A stretch of 64,000 nucleotides of DNA, from positions 9,168 to 73,167 of IMG/VR virus record IMGVR_UViG_3300045974_000100; one strand, written 5' to 3'. Made by a program: the position numbers and the translations under genes. Origin of the DNA: a virus. The notes below the pieces were generated by a model. That model saw only the letters and a list, made by a program, of their open reading frames with translations. It did not search any database and had not been told where the DNA came from. Positions 1-64,000 of this stretch are shown in pieces (the first letter of the stretch is position 1; the number at the start of each line of letters is the position of its first letter).

Positions 1-125
1 ATGGACGGCCGCAGCTTGCGGGGACCGTTGATACCGGACCGGTCATAGATCTGGTCCTTGATCATCACTTCAGCCACGCGTTCGGCTGCTTCACGTGCGT
101 AGGGCGCGTTCCCTAGTTCAAACAT
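1..125 (-). CDS. 5' part of a gene truncated by the window edge; possibly a Cas4/PD-(D/E)XK exonuclease
   Basis: ATG at 125 overlaps the polymerase stop. Reads MFELGNAPYAREAAERVAEVMIKDQIYDRSGINGPRKLRPS; the 'LRPS' ending resembles the xxPS motif before the first Cys of phage Cas4-like nucleases. Product call is weak. Confidence 0.4.
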   Translation of the reverse strand, partial: MFELGNAPYAREAAERVAEVMIKDQIYDRSGINGPRKLRPS

Positions 126-2886
126 CGCCTTCGCGTCTTGCATCCTCGTCAAGGAGGGCAATCTGATCGGGGCTGCCAGCGGCCTTTCGTCGTTTGGTGA
201 CACGTTTTTCCACTTCTCCTAAGGGGAGATCATCCAAAGCGCCGTCATCTGCGAGCGCTCCGATGGTGCCTCCTGCTGCTGTGGTGGTGTGGCCTTGAAG
301 TATTGCGTTGCGCCCTGACACTGCACGGTGGTTCGCACGGGTGGCGAGGTCCACGACGCTCACGTAAGGGGAGTTGTCGATGATGGCTTGTGCTGCTTTT
401 TCACCTACACCGGTGATGGACACCAGACCCCGACGGATCGCGGTGGCTTCGTAGTCGACGACATACCCGAGTGAGGGCACGTTGACGTGTGGGGGAAGGA
501 TCTTCACCTTCGCTGCGCGGGCAGCCTTGGTGAACTTGGTTTGGTCCTCGGTGGCGTCGAACGCGTTGAGCATCGCGCACCAGAACTCGAGCGGGTGGTA
601 GATCTTGAACCAGGCCGTGATGTAGGCGTTGGCTGCATAGCCAGTGGCGTGAGCACGGTTGAACGAGTAGCCGGCGAACGCTTCAAGTGCGCGTTGAAGC
701 CAGGCGTAGTCTTCGTCGTTCATGCCTGCTTCACGAGCTAAGGCCTCCACGCGGATCAGCAGCTCGGCCAGGGTCTTCTTGGCGTTGCCGATGTTCTCGT
801 TGGAGGCCTTGATGGCTTTGCGGGCCTTCTCGATCTCTTCGATGGTCATGCCCAGGTTGCGGAAGATATCGAGCGCTTGCTCCTGGTACAAGAGCACACC
901 GTACGTGTCCTTCGTGCCGTCCATGAGGATCGGATGCCTCTGGGGGACGTCTTGCTTCTTGTGTTTACGGGCGATGTAGTCCTCAGTCGCACCGGAGTCC
1001 ATCGTCGCCGGCCGGAACAATGCCATGGCTGCGATGAGGTCGCCGAACTTCGTGGGCCGCAGACGTTTCGTCCCATACATGGACGCTTTGCCTTCCAGTT
1101 GGAAGACACCAGTGGTTTCACCCTTGGACAGCATTCGGTACACGGCGCTGTTGCTGAAGTTGATGGTGCCCAGGTCGACACCAGTGGACTCGATCATCTC
1201 CGCGAGCGCCGTGTAGGTCTTGAGTCCGAGGAAGTCCAACTTCAACAGGCCCAGACGTTCCACATCGTCCTTGTCCAATGCGGTGACCAACGTGCCCGAT
1301 GAGGCAATCCACACAAGTGGCACCACCGCATCGTCTTCAGGACTCGCGGTGACCAGCAGCCCTGCCGCACCCTTACCGGTGGAAATGTAGGGAGCACGCT
1401 TCTTGGCCTTGGACCCCAATGACTCAATGGCAGCCAACGCTTTGAAGTCTTCCGGTGGGATGGACTCCACCTTCGGCAACCCGGTGCGGGCACGCCACGT
1501 GTAGTACATCTTGATCAGCGAACCCTTGTCGGTGTCGTCGAAGTCTTTCTCCATCGACACCTGCGCCCACGTCCCGATATGGGTGACGCGGAAGTTGTTC
1601 GCCAACCAGTCCACAACCTCTTGGCGCCGTGACCCATCCACATCAATGTCAATGTCGGGTGGCTTCATGCGGTCACGGGACAGGAACCGGTCGAACCGTA
1701 GGTCCCATTTGATCGGGTCGAACTGGGTGATGTCAGTCAACCAACACACCAACGATCCCGACGCTGATCCGCGGATAGCGAAGAAGATGCCACGGGAACG
1801 GATGTAGTTCGTGACCGCGCGGACGAACAGGATGTAGCCAGAGAAGCCAGCCTCCTGCAGGACGTCCAACTCTTCTTGCATGCGTGAGTAGTAGTCGGCT
1901 TCCTTGGACTTGGGGATGCCGCCCGAGGCGATCACACGCCCGAGGGCCGTCTTACACAACATCTCCAACTCGGTGTCAGGTTGACCCAGGCCAGAGATGT
2001 CAGGCACAGACAGTTTGAAGTTCTCCAACTGGGGGATACGCACACCGACCAGGTCTTGTAGATAGAGCAGACCTTCACGTCCGGCTTCCAGCACCTCTTC
2101 GGTGTGATTGTCGACGAGCCAGTTCCAGTCAGCGATGTGGTACGGCCCGCCATCGAACTTGGCGTCATCACTGTCGTTCGACCACGACACAAGCTGCTTA
2201 TACGTGTCATGAATGGGCTGATGTTCCGGCAGCAGGTAATGGCTGTCTTGGGCCAGGATCATCGGCAGCCCCAGTTCGTTGGCCACCTTGAACAGGCGCT
2301 GGTTGTAGGCGGCGTCGTCATGCCATTCAGTGACGATGTCGTGGTTCTGCGCCTCGATGAAGAACCGGTCGTTGAACCAGCGCGCCAACGTGATCAGGAC
2401 GTTGTACAGGCCTGTGTCGTCATCAGCGGCGATGAGTGTGCCGGCGACCCCACTAATGCAGGACGTCGTGCAGGCAATGCCCTCGAGGCGGCCGTGAGCG
2501 AACGCTGCAGCAAGGTCAGCCATGTCGATCAGTGGCTTGTAGCGGAAGTTCCGCATCGAGTCGTTGACCAGGCGCACGAGGTTCAAATAGCCCTGGTAGT
2601 TCAGGGCCAACAGGATCATGTGGAACGACTTCGGCCTTAGCGCACCGATCCGGTCGTAGGTGACATACGCTTCCACACCCGGCACCGGTTCGATGTCACG
2701 TTTGCGGCATTCGGTGTACAGCCGGACGACTCCACCCATGTTGCCGTGGTCGGTGAGAGCCAAATGTGTGTAGTTCAGTTCAGCCGCCCGGTCCGCTATC
2801 GAATCGACAGTGGGGAGGGCATCTTTGAGGCTGAAACGAGAGTGAATGTGGGTCCACGGTTGCACAACTGTGTCACTGGGTGTCAT
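118..2886 (-). CDS. dnaE: DNA polymerase III alpha subunit (DnaE-type), phage-encoded
   Basis: PHP motifs HIHSRFS, LTDHG and QDSHY; RGSASGSLV; catalytic PDIDIDVD; GLLKLDFLGLKT; FAGYSFNRAHA; HhH GVGEKAA. Ends without an obvious OB-fold/CTD. Confidence 0.95.
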   Translation of the reverse strand: MTPSDTVVQPWTHIHSRFSLKDALPTVDSIADRAAELNYTHLALTDHGNMGGVVRLYTECRKRDIEPVPGVEAYVTYDRIGALRPKSFHMILLALNYQGYLNLVRLVNDSMRNFRYKPLIDMADLAAAFAHGRLEGIACTTSCISGVAGTLIAADDDTGLYNVLITLARWFNDRFFIEAQNHDIVTEWHDDAAYNQRLFKVANELGLPMILAQDSHYLLPEHQPIHDTYKQLVSWSNDSDDAKFDGGPYHIADWNWLVDNHTEEVLEAGREGLLYLQDLVGVRIPQLENFKLSVPDISGLGQPDTELEMLCKTALGRVIASGGIPKSKEADYYSRMQEELDVLQEAGFSGYILFVRAVTNYIRSRGIFFAIRGSASGSLVCWLTDITQFDPIKWDLRFDRFLSRDRMKPPDIDIDVDGSRRQEVVDWLANNFRVTHIGTWAQVSMEKDFDDTDKGSLIKMYYTWRARTGLPKVESIPPEDFKALAAIESLGSKAKKRAPYISTGKGAAGLLVTASPEDDAVVPLVWIASSGTLVTALDKDDVERLGLLKLDFLGLKTYTALAEMIESTGVDLGTINFSNSAVYRMLSKGETTGVFQLEGKASMYGTKRLRPTKFGDLIAAMALFRPATMDSGATEDYIARKHKKQDVPQRHPILMDGTKDTYGVLLYQEQALDIFRNLGMTIEEIEKARKAIKASNENIGNAKKTLAELLIRVEALAREAGMNDEDYAWLQRALEAFAGYSFNRAHATGYAANAYITAWFKIYHPLEFWCAMLNAFDATEDQTKFTKAARAAKVKILPPHVNVPSLGYVVDYEATAIRRGLVSITGVGEKAAQAIIDNSPYVSVVDLATRANHRAVSGRNAILQGHTTTAAGGTIGALADDGALDDLPLGEVEKRVTKRRKAAGSPDQIALLDEDARREGDV

Positions 2887-2936
2887 TCTGGTGGTCCTTG
2901 TGTGTATGCGTGTGGTGCGCAGCGTGTGTGGTTTGC

Positions 2937-2977
2937 AGAAAGGGCCCCCGTCCCGTGTCGAGGCGAGGGCCCTTTCT
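2937..2977. terminator. Bidirectional intrinsic terminator-like hairpin
   Basis: AGAAAGGGCCC(2937-2947)...GGGCCCTTTCT(2967-2977) inverted repeat between the SSB-like gene and dnaE. Confidence 0.7.
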
Positions 2978-2984
2978 CATGCCC

Positions 2985-3986
2985 CTAGAACGGGACGACG
3001 CGCAGTTCCTCAATGAGCTTCTTGAGTTCAGCCGTCTTCATCTCAGGGGTGACGGGCACACCACGAGCAGCCAAGAACTTGCGCAGCCGTGACGGCGACC
3101 ATGACTTCACTTCAGCCTCAGTGGGCAGTGGTGCCAGTTCCTTCTCATCCACCGGAGCGGGAGTGGGAGTGGCGATCGCGTCGAGCGTGTCACCGTAGCC
3201 GGCCGTCGGTGAAGCCAGCGGGTTATCGGCTGGGTTGCCCTCTTCCCACGGGTCAGACTGCTGTGGGTCCTCCACACCGGAGTCGATGAACGCCACAGCA
3301 CGAGCGCGAGCGTTGTCCTTCCACTCCTCGACGTTGAGCAGCAGGTCATCAGACACCGCGATCGCTGGCTTGTCGGGGAACGGCTCGACGTTGATCTCAC
3401 CCTTTTGCCCGTGGGCTTCGATCTTCCACAGGTACGAGGTGGGGTCCGAGGTCTTGGAGGCGTTGCGGAACGCAGCGAACAAGTCTTCGGTCTTGGTCTT
3501 ACCCACCACGCGCAGGATGATCGGACGCTTACCTTCGACAGCCTTGACCAGGCGGCCGTCCTTACCGGCAGCGGCGTGAACCAGGACGCACATCGCAAGA
3601 GCGTCGGACACAGATGCCATGTCGCGGCCGTCCTTGCGTGGGTACTTTGTGGAACCGGCGACAGCGTCGTAGTACGGGTCGTACTTGGCTCGACGTTCCG
3701 GCTCACCGGTGGTCGGGTTGATGAAGATGCCAGGCTCGACGTCTTCCACGGGGAAGGTACGCAATGACGACGGCATGTCGCGCTTGCCGTGCGACTCCTT
3801 CAAACCGTCGAAGGCCATGACCTCGCGGTAGAACACCCAGTCGGTGTGGGGTTCGAGGAACTGCAACCACACGACACCGTCCTTGGGGGTGAGGGCTGCA
3901 GAGAACACACCGTTGGATTCGGTGCCTGATCCTTCTTCTTTGCCAGCCCAGCCGGCACCGATGAAGTCTTCGGGGTTGTAACTCAC
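2985..3986 (-). CDS. Putative single-stranded DNA-binding protein
   Basis: Lies in the replication cluster; acidic/Pro-rich linker, small helical C-terminal domain and terminal 'VPF' typical of SSB tips. GTG at 3986 follows AAGGAG. Confidence 0.55.
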   Translation of the reverse strand: MSYNPEDFIGAGWAGKEEGSGTESNGVFSAALTPKDGVVWLQFLEPHTDWVFYREVMAFDGLKESHGKRDMPSSLRTFPVEDVEPGIFINPTTGEPERRAKYDPYYDAVAGSTKYPRKDGRDMASVSDALAMCVLVHAAAGKDGRLVKAVEGKRPIILRVVGKTKTEDLFAAFRNASKTSDPTSYLWKIEAHGQKGEINVEPFPDKPAIAVSDDLLLNVEEWKDNARARAVAFIDSGVEDPQQSDPWEEGNPADNPLASPTAGYGDTLDAIATPTPAPVDEKELAPLPTEAEVKSWSPSRLRKFLAARGVPVTPEMKTAELKKLIEELRVVPF

Positions 3987-3990
3987 GAGG

Positions 3991-4224
3991 TCATGCTCCT
4001 TGACGTAGGTGGTTGAGGAAGGCTTCGGTGTTCGCATCGAGTGAGGCCATCGTGTAGCCCTGGATGCGTTCGGACGCGTCGTATGGGTCTTCGCCCGGTT
4101 GGACGTAGCCTTCCCACTCGACGGACACGTAGTTGCGTTCGCCGCGGAACATCACGGCTTCGGTGACTTTCATCGTCACCTTGTCCTGACCAACAGTGCT
4201 GATCAGTTCTCCAAACTCAGTCAT
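3991..4224 (-). CDS. Hypothetical protein
   Basis: ATG 4224 overlaps the upstream stop; MTEFGELISTVG... Confidence 0.6.
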   Translation of the reverse strand: MTEFGELISTVGQDKVTMKVTEAVMFRGERNYVSVEWEGYVQPGEDPYDASERIQGYTMASLDANTEAFLNHLRQGA

Positions 4225-4684
4225 CGTGGGCCTCTGGTGGTGTGGTGGAGTCGTCCTTGATTGCGACGTGTGGTTTGCGAGTCTTGGGAACACGAATCGC
4301 GTCGTACTGCTCTTGTGTGACTTCGCCGCTGCGCACAAGCATCTTGAGCCGTTCAGGCTGAACCTTGTACTTGGGCTGCCAGGCGGCAAACTTCTTGATG
4401 GTCTCCGTGGGCAAAAGCCGGTAGATCGCCACTGGGTCGTATTCATCCCAGTCGTCTGTGTACACCGGGTTCACGGTCACGTACTTCTGCAACATCGGAT
4501 CCCACGCGCGATAGCGGTCTTCACCCACCATCGGCATCAACATTTCGTTGATTTCTTCGTTCTCAGCCTTCAGCTTCTCCATGATGCGTTTGTTCGTGAG
4601 GAAGCGTTCAACGAGTGGTTCGAGTTCGTCTGGCCCGTCATCCAAGGACAGGATGGGCCTGGGTTCTTCGGGTGGTGTGGTCAT
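4217..4684 (-). CDS. Hypothetical protein (coiled-coil N-terminus)
   Basis: ATGA-coupled to the primase gene; normal protein composition. Confidence 0.7.
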   Translation of the reverse strand: MTTPPEEPRPILSLDDGPDELEPLVERFLTNKRIMEKLKAENEEINEMLMPMVGEDRYRAWDPMLQKYVTVNPVYTDDWDEYDPVAIYRLLPTETIKKFAAWQPKYKVQPERLKMLVRSGEVTQEQYDAIRVPKTRKPHVAIKDDSTTPPEAHDD

Positions 4685-5505
4685 AGGTGGCTTTCGTGAT
4701 AGGTGATGTCGAGGATGTCGATGCGCTGTCGTGCCGTGAGGTCGCCCGGATCCGCAACTGCAGGATCGAATCTAGACCAGTCCACTGACACCACAGGCGC
4801 GATCGTATTGAGATGATGCATGGCGGCGTCCATGCCGTTGCGCCCGGCCTTGTCGGCGTCGAAGCCGAGCAAGATCCGTCGCGGCGCCATCGTTCTGATG
4901 TGCTGGATCTGTGGGAAGTGCAAGTTCGATCCGAACACACCGGCCAGGGTGATGTTGTCGATCGAGTTCCTGATCTCATCGAGTGCCATGACCCCGGATG
5001 CTCCTTCGACCAGGAGTAGGTCGCTGCCCCGTACGGTGCCGAAGAACAAGGTTTGTGACGCGCGTACGTTCCACGGGTACCGGTATTTGGGTTGGCCGTC
5101 GGTGCGTGTGATGACACCCCACAGATCACCAGTCAGTGACCGCATCGGATAGGTGGGGTAGCCCGTCAACGGCATCGTGCCGCAACGGAAGTTGGCTGCC
5201 ACCTGTTTGCCGTAACGTTGCGACCAGTACGGGGATGGCCAGTTCCCGGCACCGTCGAACATGTTGAGCCATTCCTCTGGGTAGATGTGAGGTGGCTGCT
5301 CAATGTCCAATCCGCGCAGCAGCGTTTCAGTGGACGGAACATAGTCCTCAACCTTGCCGGTGGCACCGCACGCATAGCAGTACCAGACACCTTTGAGCAC
5401 GTTCACTGACGCTGAAGCATCGTGGTCGTCGTGGGCTTCGCACAGGAATGGGCGTTCCTCCCCTCGTCCTGTGTGGAGTGCTTCTTGCAACGACATGGGC
5501 CGCAT
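4681..5505 (-). CDS. DNA primase (Zn-finger + Toprim)
   Basis: CEAHDD...CYACG zinc finger; KYRYP; LLVEGASG and GFDADKAG Toprim motifs. ATG 5505 follows AAAGGAG. Confidence 0.9.
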   Translation of the reverse strand: MRPMSLQEALHTGRGEERPFLCEAHDDHDASASVNVLKGVWYCYACGATGKVEDYVPSTETLLRGLDIEQPPHIYPEEWLNMFDGAGNWPSPYWSQRYGKQVAANFRCGTMPLTGYPTYPMRSLTGDLWGVITRTDGQPKYRYPWNVRASQTLFFGTVRGSDLLLVEGASGVMALDEIRNSIDNITLAGVFGSNLHFPQIQHIRTMAPRRILLGFDADKAGRNGMDAAMHHLNTIAPVVSVDWSRFDPAVADPGDLTARQRIDILDITYHESHL

Positions 5506-5517
5506 GGGGCTCCTTTC

Positions 5518-5558
5518 GGGTATGACAAAACAGACCCACCCAACGTGGGGTAGGCCTG
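5518..5558 (-). terminator. Terminator-like hairpin between helicase and primase
   Basis: Minus strand CAGGCCTACCC-cacgtt-GGGTGGGTCTG followed by TTTTGTCATACCC. Confidence 0.6.
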
Positions 5559-5566
5559 CCTGTGTG

Positions 5567-6841
5567 TCAGTGACGTGCTTTGAACGCCTCGGCTTGCTTC
5601 TCGGTGACTTCGCCGAACACCAACTTGTTGGGATCTGACCAGGTGTAGAACGGTTTGCAGATCTCACCGTTGCGGTTCTTCATCATCGAATGCTTGATCA
5701 TGAGGCGTTGGTTCACCAGGGCTTGTTCGGCCAAGATGAGGTCGGCATCCATACCAAGGGAGTCTGACCCGAAGAGGTCTTCGATCCGTGGCTCTTTGGC
5801 ATTGCCTTCACGGTTGACTCCAGCCGCGGTCCTATTGAACTGGACTGCTGAGAGCAAAGGGATGTCATTGCGTTGAGCGACATTGTGCAGCTCCTGACTG
5901 ACAGCCATGATGCGGTCCGACGGTGAGGCTGACTTGTGCAGATGGTTGGCACGCAGTAACTGGATGTGGTCGATGACCATGAGCGTGTCGGGCTCGGCCC
6001 AGTCCTCAAGGTCATTGACGTTGACCGAGGGCAATTCCTTGGTGGTGATGACGTTGATGTGGCCTGACTCTTCCTGCCATTGGTCGAGCAGGTCGTACTT
6101 GGTGCGCATATCGATGTCGGCCCAGTTGCCCTTGTACGAGTTGCGCAACATGTACCGGTAGAGCCTGTCAGCCATGCGGGACGTCTTCATCTCCAGTGAG
6201 AAGAAGTTGACGTTCCACCCGTACTCGGCTGCCGTGACTGCATGTTCAACCAGACGCCACGTTTTGCCCACACCCATGCGTGCCGCGATGAGCCACACTT
6301 CACCCGGTTGATGGCCGTTGGTGACGCGTTGCAGTTCATCACCGGGTACTGGGCATCCTTCGGCTTCGTTCTCGTCAGCCCTGTACTCGACGACGTTGAT
6401 GCCTGGTTTGGTCAACGACCGGATGGTACCCAACGAGTTCTGCAAACTTTTGACGATGTCGATGGGTTCGTCCACGTCGATCGAGCGCACCGCATCACCG
6501 AGACTGGATCGCAGTTCACGGTTCTGTGTGTCCCGGTTGACTTCGCCTGCAGCCCAGGTGATGGAGATGTCTGGTGCATAGGTGAACGTGGGGAACTTCG
6601 ACTGCACCAAGGTGACTGCGGGTGCTTGGCCGGCGCGATGCTGATAGTCGGTGCAGAACCGATGGACCAGCGTGTGTGCGACGAAGTCCTTGTCCTTGAT
6701 GCCGTACTTGCCTGGGGCGTACTCGCCTGTCTCAAGCAGGGCCGAGATGAAGTAGGCCTCGTTGTTGATGATGGGTGCGTTGGTGCCGGCTGGCCGCAGT
6801 TGGGTGACTGAGGCTTTAGCCGAACCGGTGTCGGTTGGCAT
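5567..6841 (-). CDS. dnaB: DnaB-like replicative helicase
   Basis: Walker A AARMGVGKT, FFSLEM, VIDHIQLL, AVQFNR, GSDSLGMDAD, KNRNG. Confidence 0.93.
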   Translation of the reverse strand: MPTDTGSAKASVTQLRPAGTNAPIINNEAYFISALLETGEYAPGKYGIKDKDFVAHTLVHRFCTDYQHRAGQAPAVTLVQSKFPTFTYAPDISITWAAGEVNRDTQNRELRSSLGDAVRSIDVDEPIDIVKSLQNSLGTIRSLTKPGINVVEYRADENEAEGCPVPGDELQRVTNGHQPGEVWLIAARMGVGKTWRLVEHAVTAAEYGWNVNFFSLEMKTSRMADRLYRYMLRNSYKGNWADIDMRTKYDLLDQWQEESGHINVITTKELPSVNVNDLEDWAEPDTLMVIDHIQLLRANHLHKSASPSDRIMAVSQELHNVAQRNDIPLLSAVQFNRTAAGVNREGNAKEPRIEDLFGSDSLGMDADLILAEQALVNQRLMIKHSMMKNRNGEICKPFYTWSDPNKLVFGEVTEKQAEAFKARH

Positions 6842-6901
6842 AGGGGTCCTTGTGGTCCGTGGTGTGTGGATTGCACGCTACTCCCGGCTAAGGACTCCGA
6901 G

Positions 6902-7612
6902 TCAAGCCCGTGACGCATCCATGTGTCGTAGTTCCTCCCGATAATCGGTGAAGGCCTGGTAGGCGAAGGAGGGTGCGAGTGCTCGAGCAACCGACTCACC
7001 GTAGACAGGTCCGTGTTGCGCAATGAGTTCCGCTGTGTCGTCCTGAGACTCATAGAGAACACTCAACGCCCACACATCACCCTTGAGGTAGGCGTCGACA
7101 GCTTCCACATCGGTGAGCATGCAGCCATGCAGGAACTCTGCGAACAGGCCGTCAGATTCCAAGCCAGCATTTCGTTCCATGGTGCGTTGACGGGTCGTCT
7201 GGTTGTCGAACATGAACCCGATGAACGACGAGTCCCACCGGTCACTGAATGGATTGTGGTCCAGGTGGTAGAACGTCCGGTCGCCCTCTTCGATGGGTTT
7301 GCCCGCGCGGATTGATTGCCCTGAATGCTCGTACATCCAGATGGGCAGGATCAGCAGCGGCGAGTAGAGATCAGTGATGAGGTCGTACATCTCCAGCTCG
7401 TTGGCGTGCTTGGCGTAGGCGATCATCAACGGTTCGAGGCCGTCGACGTCACCCATGTACTCACCTCGAATCCAGATGGCAAGGTTGCCGTCCAGGTCAC
7501 CGGTGTCATCGCGTGGCCACAGGCTTTGGTCCTCGGTGTCGAGTTCGTAGCCACGCACGACCAGGTGCTTGGTGTCATCGCGGAACATTTCATCGCTGTC
7601 GGCTGGTGCCAT
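6902..7612 (-). CDS. Hypothetical protein
   Basis: 236-aa ORF, TGATG-coupled; LPIWMYEHSG and DAYLKGDVW look like conserved phage motifs. Confidence 0.7.
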   Translation of the reverse strand: MAPADSDEMFRDDTKHLVVRGYELDTEDQSLWPRDDTGDLDGNLAIWIRGEYMGDVDGLEPLMIAYAKHANELEMYDLITDLYSPLLILPIWMYEHSGQSIRAGKPIEEGDRTFYHLDHNPFSDRWDSSFIGFMFDNQTTRQRTMERNAGLESDGLFAEFLHGCMLTDVEAVDAYLKGDVWALSVLYESQDDTAELIAQHGPVYGESVARALAPSFAYQAFTDYREELRHMDASRA

Positions 7613-7911
7613 CAGTGGCCTGCTTTCTGCTGCTCATGGTCTTCAAGCCAAGATGAGCGGGCAATCCGTAACTGTCGCTGCTCTTCGACGAGCGCGTCCG
7701 CCTGGGCAGATTCACCGGGGAGGAAGCCACCGAGAGAGTGAAATCGGGCCTGGAACTCTCCCCACAGGACAGGGAAGGCCTTCTTGAGCAGTTCGAGGTT
7801 GTCAGGGTCGGCTTTGTAGCAGGCCGCCATTATCAGCGTGGCGAACGTGGGTATGTCCTCAAGGATGCCGGCGTTGAGGTCCAGGGCCTTGATGTAGTCG
7901 TGGTGGCTCAT
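7612..7911 (-). CDS. Hypothetical protein
   Basis: Coupled ORF; FATLIMAACYKADPDNLELLKKAFP. Confidence 0.7.
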   Translation of the reverse strand: MSHHDYIKALDLNAGILEDIPTFATLIMAACYKADPDNLELLKKAFPVLWGEFQARFHSLGGFLPGESAQADALVEEQRQLRIARSSWLEDHEQQKAGH

Positions 7912-8120
7912 TGCGTCCTCGCTTGTGGTGAACGGGGCAAGTCAACGGTGTACACAGCCTCGACGAGGTAGCACACCTTGCCTTCGTAGTCATTGGTGCG
8001 TGAGACCTTGAGGGTGGTGTCCCTGCACTTGCCCGTAGCAATGGCATCAGCCATCTCGCGCAGGTATGTAGCCAGACTCACCGGGTACACCAGCAAGCCT
8101 TCGTCCGCGACGTGAGCCAT
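7908..8120 (-). CDS. Hypothetical protein
   Basis: ATG 8120 in a TGATG overlap with the upstream gene. Confidence 0.55.
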   Translation of the reverse strand: MAHVADEGLLVYPVSLATYLREMADAIATGKCRDTTLKVSRTNDYEGKVCYLVEAVYTVDLPRSPQARTQ

Positions 8121-8515
8121 CAGCCACCATCCCTCAGGTCTGGCTCGAACTGGCCGATCGCGAAACACCAGAGCCATGAGGACCCATCGACGTAAAGCCG
8201 CGGGTAGTCCCATGGGTCCTGGTTGGGCTCAGCGAGGTAGCGCACCTCATCCAAGGGAGCACCAGGCATGAGGACCTCGATCTGTGCTCCACCGGTGATC
8301 TCGACGATGAAGGTCCAGCGTCCCTCGTCCGGCTCAATGGGATTGATCCACCAGGCGATGCGGTCGTTGTAGTCCGGATAGGCGTCAAGGACGTCGGTGA
8401 TGAAGGCTGCCATGTTCTTCATGGCGTGGCTCTCGGTGATCTCCTCAGCGATAACGGGGCCGGTGCCGGGGTTGATGTGGATCCGAGCCAGGGGGTTGAA
8501 GTAACGGCCGGTCAT
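8120..8515 (-). CDS. Hypothetical protein
   Basis: Coupled ORF; PRLYVDGSSWLW. Confidence 0.7.
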   Translation of the reverse strand: MTGRYFNPLARIHINPGTGPVIAEEITESHAMKNMAAFITDVLDAYPDYNDRIAWWINPIEPDEGRWTFIVEITGGAQIEVLMPGAPLDEVRYLAEPNQDPWDYPRLYVDGSSWLWCFAIGQFEPDLRDGG

Positions 8516-8778
8516 GATGCTCCCTCGATGTCTTTGATGCGGTCAGCGATCTCCTCGAGCGAGGTGACGATGTCGTGGAGTGCAGCGATCTTGGCCATCT
8601 CGATTTCAGCCATGAATGTGTCGTGGGCTACTTGCTGGTGGAGCCGGTTGGCTTCGATGGTCGCTCGGACGTCACCACCTCGTGGTGGGAGGTTGAGGAC
8701 CTCGGCGCCGATGCTGATGAAGTCAATTTGGTGTGAGGCCATGTCCTTGCGGGCGCGTAGACGTTCAACTGCGTTCAT
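8512..8778 (-). CDS. Hypothetical protein, first gene of the leftward operon
   Basis: AAGGA RBS upstream; ATGA-coupled to the next gene. Confidence 0.65.
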   Translation of the reverse strand: MNAVERLRARKDMASHQIDFISIGAEVLNLPPRGGDVRATIEANRLHQQVAHDTFMAEIEMAKIAALHDIVTSLEEIADRIKDIEGAS

Positions 8779-8798
8779 GTGTGGTCCTTCCTATGTGC

Positions 8799-8857
8799 GG
8801 GCATGCAAAAGGTAGGGAGATCTGCGGGTGCGCGTGCTACCTACAGTTCTCCCTACC
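8799..8857 (-). terminator. Promoter-proximal hairpin with U-tract
   Basis: GGTAGGGAGA(8811-8820)/TCTCCCTACC(8848-8857) stem followed on the minus strand by TTTTGCATGCCC. Confidence 0.6.
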
Positions 8858-8866
8858 CTGGATCTG

Positions 8867-8888
8867 AGTATACCAGAGGGGTGTGACA
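8867..8888 (-). promoter_or_regulatory. Leftward promoter, TGTCAC-N10-TATACT (RecA-NDp/PafBC-like architecture)
   Basis: Minus strand TGTCAC ACCCCTCTGG TATACT. Confidence 0.55.
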
Positions 8889-8930
8889 CATGTATAGCCA
8901 TGAGTGACACATGTATCCCCATCAGTGACA
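8883..8930 (+). repeat. 21-bp-period direct repeats (GTGACACATGTAT)
   Basis: GTGACACATGTATAGCCATGA (8883), GTGACACATGTATCCCCATCA (8904), partial GTGACA (8925). Confidence 0.8.
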
Positions 8931-8981
8931 GCCTGAGACACAGCCCAACACGTCGGTTGTTTTCTTTTTCGATTTCTGCGC

Positions 8982-9012
8982 TATACTGCTTTTGACCTTG
9001 ACGTACGTCAAG
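8982..9012 (+). promoter_or_regulatory. Rightward -10 (TATACT) followed by a perfect 16-bp palindrome
   Basis: TATACT at 8982-8987 after a T-rich tract; CTTGACGTACGTCAAG at 8997-9012. Confidence 0.45.
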
Positions 9013-9273
9013 TTAGCCCTTCGGGCTCAACCCGGCTGGCGCCGACCCGAAAGAAGGCGCAAAGCCGGAGGTTAGAACTACAACAACAAGCTTTACGTAA
9101 AGATAAATAGTTGGAGACAACTCGACTGAATAAATGACGGCCGCTACGCACTGAGCAGGTGCTAGGCGGCCATTGTCATGTCTAGATGTAAGAACTTCCC
9201 TGGCGGGAGTAACCTTCCCTGGTAGAAGCACTTCACCTGGTCTAACCCCAAGAAGCCGCTCACCAGGAGAGAC

Positions 9274-9720
9274 ATGACAGACGACCAAGAACCAGACGGC
9301 ACACCGAACCCCGACCACGAGCATTGGGCAGGCGACACCGCCCCCTGGAACCTCGGAGACCAGCCCAATGGCAACCCCGACCCAGGCACCGGCCACATTC
9401 ACACACCTGACCACGGACTGGACTGGGACAGCGTCGAAGTGGACCCCACCGCCCCCAAGGCCGAATGGGTGGAGATCGACGGAGATGAAGAACTCCTCGA
9501 CCCAGTCGAAGCCGAGTACGACGATGAAGGTGAACTCATCACCCCGGAAGGCGAAGCCCTACCCGAGTTGGTTGAACCCATCGATGAAGGCGTCGAGACT
9601 GACACCGACCAGCTCGTCGAGTACGGCGAAGGCACCAAGGAGTTCCTGGAGCAGGCTGCGAAGGCTGAACAGGACGAAGAAGCCGTCTTGACCGAACTGG
9701 CCAAGGAGGACAAGTCATGA
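9274..9720 (+). CDS. Highly acidic hypothetical protein
   Basis: AGGAG RBS; D/E-rich; ATGA-coupled to the peptidase. Confidence 0.75.
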   Translation: MTDDQEPDGTPNPDHEHWAGDTAPWNLGDQPNGNPDPGTGHIHTPDHGLDWDSVEVDPTAPKAEWVEIDGDEELLDPVEAEYDDEGELITPEGEALPELVEPIDEGVETDTDQLVEYGEGTKEFLEQAAKAEQDEEAVLTELAKEDKS

Positions 9721-10199
9721 CGCTCTACGTCAACACCGCCCTGTTCACCCGCCAACCGCTGTGGAACCCGGCCCAGGCCGTCAACTACGCCAAGGGCCAG
9801 GTCACCAAGCCGTCCCGCAACTGGACCAACGACTGCGACATGTTCGCCGGCGCCATGGTGTGGGGCTTCGGCGGCTCGGGTAACACCGGCGCGAAGCAGG
9901 ACTACGACCTCACCCCGAACAACCGCAAGCACCACATGGACGTGAAGAACGCCCCACTAGGGGCGCAGGTGTACTGGGCAACTGGTCGCTGGTGGCACAC
10001 GGCCCTCGTCGTTGGTGCGGGCGGCCTTGTCGCGTCCACAGACGTCCTGCGACCGGGACGAGTGGACTTGGTGAACTTCGACCTCATCAGCCACAAGTGG
10101 AACGCCAAGTGCATGGGGTGGACCATCCCGGACCTGCGTATGGCCTGGGGCCGCAACCCGTCCTCACCGCCGAGCAAGACCCACATCCCAGGCGCGTAA
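9717..10199 (+). CDS. NlpC/P60-CHAP-like cell-wall peptidase (endolysin candidate)
   Basis: WTNDCDMF (catalytic Cys), PLGAQVYW, WHTALVVG (His), C-terminal MGW; AAGGAGG RBS. Confidence 0.7.
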   Translation: MTLYVNTALFTRQPLWNPAQAVNYAKGQVTKPSRNWTNDCDMFAGAMVWGFGGSGNTGAKQDYDLTPNNRKHHMDVKNAPLGAQVYWATGRWWHTALVVGAGGLVASTDVLRPGRVDLVNFDLISHKWNAKCMGWTIPDLRMAWGRNPSSPPSKTHIPGA

Positions 10200-10267
10200 C
10201 TGCCAGCGAATGACCGGTGCACTGGCTACTGTGGCGAGTGAACCATTCGACGAGGAAGGAACCCGAC

Positions 10268-10525
10268 ATGGGTCTTCAAGTGATCCGTCTTGGTACGAAT
10301 GAAGACGGCACCCCGCAGTACCACTACGAAGCACCTGGTGAGCATGTCGTCATCACGGGTCCTGCCACGGGCAACGTCACACTGCCTGACGGCACGGTCG
10401 TCGACGTCACTGCGCCGGTCATCCTGGCTGACAGCCAAGAACACGCGATCCAGATCGCCAACGCCATCGCAGGTGAGCAGCCTGTCGTGGACGCCCCTGT
10501 TCCCACCGAACCTCCCGTCCAGTAA
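10268..10525 (+). CDS. Hypothetical (virion-associated?) protein
   Basis: AAGGA RBS; GPATGNVTLPDGTVVDVT. Confidence 0.7.
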   Translation: MGLQVIRLGTNEDGTPQYHYEAPGEHVVITGPATGNVTLPDGTVVDVTAPVILADSQEHAIQIANAIAGEQPVVDAPVPTEPPVQ

Positions 10526-10535
10526 GGGGTAGATC

Positions 10536-10907
10536 ATGGCTCTGGCCTCTGCTGCGGCTGAGAACGCTGCACTCAACGGACTTGCAGGCGTCGGCTCTAC
10601 CAACACGATGCCGTTCGTTGCCTTGCACACCGCTTCCCCGTCGACCACGGGCGCCAACGAGAACGCGAACGCTGGTTCGTACGCTCGCCAGGCCTGCTCA
10701 TGGAACGCGGCCTCCGGTGGCACGATGACGAACTCCACGGCCCTGACGTTCTCCACGTTGGGCACGATTGCCGTCACTCACATCGGCACCTGGTCGATCG
10801 TCACCTATGCAGGTGGCACGTACTCGATCGGTGCGGCTCTGGGTTCGTCGGTCACGGCCGCGTCCATCACGATCGCCTCTGGCGCCATCACCCTGTCTGC
10901 CACGTAA
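10536..10907 (+). CDS. Small tail/fibre-associated structural protein (paralog 1)
   Basis: FVALHTASPSTTGANE...YARQACSW...NSTALTF...ITHIG-like pattern common in phage minor tail proteins. Confidence 0.75.
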   Translation: MALASAAAENAALNGLAGVGSTNTMPFVALHTASPSTTGANENANAGSYARQACSWNAASGGTMTNSTALTFSTLGTIAVTHIGTWSIVTYAGGTYSIGAALGSSVTAASITIASGAITLSAT

Positions 10908-10916
10908 GGGCTGGTC

Positions 10917-11723
10917 ATGGCCATCACCAATGGTGACCTGTACATCGCTGCTGCGAAGCAGATGCTGCCGTTCATGAAGAGCGGCTCCATCACGACTGTC
11001 GCAAACACGCTGTTCAGCATCTTCAGCCAGGCTGGTAACCCCGGTGCTGGCACATTGGCGATGGCCGCCAACCCTGGCACGGTCCCTGATGACACAGTGG
11101 CCGGCTATCCGTCGCTGAACGCGTTCGGTGGTGGCAACACCGGCTACCTCACGCGCGTGGCCTATGCCAGTTCAGTGCCGTGCCGCATGTACTTGTTCGA
11201 CCGCTTGTGGGGTATGACGTTCGTCCTCACCACGTTGACGACGATCACGGTGACGTCTCCTCCGTCGTACTCGGCCCGCGTGCCTGGCGGTACAGACTTC
11301 AGTGGGTTGAAGATCTTCCTCGAGGTCACGACTGCTGTGTCGGCTACGGCCACGACGGTTACTGTCACGTACACGAACCAGGCGGGCGTCACTGGTCACA
11401 CGACGGGTGCCACAGCGTCACTGTCTGGCTTCATCGCAGGCCGCATGCTCGAACTGCCTCTTGCTGCTGGTGACACGGGTGTGCAGAAGATCGAGTCGAT
11501 TGTTGTGGGTGGCACAGTGGCCACGACGGGTGTCATGAACGTCTTCATCGCCAGGCCGCTGTGGACAGGCCGCGTCATGATCGCCAACGCTGGTGACGTG
11601 CACGGCATCGACCGCATGGGTATGCCGCAGGTGTTCGCTACCTCAGCGCTCTTCCTTGCAGTGGCCACGGACGGTACCGCGTCTGGTCTTCCTGAGCTGT
11701 TGTACGAAGTCGCTAACGGCTAA
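10917..11723 (+). CDS. Putative minor structural protein
   Basis: T/G/A-rich beta protein; VTYTNQAG, LPLAAGDTGV. Confidence 0.7.
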   Translation: MAITNGDLYIAAAKQMLPFMKSGSITTVANTLFSIFSQAGNPGAGTLAMAANPGTVPDDTVAGYPSLNAFGGGNTGYLTRVAYASSVPCRMYLFDRLWGMTFVLTTLTTITVTSPPSYSARVPGGTDFSGLKIFLEVTTAVSATATTVTVTYTNQAGVTGHTTGATASLSGFIAGRMLELPLAAGDTGVQKIESIVVGGTVATTGVMNVFIARPLWTGRVMIANAGDVHGIDRMGMPQVFATSALFLAVATDGTASGLPELLYEVANG

Positions 11724-11737
11724 CGGGGAGGTCTGTC

Positions 11738-14700
11738 GTGGTACAGCCTCTTGGTGGTCGTAATCTTCGTCCGGACGGCCTGTTCTTCCCGTTCGGTGAG
11801 CCTGACCCCAGCATCAACTCTGAGGGCCTGCTCAACTCCTACGTCTTTCCTGGCAACAGGCCGTCCCCAGCACTTGAAGCGCGCGGCGAGTTCTACCAGA
11901 TCGGCACAGGCACGTCGATCACGCTGAACCACGGAACTGGGTGGACCAACAAGCCCCAGTCGGGCGACATCATGGTCGTCACTGTCGTGTGGGATGGCGA
12001 CTCCAATGGTGCGGGTGCTACTCCGTCTGGGTGGACGGTGTTGGCCTCGGGCTTCATCCGTAATGGCGGGTCGAACAACGACGGTGCTACGCCTGGGTTC
12101 GGGGTGTACTACAAGTTCGCTACTGGTTCAGAAACCACAGAGACGTGGAGTGCAGCCTCGTCGACGAACAACTCCATTGCCGTGGTGGGTGTGGCCTACA
12201 TCGGTGCAAGCACACCTGTTGTGGTGGGCGGGGACTACGGAGCATCAGGCCACATAGGCGCGACGTCGATGACGTTGACGAACGCCGTCACTGTAGGCAC
12301 AGCCGGATCGACGTTGGCGTTGTTCTGGTTGGCTGACCACTCCACCACCGTCTCGACGATGCGTGGTTCACCTGGCATGTCCTCGAGGTATGCCCAGGGC
12401 GCGAACGTGCTGTTGGGTGAGCGCGCAACTCTACAGATGCAGTTGCAGCAAAATGCCCAGAGCGGTGCTCAGTCGGGCATCTCCAACCTCGACAGTTTCG
12501 CCAGCCTCAACTGGGGCATGGTGGCAGTCGAGATCCCTGCCAAGGTCTTTGCTGTTCCCTCTGGCTCATTGAGTCTGGGTGGATCTGCGGGTAGCGCGGC
12601 CGCGGCTCCTGCCATCACTGGCGTCTTGATCATCGCGTCGTTCTCAGGCATCAACACCACGGCCAATGCCGGTGCATCTGGTTCAGTGACGTTGTCGGGG
12701 ACGGGCACTGGCAGTTCGGGTGGCGTGTCGGCCACAGCCACTGGTTCGCTCACATTGGGTGGGTCTGCCACGTCTGTGGGTGCGGCGACAGCTGCAGGGT
12801 CGCTCACTCTTGCAGGTGCTGCGGCGAACATCGTTCAAGGCCTGACTGGTTCCCTCACTCTTGCGGGTACGGCAACAGCCGGAGCGCCCGTCAGCGCGAA
12901 CGGCGCATTGACCCTTGCAGGGACGACTACTGCTCGAGCGGCTGCTACTGCGACAGCGTCGATCGTTCTCGCTGGTACGTCTGCGTGGGTGGTGTCTGCA
13001 GTCTCGGGTGCGTTGACACTGGGTGGAAGTGCGTCTGCGGCTGCTAATGCTCCTCCCGCGGTTGGGGCTCTCACCTTGTCGGGTACTGCGACGTGGCTTG
13101 CTCCTGCGATCACGGGTTCGATTACGCTTGCCGCGTCGGCGACCTGGATAGCGCCGGTGATTGCCGGGTCAGTGAGTCTGGCTGGAACCGCCGCGCTGAG
13201 GGGTGCCGCGAGTGCCGTCGGCTCACTGACCTTGGCGAGCACAGCGACCACTCAAGTCGTGGGCATCGCAGGATCTGTGGTGCTGGTTGGGTCTGCCACA
13301 GCTCAGTCACCTGGCGTAGCGACTGGTTCGCTTACTTTGTCGGGCGCCGTAAGTGCCAAGGCTGTGGGTGTTGCATCAGGTTCGCTCACTCTTGCCGGTG
13401 CAGCAGTAGGACCAGGTACTGCAGCGACTGGTTCGATCGCGTTGTCGGGAACCGTGCTGTCGACCTTGCCCGGTGGTTTGGCCACGATTTCGGTGCCCTA
13501 TACCGGCGTCGTCAGCCTGCCAAGTTCTAGTTTGTTGGTGTCTGACTTCCCTGGCCTTGCTGCCGCATTGCAGCCAAACGACATACTTCTCGTCGCGTTG
13601 TGCGCGAGCGGTGACAACGTTCAAGCCACTGCTCCTGCAAGCATCGACTGGACAACAGGCTCTAACGGGTTTGCCACGCTTGGCACGTGTCGTCAAGTCA
13701 ACGGTGGTTCGCCGTTGTTCCAGGGCTACAACATCATGATGTGGAAGCGCAGTCCGAACTCTTCGGATTCCGTTTGCAGCAGTATGGGCGGCATTTCGTG
13801 GACTGACACTGCCTACACTGCTGGCGTCGCCATGATTATCCGTGGCGCTGATACAAGTTCTACTCCGTTCGAGGCGTTAGGTGACGGGGCGCTCGTCAAT
13901 ACTGAACCTTCTTGGTCAGCTCAGACGGTGACGGCGACATCAGGGTCGTTGAGTACAGGCGACGTTCTCGTCAACGCGATTTATGGCTATGAAGCCACTG
14001 GCACTCCTGCATCTCCACCTGGCGGTGTGACGCTGGCTGGTGTCACCAATGTGCAGAACGGCGTATTTGCCGCTCTTGGTTACCAGTTGAGTCCAGGAAC
14101 AGGTGTTCAGTCACGTAACTGGACATTGACGGGTGCAGCCACTCCCATTGCTCGTTGGAATCCTGTCGCTGTTGGTTTCAAGGCCGGTGTGGGAACGAGC
14201 GGTCCTGGCATCATCGCCAATGCTGGTGCGTCGGGAAGTTTGTCGTTGGGTGGTGGGGCAACACCTGCAGCTCGAGCAACTGCCACTGGGTCGCTGTCTT
14301 TGGGTGGCGGCGCAACGCCGTCCTCTACTGCTGCGGGCTCGTTGACTCTTGGAGGTACAGCAGCAGCGAATGCTCCTGTTACGTCGACCGGCGCGTTGAC
14401 GCTTGCCGGTTCTGCTGCTTGGCTGGCACCAGCGGTGACTGGGGCACTGTCATTGAGCGCGGCAGCGGTGTGGTCCGCACCTGCTCTGACAGGCTCGATC
14501 TCGCTATCGGGCGCGGCCAGTCCCGTTGCCCCGGTCGCTGCGTCTGGTTCGTTGTCTCTGGCAGGCCTGGTCAACTTCGGCATATTCGCCATTGGCTCCC
14601 TCACGTTGTCAGGGTCTTTAGCCGCTAGAGGTGCTGCTACTTCCAATGGTTCGATCACGTTGGTTGGAAGTTCGACTGCTACCTCCAACACCACCGCGTC

Positions 14701-15667
14701 GGGATCGCTCACCCTGAGTGGAAGTGCCACATGGACCGTTGTATCCATTGGAAGCCTGCTCCTGGCGGGAACAGTAACGGCGAACGCTGCGACGACTGCC
14801 ACTGGTTCGATCGTGCTTACTGGGACTGCCGCGTGGGTTGCTCCATCCGTCTCGGGATCCCTTGTGTTGGCGGTGACGGCCAATGCAGTTGCCCCGTCCT
14901 TAGCGTCGGGGAGCCTATCCCTAGCAATGTCAGCAGGCTCGATCGCACCGGTTAGTGCTTCGGGCTCGCTCAACCTGGCCGTTGCGCTTAACGCGATCGC
15001 GCGGGCTACCGCTTCTGGCTCCCTCACGCTGGCTGGCATCACGAACCTGGCCACGGTGGTCACTGGGTCTCTGACTCTGTCTGCGGTTGCCTCATGGGTT
15101 GCGCCTGCGGTCAGTGGAGCGATCACGTTGTCTGGGAGCACAAATGCCCTCGTCAGTGGAGGGGCGAGTGGGTCTCTGACGCTTGGCGGTAGCGCCGGGT
15201 GGGTGGTCCGTGGCATTACGGGTGCGGTGACGTTGTCGGGCGTGGCGGCGCCAAGTGCGTTGACAAGTGTCAACGGGTCGCTGACTCTCGGCGCTGCTGC
15301 CTTCTGGACCGTGGTGCCTACAGGCTCCCTCGCTCTTGCCGGGGCCGTTACTGCGAAAGCGACGACGACGGCATCGGGGTCCGTGTCCTTGTCAGGGACT
15401 GCGCTCGTGTCCGGCCTGGCGTTCGCCACGGGAAGCCTCACTCTGGCTGGTCAGGCCTTCTGGGTCACACCTGGCATCACAGGCAGCATCACTCTTGCTA
15501 TGTCGGCCTATGCGATAGCCGGCGCCCCAATCGGCACGTCATGGGAAGGCGTCTTGACCGGCATCATCAGCCGGTGGGCGGTGTATCCCGGACGACGGTG
15601 GGAGGCTTATGAGCGTCCGGACAATGGTTGGGCGACGTCGGGTCTGATCCGAGGAGGAACGGTATGA
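11738..15667 (+). CDS. Giant repeat fibre/adhesin-like protein
   Basis: 1309 aa; dozens of about 20-aa G-S-L-T-L-[S/A]-G repeats interrupted by two related globular domains (GDIMVVTV... / PNDILLVAL...). Confidence 0.8.
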   Translation: MVQPLGGRNLRPDGLFFPFGEPDPSINSEGLLNSYVFPGNRPSPALEARGEFYQIGTGTSITLNHGTGWTNKPQSGDIMVVTVVWDGDSNGAGATPSGWTVLASGFIRNGGSNNDGATPGFGVYYKFATGSETTETWSAASSTNNSIAVVGVAYIGASTPVVVGGDYGASGHIGATSMTLTNAVTVGTAGSTLALFWLADHSTTVSTMRGSPGMSSRYAQGANVLLGERATLQMQLQQNAQSGAQSGISNLDSFASLNWGMVAVEIPAKVFAVPSGSLSLGGSAGSAAAAPAITGVLIIASFSGINTTANAGASGSVTLSGTGTGSSGGVSATATGSLTLGGSATSVGAATAAGSLTLAGAAANIVQGLTGSLTLAGTATAGAPVSANGALTLAGTTTARAAATATASIVLAGTSAWVVSAVSGALTLGGSASAAANAPPAVGALTLSGTATWLAPAITGSITLAASATWIAPVIAGSVSLAGTAALRGAASAVGSLTLASTATTQVVGIAGSVVLVGSATAQSPGVATGSLTLSGAVSAKAVGVASGSLTLAGAAVGPGTAATGSIALSGTVLSTLPGGLATISVPYTGVVSLPSSSLLVSDFPGLAAALQPNDILLVALCASGDNVQATAPASIDWTTGSNGFATLGTCRQVNGGSPLFQGYNIMMWKRSPNSSDSVCSSMGGISWTDTAYTAGVAMIIRGADTSSTPFEALGDGALVNTEPSWSAQTVTATSGSLSTGDVLVNAIYGYEATGTPASPPGGVTLAGVTNVQNGVFAALGYQLSPGTGVQSRNWTLTGAATPIARWNPVAVGFKAGVGTSGPGIIANAGASGSLSLGGGATPAARATATGSLSLGGGATPSSTAAGSLTLGGTAAANAPVTSTGALTLAGSAAWLAPAVTGALSLSAAAVWSAPALTGSISLSGAASPVAPVAASGSLSLAGLVNFGIFAIGSLTLSGSLAARGAATSNGSITLVGSSTATSNTTASGSLTLSGSATWTVVSIGSLLLAGTVTANAATTATGSIVLTGTAAWVAPSVSGSLVLAVTANAVAPSLASGSLSLAMSAGSIAPVSASGSLNLAVALNAIARATASGSLTLAGITNLATVVTGSLTLSAVASWVAPAVSGAITLSGSTNALVSGGASGSLTLGGSAGWVVRGITGAVTLSGVAAPSALTSVNGSLTLGAAAFWTVVPTGSLALAGAVTAKATTTASGSVSLSGTALVSGLAFATGSLTLAGQAFWVTPGITGSITLAMSAYAIAGAPIGTSWEGVLTGIISRWAVYPGRRWEAYERPDNGWATSGLIRGGTV

Positions 15668-15954
15668 ACCGGTTGGATCTGCCCAAGGGCACCCTCGAGT
15701 ACGTGACGATGGTGGTGACCCGCACAGCCAACGATGTGGACCCCAGTACGTTGACGGCGAAGATCGCCATTGTCACGTGGGGCACGACCCCTGTCTCGGG
15801 TGACTTCAACACTGCGACCTGGTTGACCGACGTTCATGGCTGGGGTGTGCTCACGAACACAACCGCGATGTCGGGGAAGTATGCGGTGTGGCTCAAGGTC
15901 ACTGCAACACCCGAAGTGCCGTTGCTTGGCCCTGCGTTGCTCACCGTGGGCTAA
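15664..15954 (+). CDS. Small Ig/BppU-like structural protein
   Basis: ATGA overlap, GGAGG RBS; GKYAVWLKVTATPEVP. Confidence 0.7.
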   Translation: MNRLDLPKGTLEYVTMVVTRTANDVDPSTLTAKIAIVTWGTTPVSGDFNTATWLTDVHGWGVLTNTTAMSGKYAVWLKVTATPEVPLLGPALLTVG

Positions 15955-15981
15955 CGTAAAGACGTTCATCAGGAGGAAGTC

Positions 15982-16329
15982 ATGGCGTTCCGATCTGGCC
16001 AGTTCAAGGCCCTCAGCACAGGTGCCACTGTTCCGCTGCTCAGTTGTTCGGCTACGGGCGGCCAGTTGATGGGTCTGCTGTGGTCGAACCCGACCGCCAC
16101 GGACTGCTACATCAAGCTGTATGACCTGGCAGCAGCCCCAGCACCGGCTTCGGACGTCCCGTTCATGACCATTAAGGCCACAGCGGGCACTACTGGCGCG
16201 TTGAGTGTCAGCAAAGACAACGCCATCCGCTTTACCAACGGCATTCAGGTCCGTGCGACCCTCACAGCACCCAACACCGTCACCGACAACCCTGTCGCTG
16301 GCATCGCCATCGTCGCTTCCGTCCAGTAG
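15982..16329 (+). CDS. Putative small structural (jelly-roll-like) protein
   Basis: AGGAGG RBS; YIKLYD...IRFTNGI. Confidence 0.7.
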   Translation: MAFRSGQFKALSTGATVPLLSCSATGGQLMGLLWSNPTATDCYIKLYDLAAAPAPASDVPFMTIKATAGTTGALSVSKDNAIRFTNGIQVRATLTAPNTVTDNPVAGIAIVASVQ

Positions 16330-16338
16330 GAGGTAGCC

Positions 16339-16731
16339 GTGCCCGCTCCATGGCTCGAACTCATCAAAGAAAAGGGCCTCAAGGCCGCAAAACCGGCATT
16401 TACGCCCCTTGATGACACCCATTCGTTCCGGTACGCCTACTTGTACCTCGAGGATTGGCAGGGTCCGATCGGTGGCCTGCAGGTTCTTCACAAGCATGTG
16501 GACGGAACGTACTGCGGCGGCGATTTGACCTTCGATCACCACGGCAAACCCGGCCAGGTGGTGTGGACTCCGGTGCAGATGACACCGATTTGGCTCAAGG
16601 AGCCTGTCCGTTTCCCGTGTGGGGACCGTGGACGCATCGTGTCGGGCACGTGGGTCGGTGAAATGATCCCGGAGCCTGAGGATGACGGTGTCCAGGTGAG
16701 CATTGATGACTACTTCGATTCAGGAGTCTGA
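16339..16731 (+). CDS. Hypothetical protein
   Basis: AGGAGG RBS + GTG; H..C..C pattern. Confidence 0.65.
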   Translation: MPAPWLELIKEKGLKAAKPAFTPLDDTHSFRYAYLYLEDWQGPIGGLQVLHKHVDGTYCGGDLTFDHHGKPGQVVWTPVQMTPIWLKEPVRFPCGDRGRIVSGTWVGEMIPEPEDDGVQVSIDDYFDSGV

Positions 16732-18262
16732 ACCGGAAGCACGCCGCTTGGTGTTGTCGCGGCCGCCCACCACGAAGGATGAACTGTGGTGGATTGTCAA
16801 AGCCTTGTGGGGTGTGAAGATCCCGCGGAAGCAGATCTGCCCCGACCATGTGGCGCCGTTTGACGCTTTCGCGGAAGGGTACTTCGGCAATGATGCGAAC
16901 TGGGTCCTCTGGTACGGCTCCCGAGGTACTGGGAAGTCACTCATGTTGGCTTTGCTTGCCCTCACCAAGGCAGCAATCCTCGACATCAATGTCACCCTTC
17001 TCGGTGGATCTATGGCGCAGTCTCAGAACGTCCATGAGCACGTCAGTAACCTGCTCGTCTACCCCTGGGCACCCAAGTGGACGATGGATGGCGACCCCAC
17101 ACAGACCCAACTGAAGTTCCTGGCGGGTAACTGGATTCGCCCGCTTCCTGCGTCGCAGAAGACCGTCCGTGGCCCTCACCCTCATATGACGATGCTTGAT
17201 GAGATCGACGAGATGGAGAAGGCCATCTATGACGCCGCTCAGGGCCAGGCGATGGAGAAGGAGAACATGCGTGGGGTGACGATCCCCGAAATGACGGTGG
17301 CGTCCTCAACGTGGCAGAACCCGATGGGCACCTTCCAGGAGGTCCGTGACGAGGCCCTGGAGAAGGGCATGCCGATCCGGACGTGGTGCTTCAAAGAGGT
17401 GCTCAAGACTGAGCAGAACCCGTATGGGTGGATGAAGCCGGAGTTCCTTGAACGTAAGCGTCGCTCGGTGCCACGCGAGATGTTCCGCGTCGAGTATGAG
17501 TTGGGTGAGCCGGCCGGTGGCTCGCGTGCCTTCGACATGACGTTGGTGGAGAAGTACTTCGTCGAGTTGCCGATCGTGTGGGAGAAGCACAACCTCAACG
17601 ACGACATCTTCGTGTTTGAACAGCCGGTGGCTGGTGCGCAGTACGCAGCTGGTGCTGACTGGGGCAAAGAGCGCGACAAGACGGTGTTTGTGGTGCAGCG
17701 CATCGATGAACGTCCGTACAAGACGGTGTACTTCCGTCGGGTGAACCGTCAGCCGTGGCCTCGCATGATCACAGCGTTCAATGACCTGTGCAGCAAGTAC
17801 CACGCTTCTGGCGCCCATGACTCGACCGGCCTGGGCAACGTCATCAATGACTACGCCGATGAGCGCACGTTGAAGGTGCTGTTCGTGGGTCGTGCTCGTA
17901 CTGAACTGCTCACTGAATACATCGTGGCGATGGAGTCGGGGGAGTATCGGTTGCCTCGGAACACGTCAGCGTTTGTGGCTCACAAGGCGACCACGGTGGA
18001 GGAGATCTACGCTCCCGCTCGGTGGAATGCGCACCTGGCCGATGAAGTGGCGGCGTTCGCGGTCGCGCATCAAGCGGCGGTCCGCATGCCGCCTCCCATC
18101 ACTGGCGAGTTCATCAAGTCTGATCCGCGCCCGGCCGCGGCGTTTGCCGGGTTGAACACGACCCCGTCCCAGGCGATGTCTGGTGGGTCTCGGGTGGAGG
18201 AGATCGTTGCCCATGTGGGTCGCGATGACGGCCCTGAGAATGGTGCTTTGGCTCGGTGGTGA
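16703..18262 (+). CDS. terL: Terminase large subunit
   Basis: Walker A GSRGTGKS, VRG-P-HP, Walker B MLDEIDE, coupling ASST, nuclease GADWGKERD and HDSTGLG. Confidence 0.92.
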   Translation: MMTTSIQESEPEARRLVLSRPPTTKDELWWIVKALWGVKIPRKQICPDHVAPFDAFAEGYFGNDANWVLWYGSRGTGKSLMLALLALTKAAILDINVTLLGGSMAQSQNVHEHVSNLLVYPWAPKWTMDGDPTQTQLKFLAGNWIRPLPASQKTVRGPHPHMTMLDEIDEMEKAIYDAAQGQAMEKENMRGVTIPEMTVASSTWQNPMGTFQEVRDEALEKGMPIRTWCFKEVLKTEQNPYGWMKPEFLERKRRSVPREMFRVEYELGEPAGGSRAFDMTLVEKYFVELPIVWEKHNLNDDIFVFEQPVAGAQYAAGADWGKERDKTVFVVQRIDERPYKTVYFRRVNRQPWPRMITAFNDLCSKYHASGAHDSTGLGNVINDYADERTLKVLFVGRARTELLTEYIVAMESGEYRLPRNTSAFVAHKATTVEEIYAPARWNAHLADEVAAFAVAHQAAVRMPPPITGEFIKSDPRPAAAFAGLNTTPSQAMSGGSRVEEIVAHVGRDDGPENGALARW

Positions 18263-18322
18263 CTCCCGGTGAAAGGTTCTTGTGAGCCCTACTCTGGGGG
18301 TAGCCACTCCTAGGAGGCTTCC

Positions 18323-18682
18323 ATGATCCACAACGTCGACATCCTCACCTGGGCGCGTGTCCTGGGTCTGCTTGTCCCCTTTGTCGTCGCGTTCATTACG
18401 AAGGCGCAATCTTCATCGAAGGTCAAAGGGTGGGTCCATGCGGCCGGTGTTGTGATCGCCGGCGCGATCCCGATCTTCATTTCGACAGGTCACCAGCAGA
18501 CGGTGGGCCTGTGGTTGAACTCAATACTGAACGCTTTCGTCGTGTCCGGTGTCGCGTACTTCGCGCTGTACAAGCCCACTGGGCTCAGCGAGGCGGTGTC
18601 CAACGTCGTTCCTATGTTCGGCTTTGGTAAACCCGATCCCACCAAGGTCGCCAACGTAGACGTGCCCCCAAAGGCTGCCTAG
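18323..18682 (+). CDS. Holin-like membrane protein
   Basis: Three hydrophobic segments; LVPFVVAFITK, YKPTGLS; AGGAGG RBS. Confidence 0.65.
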   Translation: MIHNVDILTWARVLGLLVPFVVAFITKAQSSSKVKGWVHAAGVVIAGAIPIFISTGHQQTVGLWLNSILNAFVVSGVAYFALYKPTGLSEAVSNVVPMFGFGKPDPTKVANVDVPPKAA

Positions 18683-18684
18683 TT

Positions 18685-19164
18685 ATGAAGCTCATCCTGC
18701 GTGTGGCGTGGCTCGGGATCACAGAGAAGCCATTCGCTCTCACGGCAGGCCTCACGCTGTTTGCCGCGGGGGTCATCGGCATTGTGCGCCGGTGGCCTCC
18801 GTGGCTGTGGGAAGACATTCATTCGCCGTGGGAGAAGGTCGCCGCGTTTTACCTCTTCTTCGGCTCGTTGTTGTTCTTACTCGGGTTAGTCATGCACCAG
18901 ATCGGCAAGTGGGCTGGCCGCTGTTATCTGTGGGGCTTGTGGCTCCTGTGGAGCGCCAGTCTGCTCATGCTTATCGCCGTCTTCCTCCATCACTCAGCTG
19001 TGAATTGGGAGGAACATGACATCCCTTCGATCGCCATTTGGGGTGGATTCTTGCTGAGTTTCACATTGGCCCTGTTCGGTTTCGCTCACGAAGAGAGACA
19101 GAAGCGAGTGGTCAAGAAACTCATGCTGGACTGGGCGGAAGATACCGACAATGACGGGACTTGA
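18685..19164 (+). CDS. Four-TM membrane protein (lysis accessory?)
   Basis: Four hydrophobic helices; adjacent to the holin-like gene. Confidence 0.65.
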   Translation: MKLILRVAWLGITEKPFALTAGLTLFAAGVIGIVRRWPPWLWEDIHSPWEKVAAFYLFFGSLLFLLGLVMHQIGKWAGRCYLWGLWLLWSASLLMLIAVFLHHSAVNWEEHDIPSIAIWGGFLLSFTLALFGFAHEERQKRVVKKLMLDWAEDTDNDGT

Positions 19165-19456
19165 GATCATGCTTGCGACAGCAGCAGCGCTAGCAGCGCC
19201 CGTGGGTGGTGTGACGACAACCATCATCTTGAAACGCAAGGCACCGGCTGAGAAGGACATTCAGTCACTTGAGGGTACGAAGTTGTCCTTCGACATCATG
19301 GTGGACACCCTCAAGCAGGCGAAGTCGCGCATTACGGCCCTTGAAGAGCAGTGCGCGAGACAGCAGATTGAACTGGACAACACGCGGTCGCAGTTGCGTG
19401 CGGCCCGGAATGACCTGGAAGACCTGCAACGCAAGATCGAGGGAAGCCTCGGTTGA
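19151..19456 (+). CDS. Membrane-anchored coiled-coil protein (lysis accessory?)
   Basis: N-terminal hydrophobic stretch plus heptad-rich C-terminus. Confidence 0.65.
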   Translation: MTGLEIMLATAAALAAPVGGVTTTIILKRKAPAEKDIQSLEGTKLSFDIMVDTLKQAKSRITALEEQCARQQIELDNTRSQLRAARNDLEDLQRKIEGSLG

Positions 19457-19492
19457 GCCGAGTACCGTGGAACCAACGTAGGGAGGCCCACT

Positions 19493-20617
19493 GTGGGTGA
19501 CTTCGGTAGCGACGCTCTTGTGGGTAAGTCGATGAAGACTGCCTACAAGACGGGCAGGGCATCCCGCGAACTGGTGGACACCCTTGAACGGTGGTCGCCG
19601 TCTAGGACTGGTTTCGGGTTGGACAAGCCAGGTCCGATGCCGCGTCGTGAGAAGGTCGCGTACCGGGTGGGCTACAAGCAGCCTGAGATGGAGAACGCGA
19701 AGCATAAGGCTGAACCGCTTGCTCTTCCTGCGGCCGCTGTAGGTGCTGGTGGTCTTCTCGTCGCCGCAGAGTATGACCGGGCGAAGAAGCGTCAACGTCG
19801 TGTGTCTAAGGGCGACTTGGGCGAGATGCGTGAGTGGTTGCCGAAGATCTACAGCCACGGCAAGACCATCCGTCGTGTGGATGCGGCGATGGACACGTCC
19901 AGGGGTGCTGAGAAGTTCATGGACGCTAAGAAGCAGCCCACGCTTCGCCGCAAGGCCAAGACTCACGCCGCCAACGCCGCTTACCGTCTTGGCTATCGTG
20001 AACCTGAGGTCAAGATCGGGGCTGCCGCAACTGCCTCTGGTGGCGCTATGGTCGGCGGTCTGACCGCTGTTAACCATGTGTGGCCCAAGGATGCCCACAA
20101 AGAGTCACTGGTGGGTAAAGCGTGGAATCAAACGGACTACGGGATGCCTCCGTCGGCTCACCCGATCGGCGACCGGATCACTCCGAGCAATGCTGTCTTG
20201 GGTGGTGCTGCTGGGGCGGCGGCTGTGTCGGCGCGGTCTTTCAGCAATGCCCGCAACATGGACAACACGCTGATGGACCGGCACGAACTGAACCAACGGG
20301 GCCTGGACTCGGCGAAGTTGAAGCGTCAGGCTGCACAGAAGGACGTCGACTATGTGCATCGCGGCCGGTCAGTGACCAAGCCGTTGAAGCCGACGAAGTA
20401 TCGGACGTTGCGAGCCGACCAGGGCATGTCTCGAGCGATGATCGACGAGGGTCGGGCAGCGGGTCGGGTGCGTCAGTCGTACACGGCACTGGGCCGGGCG
20501 GACAAGTTGGCCTCGCATGCGCGTGGTGCGGGCGCGTTAGGTGCAGTGGGCGCTGTCGGCCTCGGCTACCTGGGTATGAAGATGAAGTCTCGCCAAAATA
20601 GTCAGGTGCAGTACTGA
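19493..20617 (+). CDS. Basic three-module putative head-cargo polyprotein
   Basis: GGAGG RBS + GTG; LVGK|S, VSK|G and LVGK|A delimit modules that each end in a Gly/Ala hydrophobic helix and a charged or basic tail; TGATG-coupled to portal. Confidence 0.7.
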   Translation: MGDFGSDALVGKSMKTAYKTGRASRELVDTLERWSPSRTGFGLDKPGPMPRREKVAYRVGYKQPEMENAKHKAEPLALPAAAVGAGGLLVAAEYDRAKKRQRRVSKGDLGEMREWLPKIYSHGKTIRRVDAAMDTSRGAEKFMDAKKQPTLRRKAKTHAANAAYRLGYREPEVKIGAAATASGGAMVGGLTAVNHVWPKDAHKESLVGKAWNQTDYGMPPSAHPIGDRITPSNAVLGGAAGAAAVSARSFSNARNMDNTLMDRHELNQRGLDSAKLKRQAAQKDVDYVHRGRSVTKPLKPTKYRTLRADQGMSRAMIDEGRAAGRVRQSYTALGRADKLASHARGAGALGAVGAVGLGYLGMKMKSRQNSQVQY

Positions 20618-22320
20618 TGACTGAAATGACCGGTGGTCGGGCTCTGGTCCTCAACAACCCTCCGCAAGGTTTGGGTGCTGGTGAGGAGCAGGCCCTCGAT
20701 GAGGCGTTGAAAACGTCGCCTGACATCGAACTGGGTCTGTCCGGTCTGAAGCGGTACGGCGGCATCGTCGACGAAGAGTTCCTGCCGCAGTTGCGCGGGT
20801 CGCTCAAGGCGATTCAGATCTACCGGGAGATGTCGGACAACGACCCCATCATCGGGTCGGCTCTGTTCGCCATCAACAATCTGATCCGCAACGTGGACTG
20901 GCGTGTTGAGCCGTCCGGTAAGGACAAGGAGTCCGCGGACGCGGCGAAGTTCGTCGAAGAGTGCATGGAGGACATGGCCTCTCCGTGGGGTGACTTCATC
21001 ATGGAGGTGCTGTCGTGCCTGCCGTATGGATTCGCGTGGCACGAGATCGTCTACAAGAAGCGTGACGGCCTGTACGCCAAGGATGGCGCGCACCGGAGCA
21101 AGTTCACTGACGGCAAGATCGGCTGGCGCAAGATGCCGTTGCGCTCCCAGGACACCTGGCTGCGGTGGATCTTCGAGGACAACGGTGACGTGAAGGCGTT
21201 CGTCCAGTTGGCCCCTCCGACGTTCAAGACGACGTACATCCCGATCGAGAAGTCGTTGCTGTTCCGCTACAAGACGTTCAAGGGCAACCCTGAAGGTGTC
21301 TCGATGCTGCGCCAGGCCTACCGGCCGTGGTTTATGAAGAAGCGCATCGAAGAGTTCGAAGCCATCGGTGTGGAACGTGACTTGGCTGGTTTGCCTGTCA
21401 TCAAGGTGCCGGCGAAGTACTTGAAGGCGAAGTCGGGCACGGACGAGTACAAGGCTGTGCAGGGTTTCACGAAGATGGCGAAGTCGTTGCGCCGTGGCGA
21501 GTCCGAGGGTGTTGTGTTCCCGTTGGAGTTCGACCAGGACTCGAAGCAGCCCATGTTCTCGATCGAACTGTTGGGGTCTCCTGGTGGCCGCCAGTTCAAC
21601 ACGAACGAGATCATCCAACGCTATGAGGAGCGCATCCTTCAGACGATGCTCGCTGACTGGCTTCTGGTGGGCCATGACGGCGGCACCGGCTCGTATTCGA
21701 TGCACGTGGACAAGACCGGCATCTTCCGGACGGCGTTGAACTCGATCACGCAGATGATCGCTGATGTGCTCAACCGTCACGCCATTCCGCGGCTGTTCGA
21801 GTTGAACGGATGGCGCCCGGAGTCGTTGCCGAAGATCGTCCCGTCTGACGTTGACGCCCCTGACATCACCCAGTTGTCGCAGTTCATGTCCCAGATGGCC
21901 GGTATCGGCTTGAACTGGTTCCCGGACGCCGATCTGGAGAACATGCTGCGCAAGGCGGCCCGTCTGCCGGTCCTGGACGAGGACGAGATGGAACGCCGGC
22001 GCATGTTGCAGCAGAAAGCGGAGTCGACGCAGTTCGCTCAGGCCAACCTCGAGTATGTGGACTCTCGTTTGCAGCTCGCGCAGGCCCTTGGTGCAGGTAT
22101 GCCCTCGGATCAGGCCGCCCAAGCGGTGCAGTCGGGCCGTCAGCAGGACATGCAGCAGGAGCAGGGCCAGATCTCGGCTCAGCAGCAGGAGCAGTCGGCT
22201 CAGGCCGGTCATCAACGTCAACTGGAGTCCGCCGAGCATTCCTCGAAGTTGGCGATCTCGTCGGGGAAGGACAAGAAGCCGGCGGGTGGTGGGAAGAGTG
22301 GCGGGTCTTCCAAGACGTGA
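20617..22320 (+). CDS. Portal protein (Mu gp29/DUF935-like)
   Basis: ELGLSGL...YREMSDNDPIIG, YGFAWHEIVYK, GNPEGVSMLRQAY, GVERDLAGLP, IPRLFELNG; Q-rich C-terminal extension. Confidence 0.9.
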   Translation: MTEMTGGRALVLNNPPQGLGAGEEQALDEALKTSPDIELGLSGLKRYGGIVDEEFLPQLRGSLKAIQIYREMSDNDPIIGSALFAINNLIRNVDWRVEPSGKDKESADAAKFVEECMEDMASPWGDFIMEVLSCLPYGFAWHEIVYKKRDGLYAKDGAHRSKFTDGKIGWRKMPLRSQDTWLRWIFEDNGDVKAFVQLAPPTFKTTYIPIEKSLLFRYKTFKGNPEGVSMLRQAYRPWFMKKRIEEFEAIGVERDLAGLPVIKVPAKYLKAKSGTDEYKAVQGFTKMAKSLRRGESEGVVFPLEFDQDSKQPMFSIELLGSPGGRQFNTNEIIQRYEERILQTMLADWLLVGHDGGTGSYSMHVDKTGIFRTALNSITQMIADVLNRHAIPRLFELNGWRPESLPKIVPSDVDAPDITQLSQFMSQMAGIGLNWFPDADLENMLRKAARLPVLDEDEMERRRMLQQKAESTQFAQANLEYVDSRLQLAQALGAGMPSDQAAQAVQSGRQQDMQQEQGQISAQQQEQSAQAGHQRQLESAEHSSKLAISSGKDKKPAGGGKSGGSSKT

Positions 22321-22558
22321 CGTTCTTCGTTTCGCGCACGGCATGGTGTTGCAGCAGATCCAGCGCGAACAGGGCAATGTTGACGAACTGTTCCACCTGT
22401 ACCTACAGGAAAGCGCGAAGTCGGGGTGGCCCGTGCAGGTGGCGGTCTTCAACATCGTCCGGGCGTTGAGTGCGGTGGGCGCGAAACTCGCCGAATCCGT
22501 GGACGATGAGGTTGTGAGCAGTCTGACTGTGAGCCTGATTGGGGATGACCGTGACTGA
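22298..22558 (+). CDS. Hypothetical protein
   Basis: GTG at 22298 fills the gap between portal and the next gene; helical composition. Confidence 0.55.
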   Translation: MAGLPRRDVLRFAHGMVLQQIQREQGNVDELFHLYLQESAKSGWPVQVAVFNIVRALSAVGAKLAESVDDEVVSSLTVSLIGDDRD

Positions 22559-23813
22559 GCAGATGCCGGAACGGGCTTCACGCCGTAACGCTGCCACTCG
22601 TGCAGCTGCGGGTGGGGCCTTGTTTGGTTTGGGGTCAGCCACGCACTCTCTGGTTCGTTCTGATGTGGACCGTGTGTCGGGTTCGAAGGGTTGGGCGGGC
22701 GCCGGCAAGGATTCTGGCCATGTTCTGTCAGTCGGTCGGCGTAAGTTGGTCGATCACGGCCTTGCAGCCAAGCGAGCCAAGGAAGTGTTCCTGAACCCGG
22801 CTCACATCGGTGGGGGCATGTTGGGTCGGGCGGCCCAGATCACGGGCGCTGGCCTTGCTCTGATGGGCGCGAAGGGCATTGTGGCGCCGTCTGAGAAGAA
22901 CGCCAGCAAGTTGTCGATGCATAACGAGATCGTCCGGCCGATGATCAACCACGCCACTCCCATTGACCCGGAGAAGATGGAAGCCCGGCTGCGTCGCCGT
23001 CAACCGGTGGCTAAGCGTCTTCCGGAGTCTGAGTGGAACGATCTGCAGCGCCGTCGTCGGCGGCAGCGGAAGATCGCGTTGACTTCTGGCACGTTGGGTG
23101 TGAGTGCTCTGGCGTTGCGTGGTCCGGACGCGGTGAAGTTCGCCGTCCGCCACAACCCAGAGAAGCTGAAGATGATCACTCCCGCGGTGAAGCACTCTCA
23201 GCACGCCTCAAACCTTCTGGGTACTGGTTCGATCGGTATCGGCTCGATGGGTGCGTTCAACTCGGCGAAGATGGCCCACCTCGAGCACGAGCACGACAAC
23301 GAGTTGCAGCGTCTGTCCAACATGGCTTCGTCGGCTGTCCGTAAGGACGCCTGGTTGGACAAGTACCGTGACCGGATCTCTCCGTCGGCTGAGCACGGAT
23401 ACAAGCATCTGAAGGGTGGTCGCAATGAAGCCCGAGGTACTGCCGTGGGAAGTGGCCTCTTGTCGGCAGGGTCGGGTGCGGCCGCGATCGGAGCGCTTCG
23501 TCGTGGAAACAAGGTCGACGGCGCCATGCTCTCCGCTGCGGCTCTGTCTTCCGGCATTGCCACGTATCAGCAGGGCAAGAAGGCTCATACCTGGAACAAG
23601 AAGTTGGGCAAGATCAAGGCCAAGGGTGAAGAACGTGCCGCTCAAGGTATCTACGGCAAGGACCGTGAGGTAGCGAAGGCGTTCGGACTGATTCGACCCC
23701 CGAAGCCACCGAAGTTGGGGCCGTCGTCGATCCGTCGTGCCACCCTTAGACGGGGTGCTTCGGGGGCTATGGTCAACGTGAAGGCTGCGCCTGTGTCTGG
23801 AGGACTCCGGTGA
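22545..23813 (+). CDS. Basic multi-module putative head-cargo polyprotein
   Basis: VAK|R, VRK|D and VAK|A delimit modules with paired Gly/Ala hydrophobic helices. Confidence 0.7.
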   Translation: MTVTEQMPERASRRNAATRAAAGGALFGLGSATHSLVRSDVDRVSGSKGWAGAGKDSGHVLSVGRRKLVDHGLAAKRAKEVFLNPAHIGGGMLGRAAQITGAGLALMGAKGIVAPSEKNASKLSMHNEIVRPMINHATPIDPEKMEARLRRRQPVAKRLPESEWNDLQRRRRRQRKIALTSGTLGVSALALRGPDAVKFAVRHNPEKLKMITPAVKHSQHASNLLGTGSIGIGSMGAFNSAKMAHLEHEHDNELQRLSNMASSAVRKDAWLDKYRDRISPSAEHGYKHLKGGRNEARGTAVGSGLLSAGSGAAAIGALRRGNKVDGAMLSAAALSSGIATYQQGKKAHTWNKKLGKIKAKGEERAAQGIYGKDREVAKAFGLIRPPKPPKLGPSSIRRATLRRGASGAMVNVKAAPVSGGLR

Positions 23814-26800
23814 CGACAAACGCACGACTCCTTGAGGTCATCCGTAAGCACGGACGCCAGGACCCGGATGCGGGCTGCCAACTCATCGACCAGGCGCTCA
23901 TCTCGTACATGGATGACCTGGAGAAGTCGATGGGTCAGGATTTGGCTGACCTGCGCCTGGCTGCGGCCGGTGAGGCCATTTCCATCGGTAAGCGTGCGCT
24001 GGGCCGCGAATATGTGGAGTCGATCGCGAAGGGTGTGTACCCGGACGACGTTGACATGCTGCAACGCGCCCAGTGGATCGCTGACATTGAGCAGGCGCTG
24101 CTTGTGGCGAAGGCCGGTAACCCGTTCGGGCCTGGTTCTGGCACATCTACGGGTTCTGATGATGTGGAGAACTGGCAGGACGGCTCTCACCGTCGCGTCG
24201 TTCGTAACCGGTTCGGCCGGTTCGCCCGGTCCATCAGCGACAAGGGCGCCAACCCGTGGTTCGGCCCGCATGCTCGCCGTTCCCCTCGGATCTTGACTGA
24301 CGCCACCATCGGTGAGGGCAAAGAGGCCAAGTACAAGGATTCGCTGTCACCTGAGGACAAGGCGCAAGCCTCGGTTCACCAGGGCCAGTGGAACCACGTC
24401 AACGATCTGATGCAGGAGTTCCTCGACTCGTTCGGGACGAACAAGGGTGTCAACGCGATCGTCACTTTGCGCGGCGAGGACGGCCGGGACAAGTATTGGG
24501 AACTCCCGATGGAGGGTGTGGAGCGCGGCAAGCAACTGCCGAAGCACTACGACTGGCCGTTGGGCGACAAGGCTGTCCAGATCGAGTTCGTTCCATCTGC
24601 GGACGCCAACGAGAACGAGATGAAGCGCCTGAACGCGTTCGAGAACATGAACCTCATGGGTATGCCTGGCTATGCCCGTATGGCCTCGGTGGACCCGAAG
24701 CAGTGGTCGAAGTTGGCGGACACGTTCACGGACAAGAACAAGGCCAACCAGTGGGACGAGAACGGCCGTTTGGGCCAGTTCATGGGCCGTACTGCGGCGA
24801 TCACAGACGTGTTGCAGGCGTCGGGGTTCAACAACAAGTACACGGGCCTCGCAGGACTTGTAGGGTCGCTCGGCCCAGATGCCGCGAAGGTGCTGGACCC
24901 GTACGTGCGCCAGGCCGCCTACCGTTACCGCGGCACTGAGACCACGCCGTCTTCGCAGTTGCGTAGCGAATTGGCCACTCCTGCGGCTCACACCATGGAC
25001 GAGAACGAGGTGTTGGCTGAGCAGGCCCGCGCCACTGAGTCTGTAAGGACTGCGCGTCCGGGCGGTTTGCACCCTGTTGATGGTGCGATCGCGTTGGCGT
25101 CGAAGAACCGTGAGGAGATGACTCCGGACCAGTTCAACATGCGTGTCCGAGCCAACCTTGCGGGTGGTTTCCTGGCTGGGAAGTTGCCGAAGGACCTGGC
25201 GACCGCTGAACTGTCACGCCGTTCGGGCCACATCCTGCCCAGTCAGGGCGTGTTGCTCGACGACAAGGGCAAGATCGTCTCCCAGTCGGTCGGATACGCC
25301 GATGACCACTACTTGCCGTTCGACCTCAAGAACCTCTCCCGTCTGCGCGGGGGCCAATACGTCCGGACGCGTGTTCAGGGAGGGCTGACGGGAGAGGACA
25401 TCTACACGGCGGTGCAGACAGGAGCCCGTAAGGCTTCAGTGGTCTCGTCGTCGGGCTATTTCTCGCTCGAGTTCGCCCCTGATTTCCGTGGCGGCCGCGC
25501 GAACAGCGACAAAGCACGCCAAATGTATGACCGGTACTTGAAGATCCTTCAGGCCGTCGACGAGTCGGGCATGTACGTCCGCGACATCGACCCGTTGAAG
25601 AGGGAGCAACTGCGGTCCCGCGCGATCGACATCGCGAACGGCGACAAGGACATGTTCAAGCGCGAGTTTGAGCGTCTCGTCGACGAGGAGCGCATGAGTT
25701 CGGGCCGGGTGGAGGAAGGCGACCTCGACACGTTGCACGAAGAGGTTGTGCGGGATCTGTCTGCGGGTGGGAAGCAGGCACGTCCGGCTGACATCGCTGA
25801 CGAGTTTGAGCGTCGGGTGGAGGAGAAGCGCAACCTGCAGGCGTCGGAGTTGAAGTTGAACGCTGAAGGGTATGCGTTGGCGTTGCACACGTTGCAGCAG
25901 CAGTACCCGTACTTCATTCGGGCGATCGAGTTCCACGACCTCAAGGGCGCCGGCGGTTTCCTCAACGCTTTGGGTGTGCCTGGGAACGTGCCGGCGAACC
26001 GTCACGCCAAGGACATGGGTCGGGTGCGTCGCGGGGATCTGCGTCCGGACCAGGTCGGGTTCAAGCCGAAGGAAAGCAGCGAGCAGGTCCGTGAATACAG
26101 CGCCCCAGCCGGTGCTGCGCCGAAGCCTGCCGCTATGGAGGGTGAAGACACCGCGGAGGAGGCCTCTAAGCCGACCGACGTGGTGAAGCCGAACGCTCCG
26201 AAGATGCCTACGGGCCGGTTCAGCCAGATCATCGACCAGTCTCGTCCTTCCCTGGACAACCAGAAGGGCCAGACGTTGGGTGCGTTCTTTGACGCCTGCG
26301 CGTTGGCCGGCACGAGCAAGTACGAGGAGCGTTTGGGGCTGGGATCGTCCAGTTTCGACTCTCAGACCACGAACTTGGCTCGCGTCACCTGGTTGATGGC
26401 TCATAACAAGGATGACTCGATGGCGGTCCTGAATGGGCCGAACGGTGGGGAAGCGGTCGCTGCGTTGGGTGACGCGGAAGCGGTGAAGTCCGCATGGCAG
26501 GCCGCATTGGGCTTGTCAGCGAACCCGTCACTTCAGGGCTCGGATGAAGACCTCGAGACGACAATTCTGGGGTCCAACAAGCGCAGCGTCGTGTCCGACC
26601 GGATCGCTGAAATCGCTGCCCGTGCGTCCGATCTACTGTTCGTCACCTCTGGTCCTGGTCCGTTCACGCCTCCGCGTGGTGACGTGTTCGCTGCTGATGC
26701 GCGTGCCCAGTTGCCGTCGCAGGTTCAGTCGTTGACGAGTTACGAGCAACTGTTGGCATGGGCTGATAGTGACAAGAAGGGCGCGAACGAGGTTCAGTCA

Positions 26801-27313
26801 CGCGCGAAGCAGTTGATGTCTACTGCGCACGGTCCGTCGTTGACGGGTGCTTCTCGTGCGGCTCAGGAGCAGTTGAACTTGCTCAAGGCAATCAAGACTG
26901 CTCGTCGTGAATGGTCGCGTCGTTCCGATAAAGAGCGCACAACGAACGCATTCCAGCAGGCCGTGGCCAATGCTTACGGCGCTGGGTTCAAGACGAACAT
27001 GCTCAGCGGCTTTTTGACCGCGTACAAGCCGAACGAACTCACTGATGATGTCCTGCGGACGGAAGCTGAAGACATTCAGTCCGGTTGGACGTTCCTCACC
27101 GCGCAGCGCACCTTGAACCTCATGGACGCCAGGTCGGCTGACTGGGTGGATCGCGTGCTGTCTGGAGGTGGTGGTGCGGGCCCAAAAGCGTGGCCGGCCC
27201 CGGATCACAGCCTGGCGGCGTATCAGGTGGGCAAGTCGTCCTCGCCCCGACGGGTCGTCATCTTGCCGAAGGATCATCCGGTCAGCAAAGCGGTCCAGGC
27301 CAGACACATGTAG
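23810..27313 (+). CDS. Large putative internal head protein
   Basis: 1167 aa; GGAGG RBS; LEK|S and VAK|A sites then RNRFGRF; central JAB-like region; C-terminal VGK|S and VSK|A. Confidence 0.8.
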   Translation: MTTNARLLEVIRKHGRQDPDAGCQLIDQALISYMDDLEKSMGQDLADLRLAAAGEAISIGKRALGREYVESIAKGVYPDDVDMLQRAQWIADIEQALLVAKAGNPFGPGSGTSTGSDDVENWQDGSHRRVVRNRFGRFARSISDKGANPWFGPHARRSPRILTDATIGEGKEAKYKDSLSPEDKAQASVHQGQWNHVNDLMQEFLDSFGTNKGVNAIVTLRGEDGRDKYWELPMEGVERGKQLPKHYDWPLGDKAVQIEFVPSADANENEMKRLNAFENMNLMGMPGYARMASVDPKQWSKLADTFTDKNKANQWDENGRLGQFMGRTAAITDVLQASGFNNKYTGLAGLVGSLGPDAAKVLDPYVRQAAYRYRGTETTPSSQLRSELATPAAHTMDENEVLAEQARATESVRTARPGGLHPVDGAIALASKNREEMTPDQFNMRVRANLAGGFLAGKLPKDLATAELSRRSGHILPSQGVLLDDKGKIVSQSVGYADDHYLPFDLKNLSRLRGGQYVRTRVQGGLTGEDIYTAVQTGARKASVVSSSGYFSLEFAPDFRGGRANSDKARQMYDRYLKILQAVDESGMYVRDIDPLKREQLRSRAIDIANGDKDMFKREFERLVDEERMSSGRVEEGDLDTLHEEVVRDLSAGGKQARPADIADEFERRVEEKRNLQASELKLNAEGYALALHTLQQQYPYFIRAIEFHDLKGAGGFLNALGVPGNVPANRHAKDMGRVRRGDLRPDQVGFKPKESSEQVREYSAPAGAAPKPAAMEGEDTAEEASKPTDVVKPNAPKMPTGRFSQIIDQSRPSLDNQKGQTLGAFFDACALAGTSKYEERLGLGSSSFDSQTTNLARVTWLMAHNKDDSMAVLNGPNGGEAVAALGDAEAVKSAWQAALGLSANPSLQGSDEDLETTILGSNKRSVVSDRIAEIAARASDLLFVTSGPGPFTPPRGDVFAADARAQLPSQVQSLTSYEQLLAWADSDKKGANEVQSRAKQLMSTAHGPSLTGASRAAQEQLNLLKAIKTARREWSRRSDKERTTNAFQQAVANAYGAGFKTNMLSGFLTAYKPNELTDDVLRTEAEDIQSGWTFLTAQRTLNLMDARSADWVDRVLSGGGGAGPKAWPAPDHSLAAYQVGKSSSPRRVVILPKDHPVSKAVQARHM
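27164..27187 (+). promoter_or_regulatory. Candidate -1 programmed frameshift signal
   Basis: GGAGGTG (27164-27170), 10-nt spacer, then heptamer C CCA AAA (27181-27187) in the frame of the 1167-aa ORF; the -1 frame is the AAA ORF. Confidence 0.65.
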
Positions 27314-28158
27314 ATGCCAACAAGGTCGTCGAACTGCGCAACCGGCTCGACAACCTCACTGGCATGGCAGGTGTGAAGAACCAGGTCCAGTCGATCATCG
27401 ACACGACCGTCGACGACTATCAGCGCATCGAGGCTGGTAAGCCGCCGAAGGACTCCACACACCACATGGTCATCACTGGCCCGCCTGGTGTGGGTAAGAC
27501 GATGGTCACGTCCGAGATTCTGGCTCCGCTGTTCTACAACCTTGGTGTCACTGACCGTCCGTCTGCGGCTGACCCGTTCCGTGCCTCTGACTTGGTGTCC
27601 GAGTACGTGGAGGGCACCCGTAAGAAGGTCCGTGACTGGTGGGAGAAGAACCGTGGGGGAGTGCTTTTCCTCGACGAGGCGTATGTGTTGGCGCCGTCGA
27701 AGTCGAAGTACGGCCCTGAGGCGATCGACGAAATGATGCAGCTCATGGACAAGGACCGCCGTGATGGGGTCCACACTGTCCTGGTGATGGCTGGTTACCC
27801 GCATGAGATGAAGGAGTTCCTGGACACGGTCAACCCAGGGTTCAAGTCGCGTATCCCGCACCGCATCAACATGCCTGCGTATTCTGCGGAGGACCAGCAC
27901 AAGATCTTGCAGGGCATGATGGAGCGCCAGCAGGACGTGGTGACCCCGGAAACGAGCCGTGTGATCGGTGACGCGGTGGGTCGTCTGTCCACACATCCGA
28001 ACAACGCGAATGGCCGCACAATGTCGAACTTCCACCAGCAGATGTCACGGGCGCGTGCGACTCGTCGGGCTGTGAACCCGGCGTCGAGCGCCATTGACGA
28101 GTTCTTGCCGGCCGATGTGAAGCGTGCGGAAGCGGAAGAAAGCCGGTCTATGTCGTGA
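27190..28158 (+). CDS. AAA+ ATPase, CbbX/SpoVK/EccA-like
   Basis: LTGMAGVKNQV, HMVITGPPGVGKT, SDLVSEYV, GGVLFLDEAYVL, YGPEAID, MAGY..EM, NPGFKSR, NGR. Confidence 0.9.
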   Translation: MAGPGSQPGGVSGGQVVLAPTGRHLAEGSSGQQSGPGQTHVDANKVVELRNRLDNLTGMAGVKNQVQSIIDTTVDDYQRIEAGKPPKDSTHHMVITGPPGVGKTMVTSEILAPLFYNLGVTDRPSAADPFRASDLVSEYVEGTRKKVRDWWEKNRGGVLFLDEAYVLAPSKSKYGPEAIDEMMQLMDKDRRDGVHTVLVMAGYPHEMKEFLDTVNPGFKSRIPHRINMPAYSAEDQHKILQGMMERQQDVVTPETSRVIGDAVGRLSTHPNNANGRTMSNFHQQMSRARATRRAVNPASSAIDEFLPADVKRAEAEESRSMS

Positions 28159-30860
28159 GGTGGTGGGATGACCCGTCAACAGCGCGCACCGTCCTTGGTG
28201 TCGTGGACGATTCTGACGTCGGCCAAGGGGTGGGTACGGCCGTTCTCGGCTATCACGCTCTCGCTATGGGTGCTCTCAAACCTTTGGCTGCGGCTACTCT
28301 CGTCGACTCGGGCCAGGTTCGTAACGCTCTCGCCCATGTGGATCTAGAGCCGGTCAAAGAGGCCATGGCGATGGCACTGTCGCATGCTGTGGATGATCCG
28401 GAGTTGATCGCTGAACGGTTCGTCAACGGCATGCACGAGTCGTCGTCTGCTCTCACGACGCGCCTGGTCGACGTGTGGACGAACTCGAAGATGGCATGGC
28501 CGCAGGCAATCGAACGCGCCGCTGAGGTTCACGGTGTCCCTCCGGAGTTCCTGGGCACTTACCCGGTGGACGCGAAGTTGCCGATGTTCCCGGAGTCTGT
28601 GCGCCGTGACAAGGCTGACCGTGTCCTCATGTCGTTCGCCGGCAGCTTGTCGAGCATTCCGGACGTGCCGGCTGTCTTGGCGAAGTCCTACCAGTTCGAA
28701 GAGGACCATCCGCGGGGTGAAGGTGGGAAGTTCCGCACTAAGGAGGAGCAGGAGAGGGACGCCCGTAAGGCCAAGCGGATCAAACGCATGAACCGGATGA
28801 ACGCGGTCACAGCGCAGGCTCAGCAGAAGCGCACCACGCAACGGGTGAAGGTGGAACGCGCCGAACAGGAGCAAGCCAACCAGGCCGAGCAGATGCGCCA
28901 GTTGATGGCGTTGCAGCCGACCCGTGCAGCGTTGCAAGAGGAACTGGGCATGGTGCCGCTCAAGCGCCAGTCCGGTCTGCAGGGGCGCCAATCTCAGCCG
29001 AAGGTGCAAGGTAAGGGCCAGGACGGCCCGTCACCGTACCCGGAGATCAGCGACGCCCTACTCAAGCGGTACCCCGGTGACTATCCCTCTGCGGCGATCG
29101 CTTCGGACAAGGTGTTCTTCCTCATTCCGAATGCTGTGTCGTCGATCATCGACAATGAGTTCAACGGCACACCGCTGTCGTGGTGGAACTTGGCTGAAGC
29201 GGCCGGTGCTGCCCCTCATGCGGTGCGGAAGTTCAACCCGATGTCGGAAAACGAGTTCAACACGTTCGTCCGGAACAAGCTGCTGAACAGCACCGAGTAC
29301 CAGGCTGCAGTGAACAAACTCATCTCTGTGGGTAGTTCGGGTGAGACGGGCCGTATTGGGAGCGCGGAGTACCAGGCGGCGTTGGACAACGTCTCGAGGG
29401 CCGCCCAGGTCGTCATCGACAACGCTCCGGAGTTCCGTGAGTACACGGTGGGGTGGACGCCTGGTGACGAGTTCCTCATCCATGACGCGAACATGTCATC
29501 ACCGGTGCCTGAGAAGTGGCTGCCGGCGGAGGGCGCCAAGTACACACCTCTTCCCACGGTGACTTCTGGCAGTGGTGTGAAGGCTGAGGTGTTCGTCGAT
29601 CTCCCTGGGTTGAAGGGAACGCCGCACAAGCAACGCCTCCAGGTGCATTTCCCGGCTACTCAGGAGTTCGGCGCTGGCCAAATGTACGGCGGTGGCATCA
29701 CCAGTGGGCCTCACGTAGCGGTGGAGTTCGGCAAGTCTGGTGAGTGGGAGGAACAGGAGCATCCTCGTGGGGATCGTGGCCTATTCACGGACAAGCCAGT
29801 GAGCCGCAGAGACGTCCGGGCGCGTCGGTTTATGGCGATCCAGCAGCAAACCAAGCAACGTCGGTCTCGTGATGTGCGTCAGGAAACTGTTCGCGCGCAG
29901 CAAGAGGCCCCAGCCGTCGCAGCGGAGCGCTCGAAGCTTGTGGATCTGTTCGGTGCACGGGAACAGCCCCTTGAGCGTCGTCAGTCCGGCCTTCAGGGCC
30001 GTCAACGTCGTGAGTCGCTGAGTGGGTTGCAGGCTCCGTTGCCTCGTCCGAAGGCCACTCCGCATGTGTTGGACGGCATGTTGGGCTTCTATACGCCTGA
30101 TTTCCTCCCCGACATCGCGTTCATTGACCCGAAAGGCGCCAAACCAGGTGACATCTGGGACAACGAGGCAGGCTTTGATGCCAACGAACCGGATGCGATC
30201 AACCCACACATGGAGCCGGTCGCGAACTTCAGCGACATCGGGGTGGATACCGGCAGTGGGGCATCAAAGTCGATCATCATCAAGGTCGACAAGGGGTCGT
30301 GGTTCTCCAACACAGTCCTGTCGAACGCTCACCGGGACCAGGCGCAGACACCTGAGCAGGCCAACACGTCAGGGAACGCCGCCTACAAGAAGATCTTGGA
30401 CTACATCCAGAACCGTCACGAGATGTTGTCGGCTGTGTTCGATGACCAGGAAGTCGCGCAGGGTGAAGCCGACCGGATGAACTTGTTCGACACGAAGGCC
30501 GGCCGTGACTCTTACGAATGGGTCGACGAGGACGGCACTGACGTCGGGTCTGAGCACTACCAGGTGATCCCGGCGCCGGTCGGTGGCAAGGAACGGTTCC
30601 GCATCGTCCCCGCTTACGCCGATGACCGTGAGGGCTCTGTTGTCCGCAACTCGCTGAACTTGCTCACTGGCACTCCGCAGGCGTGGAAAGAGTTCGCCCG
30701 GACGGGTCAGGCCCGCATCGAACGCGTCAACACGTCCCACAACACCTATGACTGGGATGCGAACGATCTGATGTACGGCGGGGACAAGATCCTTTCGACT
30801 GAAGTGAACACCGATGTGGCGTTGTTCCGCATCAGCCCTGTTACCGGTGAACGGCGTTGA
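28155..30860 (+). CDS. Large putative internal head protein with two duplicated leader modules
   Basis: LAK|SYQFEEDHPRGEGGKF and FGK|SGEWEEQEHPRGDRGLF, each followed by a basic helix, RQSGLQGRQ and an unrelated domain. Confidence 0.8.
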   Translation: MRWWDDPSTARTVLGVVDDSDVGQGVGTAVLGYHALAMGALKPLAAATLVDSGQVRNALAHVDLEPVKEAMAMALSHAVDDPELIAERFVNGMHESSSALTTRLVDVWTNSKMAWPQAIERAAEVHGVPPEFLGTYPVDAKLPMFPESVRRDKADRVLMSFAGSLSSIPDVPAVLAKSYQFEEDHPRGEGGKFRTKEEQERDARKAKRIKRMNRMNAVTAQAQQKRTTQRVKVERAEQEQANQAEQMRQLMALQPTRAALQEELGMVPLKRQSGLQGRQSQPKVQGKGQDGPSPYPEISDALLKRYPGDYPSAAIASDKVFFLIPNAVSSIIDNEFNGTPLSWWNLAEAAGAAPHAVRKFNPMSENEFNTFVRNKLLNSTEYQAAVNKLISVGSSGETGRIGSAEYQAALDNVSRAAQVVIDNAPEFREYTVGWTPGDEFLIHDANMSSPVPEKWLPAEGAKYTPLPTVTSGSGVKAEVFVDLPGLKGTPHKQRLQVHFPATQEFGAGQMYGGGITSGPHVAVEFGKSGEWEEQEHPRGDRGLFTDKPVSRRDVRARRFMAIQQQTKQRRSRDVRQETVRAQQEAPAVAAERSKLVDLFGAREQPLERRQSGLQGRQRRESLSGLQAPLPRPKATPHVLDGMLGFYTPDFLPDIAFIDPKGAKPGDIWDNEAGFDANEPDAINPHMEPVANFSDIGVDTGSGASKSIIIKVDKGSWFSNTVLSNAHRDQAQTPEQANTSGNAAYKKILDYIQNRHEMLSAVFDDQEVAQGEADRMNLFDTKAGRDSYEWVDEDGTDVGSEHYQVIPAPVGGKERFRIVPAYADDREGSVVRNSLNLLTGTPQAWKEFARTGQARIERVNTSHNTYDWDANDLMYGGDKILSTEVNTDVALFRISPVTGERR

Positions 30861-30893
30861 AATGCGCCATGATGAAGCGATTAGGAGGTTGTC

Positions 30894-31661
30894 GTGGCTG
30901 ACTCAATGACGGTCGTCAAGTCCCTAAACGAGATTGACCCCGGTTTCCAGCGCCTGTGCAAGACGATGTTCGGCGACGGGGTCGACACGGAGCGTCTGTG
31001 GACGTACCTCTACGGGGTCGACGGCATCACCAAGATGGCTCCTCCGGACGCGCATGTGCTTTCTTCCGGCGCGAAGCAGGGCGGTAAGCGCATCTTGGCC
31101 GCGGTGAAGTCCCGTCCCGGCATTGCGCTGGAGTCGTCGTCTGCTGCTGTGCTCGCTGACCGGTCCATTGCTCGGCGTAAGCGCAAGCCACAGCCCAAGA
31201 TGTACTCGCCGTTCGACTACGACACGCCGACGTTCGTCGCTAAGGGTGTCATCACTGGCACTGACCCGGTCCGCCAGCAGGTTTTTGGCTGGGCGTCGAT
31301 CTCTGAGCACAACGGTGTCCTGATTGAGGACCGCCAGGGCGACATCATCATGGAGCCGGAACTGGAGAAGGCGGCCTACAAGTACGTGGTCGACTCGCGT
31401 GTGGGTGGCGACGAGCATCGCCGTGTCCCGGTGCAGAAGTTCGATGACGGCATGATTCCCCTTCACGCCTCTGACTTGATCGAGTCGATGGTGTTCACGA
31501 AGGAGAAGATCGCCAAGCTGCATCTTCCGGAGTCCACTCCGATCGGCTGGTGGGTGGGGTTCCAGGTCAACGACAACCAGGTGTGGGACGACGTCGTCAC
31601 CGGTAAGCGCACCGGTTTCAGCATCCATGGCAAGGGTCGCCGTATCCCGGTCGAGGCCTGA
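30894..31661 (+). CDS. Prohead (capsid maturation) serine protease, XkdF-like
   Basis: QVFGWAS, DRQGDII..ELEKAAY, GGDEH, ESMVFT, GWWVGF, W..V..G..TGFSIHG; AGGAGG RBS. Confidence 0.88.
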   Translation: MADSMTVVKSLNEIDPGFQRLCKTMFGDGVDTERLWTYLYGVDGITKMAPPDAHVLSSGAKQGGKRILAAVKSRPGIALESSSAAVLADRSIARRKRKPQPKMYSPFDYDTPTFVAKGVITGTDPVRQQVFGWASISEHNGVLIEDRQGDIIMEPELEKAAYKYVVDSRVGGDEHRRVPVQKFDDGMIPLHASDLIESMVFTKEKIAKLHLPESTPIGWWVGFQVNDNQVWDDVVTGKRTGFSIHGKGRRIPVEA

Positions 31662-31662
31662 C

Positions 31663-31887
31663 GTGGAGTTCGGGTGGGCCTTGGAGGTCCTCAAAGAGGG
31701 TGGTCGTGTTGCCCGTGTGGGGTGGAACGGCCCGAATCAGTGGATCGCCATGCAGCACCCGGACGAGCATTCGAAGATGACGTTGCGCTACATCTACATC
31801 CACACGGTTCAGGGTGACCTTGTTCCGTGGCTGGCTAGTCAGACTGATTTGATCGCTGAGGACTGGGTGGAGGTGCCTGATGAGTGA
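31663..31887 (+). CDS. tad2: DUF2829 / Thoeris anti-defence Tad2-like sponge protein
   Basis: FGWALEVLKEGGRVARVGWNG...YIYIHT..G..VPWLASQTDLIAEDW matches the DUF2829/Tad2 signature; GAGG + GTG start. Confidence 0.85.
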   Translation: MEFGWALEVLKEGGRVARVGWNGPNQWIAMQHPDEHSKMTLRYIYIHTVQGDLVPWLASQTDLIAEDWVEVPDE

Positions 31888-32185
31888 ACGCCCCCAGGTG
31901 TCTGCACTGATCGGTAAGGCCTCCCGTTTCGTTCCGGCTGACGCCCAACCGTTGGGTCCGCTCGACTTCGGGCATCCCATCCCTCAGATCGGCCACCGTC
32001 CCATTGATCCTGTGTTGATGTCGTCTGCGGCTCGGATGATGGTCGACGCGGAGGCTGCAGCGTTTGGAAGACGCGTAAGCCGTAAGCGCCGTCGTGAACT
32101 GCAGGGCGCCTACACCGACTTCGCTGGTGGACGCCAGTGGCTATACGCCCCGTTGAACTCCGCGATCTCAGGGAACAACCGATGA
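31880..32185 (+). CDS. Small head-cluster protein with an N-terminal LIGK|A site
   Basis: GGAGG RBS; overlaps both neighbours. Confidence 0.65.
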   Translation: MSERPQVSALIGKASRFVPADAQPLGPLDFGHPIPQIGHRPIDPVLMSSAARMMVDAEAAAFGRRVSRKRRRELQGAYTDFAGGRQWLYAPLNSAISGNNR

Positions 32186-34488
32186 GCAGCCCAGTCCGGC
32201 AGTACAAGCAGCCCTCGAAGGCTGAGACCGCTGTCGGCATTGGTCTGAACACTGTCGCGTTGGCTGGTGGTGTGTCGGGGTTGTCCCAGGCCACGGACCA
32301 TTTCCGTCGTCGCGTGTTCAACATCCCGATCGATGCCCGCTCCACTGAGGAGAAGGCCGCTGCACGCCTGGCGAAGGTGCCGTCGAAGCCGTTGAAGGCC
32401 GCTGTAAGACCGATTTTGGAGCATCCTCGTGGTGCTGCGATTGGTCTTGCTGGTGGTGCGATGGGGTTGCATGCCACTGAATTGGTGGGAGATGTGTTGG
32501 CGCGGCGGTCGTTCCGTCGTCAGCAGCAGGCCAACAAGGACAGTGTGGGTAAGGCGTTGACGCCGTTTGCCTCGGTGGCGCCGAAGGACAAGCACATCTT
32601 CCCGACGAAGCCGAAGAAGGTGGGTGTGCAGGGCGCTGGTCTTGCCTCCAAGCCCACGTCGGTGGCGTCGAATCCTCAGAGTCAGAACGGTCAAGTGTTG
32701 AAGGGGTTTGTGATGAGCGACTTGGGTAACGAGACCCCGTTCGGCTCCCGTTCGTTGGCTGCCGAGGACGTCTCCAAGGGCATGTTGGGTGTCGCACTTG
32801 CGGGTGCGAAGTCGTTGCGTGGCGGTGCGAACATCATCGGCCGGCAGCTGCGGTCTGAGGGTGGCGCCAAGACGGTGGGCAACCAGTTGGCCCAGGGTTT
32901 CCGCGGCCGTACGGCAGGAATGTCGCGTAACGCGGAGATGGGCGAGAAGTTGGGTCAGCGGGTGCAGGGTGTGAATCCTCGTTCGCCGTTCCCGACGCAT
33001 GCTGGTCCGACGTCTCCGATGCGTTCTCCGATCATGCCGGCGTTCCGGATCGGCTACCGCGCTCCTGAGATCGCTGGGGCTGCAGGTCTTGGTTTGGGTG
33101 CTGGTGCGTTGGGTGAGGCACACGGCCGTCATGTGTCTAAAGCTGCCATGGGACCTCGTACCGCTGCTCGAGCGCAGGAACTGGCTGGCAAACTCGCTGG
33201 CCGTCGCGCTTTCACGCCGAAGGAAAAGACTGTTCTCGCGGGCAAACAGCATCGCGCTCAGGGACTGGTTGAGCGTTCCCATGAAACGGCTGAGCAGTCC
33301 GCTGACTGGCGCAAGTTCGGCGGGGAACAGGACCGTGAGGACCGCGGGTTCAACAAGGCTCGCAACTTCGTTGAGCGGTTCGACTGGGATCAGAAGACTG
33401 GGGCGCGTCGCAAGGCCATTCCGGGCTACAAGACTTCGCCTCCTCGTCAGCGCGCACTGACTGGCGACAACAAGACTTACCTGGGCATGCCGAATAACCC
33501 TGGTACGGGTACCCGCCAGGGTTTGGGCGCTGGTCGTGGTGGCGAAACGGTCGACTACGAGTACACGGGCAATCGTCGCGTGCGGAAGTCCACTGACCGT
33601 GACCGTCGCGCTGGCAAGGGCTTCCAACAGTTGGGTGCCGCTGAATTGGCCGCTGCCCCGGTTGCTGGTGGCGCTGGTGCTGTCGGTTTGCACTCCATGA
33701 AGCGCAACATCGGTCAGCAGAAGCACTGGGAAGAGGCTTCCACTCACATGAACGGTGAGGCGAAGATCAACGCCCTGGTGAACTCGTCCAAGCATGAACT
33801 CAAGGCCTACAAGATGGCCCAGTTGGGTGGTCGTGGGACAGCGATCGGTGCTGGTTTGGCTGCGTTCGGCGCCACTGACCTGGCGATCGGCCACCACTTG
33901 AAGAACCGCGGCCGCAAGCCTGTCGCCAAGGGTATGAAGCCCATCCGCAACGTGGGAGCGCCATTCCTTCGCCGTTATGCCGGACGCAACAACCCGGTGA
34001 AGGTCACGGAGATCATGGCGCGTTCCAAGGGCAACCTGGCTCTTCGCGCGCATGACGCCACTCACGGCCTCAATCCGTCTGGTGACGCGCTTCAGCGGTC
34101 CAACCCGTTCCTTCCTGGCGCTACGCATCAGCGAGGGAAGTTGGTCATGGACATGAACGGAGCCGCCGGTCGTAACGCTGACCGTGCTGTGTCCAAGGCT
34201 GAACGCCGTTTCGACGCCGAGTCTGACCGTCAACGCCGCGTCGGTATCTCCGCTGGCGCTGGTGTCGCAGGTGGCGCAGGTCTGGGTTACGCAGCCCACC
34301 ACCACTTGAAGGGTTCCGGCGCCATCAACTACGACAAGGGCCGGCTGTTGCTCAACGGTCGTAAAGCTGCCGGTACGCATCGTGGCCGCATCGGTTTGGG
34401 CCTCGCAGCCGGTTCAGCGATCGCCAGTTCTGCCGGTATCGGTGCCTACTCGTATGGCACGTCTGAGCGGAACCGCCGATGGAACTGA
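32182..34488 (+). CDS. Basic multi-module putative head-cargo polyprotein
   Basis: ATGA-coupled; VGK|A, VLK|G, VSK|G, VSK|A, VRK|S, VAK|G and VSK|A delimit about eight segments, several with glycine-zipper helices. Confidence 0.75.
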   Translation: MSSPVRQYKQPSKAETAVGIGLNTVALAGGVSGLSQATDHFRRRVFNIPIDARSTEEKAAARLAKVPSKPLKAAVRPILEHPRGAAIGLAGGAMGLHATELVGDVLARRSFRRQQQANKDSVGKALTPFASVAPKDKHIFPTKPKKVGVQGAGLASKPTSVASNPQSQNGQVLKGFVMSDLGNETPFGSRSLAAEDVSKGMLGVALAGAKSLRGGANIIGRQLRSEGGAKTVGNQLAQGFRGRTAGMSRNAEMGEKLGQRVQGVNPRSPFPTHAGPTSPMRSPIMPAFRIGYRAPEIAGAAGLGLGAGALGEAHGRHVSKAAMGPRTAARAQELAGKLAGRRAFTPKEKTVLAGKQHRAQGLVERSHETAEQSADWRKFGGEQDREDRGFNKARNFVERFDWDQKTGARRKAIPGYKTSPPRQRALTGDNKTYLGMPNNPGTGTRQGLGAGRGGETVDYEYTGNRRVRKSTDRDRRAGKGFQQLGAAELAAAPVAGGAGAVGLHSMKRNIGQQKHWEEASTHMNGEAKINALVNSSKHELKAYKMAQLGGRGTAIGAGLAAFGATDLAIGHHLKNRGRKPVAKGMKPIRNVGAPFLRRYAGRNNPVKVTEIMARSKGNLALRAHDATHGLNPSGDALQRSNPFLPGATHQRGKLVMDMNGAAGRNADRAVSKAERRFDAESDRQRRVGISAGAGVAGGAGLGYAAHHHLKGSGAINYDKGRLLLNGRKAAGTHRGRIGLGLAAGSAIASSAGIGAYSYGTSERNRRWN

Positions 34489-34988
34489 GGCTTGCTTCTA
34501 CGGGCGTGGCCAAGGGTCTTCCTGTGGCGCTGCGTAGCGTCAGCGAGAGCACTCTGTACGGTGAACAACGTCGCCTGGCGCATCGCAGTGGTCGGGTGGC
34601 TGCTCGCGGTGTGGCGTTGGCGCGTGAGAACTACCGCAAGTCCCCTGACATGGCGGCGCTGCTGCATCAGGCAAGTAAGAAGGCGGGACAAGCTGGTGTC
34701 CAGGCGCGGCGAGATGCGCGGTCTCTGGTCGGCAAGGCTGATGTCCCTGACGAGCCGGAACGTCGGCCGTTCTCAATACCTAACCCGAAGAAGAAGCCGA
34801 ACGGTTCTGTGGCATCGATTGAGCAGGCTGTGAAGCGCTCGGGTAAAGGACGCCGTGTGGCGTTAATCGCGATTCCCGTTGGGGTTGGTGCTGCCGGTGC
34901 TGGCGCCTTTGGTTTACATGCTGCGACACGCAGTCGAACCAAAGTTGCTAGTGGGGCGCGTAACTCCTCAAGTTCGGTCAGGATGTGA
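34479..34988 (+). CDS. Basic two-module putative head-cargo protein
   Basis: VAK|G and VGK|A; C-terminal VALIAIPVGVGAAGAGAFGL + basic tail. Confidence 0.65.
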   Translation: MELRLASTGVAKGLPVALRSVSESTLYGEQRRLAHRSGRVAARGVALARENYRKSPDMAALLHQASKKAGQAGVQARRDARSLVGKADVPDEPERRPFSIPNPKKKPNGSVASIEQAVKRSGKGRRVALIAIPVGVGAAGAGAFGLHAATRSRTKVASGARNSSSSVRM

Positions 34989-36109
34989 CTGTTATGAGTA
35001 CACGGCAGCGTTACGCACTGGTCGACATGGATCTCGATGAGGTGTCCACGGTCGGCATCCCAGCTAACCAGTTGGGGATGATTGTCTTGGCCAAAAGTGC
35101 CGGCAGCGGCCAAGACCTGATTTCCGAGGAGGGTTCCATGCCGGGTCAAGAGTTGTATGACGCTGAAGGCAGGGTCGTTGACCCGGAGGCGCTGGAAGTT
35201 GGCGACTACGTGTATGACGGTCCAGATGATGAAGCCGAAGAGTTCCAGGTTGTTCCTGTGGACGAAGACGGTTACATCCTCGAAGACGAACTCGAGCTTG
35301 TCGGCAAGGCTGGCGAACTTGAGATGGGTGGACGCGCTGCACGGTATGGCGCGAAGGCCTCGAAGGCTCGCCGTGCGTTGCAGGCTCAGGGTGATCGTGC
35401 CCGTGCCGGCGCTGGCCGCGCCAAGAACTACATGGTCGAGCACCGCCCCACTGCAAGTCCTGGTGAGGCTGGCGAGAAGTGGCACACAGGTGGCCGTGAA
35501 GGTTACCGCCTGACTTCCGAGGGCAAGCGAGTCGCTGGCTATGCCGGTGCGGGCGCTGGTGCTCTCGGTGCTGCTGGTGGTGGCGGTTACGCTGCTGGCC
35601 GTCGTGGCCATGTGGGCAAGTCGTTCGCCCAGTCGATCCTCGACGATGTGTCCAAGGCCGTCACCACTGACGACCAGATCAGCATCGTTGCCAAGGCGCT
35701 GCAGCAGTCCGAGAACGAGCGCGAGTTGCTCATTCGGAAGTCTGCGCAGCTCGAGGCTCGCCTGAACGAAGCCGAAGACGCTGCGACGTTGAACTGGGCG
35801 ATCTCCAAGGCTGCCGAGTACAACTTGCCGATCGACGCCGACGAGTTCGGTCCGATCCTCAAGCGCCTGGTCGAGAACATGCCTGAGCGCGACATGTACG
35901 TGCTCGACGAACTGTTCAAGTCCATCGGTGCCACATTCTTCGAGGAACTGGGTTACAACGGCGGTTCACCGGAGTCGTCTTACGACTACGTGGCCGCCGC
36001 CGCTCAGGAACTCGTCGCCAAGACAGGTGCTTCGGACGCGCAGGCCATCACGGCCATGTACAACGCGAACCCGGACGCCTACGACGCCTACCTCGCGGAA
36101 GGACGGTAA
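34985..36109 (+). CDS. Scaffolding protein (with protease-like N-terminal strand and an embedded basic module)
   Basis: Lies immediately before the decoration and capsid genes; LDEVSTVGIPAN N-terminus; helical C-terminus ending NPDAYDAYLAE; many xxK|S/A sites. Confidence 0.8.
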   Translation: MTVMSTRQRYALVDMDLDEVSTVGIPANQLGMIVLAKSAGSGQDLISEEGSMPGQELYDAEGRVVDPEALEVGDYVYDGPDDEAEEFQVVPVDEDGYILEDELELVGKAGELEMGGRAARYGAKASKARRALQAQGDRARAGAGRAKNYMVEHRPTASPGEAGEKWHTGGREGYRLTSEGKRVAGYAGAGAGALGAAGGGGYAAGRRGHVGKSFAQSILDDVSKAVTTDDQISIVAKALQQSENERELLIRKSAQLEARLNEAEDAATLNWAISKAAEYNLPIDADEFGPILKRLVENMPERDMYVLDELFKSIGATFFEELGYNGGSPESSYDYVAAAAQELVAKTGASDAQAITAMYNANPDAYDAYLAEGR

Positions 36110-36115
36110 CGGCTC

Positions 36116-36535
36116 ATGGCTTCCGACGAGCGCGTTGTCGCGTACACCCTCCAGGCTGACTCCAGCATCGGCATTTACACGGGTCCTCCCGGTATGCCGG
36201 GTTCGGCCAGCCCCAACAACGGCAAGGCGTACTGCTTTGTGAAGATCACTGGCACCCGCCAGGTGGGTTTGCAGAGCGTCGCTGGTGCTGCATCGATCGG
36301 CGTGCTGTACAGCAAGCCCCAGGCAACCGGTGATCCTGCTGCGGTAGCGGTCTCCGGCATCGTCAAGGTCCTGACAGACGCGACAGCAACGATCGTGGCC
36401 GGTTCGCCGATCACCTCGAATGCTGCCGGTCTTGCCAAGGTCGGTGTTCCGGGAACGGACGCCATCCAGGGCTATGCCTTGCAGGGGTCGACGACGACGA
36501 GCCAACTCATCTCCGTCCTCCTCCGTCAGCCGTAA
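36116..36535 (+). CDS. Capsid decoration/cement protein (DUF2190-like)
   Basis: SIGVLYSKP..G..AAVAVSGIVKV...I.AGSPITSNAAGLA...GYAL. Confidence 0.8.
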   Translation: MASDERVVAYTLQADSSIGIYTGPPGMPGSASPNNGKAYCFVKITGTRQVGLQSVAGAASIGVLYSKPQATGDPAAVAVSGIVKVLTDATATIVAGSPITSNAAGLAKVGVPGTDAIQGYALQGSTTTSQLISVLLRQP

Positions 36536-36548
36536 GGGGTAGCTGAAC

Positions 36549-37532
36549 ATGCCTACGTCACCGTTCCAGAGCGACCTGCACGTCAACGCCCCGTTGACCA
36601 ACGTGTCGATCGCCTACATCCAGTCTTCGGACGTCTACATCGCGGACAAGATCTTCCCCAAGGTCCCTGTCCAGAAGCAGACCGACGTCTACTGGAAGTA
36701 CAGCAAGTCCGATTGGCGTCGTTCGGACGCTCAGCTTCGTGCTCCTGGCACTGAGTCCGCAGGGACCGAGTGGAAGAACACGACTGACGTCTACAGTGCC
36801 AAGGTTTACGCCTTGCACCACGACATCGACGACCAGACGCGCGCCAACGCGGACAGCAACTTCCACCTCGACTCCGACGCGACTGAGTTCATCACGAACC
36901 AGATGCTTCTCAAGCGCGACATCGACTGGACGACCAAGTACTTCCAGCCTGGTGTGTGGGCGAACAACAAGGTGGGAACGACGGACTTCACCCAGTGGGA
37001 CGCGGCCGGGTCTGACCCGATCGACAACGTCACCGACTGGATCCTGCAGTTCCGTCTGCTCACCGGCTACACGCCGAACAAGATGATCATGGGCGCGCAG
37101 GTGCTGAAGAAGTTGAAGCAGCACCCGGACATCCTCGACCGCATCAAGTACACCCAGAAGGGCATCGTCACAGTTGACCTGTTGGCGACACTCTTCGAGG
37201 TGCCCGAGATCTACGTTCCGTACGCCACCAAGGCGAACACGATCGAGTTCCCGGATGCTGTCACCCAGGACGCCGCGGCGACCTACTCGTTCGTGTCGGA
37301 CTCCAAGAGCGTGCTGCTCTGCTACGCGCCGAAGTCTCCTTCGCTGCTCACCCCGTCGGCTGGCTACACGTTCACGTGGAACGGCTACCTCGGTGGCAAC
37401 AAGGAAGGCATCCGCGTGAAGCGCTTCCGTCACGAACTGATCGAAGCCGACCGCGTCGAAGCTGCCATGACCTACGACATGAAGGTCGTTGCGGCAGACA
37501 TGGGTTGGTTCGCCAGCGCAGTTGTCGCGTAA
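36549..37532 (+). CDS. Major capsid protein
   Basis: PLTNVSIAY, IADKIFPKVPV, RAPGT, W..AGSDPI, PNKMIMG, LKQHPDILDRIKY, PSAGYTF; position after scaffold and decoration genes. Confidence 0.92.
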   Translation: MPTSPFQSDLHVNAPLTNVSIAYIQSSDVYIADKIFPKVPVQKQTDVYWKYSKSDWRRSDAQLRAPGTESAGTEWKNTTDVYSAKVYALHHDIDDQTRANADSNFHLDSDATEFITNQMLLKRDIDWTTKYFQPGVWANNKVGTTDFTQWDAAGSDPIDNVTDWILQFRLLTGYTPNKMIMGAQVLKKLKQHPDILDRIKYTQKGIVTVDLLATLFEVPEIYVPYATKANTIEFPDAVTQDAAATYSFVSDSKSVLLCYAPKSPSLLTPSAGYTFTWNGYLGGNKEGIRVKRFRHELIEADRVEAAMTYDMKVVAADMGWFASAVVA

Positions 37533-37541
37533 GGACTGACC

Positions 37542-37814
37542 ATGAGCTACAAGACCACGACGGCAGTCATCAAGGCCATCAAGCCGCTTCGGTTGTCCAA
37601 CGGCGCCAACATCGCCATCGGTGCAACCTTGACGACGGCTCAGGTGCAACTGCTGGGTCGCAAACTTGGCGCTCTGATCAACGGCGGTTACGTGTCGGTC
37701 ACCCCTGACCCGTACGGCCGTGACATGTACACGACAGCGGTTCACAAGTGCAACCCTGGCCCGACGCATCTTTCGCCTGCTTTGGTGAAGATCGCTCGGG
37801 GTGGGGTCGCGTGA
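37542..37814 (+). CDS. Small post-capsid protein
   Basis: AAGGA RBS; KAIKPLRLSNG...GATL...LINGGYV. Confidence 0.7.
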   Translation: MSYKTTTAVIKAIKPLRLSNGANIAIGATLTTAQVQLLGRKLGALINGGYVSVTPDPYGRDMYTTAVHKCNPGPTHLSPALVKIARGGVA

Positions 37815-38083
37815 CGACGAAGGCCGCGGGTCCCAGTACAACTGGGGCCCCGGCCCGTCACTCGTTGTCTCCCCGCGAGGAGCGGGTGGAGTTGTTGGCT
37901 AAGGCGCAGGCCCGGTCGTCTCGATTGCCTAAGGGCGTCCACTACGTGGCGTTGGCGAACTTGCAGATGCCTGATGGTTCGGTGCGTCGGAAGGGTTCGC
38001 TGGTTCCTGAGGCGAACTCGTGGGGTCGTGTTGAGGGCTATGTGCGGGCCGGTCAACTGGCGGTTGTGCACGGCACGAAGTAA
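37811..38083 (+). CDS. Small post-capsid protein (similar pattern to the previous gene)
   Basis: GTGA overlap; YVALANLQMPDG...KGSLV...YVRAGQL. Confidence 0.65.
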   Translation: MTTKAAGPSTTGAPARHSLSPREERVELLAKAQARSSRLPKGVHYVALANLQMPDGSVRRKGSLVPEANSWGRVEGYVRAGQLAVVHGTK

Positions 38084-38095
38084 CGGAGGCTCACT

Positions 38096-38605
38096 GTGAC
38101 GTCGACGTTCTCGTACTCCGGTGATCCGTCCTTCAGCGACAACGACCAGGTCCGGTATTGGCTGCAAGATGTCTACGCGGACCGGCCGCTGTTCTCCGAT
38201 GAGGAGATCGCCTTCGAGTTCAGCCTCTACAAGGACAAGTACGCCCTCCCGCAGCTGTACACCGCTGGCCAGTTGGCTCGGACGATCTGTGCCCGGTGGG
38301 CGCGCGAGGTCGCTGTGTCTGCTGATGGCGTGTCAGTGGCGTTGTCTGCTCTGCTGACCCAATACCAAACCCTTGCCACGGTGTTGTGTGACCGGTGGGC
38401 GCAGATGGACTCCGAGGGTGTGGTCGATTGGACTCGCCTCACTGACCTCAACATCCCGGACTACACGATCGACCCGCTTCAGGTGGGCATTGGGTGGACG
38501 GACAGTCGTCTGGCTGGGCAGCAGCATTGGGGTTACATCGGCGAGGGTGGCCCGTTCCATGGCTTCGAACCGGAGTTCCTTACTCCTGGTGGGGAATGGG
38601 GGTAA
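38096..38605 (+). CDS. Head-to-tail adaptor
   Basis: FSYSGDP..SDNDQVRYWLQD...LFSDEEI pattern; GGAGG RBS. Confidence 0.8.
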   Translation: MTSTFSYSGDPSFSDNDQVRYWLQDVYADRPLFSDEEIAFEFSLYKDKYALPQLYTAGQLARTICARWAREVAVSADGVSVALSALLTQYQTLATVLCDRWAQMDSEGVVDWTRLTDLNIPDYTIDPLQVGIGWTDSRLAGQQHWGYIGEGGPFHGFEPEFLTPGGEWG

Positions 38606-38608
38606 CCC

Positions 38609-39106
38609 GTGTCGGTTCCTATGCCTGAACGGGTGACTGGGGTCGCGTTGGCCACTCAGGTGGCACGCTCCTACGCCACGAACAACATGGTGTCTGCGAT
38701 CCGTGTGGAGCGTATGGCGCAACAGCCCCTTGATCCGGTGGATAAGTCGCAGCCGATCGTGGCTATTGCGACCTTGTATGAGGGTCCTGCGCGGATCGCG
38801 GCAATCAACGGCCCGGACGTCATCATGCTCGGTGGTGGCCCTCAGGTGTTTTCCGCCGGCTACATGTCGATCCCGTTGGGTGAGGACGGTATCCGGGTGG
38901 GTGACATTGCTACAGTCACGTCGCACCAGGATCCGATGCTTGTGGGCCGGTGCTTCCGCGTCACTGATGTGCAAACGGGTACGTGGATCGCTGCGGTGCG
39001 CCGCATGCAGGTGCTGGGCATTGACCGGTCCGAGTTTACGACCTCTGTGCCTGACCCGATGCCGTCTGATCCGGCTCCCATCCCTGCGTCTTGGCTTGAC
39101 CTATGA
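38609..39106 (+). CDS. Head-to-tail stopper (DUF6093-like)
   Basis: LYEGPARI...SIP...IRVGDIATVT..DP.LVGRCFRVTDV. Confidence 0.75.
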   Translation: MSVPMPERVTGVALATQVARSYATNNMVSAIRVERMAQQPLDPVDKSQPIVAIATLYEGPARIAAINGPDVIMLGGGPQVFSAGYMSIPLGEDGIRVGDIATVTSHQDPMLVGRCFRVTDVQTGTWIAAVRRMQVLGIDRSEFTTSVPDPMPSDPAPIPASWLDL

Positions 39107-39387
39107 CCGGGCCACGTGAGCATGCTCGTCAGATGCAACAGTTCGCTGACGCGTTGCCGCAGGTGCAGGCCGCTGCTGTGGCTGCAGGCCAACTGCAAGC
39201 CGAGCAGCGAGGTATGGGCGTGTCGGTGTCCGGTGACAGGCTCACCATCACCTCGGCGATGCCGAAACTCACCTTCACCGGTAAGGGCACCCCGAAGGTC
39301 GCGGCCGCGCATAACGTCCCGGAGCGGGCGATCGCTGAAGCCATGGGCAAGGCCGGGTCTAAGAAGATCTCGGAGATGACCCAATGA
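39103..39387 (+). CDS. Neck/tail completion protein (short)
   Basis: Synteny; ATGA overlaps on both sides; GTPKV motif. Confidence 0.55.
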   Translation: MTGPREHARQMQQFADALPQVQAAAVAAGQLQAEQRGMGVSVSGDRLTITSAMPKLTFTGKGTPKVAAAHNVPERAIAEAMGKAGSKKISEMTQ

Positions 39388-39854
39388 TCGACGCCGGTGC
39401 GTTCACCTCGTACCTGATCACGTTCCTGGGAGCGAACACCACGGACGTCCTCATCGGCGACGGAGTGACTCCCAAAGGCGGAGGTCCGCTCAAGGGTCAG
39501 CCGGGGGTGGAGGGTTTCGCGCCGTACATCGTCCTCATGCCCACTCGCATCGTGCAGGACGGCCAGGACATTCTTGGGGCTTCGCTGGCGTGGCGGCTCA
39601 CGTACTCCTATGAGGTATTCGGTGGGTCCCGTAAACAGTGCGACGCCATCCTCACCGACTGCCGGGAGGCGTTGGATGAACTGTTGGTGTTGAAGTTCCA
39701 GGTTCCTGGCACGGGCACGCAGCACTGGGGTGGCAATTCGTTGAACTGGCGTGAGTGGGGTTCCCCAGCCCGAGATGACTCAACCCAGCCTTATTCCTTC
39801 CGGGCGGTGGACAGTTTCACCCTGTTCGCAGCGATTACCGGCGAATCGGTCTAG
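39384..39854 (+). CDS. Tail terminator
   Basis: IGDG..P, PYIVL, GGSRKQCDAI; precedes the major tail gene. Confidence 0.7.
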   Translation: MIDAGAFTSYLITFLGANTTDVLIGDGVTPKGGGPLKGQPGVEGFAPYIVLMPTRIVQDGQDILGASLAWRLTYSYEVFGGSRKQCDAILTDCREALDELLVLKFQVPGTGTQHWGGNSLNWREWGSPARDDSTQPYSFRAVDSFTLFAAITGESV

Positions 39855-39898
39855 AGCGCACTACCCTTCCAAATAGGTTCCCAACTTAGGAGTCACCG

Positions 39899-40753
39899 AT
39901 GGCACGCATCATCCCGAACGCGAACACGTGGATCGGCCTTCTTTCGGCGGATCCGTCTTCAGCCACGTACGCGGCAGACCTTGCAGTGGTCACTGTCGCC
40001 CTGGCGAACAAGGCGAACCCGACGGTTGCGGACCTCACTGCGTCGCACAACATCACCCACTCGATTCAGGGCATTGACCCGAACGTGACGGGCAACATTC
40101 TCCCCACACCGGCTCTGGACAAGTTGTTCGAAGAGTCGATGATGGGCACGTCGAGCGGTTCGATCACGGGCGAGATGTACCGTGACGACGTCGACGACTA
40201 CGCCTGGACTCACTTGAAGAAGGGCACAGTCGGCCTGATCTACATCAGCCGCTTCGGCACCGCTGGTCTTCAGCCCGTCGCTGGTCAAACCGTGGAGGCC
40301 TGGCCGTTCCAGGTGTCGGCGCGTACCGCCCAGGGCCTGGCCAACAACACGGTGCAGACGTTCCAGTTGAACGCCGCTGTCCCGTCCGAGCCGATGATCG
40401 ACGTCACTGTTGTGGCGACTGCGCTCACCGTTCCGTCCGCGCCTCTCAACCTGGTTGCGGCGAAGGAAGCCACTGGCGTTCTGGTCCTGGACTGGGATGC
40501 TCCTGGCTACAACGGTGGTTCGGCCATCACCGGCTACGAGATCTGGGGCATCAACGCCACTGGTTCTGGTGCTCTCACCTCGGCTGGTCCGTTCACCACG
40601 AAGCTCACGTCGGGCTTCACCCAGCCGACCGGTTCAACCACGGCCCGCATCACAGCCCCCGCTGCCGGTGTCTTCAACTGGTACGAGGTCAAGGCCGTCA
40701 ACGCCCAGGGTTCCTCGGCGTTCTCCACCCCGGCTGGCGCCAACTCCGCCTGA
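39899..40753 (+). CDS. Major tail tube protein with C-terminal fibronectin type III domain
   Basis: PTVADL...G.IYISRFG...GQTVEAWP; VPSAPLNL..LDWDAPGYNGGSAITGY...YEVKAVNAQGSS. Confidence 0.88.
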   Translation: MARIIPNANTWIGLLSADPSSATYAADLAVVTVALANKANPTVADLTASHNITHSIQGIDPNVTGNILPTPALDKLFEESMMGTSSGSITGEMYRDDVDDYAWTHLKKGTVGLIYISRFGTAGLQPVAGQTVEAWPFQVSARTAQGLANNTVQTFQLNAAVPSEPMIDVTVVATALTVPSAPLNLVAAKEATGVLVLDWDAPGYNGGSAITGYEIWGINATGSGALTSAGPFTTKLTSGFTQPTGSTTARITAPAAGVFNWYEVKAVNAQGSSAFSTPAGANSA

Positions 40754-40763
40754 TCCCCGCAGA

Positions 40764-40806
40764 CCACAGCGCCCTCACTGCTCCCGAGATCGGTGGGGGC
40801 GTTGTG
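40764..40806 (+). terminator. Hairpin after the major tail gene
   Basis: CACAGCGCCCTCACTG / CGGTGGGGGCGTTGTG stem. Confidence 0.7.
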
Positions 40807-40836
40807 CTGTCTGGATAACGGTGGGAGGCTCAGGGT

Positions 40837-41253
40837 GTGACAACACGACAGATCGATCCTGAACTCGTCACACGATGGGTTCGACACGCTGAGCGGTACT
40901 CCGAGAAGGACTTGCTCATTGCTTTGTACGTCCACACACGATCGTTGGAGATCCGCATGACTGACCTCGAAACTGCTGTAGCCGACCTTCAGACCGCCGT
41001 TGCTGGCGTTGCTGACCGTGTCGGCCCCACCGTCGATGCCCTCAAGCAGGCCGTCGCTGATGCCCAGACCGCTCTCGACAACGCGAACTCGGCTGATGCC
41101 GTAGAGGACGCTGCTGCCGCCCAACAGATCGCTGACCTGCAGGCGGCTCTCGATGCTCTCACCGCAGCTGGCACGACCGCGGCCACGGCCATCGAGGCCA
41201 ACGTCGCGTCCCTCAACACGATCGCAGCGCCGGCGGCACCGCCTGTCGCATGA
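40837..41253 (+). CDS. Ala-rich coiled-coil protein
   Basis: GGAGG + GTG (alternative ATG at 40957); heptad repeats. Confidence 0.7.
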   Translation: MTTRQIDPELVTRWVRHAERYSEKDLLIALYVHTRSLEIRMTDLETAVADLQTAVAGVADRVGPTVDALKQAVADAQTALDNANSADAVEDAAAAQQIADLQAALDALTAAGTTAATAIEANVASLNTIAAPAAPPVA

Positions 41254-41324
41254 ACTCGACCCTGATCACGGTTCTTGTCGTGGTCGCAGTAATCGCGTTA
41301 GTGATCTGGATCGTCAGACGCTGA
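41250..41324 (+). CDS. 24-aa single-TM peptide (MNSTLITVLVVVAVIALVIWIVRR)
   Basis: ATGA-coupled; fully hydrophobic with an RR end; followed by a hairpin. Confidence 0.65.
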   Translation: MNSTLITVLVVVAVIALVIWIVRR

Positions 41325-41335
41325 TGTAGCGCCTT

Positions 41336-41367
41336 CGCCCCTGGTTCCTTCATTGGTTCCGGGGGCG
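41336..41367 (+). terminator. GC-rich hairpin
   Basis: CGCCCCTGG / CCGGGGGCG. Confidence 0.5.
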
Positions 41368-41423
41368 TCGTGCTGTCTGGAGTAGTGTCTGGCCTGTAGA
41401 ACCGCTCACTACAGGAGGAAGCA

Positions 41424-41819
41424 ATGCCCCCACGCGCCAAGTCGTTCTCATTCGAGGACTTCATCTCCAAGCCGATGCGCAACCGCACGTACACGATGGA
41501 CTCCGGTGACAACAAGATCACGGTGAAGGTTCAGGCCATCGGGTCGAAGGCGTGGGAAGCGCTCATCGCCGAGCACCCGGCCCCCAAGGGTCAGAAGCAG
41601 GAACCCAACGAGGGCCCGACCCCATGGGACAAGGACACGTTCCCGGCCGCTCTCATCTCGGCGTGCGTTGTGGAACCGGCCATGACCGTGGAGCAGGCCC
41701 AGCAGGTATGGGATTCGGACAATTTCTCCCTCGGTGAGAAGCGGGACCTGTTCCAGGCGTGCATCGGCATCTGCCAGGACGGCCTCGATATCCCTCTTCA
41801 GAAGCCGGCTGCGGGCTGA
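41424..41819 (+). CDS. Tail assembly chaperone
   Basis: WEALIAEHP, DTFPAALISACVVEP..T; position before the tape measure gene. Confidence 0.8.
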   Translation: MPPRAKSFSFEDFISKPMRNRTYTMDSGDNKITVKVQAIGSKAWEALIAEHPAPKGQKQEPNEGPTPWDKDTFPAALISACVVEPAMTVEQAQQVWDSDNFSLGEKRDLFQACIGICQDGLDIPLQKPAAG

Positions 41820-42171
41820 CCCCACCTTCTATCTGGAAATGTCGTGGTGCACTGACCATGGCCTTCCGCATTCGGCGTTGTTTGAGTGGGAACAGGCAGA
41901 CCGCGGCAAGTTGATCGCGTACCTCATGGAGTCGTCCTCCCGGTGCCAGACCTGTGGCACATCACCGTGGGAGTGGGACGAGATGACGAACAACCTCAAC
42001 GCCCCGTATCTGCCTGTTCACACGACGTGTATGGGCTGCCAGATGCTCGAGCAGGCTCGGACGTCGAATGAGGAGTTGCCAGCGGGCACCCGCGTAGTGT
42101 TGGAACCGGCGGAAAAGGCTGCGGTGATCTTGGCTGAGAAGGATCGACGGATGGCCCAAGCCCGACGGTAG
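41797..42171 (+). CDS. Tail assembly chaperone second frame (GT-like), or separate ORF from ATG 41839
   Basis: +1 frame relative to the TAC; W...DRGK..AY...RCQTCG...W...CMGC. Confidence 0.65.
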   Translation, partial: FRSRLRADPTFYLEMSWCTDHGLPHSALFEWEQADRGKLIAYLMESSSRCQTCGTSPWEWDEMTNNLNAPYLPVHTTCMGCQMLEQARTSNEELPAGTRVVLEPAEKAAVILAEKDRRMAQARR

Positions 42172-42180
42172 GAGGTTGGC

Positions 42181-45100
42181 GTGTTCGATCAGGACGTCAC
42201 GACTACGTTCAATGCGGACATGTCGGGCTACTCGGCCTCTCTGCACCAAGCCATTGCCCTGTCCAACCAGTACGCCGACTCCGCGGACACGATGCTGGGG
42301 TCCCTCGGCAAGTTGAACATCGCGTCGTCTCTGCTGATCAAGTCGTTCGCGGGCCTGACGCAGTCGAACAAGATGGCCACATCCCAGGCCGCTGCCTACC
42401 AGCAGATGCTCGAGGGCGTCAGTGCGACGGCTTTGGCGGCCGGTCAGTCCATCACTGGGGTACAGAACGCCACGTTGAAGTTGGCCCGCTCGTACCCGAT
42501 CGGTATGGGTCAGGCCGTCGCTCAGACCAAGCAGTTGCAGCAGTCCGGTGTGGTGACGGCTAAGGCGATCCAGCAGCTCGGTGTCGAGTTCACGAAGTTG
42601 GGTGCTGCCACTGGCACGTACGGCCCGGCGTTGGGTGACTCGTTCCTGCAGTTGACCCGGACGATGGGTAACTCGATCAACCAGGTCGGCAAACTGGGCG
42701 ACTCGTTGACCTCGGTGACGGCCAAGTACGGCGCCAGCGCTGCCTCGGTGGTCCAGTTCTCCAAGGCCATCGCTCCGGTCGCGTCGATCGCCGGCATGAC
42801 TCAAACCCAGGTCATGGGTATCTCCACCGCCTTCTCCCGGCTCGGTGATGACGGGTACCGCGCGGCAAACGCGTTCAACAAGATCGTCCTGGATATGACG
42901 CGGTCGATCACGTACGGCACCCCTGAGGTGAAGTCCTACGCTTCCGCGCTGAACATGACCACGGACCAGATGACCCGGTTGTTCAAGACCGATCCGTCGG
43001 CGTTCATCGTCAAGTTCACCAACACCATCAACACCCAGGGTGTGAAGTCGATCAAGACCTTGGACCAGTTGGGCTTCGACGGCCTGAACACGTTCAAGGC
43101 GATCCAGACGTTGGCGAAGTCCGGGGACCTGCAGGCTGTCATCAACACGTCGGTGTCGTCGTTCGGTAACGGGTCGACGAACAAGGCCGCCGGCGAAGCC
43201 ATGGGCGGGGTCAACGACAAACTGTCCAAGTTGCAAGAGAACATGAGCCAGACGGTCGCCGCTACCGGTAAGCCGTTCCTTGGCTACATGGGCAGCGTCT
43301 TGGATGTGGCGAACAGCCTGTCTGAGGCCGTCAACAAGATCGCTACTTCTCCGCTGGCTCAGACGTTGCAGACGTGGGGTGCGGGTTTCAAGTTCGTCGC
43401 TACTGCCGCCATGCACCTGGTCACAGCGATGACGTTGATCGGTATGGGCCGCGGCATCGGTATGAAGATCGGCGCCTCGGGTATGGCTGCGAACTTCATG
43501 AGCGGGTTCCGCAACCCTGAACTGGCCCGGTCCGGTGGCATGGTCTCCGGGATGGGCGGCATAGCTGCGATGCCTCTCATGGCATATCGCAATGCCGGCG
43601 GTGGTCCTGGTGTGTTCCGCATGGGTGGCCGGATGGCGATGAACACCTCGTCGATGTTGATGATGGCCAACGCGAACATGATCAACGGCGGCTGGGGTAA
43701 GGGCTCTGTGGTGGGTGCGCAGCGGATGCGTGCTGCTGAAGATGTGGCGCACTACCAGCAGACCGGCATGTGGCCTGTGCGGCAGACCGCCGCCAACCCG
43801 GTCCTCACTCCGTACGCACCTGGCATGGCTCCGGCTGAGGGCGAAATCATCGGCGGTCAGAAGGTCACCAAGTGGCAGGCCGCTGAACTGCGGTTACGGC
43901 AGCAGGGTGTGGTGGCCAAAGAAGGCTTCATGGGTGAGCATTCGGTGCGGAACTTCGGCCGGGCGTTCGCCTACCAGGGTGCTGCTACCGGCATGGCTGG
44001 CGCTCGCATCGCTGGTTCGGGTCTCAAGGGCATTGGTATGGCCGCTGGGATGCTCACTGGGTTGCCGCTTCCTGCGGTAGGTGCGGTGGCCGGTATCGGT
44101 GCTGCGGCCTATGTCGGGGACAAGTTGTACCGCGACGCCCAGCAGAAGGCCGCTGATATCCGTTCGATCGCCACTGCGCAGACGGTGAACACGGCGTTCA
44201 ACAACTTCGCTGAGAAAGCCGGTACCGCCACCCGCAGCCTCACAAGCTTCTCCACGATCGTCACCGAATCGACGATGAAGTTGGCGAACCAGTCGACGAC
44301 ATGGTCACAGGCTGGAAAGCTGTCAGCTGCTCAGTTGTCCTCGGCTAAGCAACCGTCCTACAAGGCGTCCTACACGACTCCGAAGGGTGTGTACGGTTCG
44401 ACCGACGTCGCCACCTGGATGGGGTTGATGTTGGGTCCGAACCCGACAGCTCCGGAAGTGTCCAAGGTCGGTCAGGACATTGCTGCGCGTACTGGTCAGG
44501 GCCCTGATGTGGCGCAGGCGGCGTTGGCGAAACTGACGGGTCAAGGCACCGGCTACAGGGGTGTGGACCTTGGCTCTATGAGTGGGACGATCGGCCGGCT
44601 GGAAGGTAACCAGGGCCTGTCGACGAAGTTCTACAAGCAGGTCGGTGAGTACGGGCGCAACGCTCAAGCCCAGGCGCAGCAGACCTACGGCGACAAGGCG
44701 TCCTCTGGGGTGGGCTTCTCTCAGGGCGCCCAGTTGTTGAAGTCGATCGTGGCTGCTGAGCGTGCCGGCAAGTTGGGTATCAACTCACGTAAGCAAGGTT
44801 TGGCGCAGGTCGCGGCGTTCATGGGGTTGGACAAGACCGGCCAGCAGCAGTTGCAGGACGCGTACCAGGAGTCTCGAGCGAACTTGGTCGTCGGCCAGGA
44901 AAGCAAGTACAACTTCTCCCTCGGCAACGTCCGGTCGGGTCTGTCGGGCACGTCCCGGTCGACGTTCGACGCGAACAAGGGCTACACCAGTCAGGGTGGC
45001 TATGCGGCTAACCCGGCGTCGTTCGCTGAACTGACCTCGGATGCGAAGACGGCCATGTCGACGGTGGTGAACTTCGCCAACGTGTTCGGCAAGCAGGGCG

Positions 45101-47076
45101 CGAAGGTGTCCAACGCTATGGGCGCGATCGCCTCAGAGATGTACGGCCAGGATCGGATGGCTGTCCTGAATGGCTCTGGGTATGTTCCTGGCGCCCGGTC
45201 GTTCTCCCAGACGGGGTCGGCTTCGCAGCAGCGTGGCGCGGGTATCTACTCACAGAACCAGAAGTACGGGTTCGACGCGAAGATCAGCAAGTACGTTGAG
45301 GAACTCATGCTTCACCCGGACAACGCGGGTGCGGCCTATGGTGCGTCAACGTCCCAGGCCAAGCAGTTGTACAAGGCCGCTCCCACCGGCGGCACCAACG
45401 GCGCGATCGCCATGCTGTTGAACCAGACCCCGCAGTCCTCACCGTTGTATGGGGTTCTTCAGCAGGCCGCGTCGACGACGCAAGCGGTGCAGTCCACGAA
45501 CCTCACAGCGTTGCCGACCCAGCAGTGGAAGTCAGCGATCAGCGCTTGGCATGGGGACACGCAGCAGCTAGCGAAGAACCCGGCCATGTCGGACCAGGGC
45601 GCGTTGGCATTGTTCGGTGCCGACAAGCAGGCCCAACAGCAGGCATTGCAGTCCTATTTGGGGTTCGCACAGCAGTGGTTGGCGGCTGAGGACCAAACCC
45701 ATGTGGCGCTCGAGCGAGCCAATGAGGGTTACCACATCAACGTGAAACGGTCGACGGATGCGTTCAACCGCAACCAGTTGGTCAACCAGCAGGCGTTCAA
45801 CCGGTCGCTGCAACGGCAGGCGAAGGCGGCAGCGTTGGCGTTGGCTGAACCGTACACACGCATGCAGGCCGGGTTCGTCTCTGATGCGTCCGGTGCGATC
45901 CAGAACGTGAACGACAAGTCGAAGACGTACATGAACCAACTGGACCAGGTGAAGCAGCTCAAGAAGATGGGGCTGACGCAGAACGCAGTAGACCAGTTCT
46001 CGTTGGGCACTCAGGGCAACTGGCAGCAAACGTCGCAGGTGTTCAACGATCTGTCGCAGAACAAGAACTTCATTGCGCAGATGAACAAGGCCGCTCAGGC
46101 CGCTTTGGCTGCTGGTCACGCTGCGGTGGCGGACAAGTCGAATGTTGCGGTGCAGCAGGCCACCCAGGACTACAAGATTTCGGTGGCGAACCAGCGCAAG
46201 GAGTTCAACATCGGTCTGGGGAACATGCGTCAGGATCTGGGGTTGCAGCAGCGGTACGCGTTGCAGGATCTGGCTCGTGCCGGCACCGAGTACGGGAACT
46301 CAGCCGCGGACATCAACAAGAAGTTCATCGCGAAGATCAGTGACCTGCCTGGGTATGCGAAGGCGAAGATGGGGCCGAACATCATTGGCCTGGTCAAGGA
46401 CATGAAGGCGTCGTTTAAGTCGGCGTGGGCTGACCAGTTCCGCGGCTTGCCGAACCCGTTGGATGGTGGCTCGTCGACGACTGGTGCGGTGGATGCGAAC
46501 GGTGTGGCCACGGCGTGGAAGTCGATCGCTGGTGCCCGTGTGGACAGTGTGGGGACGCACAGCATCACGATCCACAAGAACGGCACGATCATGACGATCA
46601 CTGGCCTGTCGACGATCCCGGCGGGTATCACCAAGGACAGCGTCATCAACGTGGGTGAAGTGTTGGGTACGTCCACGAAGTCGGCGTTGAAGGTGTCGGT
46701 GAAGCACACGGCCACCTCACAGCCCGCTTCCACGTATGCGCCGCCTACGGCTCTTGGTGGTGTGACGATGATGCCGCAGATCCGTACGGTCGGTGAGGCT
46801 GATCCGGAGGCGATCATCCCGTTGAACCGTCGAGGCACGTCAGTCATTGCGGCGGCCATGAAGGACTACATGACGTTCAACGATTTGAAGTCGAACCAGA
46901 CGGCAGGACATTCGATCGTTGTCCACAACACGTACAACTACGACCACTCGACGGCGATCAATGGTCCGATCAGTGTCGTGTCGCAGGACCCGATGGACAT
47001 GATGAAGAAGATGCAGGCCAAGAAGCAGTTGACGGCGCTCACAAGCAAGCGAGGTGCGATGAGCAGTGGTGGATAA
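42181..47076 (+). CDS. Tape measure protein
   Basis: 1631 aa, Ala/Gly/Gln-rich and helical; AGGAGG RBS; C-terminal VGEADPEAIIPL. Confidence 0.92.
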   Translation: MFDQDVTTTFNADMSGYSASLHQAIALSNQYADSADTMLGSLGKLNIASSLLIKSFAGLTQSNKMATSQAAAYQQMLEGVSATALAAGQSITGVQNATLKLARSYPIGMGQAVAQTKQLQQSGVVTAKAIQQLGVEFTKLGAATGTYGPALGDSFLQLTRTMGNSINQVGKLGDSLTSVTAKYGASAASVVQFSKAIAPVASIAGMTQTQVMGISTAFSRLGDDGYRAANAFNKIVLDMTRSITYGTPEVKSYASALNMTTDQMTRLFKTDPSAFIVKFTNTINTQGVKSIKTLDQLGFDGLNTFKAIQTLAKSGDLQAVINTSVSSFGNGSTNKAAGEAMGGVNDKLSKLQENMSQTVAATGKPFLGYMGSVLDVANSLSEAVNKIATSPLAQTLQTWGAGFKFVATAAMHLVTAMTLIGMGRGIGMKIGASGMAANFMSGFRNPELARSGGMVSGMGGIAAMPLMAYRNAGGGPGVFRMGGRMAMNTSSMLMMANANMINGGWGKGSVVGAQRMRAAEDVAHYQQTGMWPVRQTAANPVLTPYAPGMAPAEGEIIGGQKVTKWQAAELRLRQQGVVAKEGFMGEHSVRNFGRAFAYQGAATGMAGARIAGSGLKGIGMAAGMLTGLPLPAVGAVAGIGAAAYVGDKLYRDAQQKAADIRSIATAQTVNTAFNNFAEKAGTATRSLTSFSTIVTESTMKLANQSTTWSQAGKLSAAQLSSAKQPSYKASYTTPKGVYGSTDVATWMGLMLGPNPTAPEVSKVGQDIAARTGQGPDVAQAALAKLTGQGTGYRGVDLGSMSGTIGRLEGNQGLSTKFYKQVGEYGRNAQAQAQQTYGDKASSGVGFSQGAQLLKSIVAAERAGKLGINSRKQGLAQVAAFMGLDKTGQQQLQDAYQESRANLVVGQESKYNFSLGNVRSGLSGTSRSTFDANKGYTSQGGYAANPASFAELTSDAKTAMSTVVNFANVFGKQGAKVSNAMGAIASEMYGQDRMAVLNGSGYVPGARSFSQTGSASQQRGAGIYSQNQKYGFDAKISKYVEELMLHPDNAGAAYGASTSQAKQLYKAAPTGGTNGAIAMLLNQTPQSSPLYGVLQQAASTTQAVQSTNLTALPTQQWKSAISAWHGDTQQLAKNPAMSDQGALALFGADKQAQQQALQSYLGFAQQWLAAEDQTHVALERANEGYHINVKRSTDAFNRNQLVNQQAFNRSLQRQAKAAALALAEPYTRMQAGFVSDASGAIQNVNDKSKTYMNQLDQVKQLKKMGLTQNAVDQFSLGTQGNWQQTSQVFNDLSQNKNFIAQMNKAAQAALAAGHAAVADKSNVAVQQATQDYKISVANQRKEFNIGLGNMRQDLGLQQRYALQDLARAGTEYGNSAADINKKFIAKISDLPGYAKAKMGPNIIGLVKDMKASFKSAWADQFRGLPNPLDGGSSTTGAVDANGVATAWKSIAGARVDSVGTHSITIHKNGTIMTITGLSTIPAGITKDSVINVGEVLGTSTKSALKVSVKHTATSQPASTYAPPTALGGVTMMPQIRTVGEADPEAIIPLNRRGTSVIAAAMKDYMTFNDLKSNQTAGHSIVVHNTYNYDHSTAINGPISVVSQDPMDMMKKMQAKKQLTALTSKRGAMSSGG

Positions 47077-47542
47077 CCTCACGTTGTCGTGTCGCATTTC
47101 CACGGCCCCTGGCACGTATGGGACGCCGATCGCTGGCATCTGGAACTACTCGTCATGGCTGCAACTCAATGACCGGATCCACTACACGGTGGAGAAGGAG
47201 TCGTTCGGGGACACGGCGGTGACGCACCAGAAGCAGGAGGTGACGTCGCCGTTCTTTGAGGGGTCGTTTACGGCGTTCAGCAAGCGGGCCAACATCCAGG
47301 TGCCGTTGAACGTGTATGTCAACGCCGCCACTCCTGCTGCGCTGAACACGTATCTTGATGCGTTGACGAACGCCTGCGACCAGCCGAACTTCTCGGTGGA
47401 GTTCCAGGACAGCGACAGTGACGAGTATTGGGACTGCACGGCCAGTGATTACACGGTGTCGGCTCCGGTGGAGTTGCGGCATGCCCGGATGGCGTTGGTG
47501 AAGATCTCGCTGGTGCGGTTGCCCGGCGTGCGTCGCGTTTAG
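47066..47542 (+). CDS. Distal tail (Dit-like) protein
   Basis: Directly after the TMP; TSPFFEGS. Confidence 0.6.
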   Translation: MVDNLTLSCRISTAPGTYGTPIAGIWNYSSWLQLNDRIHYTVEKESFGDTAVTHQKQEVTSPFFEGSFTAFSKRANIQVPLNVYVNAATPAALNTYLDALTNACDQPNFSVEFQDSDSDEYWDCTASDYTVSAPVELRHARMALVKISLVRLPGVRRV

Positions 47543-47550
47543 GAGACCTG

Positions 47551-47964
47551 ATGTCTGCGTTCACTCCGTCCGGGTCGAAGGACCTGCTCACGGCCTATTT
47601 CAAGCCGTCGACTCCGGTGAACATGTGGTTGACGTTGTGCACGTATGTGCCCATCCCGCAGGACACCGGTGCGACGTTGTTGGAGCCGAAGTCTGCGAAC
47701 GGGTTCGCTCGGGTGGCGTTGAACTTGGCGACGGCGAACTGGACGGTGGACTCCTCTGGCATGTTCGTCTCGAACACGAGCCTGATCTCGTTCGCCACCC
47801 CATCAGCCGCGTGGGGCCGTATCACCGGGTGGGCGCTTGTGGACAACGCCACCATCGGTGCCGGCAACGTGAAGGCCGCCGGTGAACTGATGCCTGCGCA
47901 GTGGATCAACGCCACCGACGTCGTGCAGATCAAGGCTGGCGTCCTTCGGGTCATGGTGTTGTAG
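47551..47964 (+). CDS. Small tail/fibre-associated protein (paralog 2)
   Basis: WLTLCT..P..DTG..EP...FARVAL...W...NTSLISF..PSAAWG.ITGWALVD.AT.GN. Confidence 0.75.
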   Translation: MSAFTPSGSKDLLTAYFKPSTPVNMWLTLCTYVPIPQDTGATLLEPKSANGFARVALNLATANWTVDSSGMFVSNTSLISFATPSAAWGRITGWALVDNATIGAGNVKAAGELMPAQWINATDVVQIKAGVLRVMVL

Positions 47965-49089
47965 ATGAAGGATGCTGTTGATGGTGCTGCGGCGAAGGTT
48001 CCCACACCGATCACTGTGAATCTGACTCCTGGCCAGGTTGTTCTATGGACGGCTGGGAGCATGGCCCTCAAGCCAAGGCGACCGCTTGCGTCCATCCCGT
48101 CGATCTTGAACGAAACGGCGCTCACGTTCGGCCTCCCGGACTACATGCCAGTGAACGGTATGCCCACGCAGCCCCAAGACGGGGCCTTCCTGCGGGTCAT
48201 CACGACGTTGAGCGCTTCTGCCACGCCCAGTAACCCCAGTGGCTACACACCCGCTCCTGGCCTCGTCCCGGACCCTGGCTCGATCCAACTGGTCCACAAC
48301 TTGCTGTTGCCGTGGGCGCACTGGCAGATGAAGGCCGCGAACTGGACAGATTCGACCCATACGCTCACCCCGGCAGGGCACAAGACGTCATTTGTCCCGA
48401 ACCTCGTCGGCAACCGGACTGCGTCAGCGGCCTCCACCGGCTTCCAGTCCTACCCACGGATGGTGTTCGGGTGGGGTCGTGGCCGTGGCGGCAAGTTCAC
48501 CAACGACTCGATCCTGTTCATCAACCCATACACGTACTTGTCGACGGTGTCCCAGCCGTTCGTATCAGGGTCGATGACTGCGCTGATTTCGGTGTTCGCT
48601 GGGGAGAGTTACTCCGGCGACGTGCCCATCATGATGATCAAAGACATCTCGGGCCGGTCCTGGACGGTGCGCCTGTCCTCAAGCAAGGTGTCCCTGGTGG
48701 ACTCAGTGTGGTCCGGGGCCCGCATCGACATCCCCATCTCGCCGGCAGCTGCACAGGGACGCGACCCCATCATGGTGGGGCTGAGCGTGGGGTCGGAGAT
48801 CTACTACTACGCCGACGAAACCAACCACCCGGCTTCTGTGACCAGGCCGATCGCATTGCTGTCGCTGTGGGACGGGAAGAACACCTACATGAACCGGATG
48901 CTTCTGGCCGGTGGCATCAGTGGTGTGAAGGATCTGATCGTGGGCACCAACAGCGTCATCGACGATGACAACGGCCAGTTCTACGTCAACGATGTGATCG
49001 CCTATGACAAGTTCATGACGGGCGCGGAGTTGAAGATGCGCCTCCAACAGATCGGTGCGCTGAACGGGATGAACGCTAATGGGCAGTGA
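47965..49089 (+). CDS. Minor tail protein (LamG/ConA-like C-terminus possible)
   Basis: Beta-rich; ends DVIAYDKFMTGAEL, like LamG C-termini. Confidence 0.6.
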   Translation: MKDAVDGAAAKVPTPITVNLTPGQVVLWTAGSMALKPRRPLASIPSILNETALTFGLPDYMPVNGMPTQPQDGAFLRVITTLSASATPSNPSGYTPAPGLVPDPGSIQLVHNLLLPWAHWQMKAANWTDSTHTLTPAGHKTSFVPNLVGNRTASAASTGFQSYPRMVFGWGRGRGGKFTNDSILFINPYTYLSTVSQPFVSGSMTALISVFAGESYSGDVPIMMIKDISGRSWTVRLSSSKVSLVDSVWSGARIDIPISPAAAQGRDPIMVGLSVGSEIYYYADETNHPASVTRPIALLSLWDGKNTYMNRMLLAGGISGVKDLIVGTNSVIDDDNGQFYVNDVIAYDKFMTGAELKMRLQQIGALNGMNANGQ

Positions 49090-51430
49090 AGCCTCCAACA
49101 CCACTCCCACCATTCACACCGCTGGTGGTCGGTTCCGCGTCATCATCGACCCACTGGTAGGGCCTGCTGTGGACGCCACGATCGTCCGGGAGTTACCCAC
49201 ACTTGTGGACAGCATGGGGACAGCCGACCCGTTCGGTCCCACATCGGTGCAGGTGTCGTTCCCCGGCGTCACCTTGTTGGACCAGATCGGTGGTGGGGAT
49301 CTGTGGTGGATGGTGCCCGAAGCCAACATCGACATCGTGTGGGAGAACGCCGCCGGCACGGAGGTGTGGGTGTGGGAAGGCTTCATGGAGTCCATCAACT
49401 GGACGAAGTCCGGGGACTCGTTGGGGACGACGTGGACCTGCCAGGGTGCGCTGTTTGAAGCGGATCACATTCAGGCCAAGCCGGAGTTCCTGTACCAGCC
49501 GTTGCCGTATGAGCATGCGATCGGCCGGTTCTTCGAAGCGCGCGCTGATGGACGCTGCCAGCCGATGACTGTGGAGTGGCCTGCTGGGTGGGCGACGGTG
49601 TTCAACCGGCAACAGTCGCCGTACAACAACCCGACCAGGCCGTGGTGGGTTCCCTCGAATGTGCTGCAGGGTGAGAAGTGGACAGGCCTGGTCACCAGGA
49701 ACGCCGGCACCCACAACGGTGCGCTCACCGACTACATCACGTCCCTATTGACGAACATGAAGACACCGCAGGGCCGGTGGACTCTTGCATTGGATCCGGG
49801 CCGGCAACCGGTGCTGCGCATGGTGCCGTATGTGCCGATCGCTGACTCGTCGACGTTGGTCATTGATGCCACCTGGCCCGGCGTCGACTTGGATCTCACT
49901 GCCGACCATTCTCAGACGGCTAACGTCATCTACGGGTCAGTGACCTCGTTGCAGGGTGACTCGTATTCGGGTCTCGAGGTGTCCGCTGACGGCGCCACAA
50001 CCCGCTGGGAGCCGTTCGCGTTCGAACCATCTGTGGAACCAGCGGACCCGAACCACAACATGTACTTCAACCCGGCTCGGATGCGCCGCGAGATCACCAT
50101 CGACTTCCCGCAAGGGGTGTCCGTCAAGGACGCGAAGACGATCGCGCAACAGCACTTCAACGTCGTCGGGGACCCTGGTGTGTCCGGGACGATCACATTG
50201 CAGGGCGTCGAACCGTATGTCGGTATCCCCACGGTGACGTTGACCAGTGACCCGGTGGCCCACAACACGAACAAGATCCGCACCGTCACTCCGACGTCGA
50301 CGACGTACCCGTGGCGTGCCATCCACGCGGGGCAGAAGATCCAGGTGCGTGGTCTGTTCGGACGCGAAGACGGGTTGACCTTCTACGTCACCGCCACCCA
50401 AGGCACCGCAGACAACATCCAACTCACTGTGGACACGAAGTCCCGCGACCAGTTCACCCTGGCTGAGATCAAGGCCCGCACCCGTGACGCTTTGGTGCCG
50501 ACACGTCAGTTGAAGGTCGCCGGTGAGGGTGGCACGTTCGACCCGATCATCAAGGATCTGCTGTGGCCATGGTCCTACGCCGATGGTGCAGGGGTGGTGC
50601 CGTTGCAGGCCCGCAGTTTGTGGACGGACATCCCACCGGACATCCTCACTGACCTGGACTTCCCGTGGACGGCGTTGACGACGAAACGCTCCCCGAAGCA
50701 TTGGCCTGACTCGTACATCAAGATCCCACCGATGAGCACCAGCAAGGCCGACTACAACTGGTCGTTCGCCAAGCGCAAGATCGACGCTGATGGTGGCATC
50801 ACGATCATCACGAACTGGCGTGTGCTCCTGTCGGCCAACGGCACGATCAGCCTGTCCCAGTTCGCCCTGTATGACGAGAACGGGAACTTGGTGCAACTGC
50901 CGTTCCATGTGTCGCTGTACTTGAACAACGCCATGGTGCTGCCCAGCATGATGCCGCAGATCCCTTCGGACGGGTCAACGTATGCCTGGCCTGCCGGTCA
51001 GCACTACCCGTTCTTCCCTGGTGCGTTCGAAATCAAGGACGCCAACGGGCGCGTGTTGCCGTCAGCGAAGCAGACCGTGGTGAACGCCCAAGTCCTCACC
51101 GGCTGGGGTAACGGCTATGAGATGGCCGGCTATTGGCCTGGGCACCAGTCGGACACGTCCAGCATCGTCACTGGCATGCTCGTCGACGAGTCCACGTGGA
51201 CGTATGACTTCAGCTTGCAGAACACCGCGCAGAAGGGTGTGGACGCCCAACGCACACCGACGCAGAACATGGGCATCTATAACTCGAAGACGAAGCGGTG
51301 GACGGCAAACACAAACACGGTCCGGGCTGCGGTGATGATCTACTGCGAGAACACGACCGGCAAGAACATCTACATGTTGGGGCGGCTGTTCCGCGACGCT
51401 CTGGGTGTGGCCACGATGCAGGGAGGGTGA
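49079..51430 (+). CDS. Minor tail / baseplate hub protein
   Basis: TADPFGP, VWEG, N.IYG, GTITL, IHAGQKI patterns typical of actinophage hub proteins. Confidence 0.75.
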   Translation: MGSEASNTTPTIHTAGGRFRVIIDPLVGPAVDATIVRELPTLVDSMGTADPFGPTSVQVSFPGVTLLDQIGGGDLWWMVPEANIDIVWENAAGTEVWVWEGFMESINWTKSGDSLGTTWTCQGALFEADHIQAKPEFLYQPLPYEHAIGRFFEARADGRCQPMTVEWPAGWATVFNRQQSPYNNPTRPWWVPSNVLQGEKWTGLVTRNAGTHNGALTDYITSLLTNMKTPQGRWTLALDPGRQPVLRMVPYVPIADSSTLVIDATWPGVDLDLTADHSQTANVIYGSVTSLQGDSYSGLEVSADGATTRWEPFAFEPSVEPADPNHNMYFNPARMRREITIDFPQGVSVKDAKTIAQQHFNVVGDPGVSGTITLQGVEPYVGIPTVTLTSDPVAHNTNKIRTVTPTSTTYPWRAIHAGQKIQVRGLFGREDGLTFYVTATQGTADNIQLTVDTKSRDQFTLAEIKARTRDALVPTRQLKVAGEGGTFDPIIKDLLWPWSYADGAGVVPLQARSLWTDIPPDILTDLDFPWTALTTKRSPKHWPDSYIKIPPMSTSKADYNWSFAKRKIDADGGITIITNWRVLLSANGTISLSQFALYDENGNLVQLPFHVSLYLNNAMVLPSMMPQIPSDGSTYAWPAGQHYPFFPGAFEIKDANGRVLPSAKQTVVNAQVLTGWGNGYEMAGYWPGHQSDTSSIVTGMLVDESTWTYDFSLQNTAQKGVDAQRTPTQNMGIYNSKTKRWTANTNTVRAAVMIYCENTTGKNIYMLGRLFRDALGVATMQGG

Positions 51431-51431
51431 C

Positions 51432-51542
51432 ATGCCATACGGACTGTTCAACTGGCACGAGTACGGCCGTCGCAACCAGGATGAGCGATTGACCCACGGC
51501 CCCGGTAAGCGCAAGCGCAAGCCACGGAAGAAGAACCGCTGA
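51432..51542 (+). CDS. 36-aa basic peptide (MPYGLFNWHEYGRR...KRKRKPRKKNR)
   Basis: GGAGG RBS at 51422; TGATG-coupled to the next gene. Confidence 0.55.
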   Translation: MPYGLFNWHEYGRRNQDERLTHGPGKRKRKPRKKNR

Positions 51543-51907
51543 TGTCCAGTGCACTGTCGTCGCTGTACGTCGGAGGGCTGCTCACAACGATGTCCACCGA
51601 CCTGGCCTACGTGTCGTTGTACACCGCCGAACCGGACGAAACCCTGCCCACAACGAACGAGTCGACGGCCGGACGCATCCCGGTGACGTGGGCACTGACA
51701 GGGTCACGGACGATCCAGAACTCCTCTGTGCTGCAGTGGGCGTCAGTCACACCGGGCACGTACTCCTATGTGGGCCTGTGGGCGGCCGCCAGCGGGTCTA
51801 CAGCGAGTTTGTTCCGCGGTTGGCTACAACTCCCAGCCCCCATCACCGTCCCCATCACCACAGGCCTTGTGCTGGCAGCAAGCACGTTGACCATCGGCTT
51901 CCCGTAA
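51542..51907 (+). CDS. Small tail/fibre-associated protein (paralog 3)
   Basis: YVSLYTAEP...NE...RIPVTW...NSSVLQW...SYVGLWAAASG. Confidence 0.75.
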   Translation: MSSALSSLYVGGLLTTMSTDLAYVSLYTAEPDETLPTTNESTAGRIPVTWALTGSRTIQNSSVLQWASVTPGTYSYVGLWAAASGSTASLFRGWLQLPAPITVPITTGLVLAASTLTIGFP

Positions 51908-51915
51908 AGGCCCCA

Positions 51916-51977
51916 GAAACACAAAAAGACCCATGTAGGGGGACCCCAGCCCGTAGGCCAGAGCCCCCCTCAGGGTC
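51916..51977 (-). terminator. Terminator of the leftward accessory operon
   Basis: Minus strand GACCC..GGGGG.CTCTGGCC-TACG-GGCTGGGG.CCCCC..GGGTC followed by TTTTTGTGTTT; convergent with the tail operon. Confidence 0.7.
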
Positions 51978-52458
51978 ACACCGGTGTGTCGAGGAACGCT
52001 TCGATCCGGTCATAAGACCAGGGATCGTTGTCGACGCGCTTACCGCGTTCAGCTTCGAAGCGGCCCCACGACGGCGACCCCGGCACATACGGGTTATCCC
52101 CGGCCGGGTTGGGAGCGTTGGTGATGCGTTCAATCTCAGCCTCAGTCTCAGCGATGAGGCGCAACTTTTCCGCGCGAGAGGTGTTGATCATCTCGGACGG
52201 GTCGTAGTTCACGGAGCCAGCCGGCTTCTTCTTCGGCGGCACTGTCTTGTAAGTGGTCACTGGTTCGGTCACTACGGGAACACCGTCCTTGAAGAAGACG
52301 GCGAGCCTGCGCACCGTGTCGACCGCTGCGAACACTGACTGGACCACTCCGGTGACCTGGTGGAACTGGTTCAGGCCCGGAATGAGTCCGGCAGGGTTCG
52401 CTTTCACGAACGAAACGAGGCTAGTGACAACCACGAGTGAGACGACGATCCAAACCAT
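51976..52458 (-). CDS. Membrane-anchored hypothetical protein
   Basis: N-terminal hydrophobic segment. Confidence 0.65.
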   Translation of the reverse strand: MVWIVVSLVVVTSLVSFVKANPAGLIPGLNQFHQVTGVVQSVFAAVDTVRRLAVFFKDGVPVVTEPVTTYKTVPPKKKPAGSVNYDPSEMINTSRAEKLRLIAETEAEIERITNAPNPAGDNPYVPGSPSWGRFEAERGKRVDNDPWSYDRIEAFLDTPV

Positions 52459-53378
52459 GTATGGTCCTGTCGAAACGTGGGCTTGTCATTGTGGTCGAAC
52501 CATTTGTCGGCGCCCCACAGCCACCCGTCAAAGGTGAGCCGTGACGCGTCCGGCAGCATCGATTGCACCCCGATGGGGAGAGCCGTCATGTAGTTGACTG
52601 CCTTCTCCACGGCGTCTTGCACGTTCTCGTTGAACACGGCTTCTAGAACATTGGCTTTGGTCTGGTGGAACACTGTGCTGTCCACGATGACGTCGGGGTT
52701 CTCAGTCATCCATTCAGTCATCATCCGACCGGCTTTGAACCCGTACCGTTCCACGAACGCCAACGGGCCCTCCTTGAGGGTCTCCTCGAACTCGTCCGAC
52801 GGGTCGCCCACCTCACCGATCCAATGGCACTCCAGGCAACCCAACAGTTCCGAGATGAAGTACACGGCTGACAGGTGCTTGTTCCAATGGGCGATCAGTT
52901 CGGTATGGACAGCGTCGGACACCGGATGCACCGACCAGGTCGGCAACAGTCCGCGCTCGCCTTCGCCAGCAGATTCCTCTGTGGCTTCGTCGGCGAACAG
53001 TTCCACGGGGAGGTTCCTGTTCCAACCATCGAACAGGTCCACGGAGAAGTCGACGATCACGGTGGGGAAGGGAATGTCGAGTTCCAGGAAGCTGATGATC
53101 TCGACGATCTCCGGGGAGACCTTGAGGTCACGCATCACTGGCGACTCCCACCACACCGGGACGGGAATGAACGACCCTGCGAGAGGTTGCGACCAATGTC
53201 GGGCGTCCTTGCAGAGCGTGTCCCAGTTCTGAACCAAAGCAATCCCCAGACCCGAAGACCCAGGGGCGTGAAGCCGTGCAAACGATCCGGTGGCATCGAT
53301 GGGTTCGATGAGCCGATAACCGGCGAGGGGAAGGCGGAAGGCCGGGAATCCGTACCCGACCTTCCCACCTTCAGCCAC
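52404..53378 (-). CDS. Hypothetical protein
   Basis: 324-aa acidic ORF coupled to the upstream gene. Confidence 0.65.
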   Translation of the reverse strand: MAEGGKVGYGFPAFRLPLAGYRLIEPIDATGSFARLHAPGSSGLGIALVQNWDTLCKDARHWSQPLAGSFIPVPVWWESPVMRDLKVSPEIVEIISFLELDIPFPTVIVDFSVDLFDGWNRNLPVELFADEATEESAGEGERGLLPTWSVHPVSDAVHTELIAHWNKHLSAVYFISELLGCLECHWIGEVGDPSDEFEETLKEGPLAFVERYGFKAGRMMTEWMTENPDVIVDSTVFHQTKANVLEAVFNENVQDAVEKAVNYMTALPIGVQSMLPDASRLTFDGWLWGADKWFDHNDKPTFRQDHTWFGSSSHSWLSLASFRS

Positions 53379-54430
53379 TACTTGCGGGGGCGCTGCTTAC
53401 CGCCCTGGTTACGGTGCTGGGGCTTTCCAGGCAACTGGCGCTCCAACTCCTTGACCGCCGCGTCAGCATGCTCGTTGGCCACGATCTTCAAAGGGTGGTC
53501 ATCTGGGAGAGCGTCGGGGTTAGCCAACTCTTCCTCAGTGAACGTGCCTTCGGGGACCTGAACCTCGACCAGGCCGTCTGCACGGACCATGGTGGTTCCC
53601 TCGATGTTCTCGGGGAGGTCAGCCGGAGCGGCCTCGGAGGCCGGCGCAGGCGCAATGACAGGCTCGACAACGCTGGACTCAACGGTCACGACAGACACTG
53701 GCTTCTTCGTGATCATGTTGTAGGCCATGATGCCCACGGTCGTCAGCAGGGAGATACCGACGATCGACACCAACGCGGGGAAGCCGCCGTAGACGATGGC
53801 GCCGAGCGCGTTGGACAGAACCGGAATGCCTTGCAGGAATGACGGGACGCCGAAGCTGAATCCGAAGAACGACGCCATGCGGATGGACAGCGCCAGTGAC
53901 GCTGTTGCTGAGGACACCGAAGTGACAACCTCTGAGCGGATCGCCATTTGCAGGTGACCCTTGACGTACTCGAGCGCCGGGAAGGCGTTGGACAGGCCGA
54001 GTTGGGCCATGGCCAGGTAGTGGTTCACGGTGTCCCGGTACTTGATGACAGCCGGCTTGTTGCCGTTGGCGTCGGCCTTGGTGACCCAAGAGATGGGGTG
54101 CTCAACCAAGTGAAGCGCGGAGCCGATGACACGGTCGATGGTCCAGCCGATCGCGTAGACGATGCCGTTGAAGGCCTTGGTGGCCAACGCGACAATGGGT
54201 TCGGTCAGTTTCGCGAACCCTCCTCGAATCGACAGCCAGCCGATCCCAGCCCATGTGGCTGCAGCTCCTGCCTGCGTCTTGACGACGTCGGGGATCCAGT
54301 CCGTGACCTTGCTGGTGGCGCTGAGCACGAATGACTTCACGTACTCAAAGGCCATGTGCGCCTTGTCCAGGATGACCTGGAGGAAGCGGAGCCGTGATGT
54401 GGCTCGTGGGGCAACAACGGATGTTGTCAC
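53378..54430 (-). CDS. Multi-TM membrane protein
   Basis: AAGGAG + GTG at 54430; several hydrophobic or amphipathic helices; acidic then basic tail. Confidence 0.7.
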   Translation of the reverse strand: MTTSVVAPRATSRLRFLQVILDKAHMAFEYVKSFVLSATSKVTDWIPDVVKTQAGAAATWAGIGWLSIRGGFAKLTEPIVALATKAFNGIVYAIGWTIDRVIGSALHLVEHPISWVTKADANGNKPAVIKYRDTVNHYLAMAQLGLSNAFPALEYVKGHLQMAIRSEVVTSVSSATASLALSIRMASFFGFSFGVPSFLQGIPVLSNALGAIVYGGFPALVSIVGISLLTTVGIMAYNMITKKPVSVVTVESSVVEPVIAPAPASEAAPADLPENIEGTTMVRADGLVEVQVPEGTFTEEELANPDALPDDHPLKIVANEHADAAVKELERQLPGKPQHRNQGGKQRPRK

Positions 54431-54448
54431 TTCGAACTCCTTGACTAG

Positions 54449-54466
54449 TGGTTTCACGTGAAACCA
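54449..54466. promoter_or_regulatory. parS: parS-like perfect palindrome TGGTTTCACGTGAAACCA
   Basis: Core GTTTCACGTGAAAC (54451-54464) equals the actinobacterial parS consensus; partial copy CACGTGAAACC at 54550-54560. Confidence 0.75.
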
Positions 54467-54495
54467 GGTGGTGTGGTGCAGGGTGCTGCGTTGCG

Positions 54496-54601
54496 TTATG
54501 CACCCACAGGGTTGGCAGGACCGACAGGAGTTGCAGTTGAACAGGACCACACGTGAAACCCAAGGAGTTCAACCGGTCCTGCCAACCTTGTCGGCGCATA
54601 A
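54496..54601. repeat. 28-bp imperfect inverted repeat (long stem-loop)
   Basis: TTATGCACCCACAGGGTTGGCAGGACCG ... CGGTCCTGCCAACCTTGTCGGCGCATAA, with inner GTTGAAC/GTTCAAC. Confidence 0.8.
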
Positions 54602-54648
54602 CAAAGGGAACGGCCCGCCCGCAATCTCGGTGCGAACGGACCGTTCCC
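54596..54648 (-). terminator. Terminator-like hairpin
   Basis: Minus strand GGGAACGGTCCGTTCGCA-ccgagat-TGCGGGCGGGCCGTTCCC then TTTGTTATG. Confidence 0.7.
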
Positions 54649-54668
54649 GGTGTCTCCGGAGGGAGACG

Positions 54669-55091
54669 TTAAGCCACTGTCAGCCCGAGGTCTTCGAGCG
54701 GAATCAGTGCGTTACAGGCTGGGCAGCAAAGCCGCTCAGTGGTGGAGCCGTCGATAGCACCGACTCCGAAGCCAGGCAGGCCTGACGTGGTGATGGTGTT
54801 CTCGGTGCGGCCGACCAGGGGCACGACACGGTGCGCGTCCTGGAAGTAGCGCCAACGGGAAACCGTGGCAGCGACCTCACAGTCGGGGCAGGTGATGTGG
54901 CTGGAGTCAGTCACCGCGTCCGGACCTGCGAATGAGGCGGGGTCTGGTGCGGGGTCGGGCTGGACCGGCTCTTCGATAACGGACACCTCGGGGAGGGTCT
55001 CGGCCGGTTGGTTCTTGCTGACACTGCCGTCCTTGTTCAATGACTCGCCGTCTTCGTTGACGGGACGTTCATCGATGGGAGCGTCGGACAT
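54669..55091 (-). CDS. Zn-ribbon hypothetical protein
   Basis: CPDC...CPAC; acidic/Pro-rich N-terminus; AAGGA RBS. Confidence 0.65.
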   Translation of the reverse strand: MSDAPIDERPVNEDGESLNKDGSVSKNQPAETLPEVSVIEEPVQPDPAPDPASFAGPDAVTDSSHITCPDCEVAATVSRWRYFQDAHRVVPLVGRTENTITTSGLPGFGVGAIDGSTTERLCCPACNALIPLEDLGLTVA

Positions 55092-55133
55092 GGTGTTCCT
55101 TCCGTGGTCGTTGTCGATCGACGGATCAAGAAT

Positions 55134-55276
55134 GGCATGCAAAAAGCCCTACGCAACGAATCACGTAAGGCTTGGTTGTGTTTCTCGGGACCTCGGTTGT
55201 CCGGCCGCCTCTTACTGGCGAACCACGGTTATCCGCGCATCCCGGCGGGCAGAGTTTCCCCTTACCCAACACACCC
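55134..55276 (-). ncRNA. Candidate structured RNA / attenuated leader
   Basis: Lies between a promoter and a terminator (AAGCCTTACG..CGTAGGGCTT TTTGCATGCC); contains nested stems with GAAA, ATAA and ACAA loops. Confidence 0.4.
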
Positions 55277-55304
55277 ATTGTATCAGGATGTATCAGCGTG
55301 TCAC
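55277..55304 (-). promoter_or_regulatory. Leftward sigma-A-type promoter
   Basis: GTGACA-N16-TACAAT with extended TGn; overlapping direct repeat TGTATCAG x2 (55279, 55289). Confidence 0.55.
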
Positions 55305-55453
55305 AACTTGAACTTCTTGGCGCAGTACGAACACTGGATCCTCGGGACCCACTGCCACCAGGTTTGCTTCGGTATGGCGGTCGAGGTAGCAGCACCGCAA
55401 TGCGGACAGAACACGATCGGACGCTTCTCGTTGCTGAACCCGACGCTCATCAT
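55301..55453 (-). CDS. Small Zn-ribbon protein
   Basis: CPHC...CSYC; ATGA-coupled. Confidence 0.6.
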   Translation of the reverse strand: MMSVGFSNEKRPIVFCPHCGAATSTAIPKQTWWQWVPRIQCSYCAKKFKL

Positions 55454-55887
55454 GAACCAGCCAGTGTGGCGATGGCGTCGTTGATCGGCTGCGTCTGATC
55501 CGGGCAGTAGAAGGTCGTGGCGACCGTGAAGAACCCGCCCCACCACTTGGCCTCGTTCGGGTTGTCGTCCGTCATCGAAGCCTGAACAGCGTCCATGACC
55601 AACTGCGATGGGGTCTTGGTGCCGTCCCCGAGTTCCAAGCACATGCCCTTGGCCGAGTTGACCATCTGCTCGTCAGTCTCAGGTGCGTTCCACCCGTTCG
55701 AGTCCTCAGTGGCCTGAAGGGTGTTGAGGAACTGCTGATCCGTGGTGAGAGCGTCAGTCGTGGGATCCGCTTGAACTACGGGGTCCTGCGTGGTGACCGG
55801 TGCAGCGTTGTGAGGCGCCACCTGGACAGTGCATGCAGTGAGGGTCAGCGTCGCAACTAGCGCCAGGCCCGCGAGGATCTTCTTCAT
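55450..55887 (-). CDS. Lipoprotein, DUF732-like
   Basis: MKKILAGLALVATLTLTA-C lipobox; DQQFLNTL...AKGMC..LGDG...ATTFYCP. Confidence 0.8.
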   Translation of the reverse strand: MKKILAGLALVATLTLTACTVQVAPHNAAPVTTQDPVVQADPTTDALTTDQQFLNTLQATEDSNGWNAPETDEQMVNSAKGMCLELGDGTKTPSQLVMDAVQASMTDDNPNEAKWWGGFFTVATTFYCPDQTQPINDAIATLAGS

Positions 55888-56045
55888 GAGAGGTTCCTTC
55901 CGGAGGGGTGACGCTGACGCGTGTCTTCGCGCTGGGCGTCCTCGTATGTTTCCTTGTAGTACAGAGCGATCGACCGAGCGGCCCATCCCAAGGACAGGCA
56001 GACCAGCGACCAGGCGAACAGCCACAGCGGGATCGTGTTGTTCAT
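55884..56045 (-). CDS. Small membrane protein (53 aa)
   Basis: MNNTIPLWLFAWSLVCLSLGWAARSIALYY...; GGAGG RBS; ATGA overlaps. Confidence 0.6.
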   Translation of the reverse strand: MNNTIPLWLFAWSLVCLSLGWAARSIALYYKETYEDAQREDTRQRHPSGRNLS

Positions 56046-56311
56046 CGTTGGGCCTCCCTGGTCCAGTAGAACTGCGGGTCAACGCTGGACGTGAAGATCG
56101 CCCAACCAGTGCGGCCCAAGTCGATCTGGGCGTATGCGATATGCGCTCCGACAAACACCCGGCACACCTTGCGCCAGGCCCCGCGGTAGAACACCTCCAT
56201 GTCCGTAGACATCTCAGTGGGTTCCATCAGTTGCAGCGCAACCTTCGTGGCCGGCGGCTTCTCCACTTGCTTGCCGTCGACCATCACCATCGAGAGTTGG
56301 TAGCCCCTCAT
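56042..56311 (-). CDS. Hypothetical protein
   Basis: ATGA-coupled chain. Confidence 0.55.
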   Translation of the reverse strand: MRGYQLSMVMVDGKQVEKPPATKVALQLMEPTEMSTDMEVFYRGAWRKVCRVFVGAHIAYAQIDLGRTGWAIFTSSVDPQFYWTREAQR

Positions 56312-56706
56312 GCCTTCGCCGCCCGCTCCGCGAACCGGTACGCATCACGCACCAGCGTCTTGTCACGGCCGGAGCAGGCGTACATCTTGCGCATCATCCA
56401 TTCCAGGATCTGCAGGCGAGGCTTCGCGGGAAGCAGCAGGATCGTGGGAAGGAGCTTGTGACGGATCACCACGTCAGCGTCAGGCATCTTCACCAGCACG
56501 GCCTCATCGTTCGCGAGGCAGTAGAAGCCGGAGTAGAGCCAGTCACCGATGGGGATAGCCAGGGCCAGGTGCCGCATCAGTTCATCGTCCGTGCCGAGGA
56601 AGATGAGCGGAACGGTGTCCAGGCCGTTGTAGATGTGGACGTCGCTGACGGGCTCGAGGAACTCGTACAGTTCTTTGATGCTGGCGTAGTCGGTGAGGGT
56701 GGTCAT
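56308..56706 (-). CDS. Hypothetical protein
   Basis: MTTLTDYASIK..., ATGA-coupled. Confidence 0.6.
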   Translation of the reverse strand: MTTLTDYASIKELYEFLEPVSDVHIYNGLDTVPLIFLGTDDELMRHLALAIPIGDWLYSGFYCLANDEAVLVKMPDADVVIRHKLLPTILLLPAKPRLQILEWMMRKMYACSGRDKTLVRDAYRFAERAAKA

Positions 56707-57170
56707 TCCGCACCGGCCATCTTGTAGACGCGGGGCAGAGCGAACGACGGGCAGGCGCACTGCGAGTCGGTGCAGGGGGAGAACTTGGGGTTCTCGGTCT
56801 CTGCATGCCCGCCCATGTCGTGGCCACAAATGCACATCTGCGGAACCACGAGGGTCATTTCTTTGGCGAGTTTCTCACCCGCTCGACGATCCCGGTCGAA
56901 CCGAATGTCGTCGTAGTGCATCTCGAGCAACTCCGACAGATCTTCCATGAAGTTGTCTTCGAAGTTTGCACGCATGTTCCATGCCACAAGAAGGGCTTCA
57001 CCGATCCAGCGAGGGAATGCGAAGATCTCTGGACGCAAGCCATAGATCTGAACGAGTTCCACGACATCGCCGTTTGTGACGAGGGCGACGGTGCAAGGGA
57101 ACTCAAAGGTGCGTTCTGGGGCTTCGACGGTCTTCATAACCTTGTCGGTCCAGATCAGTTCGTACTTCAT
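56703..57170 (-). CDS. Hypothetical protein with C-terminal CxCGH Zn microdomain
   Basis: AGGAG + ATG 57170; CICGHDMGGH...C...CACPSF. Confidence 0.7.
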   Translation of the reverse strand: MKYELIWTDKVMKTVEAPERTFEFPCTVALVTNGDVVELVQIYGLRPEIFAFPRWIGEALLVAWNMRANFEDNFMEDLSELLEMHYDDIRFDRDRRAGEKLAKEMTLVVPQMCICGHDMGGHAETENPKFSPCTDSQCACPSFALPRVYKMAGAE

Positions 57171-57187
57171 GTCAGGCTCCTGTTCCT

Positions 57188-57226
57188 GGGCATACGAAAA
57201 GGCCCCCAGCGGATGTGCTGAGAGCC
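57188..57226 (-). terminator. Promoter-proximal terminator-like hairpin
   Basis: GGCTCTCAGC-acatcc-GCTGGGGGCC then TTTTCGTATGCCC. Confidence 0.65.
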
Positions 57227-57280
57227 TCGTTATCGGGTGTACCACTCACTAATTCAGGGCACACTTCTTCCGATATCTCT

Positions 57281-57310
57281 ATTGTCCCATATACGGGGCG
57301 TGGTTGTCAA
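57281..57310 (-). promoter_or_regulatory. Strong leftward sigma-A-type promoter
   Basis: TTGACA-N18-GACAAT with extended TGG. Confidence 0.7.
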
Positions 57311-57769
57311 TTACTGTGTGTAACTAAGTGGGGGTGTTTGGAGGACCGAATGGAGCACCAAAATGCGCACCCTTCCGTCCTCCCATAACACCGGCAATTC
57401 GGCCTCCTTGTTGTTGATATCGAGGTAATACTCGTCCGTTTCCACAACCCAACCGGACTCACCGCGCACATACGAATACCACTTGCCCTCAGGCTTCTTC
57501 GCCCACTTCACCTGGATCACGTCACCAGGTTGCACTCGAGGCATTCCCGGCTTCATCAACTTGAGGAACTCAGGGGTGAGTTTGGCCCCCATGAGATGCC
57601 GGACCTCATCCGAAGCCGTGTACAGCGCCTTGTTGATCAGCCGCTCATTCACCGACTTGGCTGCCGCGTCATCGATCTCGATCTCGAACTCATCGGAGAC
57701 AAATCTGGGTTTCATGTCGGGTAACTGCAGCATTGTGCTCACTCGGCCACGAACAGATCTCTTAGTCAT
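57311..57769 (-). CDS. Hypothetical protein
   Basis: 152-aa ORF in the operon. Confidence 0.65.
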   Translation of the reverse strand: MTKRSVRGRVSTMLQLPDMKPRFVSDEFEIEIDDAAAKSVNERLINKALYTASDEVRHLMGAKLTPEFLKLMKPGMPRVQPGDVIQVKWAKKPEGKWYSYVRGESGWVVETDEYYLDINNKEAELPVLWEDGRVRILVLHSVLQTPPLSYTQ

Positions 57770-58235
57770 TGGCCGTCCCCTTCAACTTGTCGATCGCGTC
57801 CAACCACCGCTGCGAGGTATCCACCGGGTCGTTGGACTTGGCGATCTCCTCGAGCTGCTTGACGAACTCTGCGTTCACCGTGGGTGGCGGTGAAGTCGGG
57901 AAGGAGAAGTAGAACCGGGCGTAGGTGCCGTCGAAGTCGTCGTCCTCATCCGACAGATAGTTCGGGTGGTTCGGGAGACGATCACAGGCACAAGCCGAGC
58001 ACCCATTGGCGCCGGTGTACTCGCCCGGCTTGGCAGGCTCGTGCTCACTCCAGTCGTCCCGGTTGCCTGAACCGTTGCGGGTGTAGATCGTGATGCGGGG
58101 CTCGCCCTTCTCACTACGCTCCACCCAGGCGTCCCGGTACCGGCCCACGTCAGCGGTGGTCAGTCCGAGGACGGAAAGAAGAACGGCGCGGACGTCCTGT
58201 CCAGCGCCGCCGAAAACCATGTCGTACATGCTCAC
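57762..58235 (-). CDS. Conserved-looking phage hypothetical protein
   Basis: GRYRDAW, YTRNGSGNR, HPNYLSDEDDDFDGTYA.F.F. Confidence 0.75.
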   Translation of the reverse strand: MSMYDMVFGGAGQDVRAVLLSVLGLTTADVGRYRDAWVERSEKGEPRITIYTRNGSGNRDDWSEHEPAKPGEYTGANGCSACACDRLPNHPNYLSDEDDDFDGTYARFYFSFPTSPPPTVNAEFVKQLEEIAKSNDPVDTSQRWLDAIDKLKGTAND

Positions 58236-58465
58236 TGTTGCTCCTTGTAGTACTCCGTGGTGTCGGGCACGGTCGTGTAGGTGTGGGTGGCACCACTCCA
58301 GGCCCGGTGTGCCTCTTCCTTGTCGGCCAGGATGTAGATGCCCTTGTAACGGGCGCCGACGAACACCCGAGCCAGCGTGGGGTCAGTGGGCTCGTCTTCC
58401 ACACCGACGATGAGATGAGTGCGGGTGCCAGGTGCCTCGGGCATACCCATGAGGTAGCCGATCAT
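58232..58465 (-). CDS. Hypothetical protein
   Basis: Coupled chain. Confidence 0.55.
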   Translation of the reverse strand: MIGYLMGMPEAPGTRTHLIVGVEDEPTDPTLARVFVGARYKGIYILADKEEAHRAWSGATHTYTTVPDTTEYYKEQQ

Positions 58466-58734
58466 GTTTGCTCCAAGTAGGTTCCGGTGAGGGCTTTACG
58501 GGTGTCGCACGGGTAGGGCACAACTTGGTAGGCCTGAATGCTGCATTCGGAACAGCAGTCGAGCCAGTCACTTGCAGGGTTGCCCGGTGTCAAAGAGATG
58601 CGCATGCTCTGGGCAATGTGAAAGATCAGCGCCTGGTCGACGCGATCGCACAGCATCTCCACCCAGTCAGGGTCGATCGGTGCGTCGCCCGCTTCAAGTT
58701 GCGCTCGCAGGTTTGCTACGACGTCCTCACTCAT
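58462..58734 (-). CDS. Hypothetical protein (H..CxxC..YPCxT Zn motif)
   Basis: CSEC...PYPCDTRKAL. Confidence 0.6.
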   Translation of the reverse strand: MSEDVVANLRAQLEAGDAPIDPDWVEMLCDRVDQALIFHIAQSMRISLTPGNPASDWLDCCSECSIQAYQVVPYPCDTRKALTGTYLEQT

Positions 58735-59182
58735 CGCTGGCCTCCGTCTCTGGGGTGAACTGACGGCAGGTGCAGTAGTCGGGTGAGATTGCGCTCCCCG
58801 CTTCGCAGGAGTCATGCCGATGCAACCGCTTGTCATGCCCGCAGTTACACGCGCTGGCCTCCGTCTCTGGGGTGAGTGCCCGACTTACGTCACGTAGGGC
58901 TGCGTTGTATCCCTCGCCCGCTGCCAGTAGCCATGCGCCGTCGCCCTCGCGGTTCTCCACTTTTGGCAGCGCCATCGCTCGCTCGATGCGCATGTTGGCG
59001 TCGTCACGCTCGATGATGAGCGGCCCGTTGCGGAGCATCATCTGTGCGACCGCATCGTTCGCCTCGGCTAACTGCGCCTCTAGCCGGTCAAGTTCGTCGG
59101 CAGCCTGTTGCATCAGAGCATCGAGGTTGTGGATGCCCTTGACCTTGTGCCCGTTACGTAGTCGCGTGGTCAGGTCACTCAT
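58727..59182 (-). CDS. Coiled-coil protein with an inserted CxCGH Zn microdomain
   Basis: MSDLTTRLR...QAADELDRLEA; TPETEAS duplicated around the module. Confidence 0.7.
   Translation of the reverse strand: MSDLTTRLRNGHKVKGIHNLDALMQQAADELDRLEAQLAEANDAVAQMMLRNGPLIIERDDANMRIERAMALPKVENREGDGAWLLAAGEGYNAALRDVSRALTPETEASACNCGHDKRLHRHDSCEAGSAISPDYCTCRQFTPETEASDE
58735..58875. repeat. 24-bp exact direct repeat, 117-bp period
   Basis: CGCTGGCCTCCGTCTCTGGGGTGA at 58735-58758 and 58852-58875. Confidence 0.9.
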
Positions 59183-59391
59183 AGCACCTCATCTGCCTCT
59201 AGGTAGACGTGACCGTGCTTGGCCTCGAACTCTGTGGCTAATGCCAGTTGCTCGTCACGCAACGCTCGGTACCGCATGAGTAGCGGCCGGCCTTCAGCGA
59301 CGATCTCCTTCATGCGCTTATGGAAGGCAGCCTTCTCCAACTCGAACTGGAGTAGGGCGACGTCAGCCTCCTCCTTGGTCTTGTAGATCAC
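59179..59391 (-). CDS. Hypothetical protein
   Basis: GGAGG + GTG; helical. Confidence 0.55.
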   Translation of the reverse strand: MIYKTKEEADVALLQFELEKAAFHKRMKEIVAEGRPLLMRYRALRDEQLALATEFEAKHGHVYLEADEVL

Positions 59392-59581
59392 CGAGGTCCT
59401 CCCTCGTGAGTAGGTCGATCTGGTCGTTGGGGCACTCTTCGTTCTCGAAGGCTTTGTTGCACAACGGGCAGTCGATGTCGCCGCACTTGATGCACCACAG
59501 GGATTGGCAGTACGGCCAGCCTTCACGGTCGACTGTGTAGATCTCGCCGTCGGCGTCGCGTTTCCACTCATGCTTTGCCAT
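59363..59581 (-). CDS. Small Cys-rich protein
   Basis: KHEW...CIKC...CPLC...C. Confidence 0.55.
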   Translation of the reverse strand: MAKHEWKRDADGEIYTVDREGWPYCQSLWCIKCGDIDCPLCNKAFENEECPNDQIDLLTREDLGDLQDQGGG

Positions 59582-59831
59582 CGGGCTCCTTCGGTTCGAT
59601 CAGGGTGTAGGCGACAACCTTGCCGTCCTTGTCCTTGATCTCCTTCACCGTGCCGCTTTGAGCAACCCACGAGGCAATCGTGTTGGCGATGTCCTGGGAC
59701 TTGCCCGGATAACGCTGGTTGACGAATGCCACGCGGTCAGTGCCGATCTGATCGACCAGCAACTTCATGGCAGCCATGTTCGGGTCGTTGTTGACCCGTT
59801 CCCAGAACTCGTCGTGTGCTTTAGTCGCCAT
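59568..59831 (-). CDS. Hypothetical protein
   Basis: Coupled chain. Confidence 0.6.
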   Translation of the reverse strand: MATKAHDEFWERVNNDPNMAAMKLLVDQIGTDRVAFVNQRYPGKSQDIANTIASWVAQSGTVKEIKDKDGKVVAYTLIEPKEPDGKA

Positions 59832-60063
59832 TCTTGAACGCCTCTGAGAAGCCGTTGAGTGCGGTGGTCAACTTCTGTGCACGCTGAGCGAACTCGTCCA
59901 TGGACACACCGACCTGGCGCATGGCTGCGTTGAACGCTGTGAAGTCGATCTTGAACTCCACCACGACAGGGACCGGCTTGGGCTTGGTCTCGGTACGGAT
60001 GCGCCACACCAGAACCGGAGTGCCGATGAGCATGACGACGAGGTAGAACCAGGCCTGATTCAC
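59821..60063 (-). CDS. Membrane-anchored small protein
   Basis: GGAGG + GTG; N-terminal TM. Confidence 0.55.
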   Translation of the reverse strand: MNQAWFYLVVMLIGTPVLVWRIRTETKPKPVPVVVEFKIDFTAFNAAMRQVGVSMDEFAQRAQKLTTALNGFSEAFKNGD

Positions 60064-60446
60064 AGCACCTCCAAGGGGATAAGTGGACGTGCGCTCCGCG
60101 GCCTCAAAGCCGCCGGCACGTCCAACCAGTACGAACACTGCATGTACCGGTGGTCAACATGACGGGGTTCCTTCCCGTAGAAGGGGAAGTCCCGGCAGGT
60201 GTGTGGACGATTCTCGTGGTCCGTACACCGTTTGTTGACCGGGTCGTAGACGTTGCACACCTGCTCGACACGGTTGTGGAAGACCAGGCCGGTGGGGATG
60301 AAGTGGTCGTAGAGGAACTGGTAGTCCTTGCGCCACTTGCCCGCGACGTAGGGGTCAGCGAGTTTGGCGGTGAGCACACCGCGAGTGGCCCCGGTGAACA
60401 GGGTCTCGCAGCATGCCCCACAGCCAGCGCAGCCGAGGCTAGGCAT
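60060..60446 (-). CDS. YkgJ-family cysteine-cluster (Zn/Fe-chelating) protein
   Basis: CAGCGACC...CNVYD...RCTDHENRPHTCRDFPF...C. Confidence 0.8.
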   Translation of the reverse strand: MPSLGCAGCGACCETLFTGATRGVLTAKLADPYVAGKWRKDYQFLYDHFIPTGLVFHNRVEQVCNVYDPVNKRCTDHENRPHTCRDFPFYGKEPRHVDHRYMQCSYWLDVPAALRPRSARPLIPLEVL

Positions 60447-60672
60447 CTTTGTCCTTCCCATAGCAACAGCAGGCGTCGTCCGGATGCGGCCACCGTTCCT
60501 CGTACACGTAGTCACTGATGCACGACGAACAGCACAGGCCTTTGTGTTGCACCGAGTCGACGTAGTAGTCGTCCCACGTCTTCGGCGCCAGCCACACAGG
60601 GTTGTTGTCCCGGAACCATTCGATCTGCTCCTGGGGAGGGAGAGTGAGGACGAAAGTAGGAACGTCGCTCAC
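60439..60672 (-). CDS. Small Cys-rich protein
   Basis: HKGLCCSSC...CCC. Confidence 0.55.
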   Translation of the reverse strand: MSDVPTFVLTLPPQEQIEWFRDNNPVWLAPKTWDDYYVDSVQHKGLCCSSCISDYVYEERWPHPDDACCCYGKDKDA

Positions 60673-61256
60673 GGCTTCCACTCAAACCTCACGCACGGGC
60701 ACGATCCGTTGTCGTCAGCAAAGGTGCACACACCGAACAGCGACTTGGACTCACTGAACGAATGCACATGGAGTTCCTGAAGGTGACCACACGTGCACAT
60801 GGCGCCAGGTGAGTTACCGACGTCAGGGACGTGCTCCGGAGTGTCGTCCAGGAACTTCTGGCACGCGCACATCACACCGTCGACAGCCCCACGAGGAGTA
60901 CGAGTGTTGCAAGCGCCACCGTTCATGGCATGCCACCCCTTGGGGTGCTTACAGGTGCAGACGCGTGCGCGGTCTTTGCCTTCCTCTTCCCAGGCCCGGT
61001 CCTGTGTCTTCTCCAAGATCTCCTCGACGTAACACTTCACTGCCTCGTCGATGATCTGGACGAACCCACCGACACTGCGCAGGAACGGATACTCAAGTAG
61101 GAGTGACCGGTACTTCTCAGCGCCGGCCTTCCCGTGTGAGTTGACCATGGCTTTGGTGAGGAACTCCTCGTCCAATGTGTACCTCTGCCGGGTGGCCTTT
61201 TGCGCTTGCTCATTGAGGTAACCGGACAGCACGTTGGCTGCTTCTTCGTCGTTCAC
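60669..61256 (-). CDS. Hypothetical protein with two CxCxH Zn microdomains
   Basis: GGAGG + GTG; CTCKH..H..C..CACQKF and CTCGH..H..C..CPCVRF. Confidence 0.7.
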   Translation of the reverse strand: MNDEEAANVLSGYLNEQAQKATRQRYTLDEEFLTKAMVNSHGKAGAEKYRSLLLEYPFLRSVGGFVQIIDEAVKCYVEEILEKTQDRAWEEEGKDRARVCTCKHPKGWHAMNGGACNTRTPRGAVDGVMCACQKFLDDTPEHVPDVGNSPGAMCTCGHLQELHVHSFSESKSLFGVCTFADDNGSCPCVRFEWKP

Positions 61257-61501
61257 GTCTCTCCCTCCTTCAACCACGGGAATGTTGTGGGAACTTGCCC
61301 ACTCAGATGGTGGTCGCGGTGCATCCGACGATGCGTGTTGACGTCGGTCACGTTGTTCCACGGCGGCAACGACCAGTGCAGGCTGCAGTTCGTGCAATGC
61401 AGGTGATGCTCACCGTCGTCGGTCTTGTTGTATTCGATCTTCATCTTCTTGCGGATCCAGTCCCGCCGATAGATGAGCCCGTCTTCGCGTGGGGTGACCA
61501 C
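61253..61501 (-). CDS. Small Zn-finger protein
   Basis: CTNC...HRRMH. Confidence 0.5.
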   Translation of the reverse strand: MVTPREDGLIYRRDWIRKKMKIEYNKTDDGEHHLHCTNCSLHWSLPPWNNVTDVNTHRRMHRDHHLSGQVPTTFPWLKEGET

Positions 61502-61809
61502 TACGGTTTCCTACCCGTCCCGCCACACTCAGAACAGCGGTGCGTGCAGCCAGGCCAATCGCAGCTGCCACCGCATGGCCCGTACCCGTCACCGGCACAA
61601 AACTCGCACACGTCCGAGATGTCTTCCTCGGTTTCGATCAGCCAGCCCTGGCCGTACAGCATGTTGTGCATCAACCCAGCGGCGATGCGTTCGCTCTGCT
61701 CGTCCGGACCAGGCGCAGGGCCCTCGAAACGATAAAGCCCGTGCTGACCCTCTTCGGTCTTCTGGCACGGGCACGTCTTGAGATCCATGACGTCGTCGAT
61801 CATGCTCAT
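61501..61809 (-). CDS. Cys-rich protein (DnaJ-type CxxCxGxG motifs)
   Basis: CEFCAGDG...CSECGGTG. Confidence 0.55.
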   Translation of the reverse strand: MSMIDDVMDLKTCPCQKTEEGQHGLYRFEGPAPGPDEQSERIAAGLMHNMLYGQGWLIETEEDISDVCEFCAGDGYGPCGGSCDWPGCTHRCSECGGTGRKP

Positions 61810-62327
61810 ATGCGCCACTCCTGGGGGTGGGTGTAGAGGTGCTCGTTGTAGCCGGTGAGGAAGGCCACGGTGACGGTGAAGTCACACGGCCATGGCATCG
61901 GCCACTCTTCGTTGTCGTACTCCTCCTGGCTGGTGCAGTGGTTGCAGTAGCCGTTGTTGTCACGGTGTGAGGAGAGGATCTCCAAGGCCTGTGTTGTGAA
62001 GTCCTGCAAAGCGATCCAGGCATGGAGGTCGTCTCTGCGTGCGGCCTTCTCTTCACGGTGCTGCTTCAACCGTTCGGCCCGCTGCTGCTGTTGCTGCTCC
62101 CAGTTCTGGTAGCCAGGCTGTCCCTTACGCGGCACGGTGGGGAAGATCTTGCTAGCGATGAACTGGTCCATGTCCTGGGTGTACGCGATCGAGATGCCCG
62201 TGAGCGTGGCGCGTTGCAACTTCTCGATCGTCTCCGGGTCAGTGACGGTCATCTCGACCTCATGGCCTTCACCGTCAGTGCCCTTGATGTGGATTACTCC
62301 ATCGTCATCGGAAGGCGGTTCAGCCAT
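61806..62327 (-). CDS. Chimeric hypothetical protein containing a major-capsid-like segment
   Basis: LTGISIAYTQDMDQFIASKIFPTVP resembles the MCP N-terminus; C-terminal H..CNHC..WPC Zn motif; GGAGG RBS. Confidence 0.7.
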   Translation of the reverse strand: MAEPPSDDDGVIHIKGTDGEGHEVEMTVTDPETIEKLQRATLTGISIAYTQDMDQFIASKIFPTVPRKGQPGYQNWEQQQQQRAERLKQHREEKAARRDDLHAWIALQDFTTQALEILSSHRDNNGYCNHCTSQEEYDNEEWPMPWPCDFTVTVAFLTGYNEHLYTHPQEWRI

Positions 62328-62899
62328 GCCAGCACCTCCCTGTGCATCGCCGAGGCTGTGGCGTCATGCTCGATCGCCTTGGCCAGACGCTCGGCTGCGT
62401 ACTTCACCTTGCGTTCGTTCACGTCCTTAGCCCGGCGCAGCCAGGTGTCGAAATCCTCCTGCTTCCACATGGTCACGTGCGTGGAGTGGTACTTGATCGC
62501 CTCATCCAACTGGTCGAGTGCGGCCTGCTTGACCTGCGGCAGGTTGTACGGCCCCTCCACACCTTCGATGATCTGGCGCATGGCCTTGAACCGCGCAACT
62601 GCTTCGGCCTCCTTGGCGGTGTACTTCTCATCCGTCTCCTTGTTGGCCTTCTGCGCTCGTGCGTACTCCACGTGCAGGTCGGCACCACTCAAGGCATCGA
62701 AGGTGTCCCGCTCGACGATCTCCTTGTTGAGGTCCTCTTGCGCCTTGGGAACACGCAGTTCCGGCTCCCTGAGGGTGTACATCTCTGAGTCGTCCCGCTG
62801 GTTCATGTACAGCGCAAACATGCGAGCAATGGACGCGGCGAAGTCCTTGGGGTTGGTGTTGGTCCCGTCATAGATGGGATAGGTGTACCCGTTAGCCAT
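62294..62899 (-). CDS. Coiled-coil phage hypothetical protein
   Basis: MANGYTYPIYDG...FAASIARMF...RDD; GGAGG RBS. Confidence 0.7.
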   Translation of the reverse strand: MANGYTYPIYDGTNTNPKDFAASIARMFALYMNQRDDSEMYTLREPELRVPKAQEDLNKEIVERDTFDALSGADLHVEYARAQKANKETDEKYTAKEAEAVARFKAMRQIIEGVEGPYNLPQVKQAALDQLDEAIKYHSTHVTMWKQEDFDTWLRRAKDVNERKVKYAAERLAKAIEHDATASAMHREVLAWLNRLPMTME

Positions 62900-63164
62900 T
62901 AGCGTTCGGACCTCCCTTGATCCACTCGTCCAACGGTGGGCACTGCTTGATGACGAGGTCTGGGTGAACGATCGTCCACGCGTCGCATTGGGGGTTGTTA
63001 CAGCGCACGACGATCCACGCAACGGTGGGGTGTGCACAGTTACGGCCAGCCCTGTCCAACCACAACGGCAGGGAGGTGACGTACCAGTCGTGATACTCGA
63101 CCAGTCCGTTGTGCGGTTCCTTCTGCTTCATGACGATCTGCTCGATTGGCTTACGCTTCGGCAT
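62892..63164 (-). CDS. Hypothetical protein
   Basis: H.W...WIVVRCNNPQC; GGAGG RBS. Confidence 0.6.
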   Translation of the reverse strand: MPKRKPIEQIVMKQKEPHNGLVEYHDWYVTSLPLWLDRAGRNCAHPTVAWIVVRCNNPQCDAWTIVHPDLVIKQCPPLDEWIKGGPNANG

Positions 63165-63627
63165 CGGGCACCTCCACATCGATGTTGTTGTCTTGTAGGT
63201 AGATGGCGTAGGCGATGACCCCGTAGACGGCGTTGTCCAGGAGCGTGTCCTCGACGGCTTCGTTGCGGGTCTGCTTGAGGCGGCCGTTCTTGGTCAACGC
63301 TCCGATGCGTGCCAACTTCTGGGCGCAGTTGAAGATCGCTGACTGCCACCGGTTGTCGAAGCCGACGACACTGGATGTGTAGCCGAACGAGGAGAAGATG
63401 TCACCGTCCTCGCTGTAGTCCGCGCGCTTGCGACGGTTCATGGCGACGATGTCGATGCAGGCCTTCTCGAACGGGTCGGCCGGGCTCAGCACCATGCCTG
63501 TCACAGCAGGGTTCATCCACCCATCCGGAACGGTGGCCCCGATGTGCGCAGACTTGCCGGTGGCCCCGATGTAGGGCTTCACCTCAGGTTTGACGCCACG
63601 CGGTTCATGGTCGGGGTAGTCACTCAC
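63151..63627 (-). CDS. Nucleotide-modification-associated domain 1 (DUF1599-like, MazG-like fold)
   Basis: RKRADYS...F..F...KLARI..L...NEAVEDTLLDNAVYGVI. Confidence 0.75.
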   Translation of the reverse strand: MSDYPDHEPRGVKPEVKPYIGATGKSAHIGATVPDGWMNPAVTGMVLSPADPFEKACIDIVAMNRRKRADYSEDGDIFSSFGYTSSVVGFDNRWQSAIFNCAQKLARIGALTKNGRLKQTRNEAVEDTLLDNAVYGVIAYAIYLQDNNIDVEVPDAEA

Positions 63628-63838
63628 TGTTGTGCCTCGCGATCGCAGCGTTAGCCCACATGAGAGCGTCCTCAAGGTGGGTGAACACGATGGACTTCTC
63701 ACGGCCCTCAGGCAGGATGTTGTTCAACGCCACAGCTGTGAGCTTGATGGTGTTGCGCACCGCCTCGTGGTCGAAGATCACAGCCTGGTTTGCGGGTGGG
63801 TGGTGGTCGAAGCGGTAGTCAATCTCGCTAGGAAGCAT
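63620..63838 (-). CDS. Acb2/Tad1-like helical-hairpin protein (putative signalling-nucleotide sponge)
   Basis: RFDHHPP...HEAVR...LPEGREKSIVFTHLEDALMWANAAIAR. Confidence 0.7.
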   Translation of the reverse strand: MLPSEIDYRFDHHPPANQAVIFDHEAVRNTIKLTAVALNNILPEGREKSIVFTHLEDALMWANAAIARHNSE

Positions 63839-64000
63839 CGTCGGCCTGCACAGGGGCAATCGTGCGACTCATACGACCGTGACCGCTGACTGACAAGCCG
63901 CCGTTGAAGATCACGACAGTGCTGATGGAGTGCTCCTCAGTGCCGTCATAGGGGCGCACAGCATCGGGCTCGGACGGCGCAACATACATCGAGTGACCAT

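Follow-up and report, generated by a model that had tools for sequence, protein, structure and literature searches.

The window analysed here, a 64,000-nucleotide stretch from an uncultured tailed phage, raises the question of why the genes around its portal, protease and scaffold should include long, basic, Gly/Ala-rich proteins that carry one short motif over and over. Our reading of these sequences is that the motif-studded proteins probably enter the capsid and are chopped up there. The gene layout proposed in an earlier note was borne out when the ORFs were listed again: TerL, three small ORFs, g19493, a Mu-type portal, g22539, g23810, an AAA ATPase, g28155, an XkdF-type protease, Tad2, g31880, g32137, g34479, the scaffold, the cement protein and the major capsid protein (MCP) follow one another on the plus strand (Table 1). 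Four of them, g19493, g22539, g32137 and g34479, are orphan ORFs that together encode 1,750 aa (pI 10.3-11.7, G+A about 25-28%). A search of 1.84 billion representatives with g19493 and one of 5.8 billion proteins with g32137 each returned only the query itself, and no homologue of g34479 was found among the relatives, a clade of which the phage collection contains no cultured representative. Since syntenic counterparts occur in relatives whose GC ranges from 41 to 67%, with basic proteins of 23-32% G+A at these positions in relatives of 41-55% GC, we take the four to be real genes.

Table 1. Features of the head module and their coordinates in the window
Feature	Coordinates	Strand	Properties
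g19493	19493..20617	+	374 aa, basic, pI 10.3, net +32; precedes portal gene
Portal, Mu type	20617..22320	+	PF06074 1.5e-34; phrog_113 2e-89
g22539	22539..23813	+	424 aa, basic, pI 11.2, net +42
g23810	23810..27313	+	1167 aa, conserved head protein
AAA+ ATPase	27190..28158	+	PF00004 3.9e-12 and AAA_lid_6
g28155	28155..30860	+	901 aa, acidic head-module protein
Protease pro-region	30894..31244	+	aa 1-117, pI 9.6, closes with VAK|G (aa 115-117)
Protease catalytic domain, XkdF type	31245..31661	+	PF14550 9.8e-14
g31880	31880..32185	+	101 aa, basic; 13-aa leader closing with IGK|A, then conserved domain of ~88 aa
g32137	32137..34488	+	783 aa, basic, pI 11.2, net +68; alternative start 32182 gives 768 aa
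g34479	34479..34988	+	169 aa, basic, pI 11.7; fills gap, start/stop codons overlapping
Scaffolding protein	34985..36109	+	374 aa, pI 4.5, nine [VILA][GSR]K|[SAT] sites
Basic Gly-rich insert in scaffold	35309..35620	+	aa 109-212, pI 10.7, net +11; VGK|A and VGK|S at flanks
Cement/decoration protein	36116-36535	+	context
Major capsid protein (MCP)	36549-37532	+	context

The earlier note had estimated by eye about 23 V-x-K sites in the head ORFs, with the ATPase Walker A left out, and only about three in the tape measure. Counting gave 25 V-[GSAR]-K tripeptides in the head ORFs, one of them the Walker A (VGKT, the sole VGK of the ATPase), which leaves 24, versus 9 in the 16,030 aa of 75 other ORFs. 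None of the three in the tape measure has S, A or G next, and the variants LAK|S, FGK|S, IGK|A, ISK|A and IRK|S were all found. Seven head-module ORFs contain 20 copies of the strict form V[GSAR]K[SAG] between them, versus about 2.2 predicted by per-protein shuffles; this form is absent both from the 16,030 aa of other genes and from the portal. In a six-frame control, the non-gene frames held 5 strict motifs in 38,599 aa, two of them in g34479, which a crude gene caller had misfiled; this leaves three in about 38,400 aa, and the enrichment is restricted to the plus frame. Position P3 of K[SAG] is V, I or L in 31 of 73 cases among the substrates versus 38 of 177 in the background, and a logo of 25 sites has V (20), I (4) or L (1) at P3, G (8), A (8), S (7) or R (2) at P2, and A (13), S (6) or G (6) at P1'. 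The codons at the motif vary, so that the signal lies at the protein level.

The enrichment of the motif, its location at domain boundaries and at the end of short leaders, and the conservation of its position in relatives all support its reading as a protease site. Leaders of 12-13 aa close with a site in g19493 (12 aa, VGK|S), g34479 (12 aa, VAK|G) and g31880, and comparable leaders of 8-15 aa are found in the head ORFs of relatives, while a site falls within the first ~40 aa in only 1 of 92 background genes. Further sites follow aa 106 and aa 209 of g19493, a protein that contains an 'R-x-G-Y-K/R-x-P-E + Gly/Ala run' motif twice; the IMG gene call places its start at aa 66, which the repeated motif spans. 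A second site of g34479 is VGK|A at aa 84-86. The six V[GSAR]K[SAG] sites and one AGK|G of g32137 would delimit fragments of 75-149 aa, the first and the C-terminal of its modules being conserved in the syntenic proteins of relatives; at the site ahead of the C-terminal module, K at P1 and V/I at P3 are kept in 6 of 6 family members and A at P1' in 5 of 6. In g22539, which has five uncharged runs rich in Gly/Ala/Ser, a conserved VAK|A (aa 378-380) is followed by a conserved 44-aa C-terminal tail. Sites had been claimed at the module boundaries of ORFs 19493, 22545, 32182 and 34479; sites do fall at domain boundaries, and g22539 contributes one canonical site only.

The protease itself carries the motif ahead of its catalytic domain. 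Its PF14550 match (51.9 bits versus a cut-off of 24) covers aa 127-251 and begins 10 residues after the VAK|G, and His175 and Ser243 are invariant alignment columns. The fold appears T4 gp21-like in a model with an overall pLDDT of 59.7 (below 50 at aa 42-111), as its top structural match was T4 gp21 (5jbl_A; 117 residues aligned, rmsd 3.4 A) with a Z of 7.4, which falls below the value of 8 that the tool sets for a secure match; Foldseek returned nothing significant with this model. The motif had been described as repeated in both the scaffold and the protease pro-region, which is the case for the scaffold, with its nine sites, but not for the pro-region, where the VAK|G is the one strict site.

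The scaffold is homologous to those of relatives, which have 6-7 sites each versus 0.14-0.28 expected. Scaffold helices rich in A, K and L could yield tripeptides of the LAK/ISK type for structural reasons, for which residue shuffling does not control. The basic insert of the scaffold ends exactly at VGK|S on the right and within about 12 aa of VGK|A on the left; one relative (G006) has a similar insert of ~77 aa, and the scaffolds of four others (G008, L086, L087 and L088) lack it. In the g22539 family, one homologue (P0006) has a ~300-aa insert between duplicated sites, and the g31880 domain begins directly after a site in four phages, behind N-terminal parts of 13, 13, 76 and 225 aa. These three families support the view that the basic ORFs are modular and that, as far as sequence comparison can tell, their modules are gained or lost at or beside the motif, a comparison that the earlier note had proposed.

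Two larger proteins may also be substrates. Sites lie near both ends of g23810 (aa 72-74, 99-101, 1140-1142 and 1158-1160), which therefore probably loses N- and C-terminal peptides; the column of aa 72-74 reads [IV][AS]K|[GAS] in six of the eight sequences aligned, and the protein had no match in Pfam, PDB or Atlas. The downstream AAA+ ATPase overlaps the end of g23810, which makes its start uncertain; one relative (L008) has it fused to the g23810 homologue, and it is syntenic in three (L091, L092 and L094). In g28155, for which searches of Pfam and PDB gave no match, a repeated 'E-x-H-P-R-G-x-x-G-x-F' motif follows a few residues after both LAK|S (aa 175-177) and FGK|S (aa 525-527). Across 11 loci, 75 motifs were observed between portal and MCP versus 26.8 expected, and 10 versus 17.0 elsewhere, in a count based on crude gene calling (longest ORF, plus strand only) that includes both of the near-identical loci L023 and L024. 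The enrichment is modest in G006 outside the scaffold (head 15 versus 5.8, elsewhere 14 versus 9.6) and weak in more distant loci. Relatives are less strict at P2 and P1' (VEK|R, IVK|A, VFK|A), and the strict expression therefore overlooks some sites and over-defines others.

Taken together, these data make it probable, in our judgement, that V/I-x-K followed by A, S or G is the site of the XkdF-type prohead protease, and that the basic head proteins are packaged, cut and retained with the DNA; we infer cleavage, packaging and retention alike, as we would any activity that the fragments may have on membranes, on DNA or as injected effectors. The putative substrates would be the acidic scaffold, at least the four basic proteins, g31880, g23810, g28155 and the basic module embedded in the scaffold. 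They would co-assemble into the procapsid, possibly loaded by the short N-terminal leaders, by a shared unit of Gly/Ala helix and basic tail, or by charge pairing with the acidic scaffold. The protease would then release itself at aa 117|118 and cut the scaffold into small acidic peptides, which would leave the capsid, and the basic proteins into pieces some 75-165 aa long. Most likely, these basic fragments would remain inside as counter-ions of the DNA, and they may exit with it at infection.

The basic proteins could instead be disposable assembly helpers, a cationic partner or core for the acidic scaffold that is cut and expelled before or during DNA packaging, in which case the mature virion would lack them and they would have no role in infection. 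We hold this to be rather unlikely. It would suit the opposite charges of scaffold (pI 4.1-4.5 in this phage and relatives) and cargo (pI about 11), and since this phage and G006 have the basic module in their scaffolds, unlike the four other relatives, the module seems to travel with scaffold function; the sites run all along the proteins and are not restricted to an N-terminal propeptide, and propeptides are generally expected to leave the head (PMC10052503). However, the predicted fragments would be large for exit through capsid pores, such polycations would bind incoming DNA, and the ParB-like nuclease/NTPase domain of g22539 homologues makes sense only for a delivered protein.

It is improbable that the motif is never cut and serves as a short structural or docking element of co-assembling proteins, such as a feature of Ala/Lys-rich helices or a contact with capsid or portal. 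LAK|A/S is indeed repeated in the helical scaffolds of the distant cultured phages KPP23, ValentiniPuff and Kovu, P2 is variable, and residue shuffles do not preserve helical periodicity. Notwithstanding, sites occur where protease pro-region and catalytic domain meet, close leaders of 12-13 aa, mark the domain starts of the g31880 family and are duplicated on either side of inserted modules, which are positions typical of processing rather than of helix packing.

The Gly/Ala-rich hydrophobic segments described in the earlier note do exist, as the four basic ORFs together have 17 uncharged stretches 15 aa or longer and the scaffold has one, but their hydrophobicity is mostly not that of transmembrane segments. 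Only one of the 17 exceeds the TM-like cut-off, a Kyte-Doolittle (KD) 19-residue mean above 1.6 (g34479 aa 127-150, 1.86); none of the other 16 is above 1.51, with 15 in the range 0.69-1.51, and two genuine membrane proteins encoded just upstream (18323-19164) reach 1.74-2.37. The 'glycine-zipper transmembrane' interpretation is thereby weakened, with no match to any Gly-zipper Pfam family, and so is any claim that the fragments are membrane-active. Despite that one segment, the neighbouring membrane proteins and weak, sub-threshold Pfam matches to small TM-hairpin families in relatives, we therefore find it very improbable that the basic ORFs encode membrane proteins of the infected cell (for membrane-bound assembly, lysis timing or superinfection exclusion) with true transmembrane glycine zippers, a role that would also leave unexplained the motif enrichment and the modules shared with scaffold and protease. 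Four relatives (L086, L087, L008 and L009) have their protease fused to a 'Gly/Ala helix ... ANRVLSRE ... VxK|' unit, as has L088 with no canonical site after it, and in L091 and L092 this unit heads the basic protein downstream of the protease. The occurrence of the unit in protease pro-regions suggests a function in procapsid targeting or self-association at least as much as at a membrane.

That GC-rich DNA has left some frames open by chance, above all those of g32137 and g34479, which would then be no genes, is scarcely credible. Codon-position GC and composition fail to set g32137 apart from the antisense ORF of 756 aa (32110-34380), the GC3 of g34479 is atypically low (0.58) and neither has a full-length homologue. 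However, syntenic basic proteins occur in relatives at a GC of 41-55%, at which a long ORF would hardly arise by chance, the C-terminal 99 aa of g32137 align with relatives' proteins at 37-39% identity, the motif is enriched in the plus frame only, and the antisense ORF has no match.

Several known systems resemble parts of the proposed packaging and processing of basic head proteins. In HK97-type phages and Herelleviridae, Lys|Ser processing acts on the N-terminal domain of the capsid protein itself; the cut predicted here would likewise follow a Lys and precede a small residue, whereas the MCP here, like the cement protein, lacks the motif and has no delta domain. Adenovirus core precursors pVII and pX/mu are cut by the virion protease and offer a parallel of Arg/Lys-rich, DNA-associated precursors trimmed in the capsid at a short consensus site, in an unrelated virus lineage with an unrelated protease, so that the analogy is one of mechanism only. 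In T4, the capsid-targeting sequences of the internal proteins IPI-III and Alt are cut by gp21: small basic proteins enter the prohead core with a ~10-aa N-terminal leader that closes with the protease motif and is removed, and the modelled protease of our phage best matches gp21. The T4 site is, however, L/I-x-E| rather than the V/I-x-K|A/S/G proposed here, and the sequences are not homologous. Our proteins are long, consist of several modules and have Gly/Ala-rich runs as well as internal sites, and they come from a siphophage of 73 kb whose portal is of the Mu type and whose protease is of the XkdF type.

In the jumbo myophages phiKZ and SPN3US, one prohead protease (gp175 and gp245, respectively) acts at a short motif on many head proteins, a single protein may carry several copies, and cleavage by the recombinant protease in vitro is feasible (PMC10052503). 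The protease motif is another one, and 13 of the 14 sites mapped in SPN3US remove N-terminal propeptides from folded proteins, whereas our candidate sites spread along whole low-complexity basic proteins. The polyvalent proteins of phages and plasmids likewise consist of several modules; their genes lie next to virion genes, and packaging and delivery are assumed for them (Iyer et al. 2017, PMC5512222). No enzymatic domain is recognisable in the proteins of the window, and the processing proposed in PMC5512222 relies on an in-built metallopeptidase, not on a prohead protease acting at a repeated motif; the ParB-like domain named there is nevertheless also the insert found in two of the g22539 homologues (P0005-P0007).

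The V-x-K motif of the head module is enriched, placed and conserved in the way that the cut site of the prohead protease would be, a reading that the sequence comparisons described here support well. The head ORFs contain 25 copies of the tripeptide V-[GSAR]-K (one being the Walker A motif of the ATPase), against 9 in the 16,030 aa of the 75 other ORFs that reach 80 aa, which bears out the crowding of such sites that an earlier note on this sequence had counted by eye. When S, A or G was also required after the lysine (V[GSAR]K[SAG], the strict motif, with the putative cut, marked ↓, after K), the enrichment proposed there as a check was found as well: 20 sites were counted where per-protein shuffles give about 2.2, and none lies in the portal, the major capsid protein (MCP), the cement protein or any gene outside the head module. 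The tape measure, which had been claimed to be poor in the tripeptide, has three copies, none of them followed by S, A or G.

As a control, the strict motif was searched in all six frames, yielding 5 sites in 38,599 aa of non-gene frames (two of them inside g34479, a basic head ORF that the crude GC3-based caller had displaced by an antisense ORF) and 18 in gene frames, all in head ORFs. The codons at the motif sites vary, so the signal lies at the protein level and a DNA-level repeat is ruled out as its source; an artefact of GC composition is likewise ruled out, since low-GC relatives retain the features. Allowing V, I or L at P3 gave 25 sites in eight ORFs, with Leu at P4 in 7, V, I and L at P3 in 20, 4 and 1, G, A, S and R at P2 in 8, 8, 7 and 2, and A, S and G at P1' in 13, 6 and 6. 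Among K-[SAG] dipeptides, V, I or L precedes at P3 in 31 of the 73 in motif-bearing ORFs versus 38 of the 177 elsewhere. As to placement, the N-terminal leaders of the basic ORFs g19493 (12 aa), g34479 (12 aa) and g31880 (13 aa) are each closed by the motif and the scaffold has a site after aa 37; a site near the N-terminus was seen in one of 92 background genes.

The stretch corresponds to bases 9168-73167 of a 73,167-base IMG/VR record with direct terminal repeats and a GC content of about 61%. Its genes include those for a Pol III alpha subunit, a DnaB helicase and a primase, together with a tail tube and a 1631-aa tape measure, and the phage is thus a siphophage. All head genes lie on the plus strand, in the order listed below.

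Features of the head module in gene order, with the number of strict motif sites per ORF, and one gene outside it
Feature	Coordinates	Strand	Strict sites	Position and family matches
TerL (large terminase)	16703-18262	+		first of the head genes
Three small ORFs	18323-19456	+		after TerL, before g19493
g18323 and g18685	18323-19164	+		directly 3' of TerL, ahead of the first basic ORF
g19493	19493-20617	+	3	basic ORF, followed by the portal
Portal (Mu-type)		+	0	PF06074, 1.5e-34
g22539	22539-23813	+	1	basic ORF, downstream of the portal
g23810		+	3	after g22539
AAA+ ATPase	27190-28158	+		between g23810 and g28155; AAA_lid_6 domain
g28155		+		after the ATPase
Protease (XkdF type)	30894-31661	+	1	after g28155; PF14550
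Tad2-like gene	31627-31887	+	0	overlaps the protease gene 3' end by 35 nt; PF11195, 2e-23
g31880		+		small basic ORF, downstream of the protease
g32137		+	6	basic ORF, after g31880
Antisense ORF (756 aa)	32110-34380	-	0	opposite g32137
g34479		+	2	basic ORF, after g32137
Scaffold	34985-36109	+	4	directly upstream of cement protein and MCP
Cement protein		+	0	after the scaffold
MCP (E-type)		+	0	end of the module
DUF732 protein	55450-56154	-		7e-08

Public gene calls of g19493 and g22539 are N-terminally shorter (309 and 355 aa); the longer forms are more likely correct, because in g19493 a repeated motif runs across the shorter start and in g22539 the N-terminus conserved among homologues lies upstream of it. 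The membrane proteins g18323 and g18685 have strong TM segments (KD 1.74-2.37), one run and four respectively. An ATPase inside a head module is unusual; this one is syntenic in the related loci L091, L092 and L094, and in L008 (4028-7834) the g23810 homologue carries it as a C-terminal fusion, pointing to joint action of the two. The large protein g28155 contains two copies (28707, 29760) of a repeat of acidic residues plus H-P-R-G/N-x-x-G-x-F, each 5-8 residues past a K↓S site, and the g23810/g28155 homologues of L092 and L094 have three copies each. The Tad2-like gene belongs to the Thoeris anti-defence 2 family, and the distant relative L022 has a Tad2-like ORF right behind its portal gene. 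The antisense ORF has a codon-position GC pattern nearly as gene-like as that of g32137 and no homologue in any fetched locus.

Judged by family match and gene position, the protease is of the prohead class. It matches PF14550 (Peptidase_S78_2) over aa 127-251 with 51.9 bits (cut-off 24, E 9.8e-14), and its gene lies between portal and scaffold/MCP in the same order as in relatives. His175, Ser243, D146 and D150 are invariant among nine sequences, His175 and Ser243 being candidate catalytic residues. Its VAK↓G (aa 115-117) lies 10 residues ahead of the start of the Pfam match, between the catalytic domain and a pro-region that is basic and poorly modelled; the mean pLDDT of the AlphaFold model is 59.7, the core (aa 111-251) lying above that. 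Among 48,161 chains, the best structural match of this model was T4 gp21 (5jbl_A; Z 7.4, rmsd 3.4 A over 117 aligned residues; next match Z 5.1), a Z below 8 being a value that may reflect a mere common arrangement. A gp21-like fold is therefore suggested but not secure, and Foldseek retrieved no PDB match to the model at E <= 0.001.

A portal search retrieved 80 IMG/VR loci and a search with the g22539 family four closer ones (L091-L094), whose portals are 62-65% identical to that of the window, whose GC is only 43-55% and in which the entire gene order (g22539, g23810, ATPase, g28155, protease, basic proteins, scaffold) is kept. Three further loci, L086, L087 and L088 (GC 67%, 61% and 41%), have proteins of pI ~11 and 21-27% G+A between protease and scaffold. 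Syntenic basic proteins, also at low GC, indicate that the basic Gly/Ala-rich ORFs are genes and not chance frames. N-terminal leaders of this kind, closing near residues 8 to 15, also occur in the head ORFs of relatives, whose scaffolds have 6-7 [VIL][GSA]K[SAGT] sites versus 0.14-0.28 expected. In the 11 loci with both portal and MCP, the ORFs between these genes have 75 sites versus 26.8 expected and portal, MCP and flanking ORFs 10 versus 17.0, counted in plus-strand ORFs only, the longest being taken, with some spurious ORFs in the GC-rich L086 and with L023 and L024 near-identical. The contrast is weaker in the relative G006 (90% complete), where the head has 15 sites versus 5.8 expected and the rest of the genome 14 versus 9.6, the scaffold (6 versus 0.28) accounting for most of the difference; the window phage is thus more heavily punctuated than its relatives. 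The distant cultured phages KPP23, ValentiniPuff and Kovu have scaffolds with 3-5 [LVI]AK↓[AS] sites.

Individual sites are conserved as well. In the g23810 family (21-32% identity; the window member has 1167 aa), [IV][AS]K↓[GAS] occupies the column of the window IAK↓G (aa 72-74) in 6 of 8 sequences, and the C-terminal sites recur in L092 and L094. All six members of the g32137 family have V/I-x-K ahead of the conserved C-terminal module, followed by A in five, with S, V, N, F, G or E at P2, so the strict expression is too narrow. In g22539, VAK↓A and the 44-aa tail that follows it are kept in the homologues P0005-P0007.

The sites also coincide with the edges of gained or lost modules, as the earlier note had proposed to examine in related phages, and this was seen in the scaffold, g22539 and g31880 families and in a unit fused to the protease in some relatives. 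(i) The scaffold (pI 4.5) shares 35-36% identity with three relatives, its N-terminal 37 aa and C-terminal half being conserved, and is ~100 aa longer than the scaffolds of four; the extra piece (aa 109-212; pI 10.7, net charge +11, with a 23-aa Gly-rich run) starts within ~12 residues of a VGK↓A and ends exactly at a VGK↓S aligned with the single VGK↓S of the relative G008. A comparable insert of ~77 aa lies directly after VEK↓A in the G006 scaffold. (ii) P0006 has ~300 aa inserted between VAK↓S and VRK↓A where other g22539 family members have one site. In P0005 and P0007 a ParB-like nuclease/NTPase domain (PF02195, precomputed for P0007) interrupts the basic Gly/Ala-rich carrier midway, its C-terminal edge being VSK followed by K or R, and this family can thus host an enzymatic passenger. 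(iii) The conserved 88-aa domain of g31880 starts directly after a site in four phages, preceded by 13, 13, 76 (a Gly/Ala module) or 225 aa. (iv) In L086, L087, L008 and L009 the N-terminus of the protease carries a fused unit in which a Gly/Ala helix is followed by '...ANRVLSRE...', a basic tail and V-x-K↓; in the L088 protease the helix and 'ANR' part are present but no canonical site follows. A basic protein downstream of the protease begins with the unit in L091 and L092, and g32137 aa 74-139 are a degenerate copy of it. Taken together, these results give good support from sequence to the cleavage-site and modularity parts of the original interpretation.

The four basic proteins g19493, g22539, g32137 and g34479 comprise 1,750 aa with pI 10.3-11.7, a summed net charge of ~+163, 16-19% K+R, 25-28% G+A and no Cys. 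Cutting at the sites would yield fragments of 75-165 aa, each carrying +4 to +14 net; the short leaders fall outside this pattern, as do the two products of g22539, whose single canonical site would split it into a 380-aa bulk and a 44-aa C-terminal tail. The pattern R-x-G-Y-K/R-x-P-E plus a Gly/Ala run has two copies in g19493 and one in g32137 and is otherwise absent from the genome and the loci. All-versus-all BLAST gave short, weak internal similarities only, so the modules are alike in composition and short motifs, full-length paralogy not being demonstrable. The four proteins matched no Pfam domain at E <= 10, Gly-zipper families included, apart from sub-threshold small TM-hairpin families, which were not counted as evidence.

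The earlier note had called these modules cationic glycine zippers and proposed that they are membrane-active or DNA-binding. As a description of the pattern, glycine zipper is fair: of the 17 uncharged runs that reach 15 aa (the longest 25 aa), 16 are G/A/S-rich. The pattern does not by itself argue for membrane insertion: a single run (g34479 aa 127-150, 1.86) exceeds a KD 19-residue mean of 1.6 and no zipper family matched; fifteen of the others lie at KD 0.69-1.51 and one is non-hydrophobic (-0.31), compared with 1.74-2.37 in the neighbouring true TM proteins. Given that the helix/basic-tail unit also occurs in protease pro-regions and scaffolds, a role in procapsid targeting or self-association is at least equally likely.

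Other searches returned little. Homologue searches with g32137, g19493 and g31880 recovered the query itself only, and an extra match, P0003, was discarded as a spurious repeat protein; tblastn of the phage collection gave no match with g32137, g23810 or g22539 and one metagenomic record with the protease, and the collection contains no cultured member of the clade and no cultured relative with these genes. The single-sequence AlphaFold model of g19493 (pLDDT 45) was uninformative. PDB sequence searches with g23810 and g28155 (901 aa) were empty at E <= 1; in the ESM Atlas, g23810 had no usable match and g32137 matched viral hypothetical clusters at 0.82 only, a lead at most. A contig scan with g23810 alone found nothing; with its alignment, MAG contigs were retrieved from Microlunatus sp. 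and an Acidobacteria bin, two weak hints at the host and no more. The Microlunatus contig, an Arthrobacter-phage-like portal and the DUF732 protein, of a kind typical of mycobacteria and their relatives, hint weakly at an actinomycetotal host.

Their location in the head module, their content of the motif above chance and their motif-ended leaders lead us to predict that the basic proteins are protease-processed internal head proteins. They would enter the procapsid with scaffold and protease through their leaders, the shared unit or charge pairing with the acidic scaffold (pI ~4.5). The protease would first free itself, then shred the scaffold and cut the basic proteins; the acidic scaffold peptides would exit and DNA would take over as counter-ion of the basic fragments, which thereafter might merely neutralise DNA, accompany it on its exit or target the host envelope. 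The ParB-like insert argues that at least the g22539 carrier family may be delivered to the host, by analogy with the packaged ParB-like proteins discussed in PMC5512222. A broader reading, which we put forward tentatively and consider rather unlikely, is that this uncultured siphophage clade has a cassette system, in which cationic Gly/Ala-rich modules of ~80-160 aa, bounded by sites, can be inserted into any procapsid-bound carrier (scaffold, pro-region of the protease or dedicated polyprotein ORFs next to the portal), and maturation frees at least a dozen peptides inside the capsid that neutralise DNA and/or leave with it to act on the host envelope.

If true, this reading would describe an internal-protein system new to siphophages, whose tape measure is normally thought sufficient for entry; DNA neutralisation by core peptides is known from adenovirus. 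Should the main interpretation of protease-processed internal head proteins be right, head genes would take up ~17 kb in a mid-sized siphophage, with at least 1,750 aa of their product being polycationic internal protein, and protease sites would be seams for shuffling capsid cargo modules among scaffold, protease and carrier proteins. A cleavage specificity would become available for the widespread, uncharacterised XkdF-type prohead protease family, cargo loading and release would be predictable from sequence in metagenomic phages, and foreign peptides could be designed for capsid loading by one simple rule, a leader or module followed by V-x-K↓A. A literature search of limited coverage found no described motif for an XkdF-type protease and no paper on the V-x-K motif or such modules.

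Known systems offer several parallels. T4 internal proteins carry capsid-targeting leaders, and the window proteins would follow the same logic. Phage 7-7-1 was set aside as a comparison, being an unrelated HK97-type myophage. The head proteins of phiKZ and SPN3US (PMC10052503) also match the logic of the putative cargo: in SPN3US, 14 sites were mapped in nine substrates, and propeptides are cut at several copies of the motif. The same holds for polyvalent proteins (Iyer et al. 2017, PMC5512222), which are defined by several recognisable effector or enzymatic domains, whereas the four basic window proteins match none in Pfam and only P0005 and P0007 have the ParB-like insert. The window system differs from all three in its protease family, its motif, its low-complexity polycationic cargo, the spread of sites along whole proteins and its occurrence in a mid-sized siphophage.
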